Below are positions 1 to 64,000 of a DNA stretch of 64,000 nt, piece after piece. Position numbers and translations under genes: made by a program. This DNA comes from Myxococcota bacterium (lineage in GTDB: Bacteria; Myxococcota_A; UBA9042; PHBI01; JAWLBL01). The notes below the pieces were generated by a model. The model was given only the letters and a program-made list of their open reading frames with translations, made no database searches and had not been told where the DNA came from. Numbering within the stretch: the first letter of the stretch is position 1; the number at the start of each line of letters is the position of its first letter. The stretch lies in the NCBI GenBank assembly GCA_041687695.1, contig JAWLBL010000019.1, forward strand, positions 1 through 64,000, written 5' to 3'.

Positions 1-98
1 CTACCCCACAACTGGAAGCCGCGACCACCGCCCGACCCTTAGACCTGTGGCAACAAGCGCGCAAGGGGATTGAGGGACACCTGATATCGGACGGTTAC
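1..98 (+). mobile_element. Right end of an IS66-family insertion sequence (3' tail of TnpC transposase plus terminal inverted repeat)
   Basis: Frame 1 reads LPHNWKPRPPPDP-stop (1-42), resembling the conserved LLPxNW end of IS66 TnpC. The segment ends in GGACGGTTAC at 98 (reverse complement GTAACCGTCC, an IS66-type GTAA end). Host Cys-repeat coding sequence starts immediately after. Confidence 0.8.
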
Positions 99-100
99 CC

Positions 101-3100
101 AGCGCCTGCGCCTGCGAGACCCACGCCGACTGCGACGACGGCAAGCCGTGCAACGGGGTCGAGACCTGTGACGCCGCCACCTCGTTGTGCAAGGCGGGCC
201 AGCCGGTCGACTGCTCGTCCCAGGGGGACGCCTGCAACAAGGGCGCCTGCGATCCCCAGACGGGCGCCTGCGGCAAGGCCCCGCTGGCGGACGGCACCAG
301 CTGTGACGACGGGCTGGCCTGCACGTCCGGCGACGGGTGCGGCGCAGGGGCCTGCACGGGCACGGCGCTCGTCTGCGACGACGGCGTCGCCTGCACCCTG
401 GACGCGTGCGACGAGGCCCTCGGCGGCTGCGTCCACGACAGCAGCGCCTGCGGCTGCGAGCAGGACAGCGACTGCGACGACGCCAACGCCTGCAACGGCG
501 TCGAGACCTGCGACCCGCAGTCGCTGACCTGCAAGGCCGGCGCCCCGGTCGACTGCAGCCACTTGACCCAGGGATGCATGAAGGGCAGCTGCAGCCCCGG
601 CACGGGCGCGTGCAGCGCCGTGGCGGTCGCGGACGGCGCCGGCTGCGACGACGGCCAGGCCTGCACGACCGGGGACGCGTGCAAGGCGGGATCGTGCGAG
701 GGCCAGCCCGTGACCTGCGACGACGGCCTCGGCTGCACGGTCGACGCCTGCGACGAGGCGTCGGGCGCCTGCGCCAGCGACGACAGCGGGTGTGACTGCC
801 TGGTCGACGCCGACTGCGACGACCTGAACCCCTGCAACGGCCAGGAGACCTGCGACACGCTGATAGGCGAGTGCGTCGCGGGAGCCGTCGTGGACTGCAC
901 GTCGTCGGACGACGCCTGCAACACCGGCGCTTGCGATCCGGCGACCGGGGCCTGCGTCAAGGTCGCCGTCAGCGACGGGACGGCGTGCGACGACGCCTCG
1001 ATCTGCACCCAGGGGGACGTCTGCTCGGACGGCGTGTGCCAGGGTGTCGCCACGCCCTGCGACGACGGCAAGGCCTGCACGGTGGATAGCTGCAGCGAGC
1101 GCGCGGGCGGGTGCGTCTTCGACGCCTCGGCCTGCGGCTGCACGGCCGACGCTCAATGCGACGACGGGAACCCGTGCAACGGCGTCGAGACCTGCGACCT
1201 CAGCGCCGGCCAGTGCAAGTCCGGCGCGGCCGTCAGCTGCGTCCACCTGGACGACGCGTGCAACCTGGGCGTCTGCTCGCCCAGCACCGGCCAATGCGCC
1301 AAGTCCCCCAAGGCCAACGGACTGGCCTGCAACGACGGCAACGCCTGCACCCAGACCGACCAGTGCCAGAGCGGCGTGTGCACCGGCTCCAACCCGGTCG
1401 TCTGCACCGCGCAGAGCCAGTGTCACCAGGTCGGAGTCTGCGATGCGGCGACCGGCGTCTGCTCCAATCCAGTCAAGACGAACGGCTCGAGCTGCAACGA
1501 CGGAAACGCCTGCACTCAGACGGACAGTTGCCAGAATGGCGCTTGTGTCGGCTCGAATCTGAAGTCATGTACAGCTTTGAGCCAGTGTCACAATGCGGGC
1601 GTTTGCAACACCGTGACGGGAGCCTGCTCGACGCCTCTCAAGCCAAACGGCAGTGCTTGCGACGATGACGACGCGTGCACAGCTAGCGACGTTTGCTCCT
1701 CGGGGACATGCGTTGGAAGCGGAACTCCCGATGATGCGCCGAACGATTGGGCCAAGCGCATTTCAGGTGGCAGTTCGGATGGTGTGACTTCGGTCGTCTC
1801 CACAACCAATGGAGGCGTTCTCGTCGCTGGATCGTTCTCGAGCACTTCACTGAATCTGGGGACGACGTCTTCAGGCTCGACCAAGTCGCTAATGTTGCCC
1901 TCAGGCGTCAACGAGGGCCTGTTTCTCGCATCGTACGATTCAAACGGAAACGTCGGCGCGACGAAGCTGGTGGGGCAGTCGCCAGACTCTACCATTCGTT
2001 CGACATCGCTGATGGTCACTGACGGTGGCGATGTGTTGCTCGCCGGTTGGAGCCTTGGGACTGTCCAGGTTGGGGCTTCGATACTGAACGAGCAGGGTGG
2101 CGGTGCTTGCTTCCTGGTTCGCATGAGCTCAGCGCTCGCGTTGAAGTGGGTTGTATCCATGAAAGGCTTTGGTTGCTTCGTCGTTGCAGCCGTCGACGGA
2201 AGCGGCAACACGAGAGCTATGATTTCTGGGTCCGAGTTGGTGCTGTCGAGCACGGCAGGGGACACGGAAACGTTCTCGTTTCCACAGCCTCGAGGAGTAC
2301 TCGCGGCCTATGATTCACTTGGCGGGCTTGAGTGGACTAGCGTTCCCTTCGAAACGGGCGACGTAACCGGGTATGGTATCGCAGTGAGTGCGCTCGGTGA
2401 CTCGCTTATCACGGGTCGGGCGTCTTCAACGACGGTCTCGGGACAGTCCATAGCGAGTGCCGGAGGCTACGATGCGTTCGCCCTTCGAGTGGGGCAGGAT
2501 GGCGACCCCGAGTGGTTCCGCCGTATGGGAGGCACTGGCGCAGATCAGGGTTTCGGTGCGGCCTTCATGGCGGATGGGAAAGCTATCGTGACTGGTCGCG
2601 TGATTGGAGCTGCCACAATCTCTGGAACCGGTATGTCCGCGGTTGCAATGCCGGCAGGAGCTTCTGGTACGACCGACCAGGACGTCTTTGTCGCAGCTTT
2701 CGATTCCTTGGGCCAAAGCTCGTGGGTCCTGCGGTCGGTTGGTGCAGGCGACGATGTTGGATACGCAGTAGCTCCTTTGGGGTCAACCGATGGGGTGTCC
2801 TTGGTGGGTACGTTGATGGGCAGCATGACTCTTGGAGTTGGCGCGAACGCGAAGTTCCTGGCGACGGCCGGCGGACTCAACAGCCGAGCGCTCTTCGCGG
2901 CACAGGTCACGGCCGGCGGTCAGGTCAAGTTTCTCGAGCACATCGGCGGCGAAAATGCGTTGCACGTTGGCTGGACCGATGGCTTCTTGGATCCATCGTG
3001 GATGGCAGTCGCGTCGGATGCTTCGGGAGCCATGACCGTAGGGGGAACGTTCAAGTCCGCGACTCAGTTCGGTGCCGCTAAGATGACGAGCCTCAGCGCC

Positions 3101-3160
3101 GTTGGTCACGATGGTTACCTCGCCCGCATCAACTCGGCGGACGGGTTGCAGTGTCAGTGA
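101..3160 (+). pseudogene. Cys-rich repeat surface protein (CDDGxACTxDxC repeats) with C-terminal beta-propeller-like domain; 5' part cut off by the IS66 insertion
   Basis: Cys repeats are already in frame at 101 (SACACETHADCDDGKPCNG) with no start codon or signal peptide. The C-terminal half has repeated W...GGxxxD / GxFxG / DxFxAxYD propeller-type motifs. Confidence 0.7.
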
Positions 3161-3233
3161 GGGGATGGCTCCGGGCTGGAAAGCCGGGCGGGGGTGCAGT
3201 AGGCTCCGCCCGGGTCGTACGGAGAGGTGGACC

Positions 3234-4634
3234 TTGAGGCAGTGGACGGTGGTGGCGGGGCTGGCCTTGGGGCTGGCGCTCGTCGGGTGTGGCAAGGGTG
3301 AGCCGGCGGCGAAGCTGACGGTGGGGCAGGGCGTGCCCGCGCCGGCGGCGGCGGGGCAGGCAAGGGTGCTCGAGGGCGTCGTGCAGGCGCCCGAGCGGCG
3401 GACGGCGTCGGTCGAGCGGCCGGTGCCGGCGCGTCGGGCTCCGGCGCCGCGCGCGGTGGCGCCGCGCGCGCCCGAGGTGGCCTTCGAAGGGGTGAAGCTC
3501 GCGCTCGTCCACACGGCCAACGTGGTGGGCGAGCTCGAGCCCTGTGGTTGAGCGGGCAATCCTCTTGGCGGTCTTGCCAGGAAAGCGACAGCCCTGAAGG
3601 CGACGGCAGAGGCGGAAGGGTGGACCGGTGCGGTCGTCCTGGACGCCGGTGATCTGTTCGTCGAGACGTTCACCATCCCCGAGATGAAGCGCAAGGAGGT
3701 CGAGGACACGGCGGCCTTCCTCGTCGAGCAGGTGGGGGCCATCGGTCTGCACGCCATGACGGTGGGCGACCGGGATCTCCTGCTGGGCGTGGACACGCTG
3801 CGCAAGCTCGAGCGCAAGGCGAAGTTCCCGCTCCTGTCGGCCAACCTGGTCGACGCGGCCAGCGGTCGGCCCCTGTTCCGGGCGCGGACCCTGGTCACGG
3901 AGGCTGGGGTCAAGGTCGGCGTCTTCGGCGTCACCACCAAGCAGGCGATGCACCGCGGCCCGGGCGAGCCGACCTGGAAGGTCGAGGACCCGATCGCGGC
4001 GGCGCGCGAGCAGGTGGCCGCGCTGAAGGGCGAAGGCGCGCAGGTCGTCGTGGCCCTGGCGCACCTGTCCGAGGACGAGGCCGCCGAGCTGGCCCAGCAG
4101 GTGCCGGGCATCACGGCCATCCTGGGCGGCCACGGGCAGCGGATGATGCAGCACCCCGACCAGGTCGGCGCGACCTTCGTCGCCGAGGCCTTCTCCAAGG
4201 GCAAGCTGCTGAGCACGCTGGTCCTGCACGTCTGGACCGGGCGCGACGCTGCCAGCGGCTTCATCGATCGCTTCAAGAAAGAGGGGCTGAGGTCGCGCCT
4301 ACAGCAGGTCGAGGCCCAGATCGCCAGCTACGAGCGCATGGTCGAGGCCCGCAAGGCCCAGGGGGATGCCCCCGAGGGCAAGGCCGACGCCGGTCCCCGT
4401 CGTGCGCGGGCCCCGCAGGTGGGCGTCCGCTTCTACGAGGAGCAGCTGGTGAAGCTGCGGGCCGACCGGCAGCTCCTCGAGCTCGAGCTCGAGGACGCGC
4501 CCGAGCCCGATCCCAAGGCCAACTTCATCCGCTACGCGACCGTGCAGCTCGGCCGCACGATCGAGGACGAGCCCAAGGTCCATGCGGCGGTCGAGTCCTT
4601 CCGAAAGAAGTACCCCAAGGCCAAGGGCCACTGA
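3234..4634 (+). CDS. UshA/5'-nucleotidase-like lipoprotein, probable selenoprotein (UGA at 3549-3551 read as Sec, CxU motif)
   Basis: ORFs 3102..3551 and 3684..4634 are in the same frame and join through a single TGA: HTANVVGELEPCG-U-AGNPLGGLARKAT...DAGD. Lipobox LVGC. TTG start at 3234 follows GGAGAGG (alternative ATG at 3165). Confidence 0.85.
3564..3581 (+). promoter_or_regulatory. Candidate bacterial SECIS hairpin
   Basis: Stem CTTGGC/GCCAGG with apical loop GGTCTT starting with G; the stem begins 12 nt after the in-frame UGA. Confidence 0.65.
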
Positions 4635-4745
4635 CGGCTCGCGCCGACCCGGCCCACGCTCCGGCCGTCCCGCCGCGGACGGCCCGGAGCCGGGTCGGGG
4701 CGCGAGCGTCCCTCGACGACGGGGGTCGACGCGCGGCGGCGCGCG

Positions 4746-5693
4746 ATGATCGGCGCCGTATCGGTCGGGGTCGCGGTCCTCACGGCCGCCACCTTTGCCG
4801 CCTCGGGGCTCGCCGAGGCGCCTCGGCGCGTGGTGGTCGACGGTAACGTCCCGCTGCTGGAGGCCCCGGACGGCCACCCGCTCGCCGAGCTCGTCGCGTG
4901 GCCGAGCGCGCCGATCCCCGTCGAGGCGCTGGAGCCGCGCGGTGACCTCATCCGCGTCCGCACCCTCGGCGCGGTGCAGGTCGAGGGCTGGCTGCCCAGC
5001 GGCTCGCTGGCGGCCTTCGTGCAGCGGTCGACGCCGCTGTGGGTCGGCTCCGGGCCTTCCGAGCTGCTGGGCGAGCTGCGGCCGGGCGCCCTGGTCGTCG
5101 ACCTGGACTGGCACCGCGAGCGGGTCCGCGTCCGCTGGAAGGACCCCGAGACGGGCACCGAGGCCGAAGGGTGGGTCGACGGCCGCGATCTGGGCCCGGC
5201 GGCCGTCGCGTCAGAAGCGCCGTCCAGCGACAGCGACCGGCCGAGCCGGTGGACCCGCGCTCCCTGTGACCTGATCGCGACGCCCGGCGGGCCCCCGCGC
5301 CTGCGCCTGGGCGCCCATGTGCCCCTGATCGTCCGTGGGCCGCCGTCCGGCGGGCTCGTGCCGGTCACCCTGGCCTCCGAGGCGATCGAGGCGGCGGGCT
5401 GGGTGAGCGACAAGGTCCTGATCGATGCGCCGCTGCGGCCACCATCGCCGCCGGGCGGCGCGGCCCCCGTCATGCCATGGCCGGCGGGTCCGTTGCAGCT
5501 CACCGGCCTTGGCGGGGCCACCCTGCGCAGCCGCCCCGATCCCGCGGCGCCGGTGGTCGCGAGGCTGGCGGCCGACGTGCCGCTCGAGGCCCAGGGCCCG
5601 GAGCGACACGGCTGGCTCGAGGTGCGGACGCTGGAGGGCGTCCTGGTCCTGGGCTACGTCCGCGCGCCCGACGTCGCGCCCGTGGTCGACTGA
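4746..5693 (+). CDS. Secreted hypothetical protein with tandem SH3b-like modules
   Basis: Hydrophobic N-terminus; repeated modules ending in EGWL/EGWV/AGWV/LGYV; LRSRP...GWLEV...GYV pattern of SH3b domains. Confidence 0.55.
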   Translation: MIGAVSVGVAVLTAATFAASGLAEAPRRVVVDGNVPLLEAPDGHPLAELVAWPSAPIPVEALEPRGDLIRVRTLGAVQVEGWLPSGSLAAFVQRSTPLWVGSGPSELLGELRPGALVVDLDWHRERVRVRWKDPETGTEAEGWVDGRDLGPAAVASEAPSSDSDRPSRWTRAPCDLIATPGGPPRLRLGAHVPLIVRGPPSGGLVPVTLASEAIEAAGWVSDKVLIDAPLRPPSPPGGAAPVMPWPAGPLQLTGLGGATLRSRPDPAAPVVARLAADVPLEAQGPERHGWLEVRTLEGVLVLGYVRAPDVAPVVD

Positions 5694-5821
5694 CGCCGGC
5701 CGACGTGCCGCTCGAGGCCCAAAGGCCGGAGCGACACGGCTGGCTCGAGGTGCGGACGCTGGAGGGCGTCCTGGTCCTGGGCTACGTCCGCGCGCCCGAC
5801 TTCGCGCCCATGGTCGACTGA
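5570..5821 (+). repeat. 124-bp near-tandem direct repeat (5570-5693 and 5698-5821) duplicating the gene's 3' end
   Basis: Two copies 4 nt apart with 5 mismatches; both end in GTCGACTGA. Confidence 0.9.
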
Positions 5822-5887
5822 GCCCGGCGCCCAAACGCGACAGGGGCCCTGGTGGCCCCCGTCGTGTCGTCGCACCTGCCGAGACGC

Positions 5888-8800
5888 TCAGTCCTCGAAG
5901 ATGCTCCGGATGTCCTCGATGCTCAGGCCGCTGCCCGAGAGGCCCTCGCCGCTGACGACCTCGTCGAAGAGCTCCTTCTTCGCCTCTTGCAGCGCGATGA
6001 TCTTCTCCTCGACGGTGTTCTCGCTGACCAGCTTGTAGACGAAGACGGGGCGCGTCTGGCCGATGCGGTGGGCGCGGTCGGTGGCCTGGGCCTCGACCGC
6101 GGGGTTCCACCACGGATCCATGTGGATGACGTAGTCCGCCGCGGTCAGGTTCAGGCCCGTGCCGCCCGCCTTCAAGCTGATGAGGAACAGCGGCGGCCCG
6201 TCGGTGGCGTTGAACTGATCTATCAGCTCTTGCCGCTTGCGGGTGCGCCCGTCGAGGTAGAGGTACGCGATGCCGGCCTTGTCGAGCCAGTCCCGGAGGA
6301 TGCCGAGGTGCGCCGTGAACTGGCTGAAGACCAGCGCGCGGTGGTTCTCGGCGATCGCCTCCTGGATGAGGTCGTGCAGGATCTCGTGCTTGGAGCTCTC
6401 GTGCACGTCCTCGGCGAGGTCCAGCTTGACCAGGTCGGGGTGGCAGGCCACCTGGCGCAGCTTGAGCAGGGCGTCCAGGATCGTGACGGTGCTGCCCTTG
6501 ATGCCGCGCTCGTTGATGGACTCGAGCACGCGCTGCTTGGACAGGGCGCGCACCTTGTCGTACAGCTCCTGCTGCTTGGGCGCGAGCGGGATGCGGATGA
6601 CCTGCTCGGTCTTCTCGGGCAGCTCCTTGGCGACGTTGTTCTTGTCGCGGCGCAGCATGAAGGGCGCGACCTTCAGGCGCAGCCCCTCGATGTCCTCGGG
6701 CTTCTCGGTGCCCGAGATGACATAGCGCCCCCGGAAGTTCTTCTCGGTGTCGAGGAACCCGGGCATCAGGTAGTCGAAGATGGACCAGAGCTCGAGCAGG
6801 TTGTTCTCGAGCGGCGTGCCCGTCAGGGCCAGGCGGTGCCGCGCCGTCATCTTCTTGGCGGCGATGGCGGTCTGGCTCTCGGGGTTCTTGATGTTCTGGG
6901 CCTCGTCGAGCACGACCGCGTGCCACGTCCGCCGCTGCAGCCGCTGGATGTCCAGACGCAGCAGGGCGTAGGTGGTGATGACGAGGTCGGCCTTCTTGAG
7001 CTTGTTGTAGATGGCGTCGCGGTTGGGGCCGGTCAGCTTCACCACCTCGAGCGCCGGGGCGAACTTGGCCGCCTCGGTGACCCAGTTGGACGCGACCGAC
7101 GTCGGGCAGACGACCAGGGTCGGGTTCTCGGCGCGCCCGGACTCCTTCTCGGCGAGCAGGAAGGTCAGGGTCTGGATGGTCTTACCCAGGCCCATGTCGT
7201 CGGCGAGGATGCCGTGGAAGCCCGAGTCCCGAAGGAAGGCGAGCCAGTCGTAGCCGTGCTTCTGGTAGGGACGCAGCTCGGCCTGCAGGCCCTCGGGCAG
7301 CGGCTCGTCCATCAGCCCGGCGAAGTTGCGCAGGCGCCTGGACAGGCGCTGCCACTCCTCGTCGGCCTTGATCTCGGCGTCGCCGACCAGCGCGTCCAGC
7401 ACCGGCGCGTGATACCGCGGGACGCGGCCGATGCCGCCGCTGAGCAGCAGCTGCGGCAGCTCCATCGCCACCTTGAGGTGGTGCGTCACCCAGTCGTCGG
7501 GCAGCAGCGCCAGGCTGCCGTCCTCGAGGGCCAGGTAGCGGCGCCCGCTCTGGTAGAGCTGCAGCAGCGCGTCGAGGCCGTAGCGCGACTTGTCGACGCA
7601 GATCTCGAGGTTCACCTCGAACCAGTCGATGCCGCTCTCGATGCGGCCCGTCAGGTGCGGCGTCAGGTGCTTGGTCTTGAACCGCTGCAAGCGCTCGCGC
7701 CCCAGGATGGTCCACTGCTCGCCCAGCCCGTCCAGGCGCTCCTCGAGGAACGCGAGGGCCTCGGACGTGTTGAGCAGGACCGTCCCCGGGTGGTCGCCGA
7801 CCGGCAGGCCCGCCTCGCGCGCGGCCTCGAGGGCCTTCTTCTCGGCCTCGATGTCGCGGATGACGAAGGGCGGCTCGAAGCCGTCCGGCGCGCGCAGCAC
7901 GGCCGGCGCCGACTCGCTCATCACCTGCAGCTCGTGCGGATCGCCGTAGCGGAAGGACAGCTGCACCTTCAGGTGGTCGCCCTGCTCGCCCAGGACCAGG
8001 ATCGGCTCGACCTGTCCGACCTCGGGCAGGACACCCGGCTCGGCCTCGACGCGGATGAGCTCCCGCATGCGGATGAGGCCGCGCTCGAGGAAGGTCGGCA
8101 CCTCGCGCAGCGGCATGCGCGCCTGCTTGCGGCTGAGGCCGTAGACGATGGGGCCCACGCCCGGACCGCCCACGATGGGCATCAGCGCGTTCTCACCGTC
8201 GAAGAGCCAATACTGCAGCGGGCTCCCTGCGATGCGGGCGCGCTTGTCGAGCGTGCGCCGCTTTCCGTTCAAGATGATCTGGATCTTGAGCGACAGCCCC
8301 TGGTTCTTGAGCGAGTCCACGCGCACGCGCGGCCGCACCGGATCGAGCTTGATCTGCAGCTTGCGATCCGTGTTGCCGAGGTAGACCTCCTGCACCCGCG
8401 CGAGCGATCGCAGCAGCAGATCCAGCGTGGCCTCGTCGGCCAGCATGACGTGCTCTTCGTCCTCGTCCTCTTCCAGCAGACCGGCCAGCCGCGCGACCAC
8501 GAGCTCCTCGGGTCGGCGCAGCGCCAGCGTGTCCGTCTCACCCGCGAGGGCGGCGCGGAGCTGCCAGGCCGGGACGGGCCGCTCGCTCCCACGGCCCCGC
8601 TTGGTGAAGCGGGCCTTCGAGAAGCGAGCCTTGAGCACGTCGTCGGGGGTCAGAGGCAGATCGAGGCGAACGACCAGCCTGTCCTCTGGCTCTTCGGCAC
8701 CCGCAAACTCGGCAGCAACATCCTCGGCTTCATCGAGGATGCGGCCCCATCCGGCGCTCTCGGCGCTGCGAAGCGTCGGGTCGGCGAGTGCGGCCAAAGC

Positions 8801-9073
8801 CAGCGCGACCTCATGCTTGCAGTGTCCGTGAGTGTACGGGCACGTACACTCGGCCTTGATGAGACCCCCATCCTTGCTCGATAGCTGAACGCGGACCGTG
8901 TAGTTGTCTCGGCCACTTCCAGTGACCGTACCTACAACGGCTTCGTCCTCTCGTCGCGCATCGATCACTCGGCCGCTGGCGAAATACTGGCAGCCTCGAG
9001 TGAACGTCTTCTGGCCGACCTGCTTCCGGAGCTTACGGGTGCGGAGCGACTCGATGTCGACCGCAAGCACCAT
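5888..9073 (-). CDS. SNF2-family helicase/ATPase with N-terminal SWIM zinc finger
   Basis: CTCP...CKH SWIM motif; LADDMGLGKT, DEAQ, TGTPLEN, SLKAGGTGLNL, DPWWNPAVE, QATDRAHRIGQ motifs. Confidence 0.95.
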   Translation of the reverse strand: MVLAVDIESLRTRKLRKQVGQKTFTRGCQYFASGRVIDARREDEAVVGTVTGSGRDNYTVRVQLSSKDGGLIKAECTCPYTHGHCKHEVALALAALADPTLRSAESAGWGRILDEAEDVAAEFAGAEEPEDRLVVRLDLPLTPDDVLKARFSKARFTKRGRGSERPVPAWQLRAALAGETDTLALRRPEELVVARLAGLLEEDEDEEHVMLADEATLDLLLRSLARVQEVYLGNTDRKLQIKLDPVRPRVRVDSLKNQGLSLKIQIILNGKRRTLDKRARIAGSPLQYWLFDGENALMPIVGGPGVGPIVYGLSRKQARMPLREVPTFLERGLIRMRELIRVEAEPGVLPEVGQVEPILVLGEQGDHLKVQLSFRYGDPHELQVMSESAPAVLRAPDGFEPPFVIRDIEAEKKALEAAREAGLPVGDHPGTVLLNTSEALAFLEERLDGLGEQWTILGRERLQRFKTKHLTPHLTGRIESGIDWFEVNLEICVDKSRYGLDALLQLYQSGRRYLALEDGSLALLPDDWVTHHLKVAMELPQLLLSGGIGRVPRYHAPVLDALVGDAEIKADEEWQRLSRRLRNFAGLMDEPLPEGLQAELRPYQKHGYDWLAFLRDSGFHGILADDMGLGKTIQTLTFLLAEKESGRAENPTLVVCPTSVASNWVTEAAKFAPALEVVKLTGPNRDAIYNKLKKADLVITTYALLRLDIQRLQRRTWHAVVLDEAQNIKNPESQTAIAAKKMTARHRLALTGTPLENNLLELWSIFDYLMPGFLDTEKNFRGRYVISGTEKPEDIEGLRLKVAPFMLRRDKNNVAKELPEKTEQVIRIPLAPKQQELYDKVRALSKQRVLESINERGIKGSTVTILDALLKLRQVACHPDLVKLDLAEDVHESSKHEILHDLIQEAIAENHRALVFSQFTAHLGILRDWLDKAGIAYLYLDGRTRKRQELIDQFNATDGPPLFLISLKAGGTGLNLTAADYVIHMDPWWNPAVEAQATDRAHRIGQTRPVFVYKLVSENTVEEKIIALQEAKKELFDEVVSGEGLSGSGLSIEDIRSIFED

Positions 9074-9270
9074 ATGTTCTGCCCTCTATCAAAGGGTGGA
9101 CCGATGGGCAAGAGCTTTGCTCGATGAATTTGCGCATCGGCGGGTCAAAGTCCCCAGACGCGCTGGGGGTTGCTTCCGACAGGGGCGGCGCCTAGGGTAG
9201 GCGCCGCTTCGGGCCCGGAACTGCCCGGTCTCGAACGCGTGACCTCAACCGGCGAAACCGGGAGCCTTTC

Positions 9271-9555
9271 ATGTCCGAGACCCTCGTCCACTGCGCCCGC
9301 TGCGAGCGAGACGCTCCGGCCGTCTCATCGCGGCTCACCTTCTCCGGCGAGCTCGCCGAGCGGATCCGCGCCGGCGTGTGCCAGAGCTGCTGGCGCGAAT
9401 GGCTCGAGATGCAGATCAAGGTCATCAACGAGTACCGGCTGCACATGGGCGAGCCTGAGCATCGCAAGGCTCTCAACAAGTTCGCCGAGCAGTTCTTCCG
9501 CTTCGACGGTGGCGACGGCAGCCTGGGCGCCGGGCCGCAGGGCGGCCTGAGCTGA
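9271..9555 (+). CDS. Fe(II)-trafficking / oxidative damage protection protein (YggX-like)
   Basis: VHCARC...GELAERI...CQSCWREWLEMQIKVINEYRL pattern typical of the YggX family. Confidence 0.85.
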   Translation: MSETLVHCARCERDAPAVSSRLTFSGELAERIRAGVCQSCWREWLEMQIKVINEYRLHMGEPEHRKALNKFAEQFFRFDGGDGSLGAGPQGGLS

Positions 9556-9783
9556 GTGGGCCGACCCGGTCCTCCCCGGTGAGGGGGTGGAACGGGTCGC
9601 GCGGCTCCCGCGCACCGAACGCCGAAGGCGTCCCGTTGGACGCTTTCGGCGGAGGCGAAGATCCTGACGGTGACGACGCCGGGCACCTGGGGGGCGCCGG
9701 AGCCGAACACGCAGGGTGCGTCCTCGCGTCTCCCGTCGGGTCGACGCGCGTGGACGCGGTCGCCCGAGCGAGAGGGAGAGGGT

Positions 9784-9807
9784 GGGGAACACCCGAAGGT
9801 GTTCCCC
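9784..9807 (-). terminator. GC-rich hairpin just downstream of tRNA-Pro
   Basis: Perfect 10-bp stem GGGGAACACC/GGTGTTCCCC with a UUCG loop on the minus strand; no U-tract. Confidence 0.5.
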
Positions 9808-9817
9808 GTGGCCGACC

Positions 9818-9896
<79 letters not shown>

Positions 9897-9951
9897 ATCC
9901 GAGGCCGGCCATGAAGGGAACCGACGATGCGCTGAGTGTTCAACGCGTCGT

Positions 9952-10230
9952 CTAGGAGTTGAGCGCGGTCTTCAAGACCTGGCTGGGCTTGAAGGTGAGC
10001 ACCCGACGGGCCGAGATCTTGATCTCCTCGCCCGTCTGCGGGTTGCGGCCGATGCGCTCCTTCTTCTGACGGACCACGAAGTTGCCGAACCCGGAGATCT
10101 TGATCTTCTCTCCGGCCCCGAGCGTGTCCTTCATGGTCTCGAAGACGCTCTCGACGATGTCGGCGGACTCCTTCTTGGAGTAGCCGCCGAGCCTCTCGTA
10201 GACAGCTTCGATGATGTCGGCCTTGGTCAT
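9952..10230 (-). CDS. ihfA: Integration host factor subunit alpha
   Basis: MTKADI...KISGFGNF...[25 protein letters not shown]; lies next to tRNA-Pro(GGG). Confidence 0.93.
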
Positions 10231-10258
10231 CGGGAGCTCCTTGTTGCGCCGGGGTGTT

Positions 10259-10612
<354 letters not shown>

Positions 10613-10628
10613 GTGGGTTCTCCGAAAC

Positions 10629-10826
10629 TCAGCCGGCCCTGAGGAGTCGCTTGATCATCGGCTCGTCGGCCGGATGAACGAGCGTGGTCCCGCGGAGGTT
10701 GCGCTTCCGCTTGGGGCTCTTCTTGGTCAGGATGTGGTTGTGGAAGGCCTGCGAACGCTTGACCCGTCCACTGCCGGTCAGCTTGAAGCGCTTGGCGGCG
10801 CCCCGATGGGTCTTCATCTTCGGCAT
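10629..10826 (-). CDS. rpmI: 50S ribosomal protein L35
   Basis: [20 protein letters not shown]...[15 protein letters not shown]. Confidence 0.98.
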
Positions 10827-10973
10827 GACTGATTCCTCGCGACGGGGGCGGCTGACCGGGGCCAGGCGATGCGACGACGGTGGGTCGACGCGCGTGGCTG
10901 CGCGGCCTCGGAACCGGGCAACCGGTCCGGCCCGCCCTCGCGTGGAGGTTGGGCCGGACGGTGACGAGCGGGG

Positions 10974-11048
10974 TGGTAGGCACGGGCGGGATTGAACCGC
11001 CGACCCCTACCGCGTCAAGGTAGTGCTCTCCCACTGAGCTACGTGCCT
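10974..11048 (-). tRNA. tRNA-Val(GAC)
   Basis: Minus strand AGGCACGTAGCTCAGTGGGAGAGCACTACCTTGACGCGGTAGGGGTCGGCGGTTCAATCCCGCCCGTGCCTACCA; anticodon GAC. Confidence 0.97.
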
Positions 11049-11077
11049 ACAAGGTGGGACCCGCTCGACCGGGCGGC

Positions 11078-11106
11078 AGAGTGCGCACGAGGCGCGCTGC
11101 TGTCAA
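11078..11106 (-). promoter_or_regulatory. Putative sigma-70 promoter for tRNA-Val/rpmI/rplT
   Basis: TTGACA (11106-11101), 17-nt spacer, CACTCT (11083-11078), about 30 nt upstream of the tRNA. Confidence 0.55.
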
Positions 11107-11296
11107 GCCTGTTTTTTGCCGAGTCTCGAAGCCGCGCTGTCAAAGACGTCGCCCCCGGAGGGGCGGCCACCACAGGCCGGGGAAGCTAGCGGCCTCGGTT
11201 CGGGCCGTCAAGCAAGAAAGCATGCCGCGGCGTGGGGGGCGCGACGCGCGGCGGGGCGCCTTGTTCTGGTAACGCGCGCGCGGTAAGAGCGGTGAC

Positions 11297-11821
11297 ATGG
11301 ACGGGACGGACAACGGCCGCGGAGCGCGGCGTCGCGGGACCTGGGTGAAGGCGGGCGACGCGCTGCCGGAGCGGTGGCGCGCCTTCGAACACACCTGGGA
11401 GCGGCTGGTCGGGGCGACGCTGGCGGACGCGACCGTCCTGTCCGGGCTCAGCGACGACGGGCGGCTGCGGGTCATGGCGATGAACGACGCGGCGCGGCGC
11501 GAGGTCGAGGCGCGAGCGCACCACATCATCGCCTCGTGGAACGCCGTGGCGCGGTCGCTGGGCGCTCGGCTGGCGGGCGAGCTGGTGTGCTGGGTCCGGC
11601 CGGGGCTGGTCAAGCGCCGGCGCCCCACGCTCGAGGCTCCGCCGCCCCCGCCCATCGGGGCCGATGCCCTGGCGCAGGCCGAGGCCGAGGTGGCCGGGGT
11701 CGCTGATCCAGCGCTACGCGCGGCGCTGGCGCGGGCTCGCGCCCGGGCGCTCGAAAGCCAGGCGACACGCGGTGGGGCCGGTGATAGCTTCGGCGGCAAC
11801 GGCAAGGGGAGTCGCAGATGA
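11297..11821 (+). CDS. DciA/DUF721-like protein
   Basis: WERLVG...DGRLRV...II...N pattern typical of DUF721. Confidence 0.55.
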   Translation: MDGTDNGRGARRRGTWVKAGDALPERWRAFEHTWERLVGATLADATVLSGLSDDGRLRVMAMNDAARREVEARAHHIIASWNAVARSLGARLAGELVCWVRPGLVKRRRPTLEAPPPPPIGADALAQAEAEVAGVADPALRAALARARARALESQATRGGAGDSFGGNGKGSRR

Positions 11822-13077
11822 TCATGATGGGACGTGGCGTGGGAGCCTCCTTGGGGGCGAGTGTCCGGGGCCTGGGCCTCGTGGTGGCGGTGGCGCTCGG
11901 CGCGTGCGGGGACTCCGATCAGCTGGTCCGCGACACGTCGGGATCCGACGACGGCAAGGAGCAGGACGCCGCGGGCGACGGCACGTCCGACGCGGTCGAG
12001 GACGCGACGGTCGACCCGCTGACGCTCTTGCCGCTCGCCTGCAGCGACACCAAGCCGTGCGGCGGCGTCAGGGTGTGCCGCTCCGGCGTCTGCGTCGGGG
12101 ACCCGCCCACGACGTCGATCGCGAGCATCACCGATCCCGTCGGTGACAAGCCCACGTCGACGCCGCCCAATCTCGGCTGCGTGGGGGCCGTCCCTGGAAC
12201 GCCCGAGGGCCCCGAGACGGCCACGCTCTTCGGGGCGGTGGCGCGCTTCGGCTCGGGAGACAAGACGAACGGCATGATCGTGGACGTCTTCCTGGCCGAC
12301 ACGTTCGATCCGTCGGGCTGCGAGGCCGAGGCGTCGGACAAGGCCAAGCGCGACTGCTACGACGCCTACGGGACGCCGATCGGCTCGGCCACCAGCGCGC
12401 CGGCCACGCCGGACCACGTGCCCGACGAGTGCCTGGCGCATGCGGACTGCCCGCTGGGGTTCCGGTGCGTCGCCGGTGATCTGGGCAAGGAGTGCCTCGA
12501 GCAGTACGGGGTCTTCGAGATCCCGGACGTCCCCACGAACACGATGCTGGTCATCCGGACCAGGCCGCCGGCTGGCGCGTCCTCGGCCTGGCACACGACA
12601 TGGGCGTTCAACGTCTACCTGTACGCGGACCAGGTCGACGGCCAGGGCCGCGCCCACTACGACGCCACGATCGTGTCCCACGGCCAGTGGCTGAACACGC
12701 CCAACACGGTGAAGCTGCCGGAGATCCCCGAGACCCGCGGCGTGGTCGGCGGGCGCATCCGCGACTGCCGCGTGGGAGGCGAGCGCAACAGCTGGGCCAT
12801 GGCCGAGGCCAGCCTGGGCCTTGCCAACGCCCCCAAGAAGTTCGTTTACTTCAACAATCTGGAGGACGACACCGTGCCTCTGGAGAGTCGGGTCACGACG
12901 AACATCCTCGGCCGGTTCGCGGCGCTCGACGTGCCCGTCGGGTGGAACCTGCTGTCCGGGGCGGTGCGGGTGGGTGACGAGGTCGTCAGCATCGGCGCCA
13001 CCCGGGTGTACGTCTTCCCATACGGCCTGAGCGTCGTCTCGACGCCGGGTCTGGCGCCCCACTGGGTCCAACAGTAG
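11818..13077 (+). CDS. Hypothetical Cys-containing lipoprotein
   Basis: Lipobox LGAC, acidic linker, Cys-rich modules; ATGA overlap with the upstream gene. Confidence 0.75.
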   Translation: MIMMGRGVGASLGASVRGLGLVVAVALGACGDSDQLVRDTSGSDDGKEQDAAGDGTSDAVEDATVDPLTLLPLACSDTKPCGGVRVCRSGVCVGDPPTTSIASITDPVGDKPTSTPPNLGCVGAVPGTPEGPETATLFGAVARFGSGDKTNGMIVDVFLADTFDPSGCEAEASDKAKRDCYDAYGTPIGSATSAPATPDHVPDECLAHADCPLGFRCVAGDLGKECLEQYGVFEIPDVPTNTMLVIRTRPPAGASSAWHTTWAFNVYLYADQVDGQGRAHYDATIVSHGQWLNTPNTVKLPEIPETRGVVGGRIRDCRVGGERNSWAMAEASLGLANAPKKFVYFNNLEDDTVPLESRVTTNILGRFAALDVPVGWNLLSGAVRVGDEVVSIGATRVYVFPYGLSVVSTPGLAPHWVQQ

Positions 13078-13122
13078 GGCACGAGCGAGCGGCCCCTGGG
13101 GGTCGCTCCAGCAGGAGTCGAC

Positions 13123-13791
13123 ATGATCGCGCGCGCACGGGTCCTCACCATCACCGGCTGCCTCGGGCTGATGTCCTTGTCGGCCTGCGAGCCCGACAAG
13201 CCGGCCTTCGAGCCGAGCGTCCGCAGCAACGTCCAGGTGGCGCTGCCCGCCAAGCCGGAGCTGAAGGTCCGCGAGTACAAGAAGGCGCACGACGACGGCG
13301 CCCTGACGGTGGAGGGGCTCGTGCGCCAGCGCAAGAGCTACCTCGGCAAGGAGGTCATGGTCCGCGGCGTGGTCGTGGAGCTGGTCCACTGCCCCGACCC
13401 GACCCCCGAGGAGATCGCGGCCTACGACGCCGAGCAGCTCCGCAAGCGAGAGGAGCTGATCAAGCGCTACGGCAAGAAGAAGGTGGACGAGCAGGTGCCG
13501 CCGCCCAAGCCCTTCCAGCGGGCGCGCACCTGCAACCCCAAGCCGCAGGCCCTGCTGGCCGACGTGAGCAAGGGCGACCGCCACAAGCTGCTGGTCGCGG
13601 GCTCGATGTACAGCCCGCTGGCCGATCTCGAGCTGGGGGCGACCGCCACGCTGACCGGGCGCTTCGAGATCTCGAGCCCCGACGGGCTGTACGTCAGCCA
13701 GATGGGCGTCATGAACCTCGAGGACAAGCCCGAGCCGCCGGCCGCGCAGGTCGAGGGCGAGGGCGACGGCGACGGCGACGGCGCCGAGTAG
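13123..13791 (+). CDS. Hypothetical lipoprotein (possible OB-fold)
   Basis: AGGAG RBS; lipobox LSAC; YLGKEVMVRGVV motif resembles OB-fold lipoproteins. Confidence 0.7.
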   Translation: MIARARVLTITGCLGLMSLSACEPDKPAFEPSVRSNVQVALPAKPELKVREYKKAHDDGALTVEGLVRQRKSYLGKEVMVRGVVVELVHCPDPTPEEIAAYDAEQLRKREELIKRYGKKKVDEQVPPPKPFQRARTCNPKPQALLADVSKGDRHKLLVAGSMYSPLADLELGATATLTGRFEISSPDGLYVSQMGVMNLEDKPEPPAAQVEGEGDGDGDGAE

Positions 13792-13867
13792 GCGAGGGCG
13801 GGCACGGTCCGCCCAGAGCACCCCGAGAGGGCCCCGCCGAAGCTCGGCGCGGGCCCTCCTCCGTGGG

Positions 13868-14794
13868 TCAGGCCTTCGACTTGCGCCAGAGCGGCTCGCC
13901 CATGCGGTGGAAGTGCCGCGTGGTCGTCTGAGCCAGGGCCAGGTTCGGGTCGGCGACGAGCATCACCACGGTCGAGCCCAGGTTGAACACGCCCAGCTCG
14001 TCGCCCCGGCGGACCGGGATCGGCTCGGGCGGGACGACGTGCTGCGGCGCGCCGCCCGTGTTGGTCGTCAGCTCGGTGAAGCTGAGGGTGATGCGGCCCA
14101 CGTTCGCGGCGCCGACCAGGACGACGGCCACCGGGCCGAAGCGCTCGGAGTCGATGAGCACGACCACGCGCTCGTTGACGGCGAAGAGCTGATCGACCTG
14201 CCGGACCGCGATGCTGTTGACCGGGTACAGCTTGCCCGGGATGTAGCGCCAGGCGCGGATCGTGCCGTCGACGGGGCAGTGGACGCGGTGGTAGAGCGCC
14301 GGGCTGAGGTAGAGCGTCGCGTGGACGCCCTTGCGGAAGGGGGCGGCGTCCTCGAGCGAGCCCAGCAGGGCGTCGACCGAGTAGCTGCGGCCCTTGATCT
14401 GCTCCAAGCGGGCGTTGGCGGGGATGGTGCCGGCCGAGGCCTGGAACGAGTCGGCGGGCGAGACGATGACGTCGCCGCCGCTCGCGATGGGGCGCGCGCC
14501 GTCGCGCAGGTGGCGGGTGAAGAAGTCGTTGAAGGTCTCGAAGGCCTCGATCGGCTGCGCGACCTGGCCCATGTCGACGTCGTACAGGCGGATGTAGCCC
14601 TCGATGAGGCGACGGAGCACGGGGGCCGGCAGGCGCAGGTCGGCGAGGCGCGCCATCGCGCGGCTCAGGGCCGGCGTGGAGGCCGCCTCGACGAAGGCCC
14701 GCTCGGCGGCGACGCGCAGCGCGTCCTGGTGGCCGGCGAGGCCGCGCTGGAGCCCGCGGGCCACCTTGTCCCACAGCGGCGCGACGGCGGTCAT
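13868..14794 (-). CDS. psd: Phosphatidylserine decarboxylase proenzyme
   Basis: FNDFFTR, SPAD, YLSPALYHRVHCP, NER, FNLGST autocleavage motif; start MTAVAP at 14794 overlaps the upstream stop. Confidence 0.93.
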   Translation of the reverse strand: MTAVAPLWDKVARGLQRGLAGHQDALRVAAERAFVEAASTPALSRAMARLADLRLPAPVLRRLIEGYIRLYDVDMGQVAQPIEAFETFNDFFTRHLRDGARPIASGGDVIVSPADSFQASAGTIPANARLEQIKGRSYSVDALLGSLEDAAPFRKGVHATLYLSPALYHRVHCPVDGTIRAWRYIPGKLYPVNSIAVRQVDQLFAVNERVVVLIDSERFGPVAVVLVGAANVGRITLSFTELTTNTGGAPQHVVPPEPIPVRRGDELGVFNLGSTVVMLVADPNLALAQTTTRHFHRMGEPLWRKSKA

Positions 14795-15573
14795 TCCGTC
14801 AGGTCCACGTTGGTCACGACGGTGCCCGTCAGCGTGCCGGACAGCTCGAAGGTGTCGCCCTCGCCGTCGTTGTCGGTGTCGACGGCCGGGACGCCGGCGC
14901 CCTCGAGCAGCTCGAGCAGGTCGAGGCGGATGCTGTTCTCGGGGTCCTCGGGGTCGAGCAGGACATCGAGGCCGGCGGCGTTGGTCTTGGTGATGCCGCC
15001 GGTGAGGTTCGCCGGCGCCAGCGTCGTCACGTCGGCGTCGATGACGCCGGTGACGTCCAGCGTCGACACGACGATGGGCTTGGAGACCGTCGCCGGGTTC
15101 AGGGTGATCTGGGCGTCGCCGACGGTGACGAACTGGCAGCCGTCGAACTGCAGGTTGAGCGTCGACGGGGTCTCGCCCCACTTGTAGACGTCTTCCTCGA
15201 TGACGCCGGTGCCGACCGAGACCTGGGCCGCGCCGGTCGCCGCGTCGTAGGCCGCGATGTGGAAGAGCAGGATGAAGCGCCCGACCTCGATGTCCTTGGC
15301 CCAGAGATCGTTGATGATGTCCTTGAGGGCGTCGGGCTGCTCGAGGACGAGGCTGTCCACGAAGAACGTGGTGCCGACCGGATCCTTGGCCAGCTCGCAG
15401 TCGGTGCCCACGGCCTCGGGGGAGGCGTCGCCGCCGGTGTCGGTGGTGGCGTCCTGGGTGTCGGTGACCGGGGTGGTGCTGCCCGAGTCGTCGTCGCAGG
15501 CGGCGGCGGGCAGGGCCAGGCAGGCGGCCAGGGCCAGGGCGCGGAGGTTCGAGGGGCGGTTGGTCAGGCGCAT
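14791..15573 (-). CDS. Hypothetical acidic lipoprotein
   Basis: Signal peptide ending AAAC followed by Asp/Thr-rich linker. Confidence 0.7.
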   Translation of the reverse strand: MRLTNRPSNLRALALAACLALPAAACDDDSGSTTPVTDTQDATTDTGGDASPEAVGTDCELAKDPVGTTFFVDSLVLEQPDALKDIINDLWAKDIEVGRFILLFHIAAYDAATGAAQVSVGTGVIEEDVYKWGETPSTLNLQFDGCQFVTVGDAQITLNPATVSKPIVVSTLDVTGVIDADVTTLAPANLTGGITKTNAAGLDVLLDPEDPENSIRLDLLELLEGAGVPAVDTDNDGEGDTFELSGTLTGTVVTNVDLTE

Positions 15574-15604
15574 GGGGGCTCCGGGAGCGTCCGAGCGGCG
15601 AGGC

Positions 15605-16525
15605 TCAGAGCGTGAAGGCGTCGAAGGCGGTGAGTCCGAGGAAGTCGTCGTAGCGCTGGCGGACCGCGGGCAGGTCGACCTTGCGCAGGCGCTCCAAGCT
15701 GAAGCCCTCGACGCAGAAGCTGGCCATCAGGCTGCCGACCACGGCGGCGCGCCTCATGTTGTCGGGCGTGAAGTCACCCGTGGCGGCGAGGTAGCCGACG
15801 AAGCCGCCCGCGAAGGTGTCGCCGGCGCCGGTCGGGTCGACCACGTTCTCGAGCGGGTAGGCCGGGACGTAGAAGGTGTCGTCGCCGTTGAACATCAGGG
15901 CGCCGTGCTCGCCGCGCTTGATGACGACCAGCTCGGGGCCGAGGGCCTGGATGGCCTTGGCGGCCGTGCGCATGGCGCGCTTGCCGGTCAGCTGGCGGGC
16001 CTCCTCGTCGTTGAGGAAGACGGCGTCGACCCGGCGGAGGACGCGCTCGAGGTCGCCCTTGGCGGTGTCGATCCACAGGTTCATCGTGTCGGCGGCGACG
16101 AAGCGCGGGCTGGCCACCTGCTCGAGGACGGTGTGCTGCAGCGTCGGCTGGATGTTGCCGAGGAACAGGATCGGCGTCGCGCGGTAGGCGTCGGGCAGCA
16201 CCGGCGCGAACGTCTCGAAGACGTTCAGGGCCGTGAAGAGCGTGTCACGCCCGTTCATGTCGTCGTGGTAGCGGCCGCCCCAGCGGAAGGTGCGGCCGGG
16301 GGCGCGCTGCAGGCCCTCGAGGCCGACCTGGTGCGCCTCGAGCAGGGCGACGTCCTCGGCGCGGAAGTCCTCGCCGACCACGGCGACCAGCGAGGTCTTG
16401 GTGAACAGTGAGGCGGCGACCGAGAAGAACGTGGCGGAGCCGCCCAGCACGTCCTCGCGCTTGCCCCAGGCGGTCTCGACCGAGTCGTAGGCGACGGAGC
16501 CGACGGCGACGACGCTATTGGCCAT
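15605..16525 (-). CDS. PfkB-family sugar/nucleoside kinase
   Basis: GGSATFF N-terminal motif and DPTGAGDTFAGG PfkB signature. Confidence 0.92.
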   Translation of the reverse strand: MANSVVAVGSVAYDSVETAWGKREDVLGGSATFFSVAASLFTKTSLVAVVGEDFRAEDVALLEAHQVGLEGLQRAPGRTFRWGGRYHDDMNGRDTLFTALNVFETFAPVLPDAYRATPILFLGNIQPTLQHTVLEQVASPRFVAADTMNLWIDTAKGDLERVLRRVDAVFLNDEEARQLTGKRAMRTAAKAIQALGPELVVIKRGEHGALMFNGDDTFYVPAYPLENVVDPTGAGDTFAGGFVGYLAATGDFTPDNMRRAAVVGSLMASFCVEGFSLERLRKVDLPAVRQRYDDFLGLTAFDAFTL

Positions 16526-17402
16526 TGTGAGAGGCTCCGTGGTGCGCCCGATCGTCGAGCAGGAGGCCGAGGCGCGAGCGGACCTCGGGGGTGATGGTGT
16601 GCGTCATGACGGCGTGCTCGAGCGCCGACCACGTGGGGGAGGGTGGCAGGTCCGCGATGCGCGGGATGGCCGCGCGGACCAGGCGCTGGGCGCGCTCGAC
16701 GTTCTTCTTCATGACGGCGAGCACGGCCGAGACGGTGACCGCCTCCTCGCTCTCGTGCCAGCAGTCGTAGTCGGTGGCCATCGCGATGGTGGCGTAGGCC
16801 ATCTGGGCCTCGCGGGCGAGGCGCGCCTCGGGCAGGTTGGTCATGCCGATGACGTCGGCGCCCCAGCTGCGGTACAGGAGCGACTCGGCGCGCGTCGAGA
16901 ACGTCGGGCCGTCGATGACGACGTAGGTGCCCTCGGGGTGGAAGGGCAGGTGCTCGGCCTCGGCGGCCTGCGTCAGGGCCTGGCGAAGCACGGGGCAGCA
17001 CGGGTCGCCGAAGCCCACGTGGCCGACGACGCCCTGGTCGAAGAAGGTCGACGTCCGGGCGCGCGTGCGGTCGATGAACTGGTCGACCAGGACGAGCTCG
17101 CCGGGCTGGATGCCCTCGCGCAGCGAGCCGACGGCGCTGACCGAGACGACCCACCGGACGCCGAGCGACTTGAGCGCCCAGACGTTGGCCCGGTAGTTGA
17201 TGTCGTGCGGCGGGTGCCGGTGTCCCCGTCCGTGCCTCGGCAAGAAGGCCACGGCCTGGCCCTCGAGCTGCCCGACCATCAGGGCGTCCGAAGGCTCGCC
17301 GAAGGGCGTCGGCACCCAGACCTCTCGGAGATCGGAGACGCCGGCCATCTCGTACAGGCCGCTGCCGCCGATGATCCCGATCGTCGCTTGGCTCGCTGTC
17401 AT
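16515..17402 (-). CDS. mtnP: S-methyl-5'-thioadenosine phosphorylase
   Basis: IGIIGGSGLY, TPFGEPS, FLPRHG, GPTFSTRAES, GMTNLPEA, TDYDCWH. Confidence 0.95.
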   Translation of the reverse strand: MTASQATIGIIGGSGLYEMAGVSDLREVWVPTPFGEPSDALMVGQLEGQAVAFLPRHGRGHRHPPHDINYRANVWALKSLGVRWVVSVSAVGSLREGIQPGELVLVDQFIDRTRARTSTFFDQGVVGHVGFGDPCCPVLRQALTQAAEAEHLPFHPEGTYVVIDGPTFSTRAESLLYRSWGADVIGMTNLPEARLAREAQMAYATIAMATDYDCWHESEEAVTVSAVLAVMKKNVERAQRLVRAAIPRIADLPPSPTWSALEHAVMTHTITPEVRSRLGLLLDDRAHHGASHNGQ

Positions 17403-17455
17403 GCGCTCGTTTCCCCCTCGCGTGGCTCGCCGACTACCACCGTCGCGCCGTCATT

Positions 17456-18235
17456 TCAACGGATCGCGTCACGCGGGTCGCGGGTGGACGTCAACGGCTC
17501 CTCGCGCAGGACGTCCGATCCGAGCGCGTCGCGGAGGGCCGCGCAGGCGAGCGTGACCGCGTCGGGGTCGACGGACTCGACGGTCAGGCGCAGGTGCCAC
17601 CGGCCGGCCTCGAGGCGCGGGTACGAGCCGATCTCGACGTCGGGGTGCGCGGCGACCACGCGATCGAGGGCCTCGCAGATGGTGGCCTCGTCGGCGCCCA
17701 GGTGCAGCGCGGCGTTCCAGACCTCGCGCCCCGCGAAGAGGTGCTCGATGTCCTTGAACTTGGCGGCGAGCAGGCTCGGGACGCCGGGGAAGATGTAGAC
17801 GTTGCGCACGACCACCGTGGGCCAGGGCAGGCTGACGGCGCCCAGCAGGCGCCCGCCGTCGGGGATGCGCGCCATGCGGCGGTGTCCCTCGGTCAGGCCG
17901 TCGCCCAGGTGACGCTGCATGCGCGCGAGCAGCTCGGGATCGTCGACCAGGGGCACGTCGAAGGCTCGCGCCACGGCCGTCATCGTCACGTCGTCGTGGG
18001 TCGGGCCGACGCCGCCGCTGGTCATCACGAAGTCGAAGCGGTCCGACTGCTCGCGCACGGTGGCGGCGATCTCGTCGAGATCGTCCTCGATCATCGCGAG
18101 GCGGGCGAGGCGCGTGCCGAGCGCGCGGAAGCGCCGGATGAAGAAGCCGGCGTTCTGCTCGACCACCTTGCCGCTCAGGACCTCGTTGCCGATGATCACC
18201 ACACCGGCCGTGGGCCGCCCGTCGGACCGCATCAC
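17456..18235 (-). CDS. CinA-like molybdopterin-binding domain protein
   Basis: IIGNEVLSG, SGGVGPTHDDVT, FPGVP, IGSYP. Confidence 0.88.
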   Translation of the reverse strand: MMRSDGRPTAGVVIIGNEVLSGKVVEQNAGFFIRRFRALGTRLARLAMIEDDLDEIAATVREQSDRFDFVMTSGGVGPTHDDVTMTAVARAFDVPLVDDPELLARMQRHLGDGLTEGHRRMARIPDGGRLLGAVSLPWPTVVVRNVYIFPGVPSLLAAKFKDIEHLFAGREVWNAALHLGADEATICEALDRVVAAHPDVEIGSYPRLEAGRWHLRLTVESVDPDAVTLACAALRDALGSDVLREEPLTSTRDPRDAIR

Positions 18236-18239
18236 CGCC

Positions 18240-18632
18240 TCAGAGCTTGTGGACGTGCTTGTAGCGCCCGGTCGCCTCGAGGGCGCCCAGATCGCGCGCG
18301 AAGCGCAGCTGCCAGTCGCCCTCGAGCGTCTGCACCGTCGCGGCCGCGCAGCCGTTCTTCTTCAGCCACGACAGATCGTGCCCGCGCACGAAGTCGACCA
18401 GGGCCTCCTTGCTGTCGAAGCGCTTGCGGTCGATGTGGCCGCAGTTGGGGCAGAAGGGCACGAAGTCGCCCTCGCGCGTGTAGAAGGCGGCGGTGCAGAC
18501 GTAGCAAGCCAGGTCCACCACGTCCTCGACCGGCTCGCCTCGGTCGTCCACGTAGCGGCCGCCCTCGTACTCGAGCTCGAAGTGGCGCGACTTGCCGAAG
18601 CAGACCATCTCCATGCCGATCAGGTGTCTCAC
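18240..18632 (-). CDS. Hypothetical zinc-ribbon protein
   Basis: CYVC...CPNC pair; host-like codon bias; operonic with its neighbours. Confidence 0.65.
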   Translation of the reverse strand: MRHLIGMEMVCFGKSRHFELEYEGGRYVDDRGEPVEDVVDLACYVCTAAFYTREGDFVPFCPNCGHIDRKRFDSKEALVDFVRGHDLSWLKKNGCAAATVQTLEGDWQLRFARDLGALEATGRYKHVHKL

Positions 18633-18696
18633 CGCAACCTCGCTGGGGGTGGAGAGCCGGCCCGGGACACGGGCGGCTCCGTTGAGGGCTTGGAGT

Positions 18697-19665
18697 CTAC
18701 GGCGTGCGGGGCTTGCGCGTGAAGTCGTGCTTGGCCGTGACCCAGCGGACCGTGCCCGAGGTCGAGCGCATCACGAGCGACTGCGTGGTCGCGCCTCGGC
18801 GGCCGAAGCGCACCCCGTCGAGCAGATCGCCGTCGGTGACGCCGGTCGCCGAGAAGATGACGTCGCCCGAGGCGAGGTCGTCGAGCGCGAACACGCGATC
18901 CGGGTCGCTCAGGCCCATCGCGATGGCGCGCTGGCGCTCGCCGGGGTTGCGGAACTTGAGGCGGCCCTGGATGTCGCCGCCCAACGCCAGCAACGCGGCG
19001 GCCGCCAGGACGCCCTCGGGCGCGCCGCCGATGCCCATCAGGACGTCGACGGGCGAGTCCGGGACGGCCGCGGAGATGGCGGCCGAGACGTCGCCGTCGC
19101 GGATGAGGCGGATGCGGCAGCCGAGGGCCCGGACCTCTTCGATGAGGTCGGCGTGGCGCGGCCGGTCGATGATGCAAACGGTGATGTCGCTGAGCGGCAT
19201 CCGCTTGCAGTCCGCGATGCGGCCCAGGTTCTCCTCGGCGGACCTGGTGATGTCGATGATCCCCCGGCACTCGGGGCCGACGGCGATCTTCTCCATGTAG
19301 GTGTCGGGCGCGTGGAGCAGCTTGCCGGGCTCCGCGATGGCCAGGACCGCGAGGGCGTTGGAGCCGCCGCAGGCCGTGATGGTCGTGCCCTCGAGCGGGT
19401 CCACCGCGATGTCGCAGGGGTCGGACTCGGGGTGGTCGTCGCCGAGCCGCTCGCCGATGTAGAGCATCGGCGCCTCGTCAATCTCGCCCTCGCCGATGAC
19501 GACGGTGCCGCGGATGGCCACGAAGTTGAACTCCCGGCGCATCGCCTCGACGGCCGCGCGGTCGGCCGCCTCCTCGTCGCCGCGCCCCATCCAGCGCGCC
19601 GCCGCGATGGCCGCCGCCTCGGTCACGCGCACCATCTCCATCGCCAGGTAGCGTTCCATCGCCAA
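18697..19665 (-). CDS. glpX: Fructose-1,6-bisphosphatase class II
   Basis: VRVTEAAA, VIGEGEIDEAPML, AVDPLEGT, DGDV, GGAPEG, TGVTDG. Confidence 0.96.
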   Translation of the reverse strand: MAMERYLAMEMVRVTEAAAIAAARWMGRGDEEAADRAAVEAMRREFNFVAIRGTVVIGEGEIDEAPMLYIGERLGDDHPESDPCDIAVDPLEGTTITACGGSNALAVLAIAEPGKLLHAPDTYMEKIAVGPECRGIIDITRSAEENLGRIADCKRMPLSDITVCIIDRPRHADLIEEVRALGCRIRLIRDGDVSAAISAAVPDSPVDVLMGIGGAPEGVLAAAALLALGGDIQGRLKFRNPGERQRAIAMGLSDPDRVFALDDLASGDVIFSATGVTDGDLLDGVRFGRRGATTQSLVMRSTSGTVRWVTAKHDFTRKPRTP

Positions 19666-19697
19666 CGTTCCTCGGCAGTTACAGGATGAGGGGCAGC

Positions 19698-20444
19698 CTA
19701 CCCGTCGCCCCTCGGCGCAGGCAAGGAAGCGCGCCGGGACAGCTCCTCGAGGACCCGGGCGGCGCGGGGGACGTCGCCGACGATCCAGCGATCGAGGACG
19801 GCGGCGCGCTCGTCGGGGGCGAGGTCGCCGTCCGGCCCGCGCAGGTCGTCGAGCCGCGCGCGCAGGTGCGACAGGGCGATGGCGAAGGCGACGGAGATGT
19901 TGAGCGACTCGACGAAGCCGGCCATCGGGATGGCCATGCGGCCGTCGGCCAGGGCGCGCAGGGTGGGGGAGATGCCCTCGTGCTCGTTGCCGAAGGCCAC
20001 GCAGAGCGGCGCGTCGACCGGCAGGCGGTGCAAGGGGGTGGGCGGTGGCTCGCCGCCGAGGTCGGTCGCGACGATCCGGTAGCCGTCGGCGCGCAGGGCG
20101 GTGACGGCGTCCTCGGTGGTCGCGTGGTAGTGCAGCGTGATCCAGCGATCGGCGCCGCGGCTGACGTCGCGCGAGATCCGCTGCGGCCGGCCGCGCGGCG
20201 GGACCAGGTGCAGGTGCTGCACGCCGAAGGCGTCGCAGGTGCGCATGCAGGCGGCGACGTTGTGCGGATCGTGCACGCCCTCGATGAGGGCGGTCAGGGA
20301 TCGCGTGCGACGCGCCAGGACCTCCTGCAGGCGATCCATGCGCTCGGGGAGCACGAAGGCGGCGAGGTGGCGCGTCGCGTTGCCCGGCACCTCGAGGTGG
20401 AGCGGTGGGCCCTCCGGGAGCGGTTGGTGCTTCGGGCGCTTCAT
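19698..20444 (-). CDS. TrmH/SpoU-family RNA methyltransferase
   Basis: DPHNVAACMRTCDAFG, FGNEHEG, IPMAGFVESLNISVA. Confidence 0.92.
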   Translation of the reverse strand: MKRPKHQPLPEGPPLHLEVPGNATRHLAAFVLPERMDRLQEVLARRTRSLTALIEGVHDPHNVAACMRTCDAFGVQHLHLVPPRGRPQRISRDVSRGADRWITLHYHATTEDAVTALRADGYRIVATDLGGEPPPTPLHRLPVDAPLCVAFGNEHEGISPTLRALADGRMAIPMAGFVESLNISVAFAIALSHLRARLDDLRGPDGDLAPDERAAVLDRWIVGDVPRAARVLEELSRRASLPAPRGDG

Positions 20445-21355
20445 CGCTGGCGGCTCACGAGGCCTCGGAGGACGGCACCGGCCATCGACGGGTTCTCCTT
20501 CAAGCGGCGCAGCGAGTAGGCGTACCAGGCCGGCCCGAACGGGACGTACAGGCGGACGGGGTGGCCGGCGGCGCGCAGCTCGGACAGGGTCTTGAGGATG
20601 GGGACGCCCAGTAGGGCCTGGAACTCGACGTGGGCCGCCGGCAGGCCGAGCTCGGCGACCAGGCGGCGACCGCCGGCGATGAGCGCGGCGTCATGGGTGG
20701 CCAGGCGGAGCCGGACGCCGCCCTCGAGCAGGATGCGGGCGACGGCCATGTAATTGAGGCGGACGCCTTCGTACTCCTGCCAGGCGCGATCGGGCGGCTC
20801 GACGTAGATGCCCTTGCACAGGCGCACGTCGTGGTGGGGCTCGCCGGCGAGGGCGGCGGCGTCCAGGCGCGTGCGGAAGAGCGTGGCCTGAAGGACGCAG
20901 CCGACGCCGCCCGGGTGTCGCTCGCGCAGCGCGCGGTAGGACGCGAGGATGGCGTCGGTGGTCGACGCGTCCTCCATGTCCAGGCGCACGAAGACGCCGC
21001 GATCGGCGGCCGCCTGGGCGACGTGGGCTACCCGCGCGTGGGCCGCCGAGGCGTCGGCGCGCAGGCCGAACTGGGTGGGCTTGAGGCTCACCGAGACGCG
21101 CTCGGCGCCGCCGCGCCAGGAGGGGATGGCGGCGAGCAGCTCGAGGTAGGCCGCCACCGAGCGATCGGCCTCGTCGGGGGTCTCGACGTCCTCGCCGAGG
21201 ATGTCGATGGTCGCGTTGAACCCCTGGTCGACCAGGCCCTCGACGGTGGCGCGGGCCGCGTCCAGGTCGTCGCCGGCGATGTAACGACGCGCGACCGTCC
21301 CGACGAGCGAGCGCGGCATCCACGGGAGCGTCTTGGCCACCAGGCGGTTGAGCAC
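20441..21355 (-). CDS. Monofunctional proline dehydrogenase
   Basis: RRYIAG, DILGE, SLKPTQ, DMED, RLCKGIY, ATHD, YVPFG...YSLRRLKENP. Confidence 0.93.
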   Translation of the reverse strand: MLNRLVAKTLPWMPRSLVGTVARRYIAGDDLDAARATVEGLVDQGFNATIDILGEDVETPDEADRSVAAYLELLAAIPSWRGGAERVSVSLKPTQFGLRADASAAHARVAHVAQAAADRGVFVRLDMEDASTTDAILASYRALRERHPGGVGCVLQATLFRTRLDAAALAGEPHHDVRLCKGIYVEPPDRAWQEYEGVRLNYMAVARILLEGGVRLRLATHDAALIAGGRRLVAELGLPAAHVEFQALLGVPILKTLSELRAAGHPVRLYVPFGPAWYAYSLRRLKENPSMAGAVLRGLVSRQR

Positions 21356-21445
21356 GCGCGAGGTGTAGCGGAGGCGAGCGTCACGGACAAGGGGCGTGTG
21401 CCGGCGGCGATCGCGCGGGGCGCGGGGCCGGTGCGCCAGCCTTCG

Positions 21446-21499
21446 AAAAACGAAGACGGTGATCCGAATCGCCCGTCGCTCGATCGGAACACCGTCTTC
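21446..21499 (-). terminator. Rho-independent terminator
   Basis: Long stem with a perfect 10-bp base, followed by G and U5 on the minus strand. Confidence 0.75.
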
Positions 21500-21564
21500 T
21501 CATCATCAGGAGGAACTCATGGAGCCCACCCTCGGAAGGGCCTCGGATGGGCTTCCCACACGCC
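21446..21564 (-). ncRNA. Candidate sigma-54-dependent small RNA (about 119 nt; hairpin, anti-SD linker, terminator hairpin)
   Basis: Lies downstream of a -24/-12 promoter. 5' stem GGAAGCCCATCC/GGGTGGGCTCC, linker ATGAGTTCCTCCTGATGATGA, 3' stem GAAGACGGTG/CACCGTCTTC followed by GTTTTT. Confidence 0.65.
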
Positions 21565-21574
21565 CCCAGAACGA

Positions 21575-21590
21575 AGCAAGGCCCGTGCCA
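21575..21590 (-). promoter_or_regulatory. Sigma-54 (-24/-12) promoter
   Basis: Minus strand TGGCACGGGCCTTGCT matches TGGCACG-N4-TTGCW with exact GG-N10-GC spacing. Confidence 0.85.
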
Positions 21591-21606
21591 GCCCGGCGCG
21601 TATGTG

Positions 21607-21682
21607 CAAGTTGCTGAAATGAAAGGGGCGAGAAGGGTTCGGTGCCGGGCGGCCAGGCCGAGGTGCGACATTCCTGTCACAC
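21607..21682 (-). promoter_or_regulatory. IHF-like site (21607-21619) and palindromic upstream activator site (21663-21682)
   Basis: Minus TTTCAGCAACTTG is one mismatch from WATCARNNNNTTR. GTGCGACA-TTCC-TGTCACAC inverted repeat lies about 100-120 nt upstream of the predicted start. Confidence 0.5.
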
Positions 21683-21831
21683 ATGCGCGTAAGCGCGCTC
21701 GCACCGTCTCAGCGCCTCGGCGCGCGCGGCGCTCGGGGTGCGTCGCGCGGTTCGCAGCCGGGCCCGACCGTCGCGGGCCGCGGCCGATGAAGCCTTGACA
21801 AGGGCTCGGGTGCCGTGACAGCCAGAGACCG

Positions 21832-22938
21832 ATGAGACTCGGCTGGAAGGCAGCGGGTTGGCTCGCGATCGTGCTGGCCCTGGGACACCTGGACGGCACG
21901 TCGGCGGTGGCCGCCGAGAGCGGCGCCCGCGGGCGGACCGTCGTCGTGCGGCCGGGCGACACGCTCAGCGGGATCGCGGCGCGCCACAAGGTGACCATCG
22001 AGCAGCTCGAGGCCTGGAACGCGGGCAAGATCGGAAAGAACGGGCTCATCAAGGCGGGCGATCGGCTGGTCGTGCGCCACAAGCAGCCCGCCGTCATCCC
22101 GGGGGCCGGCTCGGACGAGGCGAAGTCCGCGACGGTGCGCGCGGCGGCCGAAGAGCCCGAGTGGGAGGGCTTCTACGACATCCGGCCCGGCGACACCCTG
22201 GGCCGCATCGCCAAGCGCCTGGGGGTCACGGTCGCCGAGCTCGAGGCCTGGAACGGCCTGCGCCCCGGGCAACCCATCAAGGCCGGCGCGAACCTGCGCT
22301 ACGTGCGGCCCGGCAAGCGCCCGCCGGCGCGGTCACAGGGGCGGCCGACCGCGGGACGGCTGATGCACGGCGTGCACCTGGGGACGGGGGCCGGCTACCG
22401 CCTGCGCTTTCCGAACAACGCGTTCGTCATCCCCCGGGTGCGAAAGACGCTTCGCGCCTGCGCGGCGCAGGTCAAGAAGCGCTTCCCGGGGACCGCCGAC
22501 ATCCTCATCGGCGACATCTCGCGGCCGACGGGCGGCCACTTCCCGCCGCATCAGAGCCACCAGACCGGGCGCGACGTGGACGCCGGGTACTACCTGACGG
22601 GCAACGTCCAGAACGTGACGATGCACCGGGTGTGGCCGCACGACCTCGACTACGCCAAGAACTGGGCGCTCCTCAAGTGCTGGCTCAGCCGCGATCGCGT
22701 CGTCCGCGTCTACATGGACACGGGCATCCAGAAGGCGATGGCCGAGTACGTCCGCAAGCGCAAGCTCGCCTCGGACGAGACCATCGACCGGCTGTTCGAG
22801 GCGGTGAGCCGCGCGCCGAAGCGGGCCCTGGTCAAGCACGCCCCGAACCACGACACGCACGTGCACGTGCGCTTCGCCTGCGATCCCGAGGACTCCGAGT
22901 GCCACGAGGAGGAGACCGACTCCGTCTGGACCTTCTGA
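21832..22938 (+). CDS. LysM-domain penicillin-insensitive murein endopeptidase (MepA-like)
   Basis: Signal peptide; two LysM modules (VRPGDTLSGIA, IRPGDTLGRIA); GDIS...GG...HQSHQTGRDVD and HDTHVHVR Zn motifs. Confidence 0.88.
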   Translation: MRLGWKAAGWLAIVLALGHLDGTSAVAAESGARGRTVVVRPGDTLSGIAARHKVTIEQLEAWNAGKIGKNGLIKAGDRLVVRHKQPAVIPGAGSDEAKSATVRAAAEEPEWEGFYDIRPGDTLGRIAKRLGVTVAELEAWNGLRPGQPIKAGANLRYVRPGKRPPARSQGRPTAGRLMHGVHLGTGAGYRLRFPNNAFVIPRVRKTLRACAAQVKKRFPGTADILIGDISRPTGGHFPPHQSHQTGRDVDAGYYLTGNVQNVTMHRVWPHDLDYAKNWALLKCWLSRDRVVRVYMDTGIQKAMAEYVRKRKLASDETIDRLFEAVSRAPKRALVKHAPNHDTHVHVRFACDPEDSECHEEETDSVWTF

Positions 22939-22962
22939 CGGCCGGCGCGGGCTGACACCCTT

Positions 22963-23772
22963 TCAGGGCCCCGCGGCCGCGGCCGGCGTCGGGTCCTCGG
23001 GCTGCTTGCCGCAGTCGATCGGCTCCTGGACGCACACCTTCTGGGTGCCGGCGTAGCTCTTGTGGTGCTGGACGAAGCACGTGACCTCGTCCCGCCAGGC
23101 GGCGTTCAGCTTGCCCTCGACCTCCATGCGGTTGAAGCAGCCCCACTCGCAGCAGGCGTCCCGCGATCCGTCGGGCCTGATCTTGCACGCGTCGAGGTAC
23201 CCGCAGTAGCTGCGGCACAGGTTCGCCCGGTTCGCGTCGTCGGGATCGTTCGGGCGGATGGTCTTTTCCCAATCGCACAGGGCCGGGTCCACCGGGTCCT
23301 TGCCCTGGAACGACGGCGCCGCGCAGACCTTGATCGCGCCGATGTTCGGGTACAGCTGATCGCCCAGCCAGCGAGGGACGTCGCAGGCCTCCCAGTCCGG
23401 GTTGACGGCGTCGCAGGCGGCCAGATCCGTGCAGCGCGGCACGCAGAACGCGCGCAGCTCGCCGACGAAGGCGGGCGCGTTGGGGTTGGGCAGGTCATCG
23501 AAGCCGACGCAGAGGCTGGCGCCGGCCGCGGCGTCGGGGCCGGCCGGGCAGGCTTCGGCGGTGGCCTCGCAAGGGCGCGTGCAGAAGGGCGTCCCATACG
23601 AGCTGGTCAAGCACACGCCGGCCAGGCAGTCCTCGTCGGCCGAGCAGGGGCCGCCCAGCGGCTGCGGCTGAGCGACCGGGGCGTCGGAGCCGGCGTCGGA
23701 CGGCGGCGGCGAGGGTGCGTCGGACGAGCACCCGACGACGACGAGGGAGGCGAGTAGGGCCAGGCTGCGCAT
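22963..23772 (-). CDS. Cys-rich hypothetical lipoprotein
   Basis: Start MRSLALLASLVVVGC (lipobox); many regularly spaced Cys. Confidence 0.7.
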   Translation of the reverse strand: MRSLALLASLVVVGCSSDAPSPPPSDAGSDAPVAQPQPLGGPCSADEDCLAGVCLTSSYGTPFCTRPCEATAEACPAGPDAAAGASLCVGFDDLPNPNAPAFVGELRAFCVPRCTDLAACDAVNPDWEACDVPRWLGDQLYPNIGAIKVCAAPSFQGKDPVDPALCDWEKTIRPNDPDDANRANLCRSYCGYLDACKIRPDGSRDACCEWGCFNRMEVEGKLNAAWRDEVTCFVQHHKSYAGTQKVCVQEPIDCGKQPEDPTPAAAAGP

Positions 23773-23858
23773 GGCCCAAGCGATGACACGCGGCGCGCCT
23801 CGACGCAAGCGCGGCCGAAGGCGGCCGGGCGTTGTGGATCGTTGGGTGCGGGCGCCGC

Positions 23859-23864
23859 TATACT
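23859..23864 (+). promoter_or_regulatory. -10 box (TATACT) 8 nt before ATG 23873; possible leaderless transcript
   Basis: GCTATACTGCGCGGCCATG with no SD sequence. Confidence 0.45.
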
Positions 23865-23872
23865 GCGCGGCC

Positions 23873-25369
23873 ATGAGCGTGAACCCAGGTCGGAATCTCA
23901 TCGGCGTGTGGGGCGTGGCGGCCGCGGTCCTCGCGGTCGCGGCCTGCGGCGACACCATCACCCTGCTCGAGTGTCCGCCCGGGACCGAGCCGCGCGGGGC
24001 CGAGTGCGTGCCGTGGGGCGCGCCCGACGTCGTGGACGAGCCCGACGGGCCCATCGAGGACGTCGGCGGGCTGCTCGATCTGCCGCTCGCCAAGGACGTC
24101 GCCGACGCCGACCCGGACCCAGGGCCGGCGGACGGCGCCGCGGACTCGACGACGCCCAAGGACACCGCCCCGGAGGTGGACGTCGCGCCGACCCTGGGTG
24201 GCGTGGGCGACGCGTGCGCCAAGGGGTCCGACTGCCTGGACGGGACCTGCCTCGAGTGGGCGGGCGGCTACTGCACGCGCCTGGACTGCAAGGAATCGGG
24301 CTGCCCGGCCGGCAGCCTCTGCATGCCGCTCGAGGGCGGCAACACCGGGTGCATGACCCTGTGCCAGTCCGACGCCCAGTGCCGTCCGGGCGGCGAGCAG
24401 GCCTGCAAGACGGTCCCGGGCCAGGACGGCGCCGGCAAGAGCGTCTGTCACGGCCTCGCGGACGGCGCGGGCGCCATCGGCGCGACCTGTGCCAGCCCGG
24501 CGGACTGCCTCGGACCCGCGACCTGCCTGTCGTTGATGCCGGGAGGCTACTGCGGCGTGCAGCCGTGCGACGCGACGTCGTGCCCGCTCGGGTCGGCCTG
24601 CGTGAAGTACCAGCACAAGCCGACCTGCATGCAGACCTGCGCTTCGGATCTCGAGTGCGAGAGCTCGCCCGACCAGGAGCGGGCCTGCGGCTCTCTGCCG
24701 GACACGGCCAACGTCCCCACCGACGTCTGCCTGTCGGCCACCAAGACCAAGGCCGTCGGCGCCTTCTGTCAGACCAACGTCGAGTGCCAGACGGGGCTGT
24801 GCCAGATCCTGGGCGAGGGGCGCTGCAGCCAGGCCAACACGCCGTGCTTCGGGGACCTGAACTGCCCCGGGCTCCAGTCGTGCCTCATCTCGCTCGAGAA
24901 CAGGGTCGGGATCTGCTCGCAGCAGTGCTCGCTCTCCCTCAAGTGTCCGGGGAACAGCTTCTGCGTGGGGGAGCCGGGCCTGCCGTCGGGTTGGTGCCGC
25001 CCCTCTTGCGAAGGCCTGGGGGATACGGCCTGCCGCCAGCAGGACGGCTTCGAGTGCACGTGGGGCCTGGCCCTCGGGGACACGACCGGAGGGGGTAGGT
25101 ACCTGTGTGCTACGCAGCCCAAGGGGGGCATCGGACAGAGCTGCGAGTCCGCGGACGACTGCGCGACCGGCGAGTGCGCGATCGGGTCGGGGACCTCGAC
25201 CGGGATGTGTCGCGGGCCCTGCAGCGACTACTACTGCCCGTTCCCCGGGTCCTGTGTCGCGGACGCCAGCGGGGGCACCTGCTACAAGGCTTGCGTGGGG
25301 CCCGAAGACTGCGGCCCCGGGTTCAGCTGTCAGCCGATGAGCGGCGCCGTGGGCCAGGTCTGCCAGTAG
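23873..25369 (+). CDS. Cys-rich repeat lipoprotein (GGYC-type repeats)
   Basis: Lipobox VAAC; repeated IG..C....DC...C...GGYC...CP.GS.C modules. Confidence 0.8.
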   Translation: MSVNPGRNLIGVWGVAAAVLAVAACGDTITLLECPPGTEPRGAECVPWGAPDVVDEPDGPIEDVGGLLDLPLAKDVADADPDPGPADGAADSTTPKDTAPEVDVAPTLGGVGDACAKGSDCLDGTCLEWAGGYCTRLDCKESGCPAGSLCMPLEGGNTGCMTLCQSDAQCRPGGEQACKTVPGQDGAGKSVCHGLADGAGAIGATCASPADCLGPATCLSLMPGGYCGVQPCDATSCPLGSACVKYQHKPTCMQTCASDLECESSPDQERACGSLPDTANVPTDVCLSATKTKAVGAFCQTNVECQTGLCQILGEGRCSQANTPCFGDLNCPGLQSCLISLENRVGICSQQCSLSLKCPGNSFCVGEPGLPSGWCRPSCEGLGDTACRQQDGFECTWGLALGDTTGGGRYLCATQPKGGIGQSCESADDCATGECAIGSGTSTGMCRGPCSDYYCPFPGSCVADASGGTCYKACVGPEDCGPGFSCQPMSGAVGQVCQ

Positions 25370-25477
25370 CCCACGCCGGGGGCGCGAGTTGCGGGTGCGC
25401 CTTGTGGCCAGCGAGCGGCACCGCTATGCTCGTCGCCGACCACTCACGCGGCCGATGGTCCAGGGGCGAGGTGTGCG

Positions 25478-27589
<2,112 letters not shown>

Positions 27590-27798
27590 GCGACGAGGCG
27601 GGCGCCGAGCGGCTCGGCGTCCGGACGTGAGGTTACACGCTCGATGGTAAGGACTTGCTGCGACTCGCCGGACCGTGCATCCTTGGCCCAAGCGCAGCAA
27701 CAAGCAGGCATTGACGCTGCGTGGCGCGGCGAGCGCGCGCGACTCGGCCGGTCCGAGGCGCCGAGCGGGGGACAGGCGAGCCTGGAGGGACGGACGGC

Positions 27799-28137
27799 AT
27801 GACCATGGAAACGAAGGGCGGAAAGAAGCTTCCGACGATCAAGCGGTCGGCAGGGGCTTTTCTGTCGGCCGAAGAGGAGCGGATCACGCAGAAGCAGGCG
27901 GACCACCTCGCCGGCTATCTGACGATGGCGGGCAGCGATCTGCCGCAGTCCGGTGACCTGTACGCGCAGCACTGCTCGCACGCGTCGCACGGCTCGCACG
28001 GCTCCCACGGGTCGCACGGCTCCCACGGGTCGCACGGCTCCCACGGGTCGCACGGCTCGCACGGATCCCACGGCTCGCACGGGTCCCACGGGTCACACGG
28101 ATCCCACGGCTCGCACGGGTCGCACGGGAGCTGGTGA
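27799..28137 (+). CDS. His-Xaa-Ser repeat RiPP precursor peptide (HxsA-like), 57-aa leader plus (HxS)18-W core
   Basis: GGAGG upstream of ATG 27799 (alternative ATG 27805); ...DLYAQ-HCS-HAS-(HGS)16-W; directly upstream of radical SAM genes. Confidence 0.88.
   Translation: MTMETKGGKKLPTIKRSAGAFLSAEEERITQKQADHLAGYLTMAGSDLPQSGDLYAQHCSHASHGSHGSHGSHGSHGSHGSHGSHGSHGSHGSHGSHGSHGSHGSHGSHGSW
27970..28131 (+). repeat. 18 x 9-bp coding tandem repeat (mostly CAC-GGN-TCN)
   Basis: 162 bp; the 16 HGS units differ only synonymously (GGC/GGG/GGA; TCG/TCC/TCA/AGC). Confidence 0.95.
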
Positions 28138-28172
28138 GCCCGCGCGGCGCCCCTCGCGGGCGCGAGTAGGCC

Positions 28173-29582
28173 ATGAACCAGCCGCGGACCGAGCAGTTCA
28201 CGACCTGGACCCAGGACTTCGCCGAGCGCCTGAACGCCGCGGCGGGGGCGCTGCTGGGGTTCGATGGGGGCCGGGTCGTGGTCTCGCCGAGGGCGGACGC
28301 GCGCCCCGGGCTGCTCGGGCGGCTGGTCGTGTTCGTCGAGCTGCCGGACGGGGCGTCGGTCGGCCTCGAGCTGAGTGAGGTCGTCCCCGGCCGGTCGACG
28401 TGGCTGTCCCATCACGGGCTCGGCGTGTCCTACCGGCGCGGACGCGACGGCGCCGATCCGATGACGCAGCCGGCCGCGCGACGCTTCCTCGACGGTGTCC
28501 GGCAGCGCGTGACGTCGCTCACGCCCGAAGCGCTGGCCCGGTCGGTGGCCGGGTTCATCCGGGCGCTCGAGGCCGCTGAGCGCGGCCGCGAGGTCGGCGA
28601 CTGGATGTACCGGCAGCTGTCGATGGGCATCGACGGGCACTACGGGACCCTGCGCCTGGGCTTTCGGTGCAACCAGGACTGCGGGTTCTGCTGGCAGTCA
28701 CGCACCTGGCCCGAGCCCGAGCTCGACGTGTTCATGCGGTGGCTGGACGAGATGGCGGCCGCCGGCGTGGGAGAGCTGACCGTCACGGGCGGCGAGCCGA
28801 CCCTGTACAAGGGCCTGCCCCAGCTGCTCGAGCGCGCGATCCGCGTCCACGGGATGCGGGTGCAGCTGCAGACCAACGCGATCCGGCTGCGAAAGGCCGC
28901 GTTCGTGCAGCAGCTGGTCGACACGGGGCTCGAGTGGCTGTTCGTCTCGCTGCACAGCCCGGACCCGACGGTCTCGGACCGGATGACCCGGGCCCCCGGG
29001 ACGTGGCAGGGGACGGTCGCCGGGGTCGAGCAGGCCCTCGCGCACGGGCTGCGCGTGCAGCTCAACTGCGTGGTCGAGCGGGCCAACCTGGCGCAGCTGC
29101 GCGATCACGCCCGGTTCGTCGTCGAGCGCTTCGTCCGGCCCACCCCGAACAACCCGATCGTGTCGGTCACCTACTCGAACCCGTGCTCTTACTACGACGC
29201 GTCGCTGTGGCAGGACGCCGTGGCGCCGCTGGACGAGGTGGGGCCCGAGGTGCGCGCCGCCACGGCGATCCTGGCCGAGGCGGGGGTCGCCGTCGACGTG
29301 GTCGGCTCCTCGTGCGGCTTCCCGCCGTGCGTGTTCCGAGAGGCGCCCGAGTTCATCGTGTGGGCGGACCGCGCCGAGTTCGACACGATGGACGTGTCGG
29401 GGCGCTTCTTCCCGCCCGAGTGCGACGGGTGCGCGGTGCGCGACCGGTGCCTGGGCGTGCGCCGCGAGTACTACGAGCTGCGGGGCGGGGCGGGGCTGCG
29501 GCCGTTCGACAGCGTGCCCGAGGAGGCGCGCGAGCACAGCGCGCTGGGGGCCATGTTCGCGGCCGAGGCCCGGTCGGCGTGA
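28173..29582 (+). CDS. Radical SAM peptide maturase 1 with a roughly 150-aa N-terminal extension
   Basis: CNQDCGFC, TGGEPT, QTN; C-terminal PPC...CDGCAVRDRCLG. Confidence 0.92.
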   Translation: MNQPRTEQFTTWTQDFAERLNAAAGALLGFDGGRVVVSPRADARPGLLGRLVVFVELPDGASVGLELSEVVPGRSTWLSHHGLGVSYRRGRDGADPMTQPAARRFLDGVRQRVTSLTPEALARSVAGFIRALEAAERGREVGDWMYRQLSMGIDGHYGTLRLGFRCNQDCGFCWQSRTWPEPELDVFMRWLDEMAAAGVGELTVTGGEPTLYKGLPQLLERAIRVHGMRVQLQTNAIRLRKAAFVQQLVDTGLEWLFVSLHSPDPTVSDRMTRAPGTWQGTVAGVEQALAHGLRVQLNCVVERANLAQLRDHARFVVERFVRPTPNNPIVSVTYSNPCSYYDASLWQDAVAPLDEVGPEVRAATAILAEAGVAVDVVGSSCGFPPCVFREAPEFIVWADRAEFDTMDVSGRFFPPECDGCAVRDRCLGVRREYYELRGGAGLRPFDSVPEEAREHSALGAMFAAEARSA

Positions 29583-30487
29583 GCGCGCCGGCGTCCCAGG
29601 GGTGGCGCTGGCTGGAGCTGACGCTGGACTACCGGTGCAACCTGCGCTGCGTGGGCTGCCGGGCCTGCGAGGACACCGGCGAGGCCATGGACCTGCGTGA
29701 GATCGCGGGCCGCCTCGAGGCGGGGCGGCGGCAGGGCATCTCGCGGCTGTGGCTGGGCGGCGGCGAGCCGACGCTGCGCGACGACCTGCCGCGAGTGGTC
29801 GCGGCGGCGCGGCGCATGGGGTACCGCGAGGTGCTGGTGCAGACCAACGGGCTGCGCTTGAGCTACGCGCGGTACCTGGACGCGTTGGTCGCGGCCGGGC
29901 TCACCGACGTCAGCGTGAACGTCAAGAGCGCGCAGGCCGACGTCCACGATCGGCTCTCGGGGCGGCCTGGCGCCCTGGCGCTGCTCGAGCAGGGGCTGGA
30001 GGCCGCCCGAGAGCGCGGACTGGCGCTGCACGCCGACGTCCTGCTGACGCGCTCGACGGCGCCGCAGCTGGTCGAGACCGTCGAACGGTTCGCGGCGCTG
30101 GGGGTGACGCGCTTTCTGCTGTGGCTGCTGTCGGCCAGCGACGTCGCCGACGGGGCGGTCGACGCCGAGATGCCGCACCTGTCCGAGGTGGGGCCGCAGG
30201 TGATCCGGGCGGCGGAGCGCGCCGAGGCGCTGGGCGCTCGGCTACGGAGCCTCCACACGCCGCCGTGCGTGCTGGGCGATCGGGCGGACGTGTACCTGCC
30301 CTCGGCCGAGCTTCGGATGCTGGTGGCCAACCCGGGGCAGGCGCCGTTTCCGCTCGAGCGCTCGCCCATGGAGGGAGGGGCCTGGGTGGCGGCCTGCGAG
30401 GCGTGCGCGGCGCGGGCGCGCTGCGGGGGCCCGCGCGCGGACTACCTGGCCCGGTTCGGCGCGGGCGAGCTGGTCGCGATCCGCTGA
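29579..30487 (+). CDS. Radical SAM peptide maturase 2
   Basis: GTG overlapping the upstream TGA; CNLRCVGC, GGGEPT, QTNG; PPC...CEACAARARCGG. Confidence 0.9.
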   Translation: MSAPASQGWRWLELTLDYRCNLRCVGCRACEDTGEAMDLREIAGRLEAGRRQGISRLWLGGGEPTLRDDLPRVVAAARRMGYREVLVQTNGLRLSYARYLDALVAAGLTDVSVNVKSAQADVHDRLSGRPGALALLEQGLEAARERGLALHADVLLTRSTAPQLVETVERFAALGVTRFLLWLLSASDVADGAVDAEMPHLSEVGPQVIRAAERAEALGARLRSLHTPPCVLGDRADVYLPSAELRMLVANPGQAPFPLERSPMEGGAWVAACEACAARARCGGPRADYLARFGAGELVAIR

Positions 30488-30494
30488 GCGGGGG

Positions 30495-32876
30495 TCAGGG
30501 CTCGGGGGTCTCGAGCTGGGCCGTGGCCACCCGCAGGGGCACGCCGAGGCGGGTCGTCTCGCCGGACCGCAGGGGCGTGAGCGGCTTGTCGAGATCCTCG
30601 GGGTCGATGACCCAGGGCGGCTCGGGGACCTTGTCGAGCTCGTAGAAGCCGCCGCAGAAGATGGCGTGCGGGCAGCCGTGGCACACGGGCTTCCGGACGC
30701 GCCGCTCGGCCAGGTACTCGGCCAGGTTCACGTCCTCGTTGTTCACGAAGATCATGTGGCGCGAGAGCTTGCCGAGGTCGCCCGTCATCCAGCGCTCGTA
30801 GCCGGGCATGAAGCAGAAGGGCAGGTTGATGATCTGCAGCTTCATGCGCTCGTGCCAGCGGTCGATGACGCCCATGGCGATGTCGGCGGCGGCCTGGGTG
30901 TCCGGCGCGATGTGGCTGGTCGCGCGGCCGAAGGGCGTCAGGAACTGGATGTTCAGCCAGCGCAGCCCCAGATCCCAGGCGAGCTGGGCGACGTCCTCGA
31001 GGCGCTTGAAGTTGCCCTTGGTGATGGTGATGTTCATGCCCAGGTCGACGCCGGCCGGGGCGTGGGCCAGGCAGTTGCGGATGCCCTGGACCGACTGCTC
31101 GAAGGCCTCGGCGACGCCGACCTGCTGGGCGTGGCTCTTGGCGTCGGGGCCGTGGATCGAGAAGAGGAGCGTCGTCAGGCCCGAGCGGACGAGCTTGCTG
31201 GCGTACTCGTCGTAGGCGCACAGGCGCCCGTTGGTCGTGACGTTGATGCGGTCGTAGCCGATGCGGCGGGCGTACTTGACGAGCGGGACCAGCTCGGGGT
31301 TGAGCGTGGGCTCGCCGCCGTCGAAGTCGACCATGTGCACGCCCTGGGCGCGGTAGCGGTCGAGGTGCTCGCGCTGGCGGGTCGGGTGGCCGTCGAACTG
31401 GGTGCGGGTGCCGACGGCGCAGAAGGTGCAGTGGTTGTTGCAGACGTAGGTGACGTTGAGGATGACCTTCTGCGGCGCCCGCATGGCCTCGAGGCGCTGG
31501 TCCAGCGTCCACTTGAAGCGGCCGAGGGTCTCGGCGTCGACCAGGGCGCCGGGTTGGCTGGGGCGCGTCTGGAACAGGGGGCCCCAGTCGCTGACCGCCG
31601 GGAGGGGGCCGGCCTCGGCGAGCTGCGTGCCGGGCAGGGGCGTCGCGAACTGGACGGCCGGGTAGGCGCCGAAGCGCTCGTAGAGGTCGAGGGCGAACTC
31701 GAGCGTCAGGTTGATCTCGGTCGCCGTCTCGCCCGGCAAGCCGATGATGTAATGGATCATCAGCGGGACGCCGGCCTCGTGGGCGCTCTGGGCGGCGCGG
31801 ACGATGGCGTTCAGATCGAGGCGCTTTCGGACGATCTCGTCGAGGACGCGCTGGACGCCGCTCTCGGCGCTGACGCTGACCGTCGAGACGAGGCCGCGCA
31901 TCAGGGCGAAGTGGGCGGGCTCGAGGTAGTCGGCCCGCATGCCGTTGGGGCAGTCGAAGCGGACGCCGAGGGCGTGGACGGTCTCGAGGAAGGTGTCCCA
32001 GTGGCGCTCGTTGACGTTGATGAGCTCGTCGATGGCCTCGAGGCGGGTGGCGCCGTGGTCGCGGACGAGGGTGGTCAGGTAGGCGCGCAGGCGCTCGGGC
32101 GAGTAGCGGCGCTGGGTCTTGGGGGCGCCGGGGTCGCGGCCCGGGTTCGAGCTGCAGTGCGTGCAGACGAAGGGGCAGCCGCGCGAGGTGACCAGCGGGA
32201 GCGTGCGGCCGTCGATGGGGAAGGCCCAGGGGCCGCGGCCGAGGTTGCCGACGACGCGGGCCGAGAAGCGGTCGCGGGCGTCGAGGTCGACGAGATCCCA
32301 GGCCGGGAAGGGCAGGGCGTCGAGGCTGGGCGGCGAGACGCCGCGGTGGGTGCCCTCGGGACGCTGGCCGCGGGACACCAGGGCGTCGAGCAGCGCGGGG
32401 ACCGTGACCTCGGCCTCGTACTTCACCCAGGCGGCGGCCTCGGGGTAGCTGGCCAGGACGTCGGGGCCGTGGGCTTCGACGTAGTGCTGGCCCGACTGGT
32501 AGCAGTCCGCCAGGAGGACCGGGGCGGCGGGGAAGGCGTCGGCCAGGCCGGCGAGCAGCTCGCCGAGGACGTCGTCGCGCGCGGGTGGGCGGTGGAAGGG
32601 CGTGTAGGCCACCACGACCAGGTCGGGGGTCGGGCCGGCCGTGGCGGCGGCCAGCACCTCGGAGGTCGGGGCGCCGAGGTGGGCGCGTCCGTCCGGGCGC
32701 CAGGCGAGGGTCGAGCCGGGCAGCGCGTAGGCGTCGACGAGCGTCACGGCGGCGCCGCGTTCTCGTAGCACCGACGCCACCTGCACGGCGCCGAGGTCCG
32801 CCAGATATGGATAGTCGATGAAGTCCCGTGCTATCGTCACGGGCGGATGGATGATGATGACGCGCGGACCCGACAT
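30495..32876 (-). CDS. Cobalamin-binding (class B-like) radical SAM fused to a second radical SAM domain (maturase 3)
   Basis: N-terminal HPP...LG..VA..L...VDA B12-domain-like start; TSRGCPFVCTHC, SAESG, IIGLPGET; second motif CNNHCTFC, DGGEPT, TTNG; PFC...CHGCPHAIFCGG. TATGCT lies 6 nt upstream of the ATG. Confidence 0.88.
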   Translation of the reverse strand: MSGPRVIIIHPPVTIARDFIDYPYLADLGAVQVASVLRERGAAVTLVDAYALPGSTLAWRPDGRAHLGAPTSEVLAAATAGPTPDLVVVAYTPFHRPPARDDVLGELLAGLADAFPAAPVLLADCYQSGQHYVEAHGPDVLASYPEAAAWVKYEAEVTVPALLDALVSRGQRPEGTHRGVSPPSLDALPFPAWDLVDLDARDRFSARVVGNLGRGPWAFPIDGRTLPLVTSRGCPFVCTHCSSNPGRDPGAPKTQRRYSPERLRAYLTTLVRDHGATRLEAIDELINVNERHWDTFLETVHALGVRFDCPNGMRADYLEPAHFALMRGLVSTVSVSAESGVQRVLDEIVRKRLDLNAIVRAAQSAHEAGVPLMIHYIIGLPGETATEINLTLEFALDLYERFGAYPAVQFATPLPGTQLAEAGPLPAVSDWGPLFQTRPSQPGALVDAETLGRFKWTLDQRLEAMRAPQKVILNVTYVCNNHCTFCAVGTRTQFDGHPTRQREHLDRYRAQGVHMVDFDGGEPTLNPELVPLVKYARRIGYDRINVTTNGRLCAYDEYASKLVRSGLTTLLFSIHGPDAKSHAQQVGVAEAFEQSVQGIRNCLAHAPAGVDLGMNITITKGNFKRLEDVAQLAWDLGLRWLNIQFLTPFGRATSHIAPDTQAAADIAMGVIDRWHERMKLQIINLPFCFMPGYERWMTGDLGKLSRHMIFVNNEDVNLAEYLAERRVRKPVCHGCPHAIFCGGFYELDKVPEPPWVIDPEDLDKPLTPLRSGETTRLGVPLRVATAQLETPEP

Positions 32877-32947
32877 GAGGGCAGCATAGACGGTCCGACG
32901 CTGCGCGTCCAAGGCGGGCGACCGCGGGACACGCGACGGGGGCGACG

Positions 32948-34801
32948 ATGACGGGTGTGGCGGCCACGAGGCCGACGGCGGAAGGCGGTCACGCCGTCCC
33001 GGTGATGGCGGAGACGCGGGCCGTCCACGAGGAGGCCGCGCACGAGCGCCGCAACTGGGTGCGGCTCACCTTCGACTGCAACAACCGGTGCATCTTCTGC
33101 CTGGACTCGGACTCGCTCGACGGCGACATCCGCGACCGCGAGGACATCCGGCGGCAGATCGTCGAGGGGCGCGACAAGGGGGCGACGCGCCTCATCCTGT
33201 CGGGCGGCGAGCCGACGATCCACCCGCGGTTCATCGAGTTCGTCCGCCTGGGCAAGCGGCTGGGCTACCGCAAGGTGCAGACCGTCACCAACGGACGGCT
33301 GTTCGCCTACCCCGAGTTCCTGCGCAAGGCGCTCGACGCGGGCCTCGACGAGATCACGTTCTCGCTGCACGGTCCCAACGCGCGCGTCCACGACGCGCTG
33401 GTCGGCGTCAAGGGCGCCTGGGAGCAGGAGGTCGAGGGCCTGCGCAACGCGCTGGCCGACGGACGTCCGGTCGTCAACATCGACATGGTCATCAACCGCG
33501 GCAACGTGCGGCACCTGCCCGAGATGATGCGGCTGTACACGCAGATGGGCGTGCGCGAGTTCGATCTGCTGCAGGTCGTCCCGTTCGGGCGCGCGTTCAC
33601 CGAGGGGCGCGAGACCCTGTTCTACGACCTCGAGGAGGCGCGGCCCTACCTGCTCGAGGCGTTCGCCTACGCGCGCAAGCCCGGGATGCACATCTGGCTC
33701 AACCGGTTCCCGCCGCAGCACCTCGAGGGCTTCGAGGACCTCATCCAGGACCCGTACAAGCTCAACGACGAGGTGCGGGGGCGCAAGGAGCAGTTCGAGC
33801 GGCTGCTCGACGCGGGCGTGCCGCTGGACTGCCGCGAGCCGGCGCGTTGCAAGCACTGCTACCTCGAGCCGCTGTGCGACACGCTGGACGAGGTCCGCGA
33901 GGTGGCGGCCGAGGCGCGCTTCGAGGTGCTGCGCGTCGACCCGACGTTCGAGGCGACGTTGCCGCCGGAGATCGGTGGGGATCCGGCCAGCGCGAAGTGG
34001 ATCGAGGCCCAGGAGCGCATGCAGGCCGAGGCGGCGGCGAGCGGCGAGGGCGAGGCGGGGCGGCGGTCGCGCATGGGGCTGCCCATCGTGACGGTGCGGC
34101 CGCCGGCGCCGGCGGTCAGCCTGCCCGAGCTCGCGGCGCGGGCCGGGGCGCGCGCGCTGTGGGTGGTGGCCGCCGATCTGGGGGCGGCGCTGGCCGAGGC
34201 CGAGCGGTTCCCCGGGCTCGCGGAGCTGGAGCTGGAGCTGGCGTCGTACGCGGGGCTGGCCGAGGCGCTCGGCGACGGCGACCGCCTGGGAGACCGGCGG
34301 CTGGTGCGGGCGCTGGCGGCCGACGCTGCCCAGGCGGCCGAGCTGCTGGCCGTCCCGGGGGCCTTCGAGGTCGCGCTGGCGCTGACCAAGGAGAGCGCCG
34401 CGTGGGTGTTGGGGCTCGAGGCGGCGCCGGCGCGGCTGGTGCTGCGACAGCCGACCTACGAGCGCGTCACCGAGGCGCTCGAGCGCGACGTCGAGCCGGC
34501 CTCGCTGTTCCCGCGGCTGCCGCCGGAGGTCCCGGTCGAGGGCGTGCCCCGGTGCATCTCGGGCCGCGCGCCGCGCCCGCGGCCGGCCGTGCTGGACGGG
34601 GCGATGACGGCGCCGTCGGGGCGTCTCGAGATCTTCCGGTACGCGCGGCGCTTCATCGCGTCGCGCTTCGTGAGCAAGTCGCTGCGCTGCCGCGGCTGCG
34701 CCTTCTTCGACGCCTGCGAGGGGGTGCACGTGAACTACGCGCGCGCGCACGGCTACGGCGTCCTGCAGCCGGTCCCGGCGACCGAAGGGGGCACGTCGTG
34801 A
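32948..34801 (+). CDS. Radical SAM peptide maturase 4 (long form)
   Basis: CNNRCIFC, SGGEPT, VTNG; internal DC...CKHCYLEPLC; terminal PRC...CRGCAFFDACEG. Start could be ATG 33005. Confidence 0.9.
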   Translation: MTGVAATRPTAEGGHAVPVMAETRAVHEEAAHERRNWVRLTFDCNNRCIFCLDSDSLDGDIRDREDIRRQIVEGRDKGATRLILSGGEPTIHPRFIEFVRLGKRLGYRKVQTVTNGRLFAYPEFLRKALDAGLDEITFSLHGPNARVHDALVGVKGAWEQEVEGLRNALADGRPVVNIDMVINRGNVRHLPEMMRLYTQMGVREFDLLQVVPFGRAFTEGRETLFYDLEEARPYLLEAFAYARKPGMHIWLNRFPPQHLEGFEDLIQDPYKLNDEVRGRKEQFERLLDAGVPLDCREPARCKHCYLEPLCDTLDEVREVAAEARFEVLRVDPTFEATLPPEIGGDPASAKWIEAQERMQAEAAASGEGEAGRRSRMGLPIVTVRPPAPAVSLPELAARAGARALWVVAADLGAALAEAERFPGLAELELELASYAGLAEALGDGDRLGDRRLVRALAADAAQAAELLAVPGAFEVALALTKESAAWVLGLEAAPARLVLRQPTYERVTEALERDVEPASLFPRLPPEVPVEGVPRCISGRAPRPRPAVLDGAMTAPSGRLEIFRYARRFIASRFVSKSLRCRGCAFFDACEGVHVNYARAHGYGVLQPVPATEGGTS

Positions 34802-35856
34802 CGACCGCCGAGGCCAGCGCCCTCGGGCGCGAAGAGGTCGTCCAGCGCATCCAGACCCGGCAGGAGCGCATCCACGTCGCCATCGGCCCGGTCTGCAACA
34901 ACAACTGCATCTTCTGCATGGAGGAGGACCGCGTCGCGCGCGAGGTCGTCAACGGCTCGATGACCCCCGAGCGCGTGCGCCGCATCCTCGAGGCGAGCGC
35001 CGGGTCCGAGGAGGTGTGCTTCACCTCGGGCGAGCCGACGATGGTCGCCGAGCTGCCGCGCTACGCCCGCTGGGCGCGGCGCCTCGGCTACCGGCGCGTC
35101 AGCGTGATGACCAACGGCCGGCGCCTGTCGCACGCGCCCTACGTCGAGCACCTCGTCAAGGCCGGCATCAACTTCTTCTATGTCTCGATCCACGGCCACA
35201 CGCAAAAGCTCCACAGCGGCCTCGTTCGCGAGCCGGCGGCCTTCGAGCAGACGGTCGCCGGGCTCGACAACGTCTCCGCCTACAAGCGCGAGGGCGTGAC
35301 CCTGCACACCTCGACCGTGGTCACGCGGCGCAACGCCCCCTACTTCGCCGAGATCTATCGGTTCTTGCGCTCGCACGGCGTCGATCAGGTGGTCTTCAAC
35401 GTCATGCAGGCCAACGGCCGGGCCCACACCTACTTCGAGCAGCTCTTCCCGAAGTACACCGACATCGCCGCCGGCTTCGCCGCGTTCCTGAAGGACGAGC
35501 CCGAGCAGCCCGCGCAGGCCTTCCTGGTCGACATCCCGCTGTGCACGACCACGAACCTGCCGGACTTCAACCGCGGCTACGTCGAGCGCTACCTGCACTA
35601 CGAGCCCAAGGGGTTCCAGCAGCTCGAGCTCGGCGAGCGCGACGCGCCGGCGCCGGACGACGACCTCGTCGCGGTGACGCGCGCCGACCTCGACCGCAGC
35701 GAGCGCCTCAAGCGCCCCGAGTGCGCGAGCTGCCGATACGAGCCCGCCTGCGAAGGGGTCTGGAAGAACTACCTCGCCCGGTACGGATGGGACGAGATGG
35801 TCCCGGTCCCGCACCCGGCCGCGCCCGACGACGCCGCGAGGGCCACGCCTACGTGA
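34798..35856 (+). CDS. Radical SAM peptide maturase 5
   Basis: GTGA overlap; CNNNCIFC, TSGEPT, MTNG; PLC...CASCRYEPACEG. Confidence 0.9.
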   Translation: MTTAEASALGREEVVQRIQTRQERIHVAIGPVCNNNCIFCMEEDRVAREVVNGSMTPERVRRILEASAGSEEVCFTSGEPTMVAELPRYARWARRLGYRRVSVMTNGRRLSHAPYVEHLVKAGINFFYVSIHGHTQKLHSGLVREPAAFEQTVAGLDNVSAYKREGVTLHTSTVVTRRNAPYFAEIYRFLRSHGVDQVVFNVMQANGRAHTYFEQLFPKYTDIAAGFAAFLKDEPEQPAQAFLVDIPLCTTTNLPDFNRGYVERYLHYEPKGFQQLELGERDAPAPDDDLVAVTRADLDRSERLKRPECASCRYEPACEGVWKNYLARYGWDEMVPVPHPAAPDDAARATPT

Positions 35857-37652
35857 CGACGTCGGCTCGCGAGCGAGCGCCTCGGGTCGCAAGCGAGGTG
35901 GCCGTCGTGGCCGTCGAGGGGCCGTGCAACGACCGCTGCGTCGTCTGTCCCGTGCCCGAGCCACGACGCGTGGCGCCCGCCCAACCGGCCGCCGTCGCGG
36001 CCAGCCTCGCGCGCGCGGTCGCCCAAGGGGCCGACTCGGTCGTGTTCGCGGGCGGCGAGCCGACCCTGCTGCCGCGCTTCGTGGAGCACGTGCGGGCCGC
36101 GCGTCAAGCGGGCCTGGCGGTCGGCGTCGTCACCAACGGGCGCATGTTCGCCTACGCGCGGCTCGCGCGGGCCGCCGCGCGCGCGGGCCTCGGCTCCGCG
36201 ACGGTGGCGGTCCACGGGCCCGACGCCGCGACCCACCAGGCCGTCTCCCGCTCCGAGGGCTTCGACCAGGCGCTCGAGGGGGCGCGCCACCTGGCCGCCT
36301 GCGGCGTCGAGGTGACGCTGCGGCTGACCCTGCTCGCGGCGTCGCTCGACCGACTCGCCGACCTGCCGGCGCTGCTCGATCGGACGGGCGCCGCCCGGCT
36401 GGCGCTCGAGCTGCCCGATGCGGTCGAGGAGGGGGTCGAAGTCGCGCGGCGCGACGCGGCCGAGGTGGCCGTCGCGGCGCTCGTCGACCGGTTCGCGCGG
36501 TCGAGGCTGTCGGGGCGGCTCGACGTCGCGGCGCTGCCTCCGTGCTGGACCGGCGGCGCCAGCGGCGGCGTCGCGCTCCGGCCAGGCGCGGTGTTCGCGG
36601 CCCCGTGCGCCGACTGCTCGCTCCGCAGCCGCTGCCCCGGGCTGCCTGCGGCGATGGTCGACGCGCTCGGAGACGCGGCGGTGGCCCCGTTCCGCGTGGT
36701 CCGCTCGAACTCCTTCAACCTCGTGCCCCGGCAGCGGCTGGACTGGCCGGCCGGCACGCCGTGCCCCTTGCTGGTCGGGGCGCCCGCGCCGCGCTCGAGC
36801 GCCGACCGCGCGATCCACCTGCGCTCGGACGGCGCGCTGGTTCGCCACGAGACGACGACCGGCGACTTCGTCGACGCCGAGCTGCGGCGGGTCCTGCGCG
36901 ACTCGGGCCAGCTCTACGTCGACGTCAGCGACAAGGACGCGCCCGACGACTTCGCCGCCGACCTGCGCAAGCTGGTCGTGGCCACCGAGTGCGACGAGTG
37001 CCCTCGCCAACGCCGCTGCGGCCGCGCGTGGCAGGTCGACCAGCGCGATGTCTTCGGCGCCGACGACGCCCTGGTCGCGCAACGCATCGCGACGCTGAGC
37101 GGCGACGTGCTGGACGTGGGCTGCGGGCATGGCCCCTACGGCGAGCTGCTGGCGCCCTTGGCGAGCGGCGGCGCGCTGCGCTACGTCGGCCTCGAGCCCG
37201 ACGAGGCCCGGGTCCGCGAGCTGCGGGCGCGGTGGCCCTGGGCGACCCTGATCGCGGCCACCGCCGAGGAGGCACGCTTCGCGGAGGCGTCGTTCGATCA
37301 CGTGCTGATCCTGAGGAGCTACAACCACCTCGCGGCGCCTCGCGCGGTGCTGGCCGCCGTCACGCGAGCCCTGAGGCCGGGCGGGACGCTGCTGGTCGTC
37401 GACAACGAGGCCTTCGGGTTGGTCCGGACCCGCGAGGCGGCGGCGCGGGCCGAGGCCGGGTCGGCCGAGCACGAGCACTACCGCAACGACGGCGCCGCCG
37501 AGGCGCTCGAGGCGATGCGCGGGCTGCCGCTGACGCTGCTCGCGCGCGCCGACGTGGGGCCGGCGACCAGCAACCAGTGGCTGCTCCATCTGCGCAAGCA
37601 CGATGGCGACGCGGCCGCGCCTTCCTTGCTCCGGGGCGAGTCGGTGGTGTGA
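35853..37652 (+). CDS. Radical SAM / class I SAM-dependent methyltransferase fusion (maturase 6)
   Basis: GTGA overlap; CNDRCVVC, GGEPT, VTNG; CADCSLRSRCPG and CDECPRQRRCG; C-terminal VLDVGCGHG, FDHV, LRPGG methyltransferase motifs. Confidence 0.88.
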   Translation: MTTSARERAPRVASEVAVVAVEGPCNDRCVVCPVPEPRRVAPAQPAAVAASLARAVAQGADSVVFAGGEPTLLPRFVEHVRAARQAGLAVGVVTNGRMFAYARLARAAARAGLGSATVAVHGPDAATHQAVSRSEGFDQALEGARHLAACGVEVTLRLTLLAASLDRLADLPALLDRTGAARLALELPDAVEEGVEVARRDAAEVAVAALVDRFARSRLSGRLDVAALPPCWTGGASGGVALRPGAVFAAPCADCSLRSRCPGLPAAMVDALGDAAVAPFRVVRSNSFNLVPRQRLDWPAGTPCPLLVGAPAPRSSADRAIHLRSDGALVRHETTTGDFVDAELRRVLRDSGQLYVDVSDKDAPDDFAADLRKLVVATECDECPRQRRCGRAWQVDQRDVFGADDALVAQRIATLSGDVLDVGCGHGPYGELLAPLASGGALRYVGLEPDEARVRELRARWPWATLIAATAEEARFAEASFDHVLILRSYNHLAAPRAVLAAVTRALRPGGTLLVVDNEAFGLVRTREAAARAEAGSAEHEHYRNDGAAEALEAMRGLPLTLLARADVGPATSNQWLLHLRKHDGDAAAPSLLRGESVV

Positions 37653-37673
37653 AATGGGCGCGACGGAGGGGCT

Positions 37674-38924
37674 ATGACGGTCGGCGGCAAGGTGGTGTGG
37701 CGAATCGGGCTCGCGCTCGGGCTGATGGGGACCGCCGCGGTCGCGGACCGCGCCACGGCGTCGCCGCCGCCGCCGACGGGGTGGGTGGCGCCCGAGCGGC
37801 CGACGGGGGCTCGCCCGATCCCCGAGCCGTTGCCGCCGGGCAGCCCGACGAGCACGCCCTCGCCGACGGGGTGGGTGCCGCCCGAGCGGCCCACGACGGG
37901 GCCCGACGGCGAGCCGATCGAGGACGGGTTCTACTGCGAGTCGGCCGAGCGCGCGCGGCTCAAGGAGGCCGAGGGACGGCTGCGGGACGCCCAGGAGTAC
38001 TTCGATCGCGGCACCTTGCTGATGATCACGCAGGCCGAAGCGATCGCCCGCCGCTACTGGTACGAGCAGATTCGGCTCTGGTCATACAACCTTCCTGTCC
38101 CCGAGCGCGACCTGCCGCCGCTCGTGCCGAGCTCGGATCCGAACTGCCACGAGTTCGTCACGCCGCCGCTCGAGGTCTGCGACGACGTGCCGGGTGACGA
38201 CAAGGAGGCCTGCCAGATCTGGTGGTCCGCGCGCGCGGCGCTGCAGGGCGCGTCGACGGCCTGCGACGCGCTCAAGCCCGAGCTGCAGGTCGCCTGCCGG
38301 GCGCTGTCGGCCCGGCGAGCCAGGGTCTGCGAGGAGCACGACGACGCGAGGTGCCGCGAGTACATGGCGGCGGCCGCGCGGCCGATCCAGCCCGAGGACG
38401 TGGCCATTTTGGTCTCGGACGTCGAGGCGCCGTTCCGAAAGCTGCTGCTGCCGTCGCTGTTGAAGGGCACCAAGATCTGTGGCGACCGGAAGGCCAGCGC
38501 CGACCCCATCGCCTGGCGACGCTGCATGGCGGTCGTGAGTGGGGAGGAGCGCTGGTGCGAGGTCGAGCTGCGCGACGCCATCGTCGGCGAGCCGATCCGC
38601 GAGGAGCCGACCGTCCGAACCCTGCGGCTCGGGTTGCGCCTGGAGACGGCGACCACCAACGAGGCGATCCTGGGGGCCGAACGTGGCGGCCAGGGGCCGG
38701 AGTTCGGTGGGACCGTCCTGGCCGCCGTGCGATCGGGCGTGATGCAGGCCTGCGTCGTAGAGGTCGTGGTGAAGCTGGGCGATCGGGTCGTGGCGAGCTT
38801 CGACCGCGCCCTCCTGGCTCAGGCGGCGACCGAGCCGCTCATCCTGCCCATCTCGCAGCCCATCGACATCTGGAAGACCACGGTCGAGGTGCGGCCGATC
38901 TGTGTGCCGACGTACCAGTTCTGA
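37674..38924 (+). CDS. Secreted Cys-containing hypothetical protein with a duplicated PTGWVxPERPT motif
   Basis: Signal peptide; Pro-rich N-terminus with a 31-bp direct repeat (37771-37801 and 37861-37891). Start uncertain. Confidence 0.65.
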   Translation: MTVGGKVVWRIGLALGLMGTAAVADRATASPPPPTGWVAPERPTGARPIPEPLPPGSPTSTPSPTGWVPPERPTTGPDGEPIEDGFYCESAERARLKEAEGRLRDAQEYFDRGTLLMITQAEAIARRYWYEQIRLWSYNLPVPERDLPPLVPSSDPNCHEFVTPPLEVCDDVPGDDKEACQIWWSARAALQGASTACDALKPELQVACRALSARRARVCEEHDDARCREYMAAAARPIQPEDVAILVSDVEAPFRKLLLPSLLKGTKICGDRKASADPIAWRRCMAVVSGEERWCEVELRDAIVGEPIREEPTVRTLRLGLRLETATTNEAILGAERGGQGPEFGGTVLAAVRSGVMQACVVEVVVKLGDRVVASFDRALLAQAATEPLILPISQPIDIWKTTVEVRPICVPTYQF

Positions 38925-38984
38925 GGCGGGCCAGGAGGGCGGGGCCGAGGTGACGCCCGGCGGGACGGTCCGCGGGCGGGCGGG

Positions 38985-39893
38985 TCAGCCGTCCCGCCCA
39001 GTCAGCCGACGGAAGGCCTCGTAGTAGCGATCGGCGGTGCGCTGGGCGACCTCTGGCGGCAGCTCGGGGCCCGGCGGCTGCTTGTCCCAGCCGCTGTCGA
39101 GCAGCCAGTCGCGCACGATCTGCTTGTCGAAGCTGGGCTGCGATCGGCCCGGGGCCCACTCGGCGGCGTCCCAGTAGCGCGACGAGTCCGGCGTCAGCGC
39201 CTCGTCGATGAAGATGAGGTCGTCGCCCACGAGGCCGAACTCGAACTTGGTGTCGGCCAGCAGCAGCCCGCGCTCGGCGGCGCGCTCGGCGGCGAAGCGG
39301 TACAGGCGCAAGCTGGCGTCGCGGACGGCCTCGGCCCGGGCGCCGCCGATGATCGCCGCCGCCTCGTCGAAGCTGATGGGCTCGTCGTGCTGGCCCTTGG
39401 GCGCCTTGGTCGAGGGCGTGAAGATGGGCTCCGGGAGGCGGTCCGACTCGCGCAGGCCGGGGGGCAGCGCCACGCCCGAGACGCGCCCGGTCCGCTGGTA
39501 CTCGGACCAGCCGCCGCCGGCCAGGTAGCCGCGCACGACGGCCTCGATGCGGAGCGGCTCGGCCTTGCGGGTGACGACCGCGCGGCCCTCGAGCAGGCGC
39601 GCCGTCTCGGCGTCCCGAACGACGTCGGCCACCGAGGTCGACAGCAGGTGGTTGGGCAACAGCTGGGCGGTCTGCTCGAACCAGAAGTTCGACAGCTGCG
39701 TCAGGATCCAGCCCTTGCCGGGGATGGCCGTCGGCAACACGACGTCGAACGCGCTCAGGCGGTCGGTCGCGACGATGAGCAGGCGATCGCCGAGGTCGTA
39801 GACGTCGCGGACCTTGCCGCGATAGCCCAGGACGAGGCCCGGGATGCTGGACTCGGTGATCGGCGCCAGCGCGGAGGCGGGGATGGGGCTCAT
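38985..39893 (-). CDS. purC: Phosphoribosylaminoimidazole-succinocarboxamide synthase
   Basis: GKVRDVY, TDRLSAFD, EAVVRGY, TPSTK, DTKFEFG, DEALTPDSSRYW, SFDKQ. Confidence 0.97.
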   Translation of the reverse strand: MSPIPASALAPITESSIPGLVLGYRGKVRDVYDLGDRLLIVATDRLSAFDVVLPTAIPGKGWILTQLSNFWFEQTAQLLPNHLLSTSVADVVRDAETARLLEGRAVVTRKAEPLRIEAVVRGYLAGGGWSEYQRTGRVSGVALPPGLRESDRLPEPIFTPSTKAPKGQHDEPISFDEAAAIIGGARAEAVRDASLRLYRFAAERAAERGLLLADTKFEFGLVGDDLIFIDEALTPDSSRYWDAAEWAPGRSQPSFDKQIVRDWLLDSGWDKQPPGPELPPEVAQRTADRYYEAFRRLTGRDG

Positions 39894-39912
39894 TCGGGGG
39901 CTCCGGACGGGG

Positions 39913-40512
39913 TTAGAGCGGCCGCAGCCACAGGCCGCGCACCGAGCGGTCGGGGTTGAACACCATCAAGAGGCGGAAGCGGACGTCGCTGCGGCTCATG
40001 CGAAGCAGCACCTTCGCGGCCGGCATGTCGTCCTCCTCGTCGTCGATCCGGCTCAACCAGGCATCCATGACCAGCCCCGGCGGCCCGTGATGGGCGACGA
40101 CGCCGCGGATGATGGCGCCCAGCTCGCCCGGCGGCAGGGTGGCGGCCAGCGACGGGTCGAAGAGGGCGTGGACCTGCTCGTAGCGGCCGGCGAAGAGGTC
40201 GAGGGTCGCGTCGAGGGCGAGGCGGGCCTCGGGCGTGGCGGTCCGAAGGGCCGAGTAGCCGGGCAGGAGGCGGTCGGCCTCGGAGAGCGCCTCGGGGGTG
40301 GTGGGGGCCAGCTGCGCGCTCGTCGGCGGGGGCCCCGTCGGCGGTTGGGGCGTCGCGACCGGCGCCGGAGCCGGTGTCGGCGCCGGCGCGGCGGCCACCG
40401 GGGCCGGATCACAGGGGCCGCTCGGTGGCTCGGTCGCGGCCTGGCAGGCGGAGAGCGCTAGCGGCAAGACCGCGAGGCAGGCGGCGAGGCGGCGGCGTGA
40501 GGACGAGGACAT
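39913..40512 (-). CDS. Lipoprotein with DUF3887-like C-terminal domain
   Basis: GGAGAG RBS; lipobox LSAC; Pro linker; F.G.Y...F...L...G...GLWLRP pattern. Confidence 0.6.
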   Translation of the reverse strand: MSSSSRRRLAACLAVLPLALSACQAATEPPSGPCDPAPVAAAPAPTPAPAPVATPQPPTGPPPTSAQLAPTTPEALSEADRLLPGYSALRTATPEARLALDATLDLFAGRYEQVHALFDPSLAATLPPGELGAIIRGVVAHHGPPGLVMDAWLSRIDDEEDDMPAAKVLLRMSRSDVRFRLLMVFNPDRSVRGLWLRPL

Positions 40513-40616
40513 CGGCGGCTCTCCCGGCGTGGCGCGGGCGTGAGCCGCATCCATCGGCGTCGACCGTCATAGCATCGGGGCGACGGGAACGCACGGTCCA
40601 CGCGTCCGCGCACGGC

Positions 40617-41480
40617 TCAGTCCAGATCCCCCAGCCCGATGGCCTTGGCGAGGCGGCTGTCGAGGAGGCGATCGGGCAGCACCTTGCGGGCCCAGAGCAG
40701 GGCGGCCGTCCCGCGTGAGACGGCGTAGCGGGCCTTGGGACGCGGCGTCGTCAGGGCGCGGTGGATGACCTCGGCGACGTCCTGCGGGGTGGCGGCCCGG
40801 CGCATGAGCTCCTGGAAGGTCTCGGTCAGCAGCGTGGCGACGTTCTCGTAGGCGCTCCCCGGCGCGTGGTCGAACAGATCGGCGGCCGACAGGGCCGGCC
40901 GGGCGGCGGTGACGAGGCCGGCGCGGACGAGCCCGGGCTCGATGAGGACGACGTCGACGCCGAAGACCCCCAGCTCGAGCCGCAGCGCGTCGCACAGGCC
41001 CTCGAGGGCGAACTGGCTGGCGCTGTAGGCGCCCGACAGCGGCATGGCGATCCGGCCGGCGGCGCTCGAGATGCACAGGATGACGCCGCGGCGCTGCGCG
41101 CGAAACACGGGCGTCATCGCCTGGATGAGGCGCAGGGGGCCGAAGAAGTTGGCGTCGAAGAGATCGCGCACGGTGGCGTGGGGGGTCTCCTCGATGGCGC
41201 CGAAGCGGCCCATGCCGCCCGCGTGGACGAGGGTGTCGACGTGGCCGAAGAGCGTGCGTGCGCGTTCGATGGCGGCGCGGCAGGCCGCGTCGCTCGACAG
41301 ATCGGTCGCGTAGACCTCGACCAGGCCGCCGCGGGCGGTCTCGCGGGGCAGATCGGAGAGGCCGTCGAGGCTGGGCGCGCACGCGAGGACCTGCATGCCG
41401 CGCTCGGCGAGCAGCAGGGCGGTGGCGCGGCCCACGCCGCGGTGGGCGTCGGTGAGCAGGACGGCGCGGCGCGGCGGCAT
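40617..41480 (-). CDS. SDR-family oxidoreductase with degenerate motifs
   Basis: Overall SDR pattern (ISSAAG, IEPG), but TDAHRGVG replaces TGxxxGxG and YSASQ replaces YxxxK. Confidence 0.85.
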   Translation of the reverse strand: MPPRRAVLLTDAHRGVGRATALLLAERGMQVLACAPSLDGLSDLPRETARGGLVEVYATDLSSDAACRAAIERARTLFGHVDTLVHAGGMGRFGAIEETPHATVRDLFDANFFGPLRLIQAMTPVFRAQRRGVILCISSAAGRIAMPLSGAYSASQFALEGLCDALRLELGVFGVDVVLIEPGLVRAGLVTAARPALSAADLFDHAPGSAYENVATLLTETFQELMRRAATPQDVAEVIHRALTTPRPKARYAVSRGTAALLWARKVLPDRLLDSRLAKAIGLGDLD

Positions 41481-43465
41481 CAGGGGCTCTCGTCGCCGAG
41501 CGCGGCCTGCGCCTTCTGGAGCTGGGTCGCGAGCGTGGAGCTGGCGGAGACCGTCTCCTCGTAGTGGTCGCGATCGGGGCCGCTGAGCAGGCTGACCTTC
41601 AGGTTGAAGTCGTTCTCGGGGATGATGTAGCTGAGGTAGTCGCCCGCGTTGCCGATGACCAGCCGATACGGCGTGTCGGGGAGCAGCTGAACCAGCGGCG
41701 GCGTGCTCGCAGGGTCGGGCGCGTGATGATAGGGCACGTCGTGCATGCGCAGGCAGTCGCAGTCGCCGACGGCGAGCTCGAGGCGGCAGGCCTCGTAGTC
41801 GACGGCGTCGCACTCGGGCGGGTGCTGCGGGAAGTAGACCGAGTCGCGGCCCTCGGTCGTGCCGCGCTGCGTCGGGTCGGCGGACTCGGCCTGCCAGCGC
41901 GGGTCGTCGGTGGGCAGCCCGTGGAAGACCTCGGGCAGCAGCTCGCCGGGCGCGGTCATCACCGAGAGCGGCCCCAGGCGTAGGCGCCAGGTGCGGGTGT
42001 CCAGGCAGCCCAGATCGAACGGGTCGGTCGGGTCGTGGCCGGGGCACGCCTCGGGGTCCTGGATGAGCTGCTCGACCTCGCCGTCGATGAGCCCCGAGAG
42101 CGCGACGAAGCCCCAGGCCATGTTGTCGACGTGGACGCGCATGGGGGCGACGCGCACCTCGAACGGCTCGAGCGTGACCGGCTCGGCGCCCGCGAGGGCC
42201 GACAGGGCCGCGTCGGCGACGTGGACGCCCGCGCTGAAGGTGATCTCCCAGGTGTCGCTGGGCGCCCAGGTGGGCTCGGGCTCTCCGCCGGCGTCGGTGG
42301 TCATGACCCACTGGCCGTCCTCGTCGACCAGCGGCGTCGGGGCGCCGAGCATCGACTGCATGCCGCCCAGGCACTCGGGGACGAAGACGGCCGTGCCGCC
42401 CAGGGCGTCCTCGAGCTGCTCGCGGGCGACGCCGACCCAGTCGGCCGAGATGAGGCGGTTGGACGAGCCCCACACCTCGGGGTGCCCCGAGTAGTTGAGC
42501 AGGGTGGCGATCCCCTCGTGGGTCTCGGGGTCGCGGGCGTGCATCGCGAAGACCCGCGTCGACGCGACGACCGGATCCCGACCGTCGTGGGTCAGGCCGT
42601 GGACGCGCGCCTTGGGGTTGGTGCCGCCGAAGTGGGCGCCGTTGAACCAGGGCGAGACCTCGGCCAGGTCGCGCATCCCCATGACCACCTCGGCGGGACG
42701 CACGGCGGCGGCGGCCGCCCGGACCGAGGCGACCATCGCCTGGACCACGCGGGCCTGGTAGGCCGGGTCGAAGCCCGGCTCGAGCTGGCCGTTGTCGAGG
42801 TCGACCAGCCCCCAGATGCCGATGGTGTCGGGCCCCTGGTGGACGTGGCTGGTCGAGGCGATGAAGCGGTCGGGGTCCATCCCGTCCTCGGCGGCGAGCA
42901 CGGCCGCGGCCTCGTCGATGCGGAACTGCAGCAGGCCCACCAGATCGAGTCCGGTCAGCACCAGGTACTCGCCGTTGCGGACGACGACCATCGTGCGCAC
43001 CGAGAGCGGGTCGTGCACGCCGGCGGCGGCCCGCTTGGGTCCGAAGCCGCCGATCCAGACCGCGTCGAAGCGGCCGTTGCCGTTGACGTCGTCGAACGGC
43101 TCGGCGCAGCCGGGCTTTTCGGCCTTGGGGTCGTCGATGCAGCCGTCGAACTCGGCGTCGCCGTCGAGGTCCGAGAACGTCTCGAGGACCTCGGGCGTGA
43201 TGTCGATCGAGGCCACGCCGACCCAGGTCACGCCGTCGACGCCCATGGGCAACCCAAGCGGCGTGGGTGACGGGGCCACGTCGCCGCCCGAGTCGGTCGT
43301 GACGACCTCGGCGCCGTCCTCGGCGGTGTCGGTGGCCGGCGACGCGTCGTCGTGGGCCACCGCGTCGGAGACGTCGCCACCCTGAGAGGGTGGGGGCGCC
43401 GGATCGCTACCGCATGCGGCGGCGATGACGAGCAGCGTGGCGAAGAGGGGCGAAGGGCGGCGCAA
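41480..43465 (-). CDS. Lipoprotein, neutral/alkaline ceramidase-like hydrolase
   Basis: Lipobox AAAC; GVASIDITP, GVHDPL, TSHVHQGPD, NYSGHPE, ISADW, PGE, HYEET. Confidence 0.7.
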   Translation of the reverse strand: MRRPSPLFATLLVIAAACGSDPAPPPSQGGDVSDAVAHDDASPATDTAEDGAEVVTTDSGGDVAPSPTPLGLPMGVDGVTWVGVASIDITPEVLETFSDLDGDAEFDGCIDDPKAEKPGCAEPFDDVNGNGRFDAVWIGGFGPKRAAAGVHDPLSVRTMVVVRNGEYLVLTGLDLVGLLQFRIDEAAAVLAAEDGMDPDRFIASTSHVHQGPDTIGIWGLVDLDNGQLEPGFDPAYQARVVQAMVASVRAAAAAVRPAEVVMGMRDLAEVSPWFNGAHFGGTNPKARVHGLTHDGRDPVVASTRVFAMHARDPETHEGIATLLNYSGHPEVWGSSNRLISADWVGVAREQLEDALGGTAVFVPECLGGMQSMLGAPTPLVDEDGQWVMTTDAGGEPEPTWAPSDTWEITFSAGVHVADAALSALAGAEPVTLEPFEVRVAPMRVHVDNMAWGFVALSGLIDGEVEQLIQDPEACPGHDPTDPFDLGCLDTRTWRLRLGPLSVMTAPGELLPEVFHGLPTDDPRWQAESADPTQRGTTEGRDSVYFPQHPPECDAVDYEACRLELAVGDCDCLRMHDVPYHHAPDPASTPPLVQLLPDTPYRLVIGNAGDYLSYIIPENDFNLKVSLLSGPDRDHYEETVSASSTLATQLQKAQAALGDESP

Positions 43466-43547
43466 CGTGGGCTCCTTGTCGGTCGGTCGGAGTCGCCTCC
43501 GAGGGACGTGGAGGAGCCCGCGTCATGGCAGCCGCGCCGGGCCTCCG

Positions 43548-44063
43548 TCAGCGCCGGAAGTAGTCGACGTGATCGATGGGGTCGAACTGGGCGAGGCGCT
43601 CCTGGCGGCCGAGCAGGGGCTGGCCACCGGCGAGGCGCTCCTCGGCCCCGGCGAGCTGCCGGGCGACCTGACGGACGAGGGCGACCTCGTCGTCGGGCGT
43701 GCGCCGCTGGCCGTCGCCGCCGTCGTTCATCAGGAACAGGTCGACGCGACCGGTGCTGGCGATGGCGCGCGAGTTCGGCTCGGCCGCGCAGATGCCGATG
43801 TTCGCCTGACGGCCGCTGGCCGCGTGGCGCGCCACGACGCGCAGGGCCCCCGCCTCGACGCCCGTGACCTCTTCGACGGCCCAGCCGTCCTCGAGATCGA
43901 GCCCACCCGGCAGGGCAGCTCGCACTTCGGCGGTCAGCGCGGCGCCGGGCGCAGCGGCGCGCGCCGCGCTGGGCAGGTTGGCCAGCACGAGGCCGGCGGC
44001 GGACGCGGCGATGAAGGTTCGCCGGTCGAGCCCGTTACTCTGGTCCTTTTGGCCGGACATCAC
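43548..44063 (-). CDS. Small Tat-exported hypothetical protein
   Basis: DRRTFIAASAAGLVLA twin-arginine signal with an ARA cleavage site; divergent from the second rSAM operon. Confidence 0.75.
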   Translation of the reverse strand: MMSGQKDQSNGLDRRTFIAASAAGLVLANLPSAARAAAPGAALTAEVRAALPGGLDLEDGWAVEEVTGVEAGALRVVARHAASGRQANIGICAAEPNSRAIASTGRVDLFLMNDGGDGQRRTPDDEVALVRQVARQLAGAEERLAGGQPLLGRQERLAQFDPIDHVDYFRR

Positions 44064-44331
44064 GGTTCCCTCCCCCCACTCGGTGCGGTCGTCTCTATTG
44101 CCTGTCGGACGGGTGCCTGTGTCAGGTCAGGAGCGTGCCAGTCGACCAGAGTCCTGTCAACGCGACCAACCGTCGACGTGGCGGCCTTCTGTATCCGTGG
44201 GCGTAACGTGTCGAGGCGGGCGGGAGGGCGCGGGGGCGACGGCTCGGGTGGGGGGATGGTGCGCAAGTTGCCTCACGGCCTCCCGTTTTGCTAGGGTAGC
44301 GCCGGGGCGACGGACAGGCCAGGGAGCCCAG

Positions 44332-45090
44332 TTGGCGCAGGGGCTGACAGAGGCGCCGATCGTCAGGAGCGGATACGGGTGCAACAGCGCCTGCCGCTTC
44401 TGTGATCAGGGCGATTGGCGGACCACCCGTGGGGACCGCGCGGCCGACGAGGTCGCCGACGCGGCCGTTCGCGCGGGGCAGGGCGGCGGCGTGGTCGTCT
44501 TCTCGGGCGGCGAGGTGACGATGCGGCCCGAGCTCGCCGAGTGGGTCAGGCTCGCCCGAGGCGCCGGCGCCAAGCGCGTCCTCGTCCAGACCAACGGCCG
44601 CATGCTCGCCTACCCGGGGGTCGCGCAGCAGCTCCGCGACGCCGGCGTCGACGTGTTCGCCGTGGCGCTGCACGGCCACGTGGCCGAGCTGCACGACTGG
44701 CTGACCCGCACGGAGGGCAGCTTCGAGCAGGCTGTCAAGGGCGTGCGGCGGGCGCGGCAGGCCGGCGCGTCGATCATCGTCAACACGGTCGTCACGCGGC
44801 CGGGCTATCGGCACCTGGGCGAGATGGCGGCGCTCCTGTTCGGCGCGCTGGGCGCCTCGGGCTGGCGCCTCATCTGGCCGCGTCCCGAGGGCGAGCTGGC
44901 CGGCGGCCCCGCCGGCCTCACCCCCGAGCCCACGCTGGTGGCGCCGCACGTGGCGCGCGCCCGCGCCATCGCCGAGCGCGCCGGCAAGCGCCTGTGGCTC
45001 GAGCTGCCGGAGGCCGCGCTGGCCCCGGCGGCCTCTCCGGGCCCCGCACCCGAACCGGCCGAGGAGTCCTCCGATGTCCGTGTCGCCTGA
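44332..45090 (+). CDS. Radical SAM protein 7 (short, no C-terminal auxiliary Cys motif)
   Basis: TTG after AGGGAG; CNSACRFC, SGGEVT, QTNG, LHG...HD.LT...GSF. Confidence 0.82.
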   Translation: MAQGLTEAPIVRSGYGCNSACRFCDQGDWRTTRGDRAADEVADAAVRAGQGGGVVVFSGGEVTMRPELAEWVRLARGAGAKRVLVQTNGRMLAYPGVAQQLRDAGVDVFAVALHGHVAELHDWLTRTEGSFEQAVKGVRRARQAGASIIVNTVVTRPGYRHLGEMAALLFGALGASGWRLIWPRPEGELAGGPAGLTPEPTLVAPHVARARAIAERAGKRLWLELPEAALAPAASPGPAPEPAEESSDVRVA

Positions 45091-46816
45091 GACGAGCGCC
45101 CCGCGCCCCGGACCGCGCGCGGTCATCGACGAGGAGATGCAGGCCGAGCTGGCCCGCGCCCTCGAGGTCAAGGACCTGACCAAGGAGGCCGCCGTCAAGC
45201 ACGCGCGGCACTGGGTCCGCCTGACGCGCCTGTGCAACCAGCGCTGCATCTTCTGCCTCGACTCGTGGAACCACAACGGGACCTACGTCGATACGCAGCA
45301 GCTGATGCAGTACATCGATCTGGGCAAGGCGCTGGGCCGCGAGCGGCTCATCCTGTCGGGCGGCGAGCCGACCATCCACCCGGACTACGTCAAGCTGCTC
45401 AAGCACGGCAAGAAGGCCGGCTACGACTGGATCCAGACCGTCACCAACGGGATGATGTTCGCCTACCCCGAGTTCGCGCGCCGCTGCATCCAGGCGGGGC
45501 TGAACGAGGTGACCATCTCGATCCACGGCCACACGCCCAAGCTGCAGGACCGCCTGGTCGGCGTCCCCGGCGCCTTCGACAAGGCCATCGAGGGCATCAA
45601 GAACATCCAGGCCCTGTCGGGCGGGCGGACGGTCGTCAACATCGACGTCGTCATCAACAAGCAGAACGTGCCGCACCTGCGCGAGATCATCGATCTGTTC
45701 CGCGGGATGGGCATCCACGAGTTCGATCTGCTGTACATCGTCCCCTTCGGGCGCGGGTTCTCCGAGTACCGGTCGCAGCTGTACTTCGACCTGGGCGAGC
45801 ACTACGACGATCTCCAGCGGGCGTTCGAGGTCTCGAAGGAGCCGGGGGTCTACATCTGGACCAACCGGCTGCCGGTCGAATACCTCGAGGGCTACGAGCA
45901 CCTCATCCAGGACCCGCACAAGCTGCACAGCGAGGTCCAGGGCGGGTTGCACAACTTCCAGGGCTACCTGGAGATGGGCACGCCGCCGGACTGTCACGGC
46001 GAGCGGTGCGGCCACTGCTTCCTGAAGGGCCTGTGCCACGATCAGATGTTCGAGTACCGGCAGCGGCTCGAGGCGCGGGCGTTCGACCGGGTGCGGGTCG
46101 ATCTCGACGTGCCGGTGCCCAGCACGCGGGCGGCCATCGCCCTGGACACGCAGCGCCCGCGCGTCGTGCACGTGCAGGGGGCCGACGCCGCGGCGATTCG
46201 CGAGTGGATCGAGGGGCATCCGTACCGTGACGAGGCGTACGCGCCCGAGCTGGTGGCCGAGCCGCGCGACGAGGCGACCAGCGCCGAGCTGATGGACGAC
46301 GCGGGCCTGGCGCGGGTGGTCGCCAACACGCCGGCGGCGCTCGAGCGCTTGCTGGCCGCGGCGCCCGAGGGCCGGGGGCCGGCGGTCGAGGCGCGGCTGA
46401 CCGCCGAGACGGCGCGCTGGCTGCAGGACAACGAGCCCCTGGCGCGCCCCTGGATCGAGGCCGACCGCCTGGTCGGGCACCTGCCGAACTTCGAGTACGT
46501 CTCGGGCGTGCGCGACAACGGCGTCGGCGGCGACGAGCTGCGCGCCCTGGCGGCGATGGGGCTGCGGCTGATGAACGTCGCGCCGTGCATCGGCGGGGCC
46601 AAGGCCGAGCCCGGCGCCCACCACGCCCTGTCGCGCGACATGCTGGACGACAAGGGGCGGCTGTCGGTCACCCCGTACGTGCAGCGCTACATCGAGGGCG
46701 AGTACTACAAGAAGAGCCTGCGCTGCCGCGGCTGCGCGCTGACCGAGACGTGCCGCGGGATGCACATCAACTTCCTGCGCGCCCACGGGTTCGCCCAGCT
46801 CCAGCCGGTCGGGTGA
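45074..46816 (+). CDS. Radical SAM peptide maturase 8 (paralog of maturase 4)
   Basis: GAGGAG RBS; CNQRCIFC, SGGEPT; DC...CGHCFLKGLC; KSLRCRGCALTETCRG. Confidence 0.92.
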   Translation: MSVSPETSAPRPGPRAVIDEEMQAELARALEVKDLTKEAAVKHARHWVRLTRLCNQRCIFCLDSWNHNGTYVDTQQLMQYIDLGKALGRERLILSGGEPTIHPDYVKLLKHGKKAGYDWIQTVTNGMMFAYPEFARRCIQAGLNEVTISIHGHTPKLQDRLVGVPGAFDKAIEGIKNIQALSGGRTVVNIDVVINKQNVPHLREIIDLFRGMGIHEFDLLYIVPFGRGFSEYRSQLYFDLGEHYDDLQRAFEVSKEPGVYIWTNRLPVEYLEGYEHLIQDPHKLHSEVQGGLHNFQGYLEMGTPPDCHGERCGHCFLKGLCHDQMFEYRQRLEARAFDRVRVDLDVPVPSTRAAIALDTQRPRVVHVQGADAAAIREWIEGHPYRDEAYAPELVAEPRDEATSAELMDDAGLARVVANTPAALERLLAAAPEGRGPAVEARLTAETARWLQDNEPLARPWIEADRLVGHLPNFEYVSGVRDNGVGGDELRALAAMGLRLMNVAPCIGGAKAEPGAHHALSRDMLDDKGRLSVTPYVQRYIEGEYYKKSLRCRGCALTETCRGMHINFLRAHGFAQLQPVG

Positions 46817-46822
46817 CCGCGG

Positions 46823-48013
46823 ATGGCGAACATCGGCTACATCCAGGTCGTCCGGCACTGCAACCACTTCTGCGGGTTCTGCTCGAACCCCACCACGCCC
46901 TACGTCCACACCTTCGAGACGATGAAGGTGCTGGTCGACGACTTCGTCCGGCGCGGCTACTTCGGCGTCATCCTGACCGGCGGCGAGCCGACCCTGCACC
47001 CCGAGCTGCCGCGCATCGCCGGCTACGCGCGCGACCAGGGGCTGCACGTGCGCATGATCACCAACGGGTGGCGGCTGGCGGACCCCGACTTCGCCCGCGA
47101 GCTGGCCGAGGCGGGCCTGCAGCACGTGCACGTGTCGGTCTACTCGGTGCGACCCGAGGTCGAGGCGCAGCTGCGAGGGCTGCCGAAGACGCTCGACAAG
47201 GCCTTCGCGGCCGTCGACAACGCCTACCGCTTCGGGCTGACCGTCGACGTCAACTGCGTCATCAATAGGCTCAACGCCGACCACCTCGACGAGAACATCC
47301 GCTACTGGATGACCCACCACCCGCAGGTCCGCCACTTCGTGTGGAACAACCTGGACCCGTCGATGGGGCGCGCCGAGGTCAACCAGGACCAGTACACGCC
47401 GCGGCTGGCCGACTTCGAGGCGTCGCTGTATCGCGCGCTGCGCCTGCTGCACGGGTCGGGGCGCACCTTCCGCGTCGAGCGCGTGCCGCTGTGTTACATG
47501 GCCGAGTTCGCCTGGGCCAGCACCGAGACGCGCAAGATCGTCAAGGGCGAAGAGCGCATCGTGCACTTCCTGGACGCCAAGCAGACGGTGCGCCAGACCG
47601 ACTGGGGGCACCACTACGACAGCGCCTGCGACGTGTGCTCGGTGCGCGGCATCTGCGGCGGCCTGTACGACAAGGGCGGGGCCTACGACCCGGCCGAGCT
47701 GGCGCCGCTGTTCGTGTCGCCCGACGCCATCGTCGAGCACATCATCACCGACCCGAGCGACCCCAGCTATCGGCTGCGGACGCTGGCCGAGTGGAAGGCC
47801 GACTTCGAGGCGCGGCGGCAGGCGCAGGTGAAGGCCGCCGCCGAGGCCGAGGCGCGGCGCAGCGTCGCGGGGCTGTCGGTCGGGGTCGTGACCGAGGAGG
47901 GGCAGCGCCTGTTCGAGAAGAAGCGGAAGGCCGAGGCCAAGATGGCGGCGCGGCTGGGCGTCGCGCAGGAGCGCCAGGATCGGCCGGACGCGGCGGGCGA
48001 GGGGGCGCCGTGA
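46823..48013 (+). CDS. Radical SAM peptide maturase 9
   Basis: CNHFCGFC, TGGEPT, ITNG; PLC...CDVCSVRGICGG. Confidence 0.92.
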   Translation: MANIGYIQVVRHCNHFCGFCSNPTTPYVHTFETMKVLVDDFVRRGYFGVILTGGEPTLHPELPRIAGYARDQGLHVRMITNGWRLADPDFARELAEAGLQHVHVSVYSVRPEVEAQLRGLPKTLDKAFAAVDNAYRFGLTVDVNCVINRLNADHLDENIRYWMTHHPQVRHFVWNNLDPSMGRAEVNQDQYTPRLADFEASLYRALRLLHGSGRTFRVERVPLCYMAEFAWASTETRKIVKGEERIVHFLDAKQTVRQTDWGHHYDSACDVCSVRGICGGLYDKGGAYDPAELAPLFVSPDAIVEHIITDPSDPSYRLRTLAEWKADFEARRQAQVKAAAEAEARRSVAGLSVGVVTEEGQRLFEKKRKAEAKMAARLGVAQERQDRPDAAGEGAP

Positions 48014-49218
48014 GCGCGCTGGGGGCCGGGCTGCTGATGCCCGACGGCGGCGGAGACGGGGCGACGCGCCGGCTGGTCTTGCGCCTGGTCAAGAAGCTGG
48101 CTCGGGATCTGATGACGCTGCCGCCCGCGGCGGTGCCGGCCGAGCTGGGCGGGGCCTTCGCCCAGGCGGCGCAGCTGGTGCGGCGGCTGGGCGAGGCGAA
48201 CGCGCGCGGGCTGTTCGCGGTGCTGCGGCGGCCGCAGGTGCACGTGCTGCTGACGTGCGCGTGGCGGGCCATCGAGGACGGCGACGTGCTCGACGCGCGG
48301 GCGCGGACGACGGCGCTGCTGGTGCAGCTGGGGTTCGAACTGGCGCTGGAGGGGGCGCTGCCCGAGGGCGCGGCGCTGCGGGTGCCCGTGCCGGCGCCCG
48401 ACGGGGTGCTGCGGTCGCCGAGCCGGCGGCTCGAGGTGGCGCTGCCCCGGCACGCGGGCCTGCGCTTCGAAAACGGCTTCGTCACGCTGGTGGGGCCCGG
48501 GACGCGGGTGCCGCTGGCGGGGCCGCCCAGCGAGCGGTTCCCCGAGGTGGCCCCCGGCGCGGTGTTGGCGCTGGTGGACAACAACCCGATCAGCGACTTC
48601 GAGGCGCACCCGGACAAGCAGGGCAACGCGCTGTCGCTGGGTGACGCGCCGGCGTCGGCCTGGACGGCGTCCATCGCCGAGGGGCTGGCCCTGGTGGGGC
48701 GGTGGCTGCCCGATCTGCGCGAGGAGATGGGGCTCGTCCTGCAGCAGCTGGTCCCGGTCGGCACCGACGACGAGAAGCACCTGTCGGCCAGCTACCGAGA
48801 GGCCATCGGCACCGTCTACCTGACGCTGCACCCGCGCCTGATGACCATGACCGAGGCGCTGATCCACGAGTATCAGCACAACAAGGTCAACATGCTGTTC
48901 CACGTGGACCCGGTGCTGCACAACGCCTACTGGCCGCTGTACACGTCGCCGGTGCGGCCGGACCCGCGGCCGCTGCATGGGGTGCTGCTGGCGGCGCACG
49001 CGTTCCTCCCTGTGGCCGAGCTGTATCGGCGCATGATGGAGGCGGGCGTCCCCGAGGCGACGCGGCCCGATTTCGTGGCGCGGGCGCGCCAGATCGTGCA
49101 GAAGAACGCGAGCGCGATGGCGACGCTCGAGGCGCACGCCGAGCCGACCGACGCCGGCCGCGTGCTGCTGGCCGAGATGACCGAGATGAACCGGAGGCAC
49201 CTCGCGTGGATGCCCTGA
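48010..49218 (+). CDS. HEXXH-motif peptide-modification enzyme (alphaKG-HExxH type, putative beta-hydroxylase)
   Basis: GTGA overlap; SAS...GTVYL...EALIHEYQHNKV...SPVRPDPRPLHGVLLAAHAF family signature. Confidence 0.88.
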   Translation: MSALGAGLLMPDGGGDGATRRLVLRLVKKLARDLMTLPPAAVPAELGGAFAQAAQLVRRLGEANARGLFAVLRRPQVHVLLTCAWRAIEDGDVLDARARTTALLVQLGFELALEGALPEGAALRVPVPAPDGVLRSPSRRLEVALPRHAGLRFENGFVTLVGPGTRVPLAGPPSERFPEVAPGAVLALVDNNPISDFEAHPDKQGNALSLGDAPASAWTASIAEGLALVGRWLPDLREEMGLVLQQLVPVGTDDEKHLSASYREAIGTVYLTLHPRLMTMTEALIHEYQHNKVNMLFHVDPVLHNAYWPLYTSPVRPDPRPLHGVLLAAHAFLPVAELYRRMMEAGVPEATRPDFVARARQIVQKNASAMATLEAHAEPTDAGRVLLAEMTEMNRRHLAWMP

Positions 49219-50612
49219 CGCGCGCCCCTCACGTGCTCGTGGCCGCCCTGATGGCAGGGCTGGCGCTGGCGGCTTGCTTCGAAGGCGGTCCGCTGGGGGC
49301 GGGCGCCCCCGATGGCCTCGACGAGGTCGCCGACACGGCCGGGCCGGCCGACGTGGTGGACCCGATGCCCGACGTGGTCACGGTGCCGGACACGAGCAAG
49401 GAGCCGGATCCGGGGACGCCGGACGCGGCGCCCGAGCTGCCCGAGGGGCCGCCGTGCTTGAGCGACTTCGACTGCCAGGCGGTCGAGGTGGCGAACCTGT
49501 GCCTGGGGCCGGTCAAGTGCGTCGACTACGTGTGCCGGCAGGACGGCAGCGCGCCGGTGACGTGCGAGGCGCCCGACGACGCGTGCCTCGAGGCGGTGTG
49601 CGATCCGGAGACGGGCGGGTGCGTCGAGGAGCCGGTGTGCGTGTGCAAGCCGCTGGCGGCGACGCTGAAGTGCGGGCAGCTGGTCAAGCTGTCGACGGCC
49701 GACGCCGGGGCGACGGCGTCGATGACGGGGTACGCCTGCGGGCCCGAGTCCAAGCAGACCGGCGAGCACACGTGGCTGTTCGAGGCCAAGGCCGACGGGC
49801 CGGTGAAGGTCACGGCCAAGGCCAGCAAGCTCAGCGGCATCTATGTCCTGGGGTGGGACGGGGAGAACTGCCAGCGTGACGAGTGCGTCGGGGGCGGGGA
49901 GGGCGCGGTGGCGTTCGCGGCCCAGGCCGGCAAGACGTATGCCGTCGTGGTCGAGCACCCGGTGGGCGCGCCGGTGGCGCTGCAGGTGCAGCTGCAGTGC
50001 AACATCGGTTACGAGCTGGACTGCACCGACGGCGTCGACGACGACGGCGACGGGCTGACCGACTGTGACGACGTGGACGACTGCGGCGGGCTGTCGGGGT
50101 GCGCGCCGCCGTTCGAGTCCGTGTGCGACGACGAGATCGACGACGACGGGGACGGGCTGACCGACTGCGCCGACGACGACTGCGACGCGTCGCCGGACTG
50201 CAAGCAGACCTGCAAGGTCTGGTCGACGCCCATGTTCACCTGCAGCCTCAAGACCTACGCGTGGGCGGTCAAGAGCGACTCCTTGGCGACCGCGACCGAC
50301 TACGCGTGCCCGAGCGGCCCGACGGTGGCCGCCGGCCGGGAAGAGGGCTTCACGTTCAAGGACGGCATGGCGGCTCCGGGGACGCTGGTCAACGTGCAGC
50401 TGACCGGGGCGGGCCCATTGTCGCTGTACGTCCTGAAGAACCAGGCTGGCGGGACCGGCGAGTGCAACCCCAAGCACTGCGCCGCCGGCGGGACCAAGTC
50501 GGCGAACTTCGTCTACAACCCGGGCGAGACCTACTACTTCGTCGTCGAGGCGGCCAGCGGGCTGGCGCTGCCGGCGGACTACACGCTCAACTGGAGCTGC
50601 CTGGAGCCCTGA
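49206..50612 (+). CDS. Cys/Asp-rich lipoprotein
   Basis: GGAGG then GTG 49206; lipobox LAAC; CxDxxDDDGDGLTDC repeats flanked by beta-sandwich-like modules. Confidence 0.75.
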   Translation: MDALTRAPHVLVAALMAGLALAACFEGGPLGAGAPDGLDEVADTAGPADVVDPMPDVVTVPDTSKEPDPGTPDAAPELPEGPPCLSDFDCQAVEVANLCLGPVKCVDYVCRQDGSAPVTCEAPDDACLEAVCDPETGGCVEEPVCVCKPLAATLKCGQLVKLSTADAGATASMTGYACGPESKQTGEHTWLFEAKADGPVKVTAKASKLSGIYVLGWDGENCQRDECVGGGEGAVAFAAQAGKTYAVVVEHPVGAPVALQVQLQCNIGYELDCTDGVDDDGDGLTDCDDVDDCGGLSGCAPPFESVCDDEIDDDGDGLTDCADDDCDASPDCKQTCKVWSTPMFTCSLKTYAWAVKSDSLATATDYACPSGPTVAAGREEGFTFKDGMAAPGTLVNVQLTGAGPLSLYVLKNQAGGTGECNPKHCAAGGTKSANFVYNPGETYYFVVEAASGLALPADYTLNWSCLEP

Positions 50613-50624
50613 CGGGCGCGCCGC

Positions 50625-52142
50625 TCACTCCTTGGGAACGCACACGCCGCCGCTGCAGTCGTCGGTGCACCACCACTCGCCGGTCTCGCTGTCGCAGCCG
50701 CAGGTCGATGGCGCGCAGCCCTGCTCGGTGTCACACCAGCTGCCCTCGGGGCACCCCTTGTCGACGCACCCGGACGGGTCGTGGGCGGGGTCGCACAGGT
50801 TGGTCTCGGGGTCCGGGACGCAAACGCCGCCGCCACAGTCGGTCAAGCACGTCCACCCGCCGGTGCTTGCGTCGCAGCCACAGGACGACGGCGCGCAGCC
50901 CTGCGTCGTGTCGCACAGGTAGCCCTTCTTGCAGCCGGTCTGCAGGCACCCGGCCGGGTTCATCGACGGGTCGCAGGCGCTGGCCGTGTCCGGGACGCAC
51001 ACGCCGCCGCCGCAGTCCTTGTTGCACATCCAGGCGCCGGACTCGGCGTCGCAGCTGCACTGCGACGGCGCGCAGCCGGCTTCAGTGTCGCAGGTCTCGC
51101 CCTTGGCGCAGCCGGTGACCTTACACCCGACCGGGTTCGGCCCTTCGCAGGCGCCGCCGCCCTCGGGGACGCACACACCGCCGCCACAGTCCTCGGTGCA
51201 GATCCAGGCGCCGGCCTCGGCGTCGCAGCTGCACTGCGACGGCGCACACCCGGCCTCGGTGTCGCAGGTCTCGCCCTTGGCGCAGCCGGTGACCTTGCAC
51301 CCGACCGGGCTCGGCCCTTCGCAGGCGCCGCCGCCCTCGGGGACGCACACGCCGCCGCCGCAGTCCTTGTTGCACAGCCAGGCGCCGGACTCGGCGTCGC
51401 AGCTGCACTGCGACGGCGCGCAGCCGGCCGCCGTGTCGCACACGTAGCCGTCGTCGCAGCCGGTGACCTTGCAGCCCACCGGGTTGGGAGCGTCGCAGCC
51501 AGAGCCCGTGTCGGGGACGCAGACCCCGCCGCTGCAGTCGGGCGTGCAGACCCAGGTGCCCGTCGCCTCGTCGCACAGGCACCCGCTCGACAGGCAGCTG
51601 GACACGGGCTCGCACACCCAGCCCGCCTCGCAGCCACCCGGCGAGCAGCCCTGCGGGTTCGGCCCCTCGCACGCGACCGGCTGCTCCTCGGGCACGCAGG
51701 TGCCGCCGCCGCAGTCCTCGGTGCAGATCCAGCCGCCCGTGTCTTCGTCGCAGGTGCACTGCGACGGCAGACACCCCAGCAGCTCGCAGGCCTGGCCCTC
51801 GGGGCAGCCGGTGTGCTTGCAGCCCGCGGGGTTCGGGCCTTCGCAGCCGATCGGGCCGGCGTCCGCCTGGGTCGCGTCGTCCGTCGTCGCGTCGGCCGTC
51901 GTCGCGTCGGCCTCGTCGACGTCGTCGGAGGGCGAGGTCTCGGGGATCGAGCCGTCGGGCCCGTCCGCGTCGGCCTGCACGTCCGGCCCGGCCGCGTCCG
52001 ACGCGACGTCCAGCTGCGCCTTCGCGTCCTCGGCCGACACCGCCGGATCCCCTTCGCAGCCCGTCGCGCCGGCCGCCAGCACCAGCGCCAGCGCCACCAT
52101 CACGACTCCGCACCGTCCGGTCACGCCTCGGATCCCACGCAT
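50625..52142 (-). CDS. Lipoprotein with seven tandem 10-Cys repeats
   Basis: GAGGAG RBS; signal ending ATGC; repeat C...P.GC...GC..G..C....C..S.C.CD...G.W.C..DC.GG.CVP. Confidence 0.85.
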   Translation of the reverse strand: MRGIRGVTGRCGVVMVALALVLAAGATGCEGDPAVSAEDAKAQLDVASDAAGPDVQADADGPDGSIPETSPSDDVDEADATTADATTDDATQADAGPIGCEGPNPAGCKHTGCPEGQACELLGCLPSQCTCDEDTGGWICTEDCGGGTCVPEEQPVACEGPNPQGCSPGGCEAGWVCEPVSSCLSSGCLCDEATGTWVCTPDCSGGVCVPDTGSGCDAPNPVGCKVTGCDDGYVCDTAAGCAPSQCSCDAESGAWLCNKDCGGGVCVPEGGGACEGPSPVGCKVTGCAKGETCDTEAGCAPSQCSCDAEAGAWICTEDCGGGVCVPEGGGACEGPNPVGCKVTGCAKGETCDTEAGCAPSQCSCDAESGAWMCNKDCGGGVCVPDTASACDPSMNPAGCLQTGCKKGYLCDTTQGCAPSSCGCDASTGGWTCLTDCGGGVCVPDPETNLCDPAHDPSGCVDKGCPEGSWCDTEQGCAPSTCGCDSETGEWWCTDDCSGGVCVPKE

Positions 52143-52274
52143 CGTCCTCTCCTCGCGTCGATGCCGCCCTCCTTAGCAAAACGGCCCGCTCGCCGATAGG
52201 GCCGGCGCCCCGAACGCGCCTCACCTCCTGGCGCGGCCTTGCATCTCGCCGGGTTCTCCGCTTGGGTGGACCGC

Positions 52275-53096
52275 ATGCACCCCGTCGCCGCGCTCGCCGC
52301 GCTCGCCGCCCTGTGGCCGATCTCCAACCCGCCGCCGGCCGATCCGCCCCCGGCCCCCGCGCCGGCGGCCGACCCCGTCCCGCCGGGGCTGCGCTGCCTG
52401 GTCGCGGCCTACCCGGACCACCTGTGCGGCGCGACGCCCACCGAGCTGGTCTGGTGCGACGGCACCCGCATGGCGTGGGACGATGGCCGCGACAAGGCCG
52501 ACCACGCGGCCCGCCTCGCCGACGCCGACCTCGAGGAGCAGCTCTCGCAGCCCTATACCCGAGGCGTCTGGACACCCCCGCCGGCCGTCGACGCCGACCC
52601 CGGGCGCCTGCGCCACGAGCCGTTCTTCCACAAGATGTACGGCGCCACGGCCGCGCAGGTGCGACGCCAGACGGCCCCCGTCCGCTGGCTCGACGGCGCC
52701 GCGGTCCGCGTGACGACCGTCAACCGGGTGCACGAGCGCCTGCAGGCCGTCTCGGACGAGCTCGCTGGCCTCCCCGCGGCGCTGCGGCAGAAGGTCGCCA
52801 AGACCGCCGGCACCTTCAACTGGCGCCGCATCCACGGCACGGCGCGGCTGAGCACCCACGCCTTCGCCATCGCCATCGACGTCGGCGTGCCGCTGTCGGA
52901 CTACTGGCGCTGGGTGAAGCCGGACGCCGAGGGCCGGCTGCCCTACCGCAACCGCATCCCCGACGAGGTCGTGGCCGTGTTCGAGCGCCACGGTTTCATC
53001 TGGGGCGGCAAGTGGTACCACTTCGACACGATGCACTTCGAGTACCGGCCGGAGCTGCTCGGCTGCACGCCCCCCAGCCTGCCGCCGCGTCCCTGA
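52275..53096 (+). CDS. M15-family metallopeptidase (cell-wall D-Ala-D-Ala / L-Ala-D-Glu peptidase-like)
   Basis: FNWRRI...LSTHAFAIAID...FERHGFIWGGKWYHFDTMHFEYRPEL. Confidence 0.88.
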   Translation: MHPVAALAALAALWPISNPPPADPPPAPAPAADPVPPGLRCLVAAYPDHLCGATPTELVWCDGTRMAWDDGRDKADHAARLADADLEEQLSQPYTRGVWTPPPAVDADPGRLRHEPFFHKMYGATAAQVRRQTAPVRWLDGAAVRVTTVNRVHERLQAVSDELAGLPAALRQKVAKTAGTFNWRRIHGTARLSTHAFAIAIDVGVPLSDYWRWVKPDAEGRLPYRNRIPDEVVAVFERHGFIWGGKWYHFDTMHFEYRPELLGCTPPSLPPRP

Positions 53097-53133
53097 GCGC
53101 GGCGCGGCGCGGCCGCCGGCGCCGACCGGGGCT

Positions 53134-53184
53134 GGTTGCATCGCCAGTTACACGTAGGTTACAGTCCCCACGGAATCGGTTACC
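53134..53184 (+). promoter_or_regulatory. Four phased RGTTRCM heptamer direct repeats upstream of the regulator
   Basis: GGTTGCA 53134, AGTTACA 53146, GGTTACA 53157, GGTTACC 53178 (spacings 12, 11, 21). Confidence 0.5.
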
Positions 53185-53196
53185 GGGGGGGCACGG

Positions 53197-56100
53197 ATGC
53201 AGGCGATCCTGGAGCAGGCCCAGGTGTTGCCGCGAAGACACATCGCGGCGCGGATCGATCCGCCGGAAGGAGGCGGGGCGCTGGTGACCACGATGGTGGC
53301 GCCGGCGGGTTACGGCAAGACGACGCTGCTCCGCTCGCTGGCGGCGCGCAACGGCGGGCTCCCGAGCGCGCTGTTCATCGCGCTGGGGCAGTGCGAGAAC
53401 CACGTCGGGCTGTTCCTCGACGCGCTCATCGCCGCCCTGCAGGAGACGCTGCCCAGGGCCGACGCCCGCTCGCTGCTGGCGTTCAAGAAGACCGTCCCGG
53501 CCGAGGAGTACGGGCTGCGGCTGCCCTACGTGCTGTCGCGCGTGGTGGAGCGCGCGGTCGACGGCGCGGGCTCCGACAACCTCGTGCTGTTGCTCGACGA
53601 CGTGCAGCTGCTGCGCCCCGGCGAGCCGCTGGCCGAGCTGCTTGCGGCGCTGCTGCGCGAGCCGTCGCTGCCCATCCGCTACGTGCTGGCGTCGCGCCAG
53701 AGCATCCCCTTCGACCTCAGCGTGCACCGCCAGGCGGGCACGCTGGTCGAGCTGACCAGCCAGGAGCTCGAGTTCACGCCGGGCGAGGTCCAGGAGCTGC
53801 TGGCCGCGCACGTGGGGCGCGACATCTCGCCGGCCATCGCCGAGCGCGTCTGGGCGCGGACCCACGGCTGGGCGGGCGGCCTCGGGCTGCTGCTGATGCT
53901 GGCGCGTGACACGTCGCCGGAGGAGCTGGCGCAGTTTCTGGACGGGCTGTCGGGCAGCGAGGGCCCGCTCGTCGACTTCGTCGTGCAGCGGCTGCTTCAA
54001 GAGCAGCGGCCCCAGGTCCAGTACTTCATGAAGGTCGTGTCCGTCCTCGAGCGCGTCGACCACGAGGTCGTGACGGCGCTGTTCGCGTCGCAGACGCAGG
54101 GGCACCGCGGCTCGGTGGAGGGGCGCCGGGCCTTCATCCAGCTGCCCGAGCGCGAGCTGGCGACCTACCTGAGGATGCTCGAGGAGTCGCAGATCCTGGT
54201 CCAGTCGGCCGGGCACCCGCAGCAGCTGCGGTTCAACCCGCTGGTCGGCGCCGCCCTGCGCGGCGTGCTCGCCCGTGAGGACGTCGTCGTCTATCGCGAG
54301 GCGCATCGACGGGCCGCGCAGTGGCACCTGGACAAGGGCGGCGAGATCGGCCCCGCGGCGCTCGACCACCTGGTCGAGGCCGAGGACTACGAACGGCTGA
54401 TGGAGGTGCTCGAGCACGAGGCCGAGCGCTTCTTCACGGCCGGCTACCACCGGCACCTGTCCCAGTGGCTCATCAAGCTCGAGGCGCGCTACGCGACGCT
54501 GCCGCTGTGGGCCAGCTACTACCTGGGCCGCGTCTACTCGATGCTGGGCGAGTGGGACAAGGCGCGCGGCTATCTGGACCGCTGCAAGCGCGCCCTGAGC
54601 GAGCGCGAGCGCGAGGGAGACCTGTGGCGCTGGCACCCGCGGCTGTGTCTCGGCTACGCGAGCATGTACTGGCGCCGCGGCATGCAGAACGACGCCAGCA
54701 CCTACTGCCGCCGCGGCCTGGACTACCTCCGGCAGCTCGAGCGGCGCGGCGCCATCGCCGACGAGCAGCGGGTCGAGACGGTGGGCCTGCAGCTGGCGCT
54801 GCTGAACCTGCTGGGGACGCTCAAGCTCGAGGCGGGCGCCTACGACAAGGCGGCCGAGGTCTTCAGCGAGTCGCTGGCGCTGGCGCGCGAGGCGGGGCTG
54901 TCGGTCGAGGCGGCCACGGCCCTGAAGAACCTGGGCGTCATCGCCACGCGGCGCGGCGACGTCGCGGCTGGCACGCGCCACTACGAAGAGGCGATGGGAC
55001 GCATCCAGCGCGACCAGGACGTCGAGCTGTACGGCATGCTGGCGTTCCAGCTGGGCTTCAACCATCTGATCCTGGGCCGCTACGACGAGGCGCGGCAGCT
55101 GCTCGAGGAGGCGCTGGCCATCCGCCTCGACACGGGGCACCCGGGCAGCATCACGCAGACCCTGACCGCCCTCGGGCAGCTGCACGCCGCGGCCGGGCAG
55201 CCGGAGCTGGCCGATCGCGCCTATCGCCGCGCCGTGCGCATGCTCGAGTCGGTCGGCAATCTGAAGATGCGCGCCGAGACCCTGGACCGCTACGCGGCCT
55301 TCCTGGCCAGCGCCGGCAAGATCCACGAGTCCCAGTCCATGTACGACCGCGCCGAGGGACTCATCGGCGGGTTGCTGCGGTCGGACGCGTCGCTGGTGGC
55401 GCTGCATCGCGAGAGCGCGATGGAGCTGATGCTGGCCCGCGGTCGCCCCGAGGACGCGCTCGCGAACCTGAGCGGGGCCATCGAACGCTACGAGAAGCTG
55501 GGCGAGCGCTACCACGTCTCGCGGCTGTACTGGCGCGCGGCGGGCATCCACCATCGCCTGTTCCTCGAGGAGCGGCGCGGCACCCCGGAGTCGGTCGTGT
55601 CGTACCTGGAGCTGGCCTGCGCCGAGGCCAACCGCCAGGGCTGGTGCTTCGGCCTCGAGCGGCGCTTCCGCGAGCTCATCCTGGTCGGCCGCGCCCTGGG
55701 GCACCCGGAGGCCATGCGCTACTGCCAGCGCATGCTCGAGCGCATCGACGCGGAGGCCGCGCAAGACGACCCCATCGCCTGTCTGCCGGACGCCGCGGCC
55801 CAGCGCTACAACCGCTTCCAGCAGCGCTTCGAGCGCGACGACGAGTACGTCGTCACGACCCGTGACGGGCGCTCCGGCGCGAGCGACAAGCGTCTGGACG
55901 AGATCCTGACCGGGCGCGGCGCCCACTCGCTCATCGTGCTGGCCGACCGACAGGAGATGGTCAACTACGGTCAGGCCGTCGCGCTGGGCCAAAAGCGCGT
56001 CATCCTGCCGCTGCTCGTCCACTTCCTGACCCACCCGGACCGCACGTTCACGATGAACGAGCTGGCGACGGAGGTGTGGGGGGTCGAGGACGAGTCGGAG

Positions 56101-56274
56101 ACGCTCAAGACCAAGGTGAAGGTCGCGATCTCGCGGCTGCGGACGCTGCTCGGCAAGGGGCGCGAGTACGTGCAGACCGGGCGGCGGCAGGACGGCGAGC
56201 GGGGTTCCCTGGTCACCTACGGCCTCGCCCCCAACGTCGAGTACTACCTGTTCGAGCCGGCGCGCCGCGAATAG
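53197..56274 (+). CDS. MalT-like STAND ATPase transcriptional regulator with TPR repeats and a C-terminal winged helix
   Basis: Walker A APAGYGKTT, Walker B LVLLLDD, THGWAGGL, TPR helices, ELATEVWG...KVAISRLRTLL. Confidence 0.88.
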   Translation: MQAILEQAQVLPRRHIAARIDPPEGGGALVTTMVAPAGYGKTTLLRSLAARNGGLPSALFIALGQCENHVGLFLDALIAALQETLPRADARSLLAFKKTVPAEEYGLRLPYVLSRVVERAVDGAGSDNLVLLLDDVQLLRPGEPLAELLAALLREPSLPIRYVLASRQSIPFDLSVHRQAGTLVELTSQELEFTPGEVQELLAAHVGRDISPAIAERVWARTHGWAGGLGLLLMLARDTSPEELAQFLDGLSGSEGPLVDFVVQRLLQEQRPQVQYFMKVVSVLERVDHEVVTALFASQTQGHRGSVEGRRAFIQLPERELATYLRMLEESQILVQSAGHPQQLRFNPLVGAALRGVLAREDVVVYREAHRRAAQWHLDKGGEIGPAALDHLVEAEDYERLMEVLEHEAERFFTAGYHRHLSQWLIKLEARYATLPLWASYYLGRVYSMLGEWDKARGYLDRCKRALSEREREGDLWRWHPRLCLGYASMYWRRGMQNDASTYCRRGLDYLRQLERRGAIADEQRVETVGLQLALLNLLGTLKLEAGAYDKAAEVFSESLALAREAGLSVEAATALKNLGVIATRRGDVAAGTRHYEEAMGRIQRDQDVELYGMLAFQLGFNHLILGRYDEARQLLEEALAIRLDTGHPGSITQTLTALGQLHAAAGQPELADRAYRRAVRMLESVGNLKMRAETLDRYAAFLASAGKIHESQSMYDRAEGLIGGLLRSDASLVALHRESAMELMLARGRPEDALANLSGAIERYEKLGERYHVSRLYWRAAGIHHRLFLEERRGTPESVVSYLELACAEANRQGWCFGLERRFRELILVGRALGHPEAMRYCQRMLERIDAEAAQDDPIACLPDAAAQRYNRFQQRFERDDEYVVTTRDGRSGASDKRLDEILTGRGAHSLIVLADRQEMVNYGQAVALGQKRVILPLLVHFLTHPDRTFTMNELATEVWGVEDESETLKTKVKVAISRLRTLLGKGREYVQTGRRQDGERGSLVTYGLAPNVEYYLFEPARRE

Positions 56275-56384
56275 CGCGATCGCCCCGAAACGCCCAGGCG
56301 TCGCGAGGCCGTCGACGCGCGGCTGGTTGTCTCACCGGGCCGGGATCGCTATAAGGGCGGCTTCCTGGGAGAGGGGACGACACG

Positions 56385-59300
56385 ATGCGTGGGACAATGG
56401 CGCGTTGGGCATGGGCCTTGGCGGCGGCTGGCTTGATCTTCGCCGGCTGCTCGGACGACGCGACGTCGGGCGGCGGCGGCAAGGTCGACTTCGACGCCGG
56501 CCCGGACGGCGGCGGCTTACCGACCAAGGACGCGGCGCTCGACAGCGGCTCCGACGCTCCGGGCGGCGGTGACGCGGCGACCACGGACCCCGAGCTGCCC
56601 GAGTGGTTCGGCCAGCCGTGCGACGAGAACGCGGACTGCGAGGGCGGCTGGTGCGTGCAGGGCCAGAGCGGCTACGTGTGCACCAAGACCTGCACCGAGA
56701 GCTGCCCGGACGGCTACCTATGCAAGGGCGTGACGTCGCTCGGACCCGACGTCGTGTTCGTGTGCCTGCCGGACGTCCAGCGGCTGTGCGAGTCGTGCGT
56801 GGACGACCAGCAGTGCCCGCTGGGCGGGACCTGCCGGGCGTTCTCCGACGGGCAGTACTGCGTCAGCGTCTGCGACGGGGGCGCCGAGTGTCCGGTCGGC
56901 TATTCGTGCCAGGACGTCGGCCCCGAGCCGGGCGGCGAGGGCGCGCGCATGCGGTGCGTGCCCGACAGCGGCTCGTGCAGCTGCGGGGCGGGCGAGGCCG
57001 GCAAGGTGCGCAGCTGCCAGGTGACGAACGCGGCCGGGACGTGCCTGGGCCTGCAGACGTGCGGCGGGGCCGAGGGGTGGACCGCGTGCTCGGCCCAGAC
57101 GCCCCAGGCCGAGGCCTGCGACGGCGTGGACAACGACTGCGACGGGATCATCGACAACGGGCTGCCGACGGGGCTCGCCTGCGAGAACGTCGTCTCGGGC
57201 GTCGGCACGTGCGCGGGCACGCAGGTCTGCGCGGGTGAGGACGGCTGGGTGTGCAACGCGCCGCAGCCGTCGCAGGAGGTCTGCGACTACAAGGACAACG
57301 ACTGCGACGGGCAGACCGACGAGGGGTTCACCGACGCCAGCGGCAACTACACGAGCGACGCCCACTGCGGGGCGTGCAACGTGTCGTGCGCGGGCGCCGT
57401 CGCCAACGGCAGCGCGCTGTGCTCGACCGCCAAGAGCCCGCCGCAGTGCGTGGTGGCGGCGTGCGACCCGGGCTTCCTCAAGCTGAACGACTATCAGTGC
57501 GTCGCCGGGGTCAGCACCGTCTGCCAGGCCTGCTCGAGCGACGCGAACTGCCTGTTCGAGGGCTCCAAGTGCCTCGCGCTGGCCGACGGCAAGTTCTGCA
57601 CGCAGCCCTGCGGGTCGGTCGACGACTGTCCCGGCGGCTACGACTGCGAGGCCGTCGCCGGGGCGGCGTCCAAGCAGTGCGTCCCCTCGACCGGGTCGTG
57701 CAGCTGCGACGGCACCAACCTGACGCTGCAGCGCGGGTGCTCGAAGACCTTCCAGGGCTCGGCGACCAAGCCGGCCTACACCTGCGCCGGCGTCGAGAAG
57801 TGCACGCCGGGCGGCTGGGCGAGCTGCGAGCTGCCCGCCGACGTCTGCGACGGCCTCGACAACGACTGCGACGGCGTCATCGACAACGGCTACCTGAACC
57901 CGGTCACCGGCAAGTACACGAGCGACGCCCACTGCGGCGTCTGCGGCAACGACTGCGGCAACCTGGCCTTCGCCAACGCGGTCGGCCAGTGCGACACCGC
58001 GCCGGCCGTCCCCGGCTGCGTGATGGCGTGCAAGGCCGGCTTCTTCGACGTCAACGACAACCCCAACGACGGCTGCGAGTGCCAGGTGACGTCGGCGACG
58101 GACTTCCCGGGCGGCGCCGACACCAACTGCGACGGCGTCGACGGCGAGGTCGACAACGGCGTGTTCGTGTCCAAGGCGGGCGACGACGGCGCGCCCGGCA
58201 CGGTCGACATGCCGATGCGCACCATCCAGGCGGCGCTCGGGCGCGCGGCGGCCACGGGCAAGCGGGACGTGTACGTGGCGACGGGTGTGTACGTCGAGTC
58301 GGTGTCGCTGCAGGAGGGCATCGGGCTGTACGGCGGCTACAGCGCCGAGTTCGACCAGCGCGACGCGGCCGTGTACGAGACCGCCATCATCGGGCTGACG
58401 CCGACCGACGCGCTGCGTGGCGCGGTCAACGGCGTCTCGGTGGGGACGGGCGCCAAGAAGACGGTCCTCGACGGGTTCACGGTCTTCGGCGCGAACAACC
58501 CCGAGCCGGGCGGGTCGAGCTACGCCGTGTACCTGCGCAACGTCGGCCCGAACCTGGTGGTTGCCGACAACTACGTGGTCGCTGGCGACGGCGGGCACGG
58601 CGCCAACGGCGACGTGGGGTCCAACGGGGCCAACGGCCAGCCGGGCGCGCCGGGCGTGGCCGCGCAGAACACGTCCGGGACCAGCTGCACCACCAGCCAC
58701 CACGCCGCGGGCGGGGCGGGCGGGGCGCAGACCTGTGGCGGCGTCAGCACGGCGGGCGGCGTCGGCGGAACCCGGGTGTGCCCGAACGTCGCTGGCATCG
58801 CCGAAGCCGACTTCAGCGCGGCGACCCAGACCCCGACGGCCACCGAGCACGGCAAGGCCGGCTCGAACAACGACGCCTCGCAGGGCGCTGGCGGCGAGGC
58901 CGGCTGGCACAACCGCGTCCGCAACTCGTGCGCGACCTGCTCGTCGCCCAGCAAGCACACCACCGACGGCGCCCACGGGACCGCGGGGCGGCCCGGCCAG
59001 GACGGCGTCGGCGCGACGGCCTGCACCAACACCCAGGGCTACATCCTCAACGGCCACTGGAACTCGTACGCCGGCGGCGACGGCAAGGCCGGGACCGCGG
59101 GCGGCGGCGGCGGCGGCGGCGGCGCGGGCGGCGGCGTGGACCTCCCCAGCGGCTGCACGAGCAACAACAAGGCGGTCGGCGGATCGGGCGGCGGCGGCGG
59201 GTCGGGCGCCTGCGGCGCGTCGGGCGGCAAGGGCGGCACCGGCGGCGGGGGCAGCTTCGGCGTCTTCATGACCTTCGCGACGCCCCCGGCGACCCTGCCG

Positions 59301-59693
59301 CTGGTCTACGGCAACGTGATCGTGCGTGGCCGCGGCGGCGACGGCGGCGACGGCGGGGCGGGCGGCCTCGGCGGCTTCGGCGGCGCCGGCGGCGAAGGCG
59401 GCAGCAACAGCCAGGGCCCCGGCTCGCCGTGGGTCAGCATCTGCGGCAACTTCGGCGGCTGGGGCGGCAACGGCGGCAACGGCGGGCACGGCGCCGGCGG
59501 CGCGGGCGGCTGCGGCGGCGTCAGCTACGGCTTCTTCGTCGCCAACGCCGGGGCCAACCCGAACGTCGCGACCCTGCTGGACAACGAGTATCCGACCAGC
59601 GGCAAGGCGGGCTCGGGAGGCGTCGGCGGCTCCAGCTACGGCGCGCCGGGTCCGGTGGGTGCCACGGGCGCGCACGCGACCAAGAACTTCTGA
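56385..59693 (+). CDS. Large Cys-rich lipoprotein with MopE-related repeats, a DUF1565/beta-helix-like segment and a Gly-rich tail
   Basis: Lipobox FAGC; ExCDGxDNDCDG repeats; VFVS..GDD...GT...PMRTIQAA...VYVATGVY.E; GGxGG-rich C-terminus. Confidence 0.85.
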   Translation: MRGTMARWAWALAAAGLIFAGCSDDATSGGGGKVDFDAGPDGGGLPTKDAALDSGSDAPGGGDAATTDPELPEWFGQPCDENADCEGGWCVQGQSGYVCTKTCTESCPDGYLCKGVTSLGPDVVFVCLPDVQRLCESCVDDQQCPLGGTCRAFSDGQYCVSVCDGGAECPVGYSCQDVGPEPGGEGARMRCVPDSGSCSCGAGEAGKVRSCQVTNAAGTCLGLQTCGGAEGWTACSAQTPQAEACDGVDNDCDGIIDNGLPTGLACENVVSGVGTCAGTQVCAGEDGWVCNAPQPSQEVCDYKDNDCDGQTDEGFTDASGNYTSDAHCGACNVSCAGAVANGSALCSTAKSPPQCVVAACDPGFLKLNDYQCVAGVSTVCQACSSDANCLFEGSKCLALADGKFCTQPCGSVDDCPGGYDCEAVAGAASKQCVPSTGSCSCDGTNLTLQRGCSKTFQGSATKPAYTCAGVEKCTPGGWASCELPADVCDGLDNDCDGVIDNGYLNPVTGKYTSDAHCGVCGNDCGNLAFANAVGQCDTAPAVPGCVMACKAGFFDVNDNPNDGCECQVTSATDFPGGADTNCDGVDGEVDNGVFVSKAGDDGAPGTVDMPMRTIQAALGRAAATGKRDVYVATGVYVESVSLQEGIGLYGGYSAEFDQRDAAVYETAIIGLTPTDALRGAVNGVSVGTGAKKTVLDGFTVFGANNPEPGGSSYAVYLRNVGPNLVVADNYVVAGDGGHGANGDVGSNGANGQPGAPGVAAQNTSGTSCTTSHHAAGGAGGAQTCGGVSTAGGVGGTRVCPNVAGIAEADFSAATQTPTATEHGKAGSNNDASQGAGGEAGWHNRVRNSCATCSSPSKHTTDGAHGTAGRPGQDGVGATACTNTQGYILNGHWNSYAGGDGKAGTAGGGGGGGGAGGGVDLPSGCTSNNKAVGGSGGGGGSGACGASGGKGGTGGGGSFGVFMTFATPPATLPLVYGNVIVRGRGGDGGDGGAGGLGGFGGAGGEGGSNSQGPGSPWVSICGNFGGWGGNGGNGGHGAGGAGGCGGVSYGFFVANAGANPNVATLLDNEYPTSGKAGSGGVGGSSYGAPGPVGATGAHATKNF

Positions 59694-59751
59694 GCGCGGC
59701 GGCGGGGCGGGCGGCCCGGGGGAGCCCGGCGCCCGCCCGGCGCGCGACAGG

Positions 59752-60732
59752 TCAGAAGCGGACCTCGGTGCGGGCGACGACGGCGGTGTGGGCCGCGGCC
59801 GCGGGGGGACCGTCGAGCGGCACGAAGAGCACCGGGAGGGCGTCGAGGCGGACGCCGAAGTGCGGCGAGATGAAGTAGCGCGCGCCGACGCAGGCGGTCA
59901 GCGCGAAGGACGGCGCCTCGACCAGCGAGCGCAGGCCGAAGCTGCCACCGCCAGCGCCGAGGCCGGCGACCACTTCGAACCCGTCGCCGACGGGGTGCGC
60001 GTAGGTGGCACCCAGGGTCGCCGCCACCGTGGTGAGGCCGCGGCTGTAGTTGGGCTCGGCCCGCAGGCCGTCGTCGAGGGAGTGCAGGCCGAGGATCGCC
60101 TGCAGGTGCAGCTCCCAGCGCTCGGTGGGCGCGTAGCCCAGCGAGATGAGCGCCGTGGCGCCCGTGTCGATGCGGTCGGCCGAGGCGCCCCCGACGAGCG
60201 CGACGCCGCCCCCCAGGCCGAGGCGCCAGCGGCGCGTGGTGTCGTCGGGCGTGAGGGCCATCAGGTCGGGCGGCGCGTAGAGCAGCGGCGGGGGCAGGAG
60301 GTCGGCCGGGCTGGGGGGCGACGGCAGCGGAGGCGGGCCGGGCTCGAGGGCGGGCGGGAGGCGCTTGGCGAGCCGGGCGGCCTCGGCGGCGTCGACGGCG
60401 GCGATGATCCGGGGGTCGGCGCCGGGGCTGGGGCGCCAGCCGGGCCAGGCGGCCAGGAGGGCGGCGAACGCGTCGCGGGCGTCGGCTGGGCGGTCGAGCA
60501 GGGCCAGGGCCTCGGCCCGCAGGAGCAGCGCCTCGCGGCGGAGGTCGCCCTCGGCGTCACCCAGGGCGGCGAGGGCCGCGTCGGCCTGCTCGAGGGTGCA
60601 GGCCGGCTGCGCCCGGCGGCGGCAGGCGGCGGCGCGATCGAGGAGATCGGCGGGATCGGCGGCGAAGGCCGGGGCGGGCAGGGCGAGGCCGGCGAGGCCG
60701 GCGAGGGCGGCGAGCCGACGGGAGCGGGTCAT
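59752..60732 (-). CDS. Secreted protein with TPR-like helices and a C-terminal outer-membrane beta-barrel-like domain
   Basis: Signal peptide ending AFA; helical repeat, Pro linker, alternating beta-strands ending in EVRF. Confidence 0.6.
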   Translation of the reverse strand: MTRSRRLAALAGLAGLALPAPAFAADPADLLDRAAACRRRAQPACTLEQADAALAALGDAEGDLRREALLLRAEALALLDRPADARDAFAALLAAWPGWRPSPGADPRIIAAVDAAEAARLAKRLPPALEPGPPPLPSPPSPADLLPPPLLYAPPDLMALTPDDTTRRWRLGLGGGVALVGGASADRIDTGATALISLGYAPTERWELHLQAILGLHSLDDGLRAEPNYSRGLTTVAATLGATYAHPVGDGFEVVAGLGAGGGSFGLRSLVEAPSFALTACVGARYFISPHFGVRLDALPVLFVPLDGPPAAAAHTAVVARTEVRF

Positions 60733-61154
60733 GGCGCCTCGACCTCGCCGACGAGGGTGAAGCGGCGCGCGTCGGCGCGGCTGTCGACCACGACGCCCAG
60801 GACCAGGGGCTCGCTGCGAGTCCCCGCGCCAGCGCGGGCGGCGAGGCACAGGACGCGCTGGGGGTCGTCTGGCGGCGGCGCGTCGGGATCGCAGGGGCCG
60901 AAGGCGAAGTTGACGATCTGCACCGAGGGCGTGCCGCTGACGGGCGGGCCAACGACGAAGAAGGGGCCCAGAGCGTCGGCGGGGGGCGCGAGGCGCACCT
61001 GGATGCGGCCGATGGCGCCGGGGAAGAGGGCGACCTGCTCGATGATGAGGTCGCCGGCCTCGCGGGTGGGCAGGGGCAGCTCGGCGTAGCCGTCGCAGGC
61101 GGCCGAGGTCAGGGCGGCGAGGGCCACCAGGGCGTGGCGGAGGCGGCCGGTCAT
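60729..61154 (-). CDS. Small hypothetical lipoprotein
   Basis: [20 protein letters not shown] lipobox; ATGA overlaps on both sides. Confidence 0.65.
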
Positions 61155-62857
61155 GGGGCGCACCATTCGGCGGTGGCCTGGGCGCCTGCGGCGTGGGCCA
61201 GGCACGCGCTGTCGAAGGTCGGGGCGGCGTCGATGGCGCAGGCGGCGGTGGTCACGGCGTCCTCGCGGCACAGGTCCGTGGGCGGCGGGGCGCAAGCGGC
61301 GTCGGGATCGGGGCAGCCGGCGGTGTCGACCGGGCGGACGGCGTCGCCATCGCACGCGGGGGCCTCGCCCTCGCAGCAGGCGCCGAGGTGCGCCACCGGG
61401 ACGGCGGCGCAGGCGGCAAAGCAGGCGTTGGGCCAGGTGGCGCCGTCGGCGCCGCAGACCGGGTCGTGCAGCAGGCTGCAACCGCACGTCGCCGGAGCGT
61501 CGAGGACGCAGCGGCCGCCCAGGCGCGTGTCAGCGGCCCGGCAGAGGGTGCCGTCCGGGCAGTCGGCGGCGCCCTCGCAGGCGGTGGCGCAGGGGCCCCA
61601 CAGGCCGTCGGTGGCGCCGAGCTGGACGGCCAGGCAGGGCGCGCCGACGGTCACGGGCTGCGTGAAGGCGGGCAGCGAGACGCAGACCGGCGCCCCCTGG
61701 GGCGCGCAGCTGGAGGCGGGCGGCGGGGCGCAGGCGCACTTGAGGCAGGGGCCGGGCGCGGCCTCGGGGTCGTCGGGCAGGGGCTGCAGGACCAGGCCCC
61801 AGGCGCAGTCGAGGGTGCAGCCGTCGGGCGCGGCGCGGCAGGTGTCGGCGCACGAGCCGGGGTAGAGGAGGCGGGCGCCGGCGCAGCGCGCCACGCAGCG
61901 ATTGCGGTAGGTGACGCCGTCGCTGCCGCAGACGGGGGCGAGATCGAGCGGGCAGGCGGCGCAGTCGGCTGGGGTCGCGGGCGAGGCCGGGGCGCAGTCG
62001 CAACCGGGGCAGCCGGTCTGGGGGCTGAGGGCGCGGAGGCCGAAGCAGGGGGCCTCGCAGCTGCTCAGGTTGGGGCAGGCGTCCTCGCAGGGCGCCTGCG
62101 CGGCGACGGGGACGTTCGCGCAGGCGGCGGCGCAGGCGCTGGGCCACGTCTGGCCGTCGGCGCCGCAGACCGGCGAGGCGTCGTCGCCGGAGCAGTCGCA
62201 TCCCGGCAGGACGCAGGCGCCCCAGGGGCCCGCGCGGCGGCCGGGTTCGCAGAGCGTGGCGGCCTCGCAGGTGCAGGTCGGGCAGCCGTCCTCGTCGCGC
62301 GCCAGTTCGCCGTCGCAGCGGGCGGCCGGGCAGCCGCGATCGGCCAGGGTGGGGCAGGGCGGCGGGGCGTCCTCGCATCCGGCGACGCAGCGGACGGCGA
62401 CCGAGTAGCCGGCGGCGCCCTCGCCGGGGCGGCGACCGACGACGACCAGGTGCTCGGCGCCGGCGTCGGTGGGGGTGCGCAGGTCGACCGTGACCTCGGC
62501 GCCTTCGCCCGAGCCGAGTTCGAACGCCGAACAGGCTGGGTAACCGCCCTGGAGATCACGCGGGCCGTAGGCCATGGCCAGCGCCTGGGTGCCAGGGATC
62601 TGGACCGAGGCGCGCACCGTCGCGCCGGCGGGGACCCAGACGGCGTGCGCGGCCAGCTGCCCCGCGGCGAGCTGCCCGTTGGCGCGCTCGAGGCCGCCGA
62701 AGGCCGACAGGCTGGGGCCGAACGCCAGCGCGGCGGCGCCGCCCGGGGCCAGGATCGGGCAGGCCAGCCCGGCCTCCTCGCGCGCCTGGCAGGCGGCCAT
62801 GGCGAGGGCGGCGGCGATGGTGACCAGGCGCCACAGGCCCGGCGTGCGCCCGCGCAT
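61151..62857 (-). CDS. Lipoprotein with Kazal-type protease-inhibitor domains and antistasin-like Cys modules
   Basis: Lipobox [56 protein letters not shown]. Confidence 0.8.
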
Positions 62858-63150
62858 CAGCCTCCGAACTCGTTCTGGAGGCGCCGGGTCAGCCCTTCCT
62901 CGATCTTGCCCTTGAAGGCGCGCGCCAGCAGGCCCAGATCGATGGCGACGACCACGTCGCTGTCGGTCACGGTGAACTCGCCCTTGAAGCCCGGCCCCTT
63001 GGCGTTCGCGCGCGTGCCGTCGGCGCTCCAGTCGATCTCCTTGAAGATCTCGGGGCGCTTGGCGGCGAAGTCGTCGAGCAGCGCCTTGGTGCGGGCCGAC
63101 GCGTCCTGGCGGTTGGTGCCGTGCGGGTGTCGGATGTCGATGCTGGCCAT
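62857..63150 (-). CDS. Polyhydroxyalkanoic acid system (PHA granule region) family protein
   Basis: [10 protein letters not shown]...W...GPGFKG...[24 protein letters not shown]. Confidence 0.75.
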
Positions 63151-63311
63151 GAGCAGCCCTCCGAAGCCGAAGGCGGGCGTCGCGCCCGAGGGAAGGGGTG
63201 GGGACGTGGCGGACGACATAGCAGCCCGCCGCGCCAGTTGTAAACCGGTGCTTGTCAGCGGCCCGGAGGGCTGCGAGGCTCGGACGCCCCCGACCCCCTC
63301 CCGGAGGCCCG

Positions 63312-64000
63312 ATGCTTCGCCTCACCGTGCTCTGGACCGTCTTGACGCTCGGCGTCGCGGCGCCCGCGTCGTGGGCGCGCGCCGAGGCGCCGCCCGCGCC
63401 GGCTCGCGGCCTCACGGCCATGGTCGCCAGCGCCCATCCCCTCGCCACGGCGGCCGGCCAACGGATGCTGGCGCGCGGCGGCAACGTGGTCGACGCGGCG
63501 GTGGCGGTCAGCCTGGCGCTGTCGGTGGTCGAGCCCTGGTCGTCGGGCGTCGGCGGCGGCGCCTTCATGGTCCTGCACCTCGATGGCGCGACGACGACCT
63601 GGGACATGCGCGAGACGGCGCCGGCCGCCGCCACCCGGGACATGTTCGTGCGCGACGGCCAGGTCGTCGCCGGCGAGAGCACGACCAGCCCGCGGGCGGC
63701 GGCGATCCCCGGGCTGGTCCGCGGCCTCGCCGCCGTGCACGCCCGTCATGGCAAGCTGCCCTTCGCCGACACGGTCGCCCCGGCCATCGCCTACGCCCGC
63801 GACGGCATCCCCGTGACGCGCAAGATGCACGCGGCGATCACGGCGTCGCGGGACGACCTGAACCCGGCGGCGAGGGCCATCTTCCTGACCCCGGCCGGGG
63901 CGCCGCGGCCCGTCGGCAGCCGGCTCGTGCAGGCCGATCTGGCGCGCACGCTCGAGGCCATCGCGCGGACGGGGGGCGAGGCGTTCTACACGGGCGAGGT
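63312..64000 (+). CDS. ggt: Gamma-glutamyltransferase (5' part; runs off the window)
   Basis: GGAGG RBS; signal peptide; [13 protein letters not shown]...[10 protein letters not shown]...[14 protein letters not shown]...DMRETAP. Confidence 0.93.

Follow-up and report, generated by a model that had tools for sequence, protein, structure and literature searches.

A candidate modular type 4 His-Xaa-Ser maturation system, rich in radical-SAM genes, in a Myxococcota genome

The locus described here poses a puzzle: why does one three-residue repeat need a dozen related iron-sulfur enzymes? The window analysed is a 64,000-nt stretch of a Myxococcota bacterium (GCA_041687695.1 JAWLBL010000019.1:1-64000), whose genome comprises 7.97 Mb. 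A first-pass annotation had described a precursor with 18 His-Xaa-Ser (HxS) triplets, nine radical-SAM (rSAM) genes and one HEXXH gene, many of them coupled by GTGA overlaps. Re-counting gave the same 18 triplets; all nine rSAM genes pass Pfam Radical_SAM and together carry the ten CxxxCxxC motifs reported, the HEXXH gene passes its curated model, and there are four GTGA overlaps, at 29579, 34798, 35853 and 48010 (Table 1). The first block of six rSAM genes is present as described, although not as a single co-directional run: the two-domain gene R3 lies on the minus strand, and the block is therefore not one operon. Between the two rSAM blocks (37674-43465) lie purC, an SDR gene and a ceramidase-like gene; the gene at 37674-38924 has no relative among the fetched loci and is not counted as part of the system. 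A further system gene, encoding a Tat-signal protein, had been overlooked and belongs to the window set. No tRNA was found beside either block, GC3 resembles that of the host, a promoter scan found nothing, and PADLOC returned generic rSAM, methyltransferase, helicase and TPR matches only. With housekeeping genes as neighbours, the surroundings do not resemble a defence island.

Table 1. Components of the system in the window and elsewhere in the genome, with their occurrence in precursor-positive and precursor-negative genomes of the phylum
Feature	Position	Strand	Assignment	Positive vs negative genomes
HxsA4 precursor	27799..28137	+	112 aa; NF038313, 128.6 bits vs cut-off 55	
R1	28173..29582	+	HxsC-clan rSAM with 150-aa N-terminal domain of unknown kind (Pfam/NCBIfam)	
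R2	29579..30487	+	HxsC-clan rSAM, methylation module	31/44 vs 2/36
R3	30495..32876	-	B12-binding-like domain and class-B-like rSAM fused to HxsC-clan rSAM; two CxxxCxxC	26/44 vs 1/36
R4	32948..34801	+	Core HxsC-clan rSAM; second four-Cys motif in C-terminal half; paralogue of R8	42/44 vs 4/36 (R4/R8)
R5 (HxsC4)	34798..35856	+	NF038332, 545.3 bits vs cut-off 500	20/44 vs 1/36
R6	35853..37652	+	Divergent HxsC-clan rSAM, Cys-bearing linker and class I SAM methyltransferase; PF04055 and PF08241	29/44 vs 2/36 (C-terminal methyltransferase half)
Tat-signal protein	43551..44063	-	Unnamed family; divergent from R7	29/44 vs 2/36
R7	44332..45090	+	Short HxsC-clan rSAM without auxiliary-cluster cysteines (alignment)	
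R8	45074..46816	+	Core HxsC-clan rSAM; native R4/R8 copy of the order	42/44 vs 4/36 (R4/R8)
R9	46823..48013	+	Most conserved HxsC-clan rSAM	42/44 vs 3/36
HEXXH enzyme	48010..49218	+	AlphaKG-HExxH-type dioxygenase (HEYQH); TIGR04267, 92.6 vs cut-off 40	26/44 vs 3/36
HxsD-like	C19:93474-93722		NF038315, above curated cut-off; same contig as the window	
HxsD	C19:93719-94240		TIGR03976, 72-74 vs cut-off 50; same contig as the window	
HxsB	Contig C1		TIGR03978, 532 vs cut-off 370	43/44 vs 5/36

Our preferred reading, to which as a whole we give a probability of about 0.5, is that most of a modular "type 4" HxS maturation system, of a sort widespread in Myxococcota, lies in the window, and that its peptide is crosslinked, tailored, exported and active in the envelope. 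The precursor belongs to a family with its own NCBIfam model, HxsA4, as does R5 (HxsC4), and the family is therefore already catalogued; we found no paper in the literature that names either. HxsA4 scores above cut-off in 125 of 401 genomes of the phylum and is nearly fixed in some families (29/29, 18/19 and 6/6). Together with HxsD and HxsB encoded in trans, this leaves the uniqueness implied at first pass unsupported. The further statement that there is no HxsD-like gene holds for the window but not for the genome: HxsD and an HxsD-like gene follow the HEXXH gene at a distance of about 44 kb, and HxsB lies on a different contig, so that the system is split over two contigs and three places on the contig that carries the window. 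Such scattering over the chromosome is usual, and 24 of 60 precursor loci have no system gene in the fetched stretch.

The precursor consists of a leader and a core that reads HCS, HAS, 16 HGS units and a terminal W, and it is the only ORF in the genome with at least three tandem HxS triplets. Its 18 repeats are ordinary for HxsA4, for which the median is 16. The 16 HGS units are encoded by seven different 9-mers, and over 1,622 repeat units from the fetched loci the first two positions of the His codon are invariant while third positions vary, which indicates that the repeat is kept at the peptide level. The family alignment gives the leader pattern LP-x-I-x-R...L-S-x-E-E. In this genome the leader has no signal peptide; its maximum 12-residue hydropathy is 0.82, against 2.57 in an annotated HxsA2.

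Do the enzymes belong with this precursor? A chance neighbourhood, in which most of the rSAMs are unrelated to the peptide, would fit the two separate blocks, the one gene on the opposite strand and the housekeeping genes in between, as well as the 60 of 80 R9-anchored loci that have no HxS array. The phyletic profile compared nine components (R2, R3, R4/R8, HxsC4, R6, R9, HxsB, the HEXXH gene and the Tat gene) in 44 precursor-positive and 36 precursor-negative genomes of the phylum. Every component is concentrated in the precursor-positive genomes, and orthologous rSAM sets do not commonly occur without a precursor: 31 of the 36 precursor-negative genomes contain none of the nine components, and all the matches in this group come from the same five MAGs. 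Searching these five for a His-Gly-Ser DNA pattern gave no match, and it is at most a guess that their repeats were lost in assembly. Adjacency also recurs in other genomes in different arrangements. In a genome of the same order, the second block and the Tat gene lie directly beside the precursor, and in six genomes, including that one, orthologues of R7 precede R8 or R9. The association with the precursor proposed at first pass is thus borne out, and co-occurrence refutes chance neighbourhood for R2, R3, R4/R8, R5, R6, R9, the HEXXH gene and the Tat gene, R1 being excepted; as a general explanation it is very improbable. That all the components form one system is, conversely, highly likely. 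R1, which carries an auxiliary Cys motif and has one close relative only among the fetched loci, has the weakest link to it, position aside.

Three layers emerge among the components. The core comprises HxsB, HxsD, R9 and R4/R8, the methylation module R2, R3, R6 and HxsC4, and the aerobe-only module HEXXH and the Tat protein. All 26 R3-positive genomes also have the methyltransferase, and all 26 HEXXH-positive genomes have the Tat protein. The enzyme list is thereby trimmed to a testable core, HxsA4 with HxsB, HxsD, R9 and R4/R8, plus two add-on modules. We propose that HxsB and HxsD/HxsD-like, acting in trans, and the core enzymes R9 and R4/R8, which co-occur with the precursor, would first engage the HxsA4 leader.

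The canonical HXS system (HxsD-HxsB-HxsC-HxsA, TIGR03976-03979) shares with this one a true HxsB and HxsD, an A-Q/E-H junction before the HxS repeats, and the combination in HxsC of an rSAM domain with a single auxiliary Cys motif. It is a four-gene D-B-C-A operon, whereas the genes here are scattered, and the methylation, HEXXH and Tat parts are additional; the set is indeed far larger than canonical HxsB/C/D, as first proposed. The place of HxsC is taken by a paralogous clan whose members share 21-27% identity with it. No protein in the genome passes the HxsC model (TIGR03977; best 91.5 vs 267.9), and among the proteins encoded there canonical HxsC matches R9 best (24.7% identity to an annotated HxsC). 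The HxsC-type motif P-x-C...CxxC-x4/5-C is present in R1, R2, R3, R5, R6 and R9. With regard to the NCBIfam type 4 set (HxsA4, HxsC4, HxsD-like), the system is a member, since the precursor, R5 and the HxsD-like gene score above cut-off. The set has models for no more than these three parts, and no family-level model is passed by the remaining eight window rSAMs (62-124 bits against NF038332), by the modules or by the Tat protein.

R4, which has invariant Cys residues, is 49.5% identical to R8, and R8 clusters with same-order homologues (support 1.0); their sequences indicate a pair of different ancestry, and nine genes therefore need not mean nine reactions. A reading of the C-terminal half of R4 as a second but inactive rSAM barrel found no support, the alignment being confined to the Cys motif (probability 6%), and a single-sequence fold gave no usable model (pLDDT 39). 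R3 matches the ApyD, AprD4 and B12_SAM models weakly (35-63 bits, all far under cut-off) and has no Pfam B12-binding match; its nearest PDB structure is AprD4 (6fd2, E 1e-9). An AU test on R3 was set aside, because the group had been named after the tree was seen and the two rows from the same order do not form a sister pair. Comparison of the R1 N-terminal domain with the domain of the Tat-signal protein gave no match. Judging from their domains, the optional R3, R6, R2 and HxsC4 may add methyl groups or one-carbon units to the peptide.

The large number of paralogues could also be explained by few sites and many subunits: the HxsC paralogues would form a hetero-oligomer in which one or two catalytic subunits act on the AQ-HCS head or the terminal W, leaving the (HGS)n tail as an unmodified Gly-X-Y, polyproline-II-like multivalent arm. 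The HCS head is kept in 78 of 92 arrays (the remainder have HAS or are cut by gaps or contig ends) while the repeat number varies up to 64, R7 lacks auxiliary cysteines, and a degenerate rSAM domain occurs in some of the paralogues encoded outside the window. Canonical HxsA carries +8 Da on SHRSS, a +C/-4H adduct, one modified site having been found rather than every repeat (Li et al. 2026, PMC13128918). The only Pfam match of the precursor, Collagen (35.3 vs 27.2), points the same way but may reflect only Gly periodicity. CxxxCxxC is, however, kept in all nine window genes, and the modular gain and loss of components better suits added reactions than obligatory subunits. We consider this explanation unlikely.

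In the preferred reading the rSAMs modify the repeats. By analogy, radical chemistry would oxidise or crosslink H-x-S, most likely joining an imidazole carbon to Ser C-beta, and an extra carbon might be added, as in the canonical adduct. The closest precedent is found in triceptides (ChlB/ChlH; minviopeptin), which share an aromatic-X-Ser motif with the 18 H-x-S units here and in which a His-C2 to Ser-C-beta bond is described for an H-A-S motif (PMC12912966). In the triceptide clusters covered there, one rSAM acts on a few motifs, and the rSAMs here are not 3-CyFE members by model score. Such models were absent from the 25 best matches listed for each window rSAM, none of which has a Pfam SPASM match at E 0.01, and HxsB falls below the cut-offs of the cyclophane-enzyme models (YhhB 60.7/445, AmcB 54.9/425, GrrM 48.8/310). 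The poly-cyclophane chemistry suggested at first pass therefore rests on analogy, and we regard His-Ser crosslinking of the repeats as an even chance.

The HEXXH protein is a homologue of the triceptide tailoring enzyme ChlH (8s5f, E 2e-6) and has the downstream P-x-R-x-D-x-R-P motif. Its gene is found in 29 of 37 COX1-positive genomes and in none of 11 COX1-negative ones; the host encodes both COX1 and TatC. We infer an O2-dependent hydroxylase confined to aerobes. Since ChlH beta-hydroxylates His/Asp after cyclophane formation (PMC12636437), the enzyme here would act on the pre-cyclised peptide. Some HEXXH enzymes instead cut the backbone oxidatively at Ala/Gly (PMC12636437), which would suit a peptide that serves as the starting material of a cofactor or small molecule, like PQQ or mycofactocin, each of its triplets or its HCS head being crosslinked, tailored and cut out. 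The genome's complement of up to 17 rSAM genes, with methyltransferase, dioxygenase and oxidoreductase-like partners, and the variable copy number are in keeping with this. Neither a conserved peptidase nor a dependent family of enzymes was found near the precursors, however, 18 of the 44 precursor genomes gave no HEXXH match, and canonical HxsA works as a protein; we consider the raw-material explanation the least probable of those that give the peptide a role.

The Tat-signal protein most likely starts at the ATG at 44060. A regular expression finds the twin-Arg motif in 33 of 42 family matches, and relatives are unnamed or "hypothetical". No fold clearly resembles its model (pLDDT 88): the best Foldseek match has E 0.13, and the best Z is 6.1 (rmsd 4.1, 97 aligned). 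Atlas searches with it and with the R1 N-terminal domain gave nothing usable. Leader hydropathy is complementary to the presence of this protein: a signal-like precursor segment coincides with the Tat protein not being found (12/13 vs 0/26), a pattern confounded with kinship and aerobiosis, the Tat profile having been built from aerobe loci. We propose that the product would be exported by its own signal-like leader segment where the Tat protein is missing and otherwise as a passenger of that protein. Export is slightly more likely than not.

The final step is the weakest. The product may be a multivalent His-rich polymer of the envelope, and our first guess is a barrier to phage entry, by analogy with canonical HXS, which blocks phage DNA entry through periplasmic action of HxsA (PMC13128918). 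HxsA needs its signal peptide, peptidoglycan-binding domain and basic residues for action, and the set covered by that study is 99.7% Pseudomonadota (PMC13128918). Whereas HxsA has these features and five basic repeats, the HxsA4 here has neither signal peptide nor peptidoglycan-binding domain and has 18 neutral repeats, which counts against HXS-like action, as do the housekeeping neighbours, the precursor loci that lack a system gene in the fetched stretch and the near-fixed presence in some families; we consider an anti-phage role less likely than not. An alternative is a Cu-, Ni- or Zn-binding or buffering peptide of the envelope with no phage role, the modifications tuning 18 imidazoles and one Cys. 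His at every third residue, the conserved Cys, the neutral repeats and the chromosomal, near-fixed occurrence in several families all suit it, and Cys-rich MopE-type genes are present at 19 of 86 precursor loci as well as immediately upstream in this one. MopE-type motifs are spread over the genome, however (43 of 370 20-kb windows), and the MopE-type lipoproteins, as probable background, are not counted as part of the system; no metal transporter or regulator recurs beside the precursors, and His binds metal without crosslinking. Metal binding seems improbable, somewhat more so than the hetero-oligomer.

The fullest version of the preferred reading is a chromosomal assembly line in three layers, in which as many as 17 rSAM genes would serve one homopolymeric peptide and build a ladder of consecutive His-Ser macrocycles, methylated, hydroxylated in aerobes, exported as a Tat passenger and forming a periplasmic barrier to DNA, with the Tat domain also letting some enzymes hold the peptide; elsewhere in the genome this domain is fused to two rSAMs. 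Such a scheme is improbable as a whole. If true, the RiPP architecture, the peptide-binding module and the RiPP export route would all be new.

HxS-repeat proteins had gone unexplained for more than a decade, and their sole known modification has yet to be solved structurally (PMC13128918). As a short and uniform substrate with no signal peptide or folded domain, HxsA4 may make reconstitution, unsuccessful with canonical HxsA, easier. Two patterns for R9 relatives gave no match in viral contigs; in 80 named loci R9 is 63-79% identical, and cultured hosts that carry it include Minicystis rosea DSM 24000 and Polyangium fumosum DSM 14668.

The open reading frame proposed as the precursor encodes a peptide whose C-terminus reads HCS-HAS-(HGS)16-W, in agreement with the (HxS)18 array described in the first-pass annotation, and it is the only one in the genome (7.97 Mb, 99% complete) with at least three tandem HxS units. 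Silent positions vary between the repeat units. The peptide scores 128.6 against the HxsA4 model (cut-off 55), which is exceeded in 125 of 401 genomes of the phylum, and a genuine HxS array was present in all 60 of the top-scoring HxsA4 loci fetched. Its 18 repeats are ordinary, because 92 arrays gave a median of 16 and a maximum of 64. Precursors with 49–64 repeats occur at fetched loci L088, L048 and L148/L151/L153.

Nine window genes (R1–R9 in order) pass Pfam Radical_SAM and carry ten CxxxCxxC motifs, and the HEXXH gene passes TIGR04267; the gene and motif counts are as originally annotated. R1–R6 (block 1) are separated by housekeeping genes, including purC, from R7–R9 and HEXXH (block 2). 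R5 is HxsC4 (score 545, cut-off 500); the remaining rSAMs have HxsC or HxsC4 as top or near-top match, with scores far below the cut-off. An alignment with two annotated canonical HxsC proteins shows the same core motifs in all of them and, except in R7, a common P-x-C...CxxC-x4/5-C auxiliary motif; R4 and R8 have an extra set of cysteines. R6 has an additional class I methyltransferase, and R3 an additional class-B-like half with a putative B12-binding N-terminus. In trees R8 groups with homologues from the same order; the homologues that group with R4 and R3 belong to other classes or to Polyangia-like records. Block 1 may have been acquired, or may be an old set of paralogues that was retained.

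Features of the system and other genes discussed (window positions unless a contig, C-number, is given)
Feature	Position	Strand	Remark
HxsA4 precursor	27799-28137		
R3	30495-32876	minus	rSAM
416-aa protein	37674-38924	plus	signal-like N-terminus; same direction as R6
Tat-signal protein	43551-44063	minus	170 aa, twin-arginine signal
HEXXH	48010-49218		alphaKG-HExxH type
HxsD and HxsD-like	C19:93474-94240	minus	outside window
HxsB	C1:78712-80343	plus	outside window
Three further related rSAMs	C12:76928-85449		
Further related rSAM	C50:1873-2895		
Further related rSAM	C19:162033-163721		
Further related rSAM	C55:314-2504		
Further related rSAM	C6:187289-188248		
Cys-rich lipoprotein-like	23771-27589	plus	
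Cys-rich lipoprotein-like	50625-52142	minus	
Cys-rich lipoprotein-like	56385-59693	plus	
SNF2-family helicase	5888-9073	minus	
tRNA-Pro	9818-9894	minus	
tRNA-Val	10974-11048	minus	

The reported absence of an HxsD-like gene holds for the window, C19:1-64000, but not for the genome, which encodes HxsD and an HxsD-like protein elsewhere on the same contig. With the window set, HxsB and seven extra genes, the genome has up to 17 rSAM genes. Two of the seven have a degenerate first rSAM domain and one is fused to an oxidoreductase-like domain. Relatives of six lie close to precursors or to genes of block 2 elsewhere; the C6 gene had none in such places among the genomes compared. The C12 set adjoins the Tat gene and R7–R8 in genomes G099 and G159.

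We compared 44 strongly precursor-positive genomes, chosen across families, with 36 lacking a match at E 1e-5, weak matches being left out. HxsB was found in 43/44 positive versus 5/36 negative genomes, R9 in 42/44 versus 3/36, R4/R8 in 42/44 versus 4/36, R2 in 31/44 versus 2/36, the methyltransferase half of R6 in 29/44 versus 2/36, R3 in 26/44 versus 1/36, HEXXH in 26/44 versus 3/36, and HxsC4 in 20/44 versus 1/36, possibly an undercount as five candidates were scored per genome. No P value is given, since related genomes are not independent. The concern that orthologous rSAM sets might be common without HxS precursors was not borne out: 31 of the 36 negative genomes had none of the nine profiled components, and a search of the other five (MAGs, 77–95% complete) found no repeat. 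The core is absent from two positive genomes, G153 and G285. We consider it highly probable (about 0.9) that the parts form one system. In G153 (98% complete) a Tat gene lies beside the precursor match on C27, and HxsB, R9 and R4 were not found. Seven genomes (G279, G165, G249, G009, G034, G224, G359) have two HxsB copies each, which suggests two co-resident Hxs systems.

The genes are only loosely linked on the chromosome. An HxS array was found in 20/80 R9-anchored and 7/22 HxsC4-anchored loci; among 60 precursor-anchored loci, some on short contigs, 30 contain HxsB and 24 no system gene. In G279, from the same order, the precursor adjoins the Tat gene and R7-R8-R9-HEXXH, which ties the second block to the peptide.

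Of the 44 positives, 26 carry R3; every one of these also has the methyltransferase, while R2 is present in 25 of them and HxsC4 in 20. The Tat protein accompanies HEXXH in each of the 26 genomes with that enzyme. The distributions of R3 and HEXXH are independent (both 14, one only 12 and 12, neither 6). HEXXH was found in 0/11 genomes without a heme-copper oxidase versus 29/37 with one, as expected for an O2-using enzyme. All nine profiled parts occur in 9/44 genomes, so the present set is full but not unique. What is new is the three-layer structure (core, methylation module, aerobe module), the link to O2 and the Tat partner. HGQW replaces W at the end of 22/92 arrays; the profiled genomes with this ending lack R3 and the methyltransferase.

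The Tat-signal protein, overlooked in the first-pass annotation, occurs in 29/44 positive versus 2/36 negative genomes. Of the 42 matches to its family at the loci fetched, 33 show the twin-arginine motif under a strict pattern, and the family has no name among the 120 relatives listed. Two rSAMs, encoded on C12 and C55, also contain the domain as a fusion (E 2e-5 and 1e-4 in a set of 28 proteins; profile probabilities of 88% and 83%, versus <1% for controls). Leaders were at hand for 13 of the 15 positive genomes without the Tat protein, and 12 (exception G285) have a hydrophobic signal-like segment (12-residue hydropathy 1.37–1.87) versus 0/26 leaders of Tat-positive genomes reaching 1.37 (0.82 in the present genome), a pattern confounded by relatedness, by aerobiosis and by the aerobe origin of the profile. 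In the leaders of L156, L159, L160, L166–L171 and L175–L180, F-L-x-S/G-E-E-G-K-I-T-[RK]-x-Q precedes a hydrophobic stretch, and these leaders may resemble Tat or prepilin-type signals. The HxsA4 product would leave as a passenger of the Tat protein; Tat-exported heterodimers with a signal on one partner are described in 10.1101/2023.11.02.564894. We slightly favour export of the product.

In PMC13128918, canonical HxsB/C/D put +8 Da on one SHRSS motif, HxsC binds HxsD, periplasmic HxsA blocks phage DNA entry, and HxsA4 and HxsC4 are unmentioned. The present system would work alike at the level of maturation, but its HxsC score, the anatomy of its HxsA and the lack of the operon form place it outside the canonical one; it belongs to the catalogued, unstudied type-4 set. 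No paper on HxsA4 or HxsC4 was found outside subscription sources; PMC9062424 notes HxS peptides with uncharacterised rSAMs. An H-A-S motif carries a His-C2 to Ser-C-beta bond in PMC12912966, and the chances of His-Ser crosslinking here seem evenly balanced. ChlH hydroxylates His and Asp once the cyclophane has formed, and some HEXXH enzymes cut at small residues (PMC12636437). An anti-phage role is conceivable but doubtful, made less likely by the scattered, chromosomal, near-fixed distribution and the neutral repeats.

The 416-aa protein had no family match and no relative among the fetched loci. The helicase scores on the PADLOC DpdE/ZorD models, with no partner defence genes nearby. The two tRNA genes lie around IHF/HU and rplT genes. 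The Cys-rich lipoprotein-like genes, two with PF11617, are probably usual myxobacterial background.

Follow-up and report, generated by a model that had tools for sequence, protein, structure and literature searches.

Why does a bacterial genome encode a peptide of which almost half is an uninterrupted run of His-x-Ser (HxS) triplets, and what could such a peptide be for? The question is raised by a short gene in a 64,000-nucleotide stretch of Myxococcota DNA (hereafter the window), which we analyzed together with the remainder of its genome and with related genomes.

The HxsA4 precursor and its repeat array

Translation of the open reading frame at positions 27799-28137 (plus strand) gave a peptide of 112 aa, and the 57-aa leader ending in DLYAQ, the 54 periodic residues and the terminal Trp that an earlier note on this DNA had described were all exact. 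A Shine-Dalgarno sequence recognized by its letters (GGAGG, 27784-27788, plus strand) lies 10 nt upstream of the ATG. The leader (27799-27969) carries the family motif KLPxxK...FLSxEE and has no hydrophobic core, its best 11-residue hydropathy mean being 0.57; a prepilin-like cleavage site after FLxxEE(G) is a conceivable candidate. The remaining part (27970-28137) encodes the core of 54 aa (162 bp), that is, 18 triplets in the order HCS, HAS and 16 HGS, followed by Trp and the stop codon. The core contains neither Arg nor Lys, and its computed charge is about +13.5 at pH 5.5 and +1.3 at pH 7. We rejected the alternative frames of the array, which read as TAR/TGR, LAR/LPR or PCD/PWE repeats or run into a stop, and which lack the conserved leader. 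A promoter scan around the precursor returned zero promoters; its one terminator-like site, on the minus strand, was weak and close to what shuffled sequence gives. In a six-frame translation of the whole 7.97-Mb genome, the precursor array was the only place with at least three HxS units in a row; a looser HxS pattern occurred at five further places, none with a regular HxS array. The gene is thus the genome's single precursor of the HxsA4 type.

The peptide scored 128.6 bits against the NCBIfam model of HxsA4 (NF038313, cut-off 55) and is therefore a member of this family, while it fell below the cut-offs for HxsA3 (46.5 against 65) and HxsA2 (31.8 against 48). This match and the HxsC-type radical SAM genes next door bore out the earlier reading of an HxsA-type precursor adjoined by radical SAM enzymes. 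We then collected homologues from 59 relative loci and the window, counting identical copies once. The 45 distinct matches comprised 35 complete precursors (the window's included), eight broken by gaps or contig ends, and two spurious two-triplet matches. The family hallmarks were found in both parts of the peptide, with the leader motif LPxxK...FLSxEE seen in an alignment of 20 precursors and the core HCS-(HxS)n-W in the 35 complete homologues; all 35 begin with HCS, which the search pattern required, and finish with Trp. Triplet number ranged from 7 to 59 with a median of 17, and 28 of the 35 had 15-19. The comparison of leaders and repeat counts that the earlier note had proposed therefore came out in favor of a conserved leader, but for HxsA4, in which 18 is typical, its statement that such peptides usually carry just a few HxS units does not hold. 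Among the 646 triplets of the 35 precursors there were 582 HGS, 35 HCS, 22 HAS, 5 HGQ and 2 HSS. The Cys and the Trp were invariant across the 20 aligned precursors, and in a wider search Cys was replaced by Met or Leu in other relatives, so that a thiol-specific enzyme is unnecessary family-wide. Judged by sequence, the peptide is an ordinary HxsA4 member, in which HCS...W is the family template and the long pure core the family standard; HxsA4 is an already catalogued family and the peptide is unsurprising inside it.

Some relatives retain a hydrophobic, signal-like stretch in the leader (11-residue mean up to 2.1). The nearest neighbor of a leader came from the same taxonomic family in 27 of 33 cases and from another family in 6, the 10 of 43 leaders that had no same-family partner being left out of this count. 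A protein search with the leader alone, which is insensitive, gave one match among one candidate. Several unusual precursors were also seen. Two were outsized as assembled, at three times the norm, namely L059:4878-5591 (genome G036) with 59 triplets and L096 with about 50. Variants starting with HMS instead of HCS occurred at L088, L109, L114 and L125, two of these records being labelled Candidatus Binatia, and L114 held up to four precursor copies at one locus.

The nucleotide sequence of the array carried traces of both its growth and its constraint. The 16 HGS units consisted of seven distinct 9-mers, and every difference between them was synonymous: His was CAC throughout, Gly was GGC, GGG or GGA, and Ser was TCG, TCC, TCA or AGC. 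Single-step alleles in the HGS units were synonymous in four cases and residue-changing in none, against an expectation of 7 synonymous among 27 single changes (p about 0.005). An exact 18-bp period ran over units 4-9 (lag-2 identity p = 0.02), which indicates that slippage built part of the array. The earlier note had argued for retention at the protein level and not slippage; retention stands on the synonymous-only changes, but the exclusion of slippage does not, since both are visible. Slippage thus accounts for part of the array's growth, and selection at the protein level then filtered the result. That the array or its length is instead an artefact of assembly or slippage, meaningless at the protein level, seems extremely improbable. 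Such a reading could draw on the 18-bp period and on the eight homologues that end or carry N gaps within the array, but exact internal repeats reach at most 47 bp, less than one read length, and N is absent from the whole window, so gross assembly error is unlikely; moreover, the variation is synonymous throughout, the terminal Trp and leader are conserved, and most homologues fall in the same narrow range of triplet number. The exact number of 18 could deviate by a unit or two, but the feature is real.

Radical SAM genes in the window and elsewhere in the genome

Six radical SAM genes, HxsC4 and five HxsC-like, follow the precursor. The first two, both on the plus strand and both below cut-off, encode a 469-aa HxsC-like protein with about 150 additional N-terminal residues (28173-29582; below the cut-offs of HxsC and HxsC4) and one of 302 aa (29579-30487). 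The third, on the minus strand (30495-32876), encodes by profile matches a two-domain enzyme in which an N-terminal B12-binding radical SAM methylase-like part, itself sub-cut-off, precedes an HxsC-like part. The next three are on the plus strand: an HxsC-like enzyme that carries a second CxxCx5CxG at the end of its C-terminal extension (33005-34801; profile matches below cut-off), HxsC4 itself (34798-35856; NF038332, 545.3 bits, cut-off 500), and a fusion of an HxsC-like radical SAM domain with a class I SAM methyltransferase domain (35853-37652; profile matches below cut-off). A second group, also on the plus strand and 16-21 kb from the precursor, consists of three HxsC-like radical SAM genes (44332-45090, 45074-46816 and 46823-48013; below cut-off) and a gene for an aKG-HExxH-type peptide beta-hydroxylase (48010-49218; TIGR04267, 92.6 bits, cut-off 40) that is related to ChlH (E 2e-6). 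Of the window's nine HxsC-like genes, only HxsC4 reached a cut-off; the other eight fell below those of both HxsC and HxsC4, and these two models were still the best matches of the five beside the precursor. None of the nine is a canonical HxsC as in the E. coli HXS system, the best score against that model (TIGR03977) being 90 with a cut-off of 267.9.

The neighborhood held further genes. A small 170-aa protein encoded on the minus strand (43548-44060) has a twin-arginine-like N-terminus, an invariant Cys and an N-x-G-x-G-like motif, and in 8 of 40 relative loci one of its relatives is encoded close to HxsA4 or HxsC-like genes. It matched no family, and its best Atlas score was 0.79; from its sequence we regard it as a candidate exported accessory of the system. 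Upstream of the precursor, on the plus strand (23771-27589), are two Cys-rich lipoprotein-like genes, one with four PF11617 repeats; the pair holds this place in three same-order genomes, probably by synteny only. The flanking genes appear by sequence to encode housekeeping-like enzymes and Cys-rich repeat proteins, and neither a metal transporter nor a dedicated peptidase was recognized beside the precursor. We also considered a horizontally acquired island and rejected it, as the G+C content in the window (0.67-0.78) brackets the genome-wide 0.73 and no integrase was recognized among the called genes.

The remaining partners of the type 4 set were found elsewhere in the genome. HxsB stands alone on contig C1 (TIGR03978, 532 bits, cut-off 370), and HxsD (TIGR03976, 72 bits, cut-off 50) lies together with an HxsD-like gene (NF038315, 63.5 bits, cut-off 41) at 93.5-94.2 kb of the precursor's own contig (C19), 66 kb from the precursor. 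With HxsC4 the set is complete, and all five models (NF038313, NF038332, NF038315, TIGR03978 and TIGR03976) pass. The core template and repeat number also match the HxsA4-type set, from which the peptide shows no difference, whereas its partners are dispersed and do not form one operon; the system genes occupy at least four chromosomal places. A profile built from the window's nine HxsC-like domains and run on the genome raised the number of HxsC-like genes to 15, nine in the window and six outside (G000:C12:76928-78745, C12:82465-85449, C19:162033-163721, C50:1873-2817, C55:314-1555 and C6:187343-188248). Two of the six have tandem domains, and a precursor was recognized near none of them. 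We infer their link to the HxsA4 peptide, and some of the 15 enzymes may have other substrates. Structure prediction gave low values: a complex of HxsB with precursor residues 1-66 received a score of 0.01 (mark 0.32), too low to count either way on binding, and AlphaFold2 modelled HxsC4 from its single sequence with a pLDDT of 41.

Co-occurrence and inheritance among relatives

We searched 61 genomes of the same order and class, the source genome included. HxsA4 was above cut-off in 40 and HxsB in 48. HxsC4-like matches were present in 48 of the 61, the two-domain enzyme (30495) in 35 and the hydroxylase in 28; the enzyme at 33005 was matched in 45, by matches common to its paralogue at 45074. 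All 40 genomes with HxsA4 had HxsB above cut-off, and 39 of these 40 had an HxsC4-like match. Eleven of the 61 genomes lacked all six queries, and so the hydroxylase was matched in none of these 11. Eight genomes had HxsB without a full HxsA4 match; three of these (G028, G044 and G060) do contain a precursor, but one interrupted by a gap or the end of a contig. The parts of the system occur all-or-none across relatives; these counts overstate the co-occurrence because the relatives are not independent, and they describe rather than test it. In the phylum as a whole, the HxsA4 model passed its cut-off in 63 of the 201 genomes that were at least 90% complete, and its distribution was patchy by family, with 0 of 21 in family f24 and 10 of 11 in f12. 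It was found in none of 14 control genomes, and no cultured isolate was among the Myxococcota records of the 73 loci.

Gene order was loose. Of 40 relative loci, 14 included HxsB along with the precursor, while 10 full 20-kb loci showed no HxsB and no HxsC-like match near it. In family f12 (L039, L040, L042, L047 and L048) the precursor has no maturases beside it and immediately precedes a set of cytochrome c maturation (ccm) genes, and the upstream gene in these loci has a weak CobW-like match (E 2e-4); by sequence, this context may be chance synteny or a hint of a metal link. A carbamoyltransferase gene near the precursor in three relatives (L021:10150-11781, L027:1800-3404 and L059:8759-11605) could possibly encode a further tailoring enzyme.

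In a tree of 62 HxsC-like domains, 9 of the source genome's 15 had a well-supported sister group from other genomes, and the paralogues are thus old and have been retained. We did not accept strictly vertical inheritance, since the closest relatives of three cluster enzymes in the tree come from a different order (genome G046) and those of 6 of the 33 leaders from a different family. The all-or-none inheritance, the scattered genes and the old paralogues suggest that the role of the system in Myxococcota differs from, or goes beyond, mobile phage defence.

Proposed maturation and function

In the available text of the study of the E. coli HXS system (PMC13128918), HxsB, HxsC and HxsD are needed for the processing or cleavage of HxsA, a periplasmic, peptidoglycan-binding protein with a signal peptide and five basic HxS repeats that delays the entry of phage DNA. 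A single +8 Da change (+C/-4H) on HxsA was mapped to SHRSS, one of the five repeats; HxsA was not recoverable from deletion strains, so the change is tied to no enzyme, and in vitro reconstitution failed, HxsA being insoluble. By the same account more than 99.8% of HXS systems are four-gene sets. The two systems are alike in their HxS-repeat substrate, their HxsB and HxsD families and their HxsC-type radical SAM partners, but they differ in the 112-aa peptide with 18 neutral triplets, the approximately 15 HxsC-like genes, the methyltransferase domains and the HExxH hydroxylase found here. Neither the compact hxsD-B-C-A unit nor the signal peptide and peptidoglycan-binding domain of the E. coli system has a counterpart: HxsB and HxsD are far from the precursor, the domain is absent, and the leader lacks a hydrophobic stretch. 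A term search of the main text of that study returned neither HxsA4 nor Myxococc-, and our literature search, which left most subscription journals outside its coverage, found no study on HxsA4.

Other radical SAM peptides offer further chemical precedents, as far as the available text of each source goes. Minviopeptin contains a His5-Ser7 cyclophane in an HAS motif, made by MicB (PMC12912966); HaaB and YhhB make links from His-C2 to a Cbeta, that of Ala being the target of HaaB (PMC11002830); and enzymes of the aKG-HExxH type add hydroxyl groups to His and Asp of cyclophane peptides, as in the ChlBH system (PMC12636437). Like the triceptides, the present system has aromatic-x-x triplets with His first, a radical SAM/SPASM enzyme and a ChlH-related aKG-HExxH hydroxylase. 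However, HxsB falls outside the known cyclophane-forming families, scoring far below their cut-offs (YhhB 61/445, AmcB 55/425 and GrrM/OscB 49/310 bits) and being only distantly related to ChlB (E 3e-6), and the cross-links of HxsA4 are predicted. TvgA/TvgB, a radical SAM system that makes poly-cyclopropylglycine on the motif TVGG, likewise acts on a precursor built from repeats of a short motif, with modifications at several of them, but its motif and chemistry are different, and TvgA has one maturase where a large paralogue set is found here; that paper attributes the His-Xaa-Ser motif to Haft and Basu (PMC9062424).

That the HxsA4 peptide would be a substrate of the Hxs machinery is well supported by its family and by co-occurrence, and the large radical SAM set probably modifies HxsA4 peptides in many uncultured myxobacteria. 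We consider it rather likely that the product is a leader-directed HxS polymer carrying multiple radical SAM modifications. In the proposed pathway the leader would recruit HxsB and HxsC/HxsD-type complexes, which would act in trans because their genes are scattered. Radical chemistry would then take place on the His-x-Ser triplets at several, not necessarily all 18, sites, the most plausible products being three-residue cross-links from His to Ser, one-carbon additions like the +C/-4H of E. coli HxsA, or both. The B12-type and class I methyltransferase domains would add methyl groups and the HExxH hydroxylase a hydroxyl group, and some HxsC-like paralogues may be devoted to the two end triplets, which are distinct (HCS at the start and HGSW at the end). 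Removal of the leader would release a 5-kDa polymer with up to 18 imidazoles at fixed spacing. A point against this best explanation is that about 15 enzymes face a core with three kinds of triplet. A C2-linked imidazole retains both nitrogens; a rigid rod and a metal-binding array are therefore compatible with each other and not alternatives.

For the job of the matured peptide, we tentatively favor a polyvalent imidazole ligand for metal ions in core physiology, as read from the sequences. This role is preferred because the core carries little net charge at pH 7, because the peptide has neither the anchoring domain nor the export signal known from E. coli HxsA, and because the gene set is scattered and lineage-wide. 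Narrowly behind it we place an anti-phage effector as in E. coli, possible but doubtful, in which the peptide would leave by non-canonical export and its protonated poly-His core would bind or block incoming phage DNA. Defence is the sole function demonstrated for any Hxs system, in the available text of PMC13128918. HxsB and HxsD pass the same family cut-offs here, the core is strongly positive at pH 5.5, some relatives keep a signal-like leader stretch, and the distribution in the phylum is patchy by family. On the other hand, a core without Arg or Lys differs from E. coli repeats rich in basic residues, and genes scattered among housekeeping genes at genome-average G+C differ from four-gene sets (PMC13128918). 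Nor is there a peptidoglycan-binding domain or a hydrophobic leader core, and PADLOC, whose library is older than HXS, gave generic viperin-radical SAM matches only, for 3 of 11 proteins.

A structural role, in which Gly at every third position would allow a collagen-like or polyglycine-II assembly to be cross-linked into cell-envelope or granule material, appears unlikely. The core does match Pfam Collagen (PF01391, 35.3 bits, cut-off 27.2), Gly is the middle residue in 582 of the 646 triplets, and the nearest ESM Atlas clusters (scores 0.85-0.88), which serve as leads only, are labelled collagen and occur most often in Myxococcota. PF01391, however, scores any Gly-X-Y run, so this match follows from composition alone; a triple helix is stabilized by Pro or charged pairs, of which the core has none; and a small middle residue would also fit a strained three-residue ring. 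Other Hxs precursors, moreover, have middle residues other than Gly (HSS and HRS, in the wider homologue search and in PMC13128918).

Beyond the metal-ligand role, a wider and still doubtful reading is that large parts of the uncultured Myxococcota keep about 15 anciently diverged radical SAM enzymes with methyltransferase and hydroxylase domains, housekeeping-like and scattered, whose single (His-Gly-Ser)15-19 substrate would become an imidazole polymer dense in cross-links. Such a polymer would belong to core physiology, for example by storing metal, holding a cofactor or forming part of the envelope. If this were true, the compact anti-phage HXS cassette would be a small specialized relative of a much larger ancestral system. 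The peptide has a value of its own as a test substrate for Hxs chemistry, being 112 aa long with a uniform core on which each modification should be countable by mass.

HxS repeats were also met outside the precursors. A search for longer fused forms gave four matches among 8000 scored, through HxS-like repeats, one of them with a leader-like N-terminus; these matches weigh little either way. Two proteins of about 400 aa, P0004 and P0005, carry HxS/HGS repeats at both ends; the C-terminus of P0004 is a Pfam PF13884 domain, and the C-terminal stretch of P0005 looks Hint-like by its motif. HxS repeats may also occur in self-cleaving, possibly phage, proteins.
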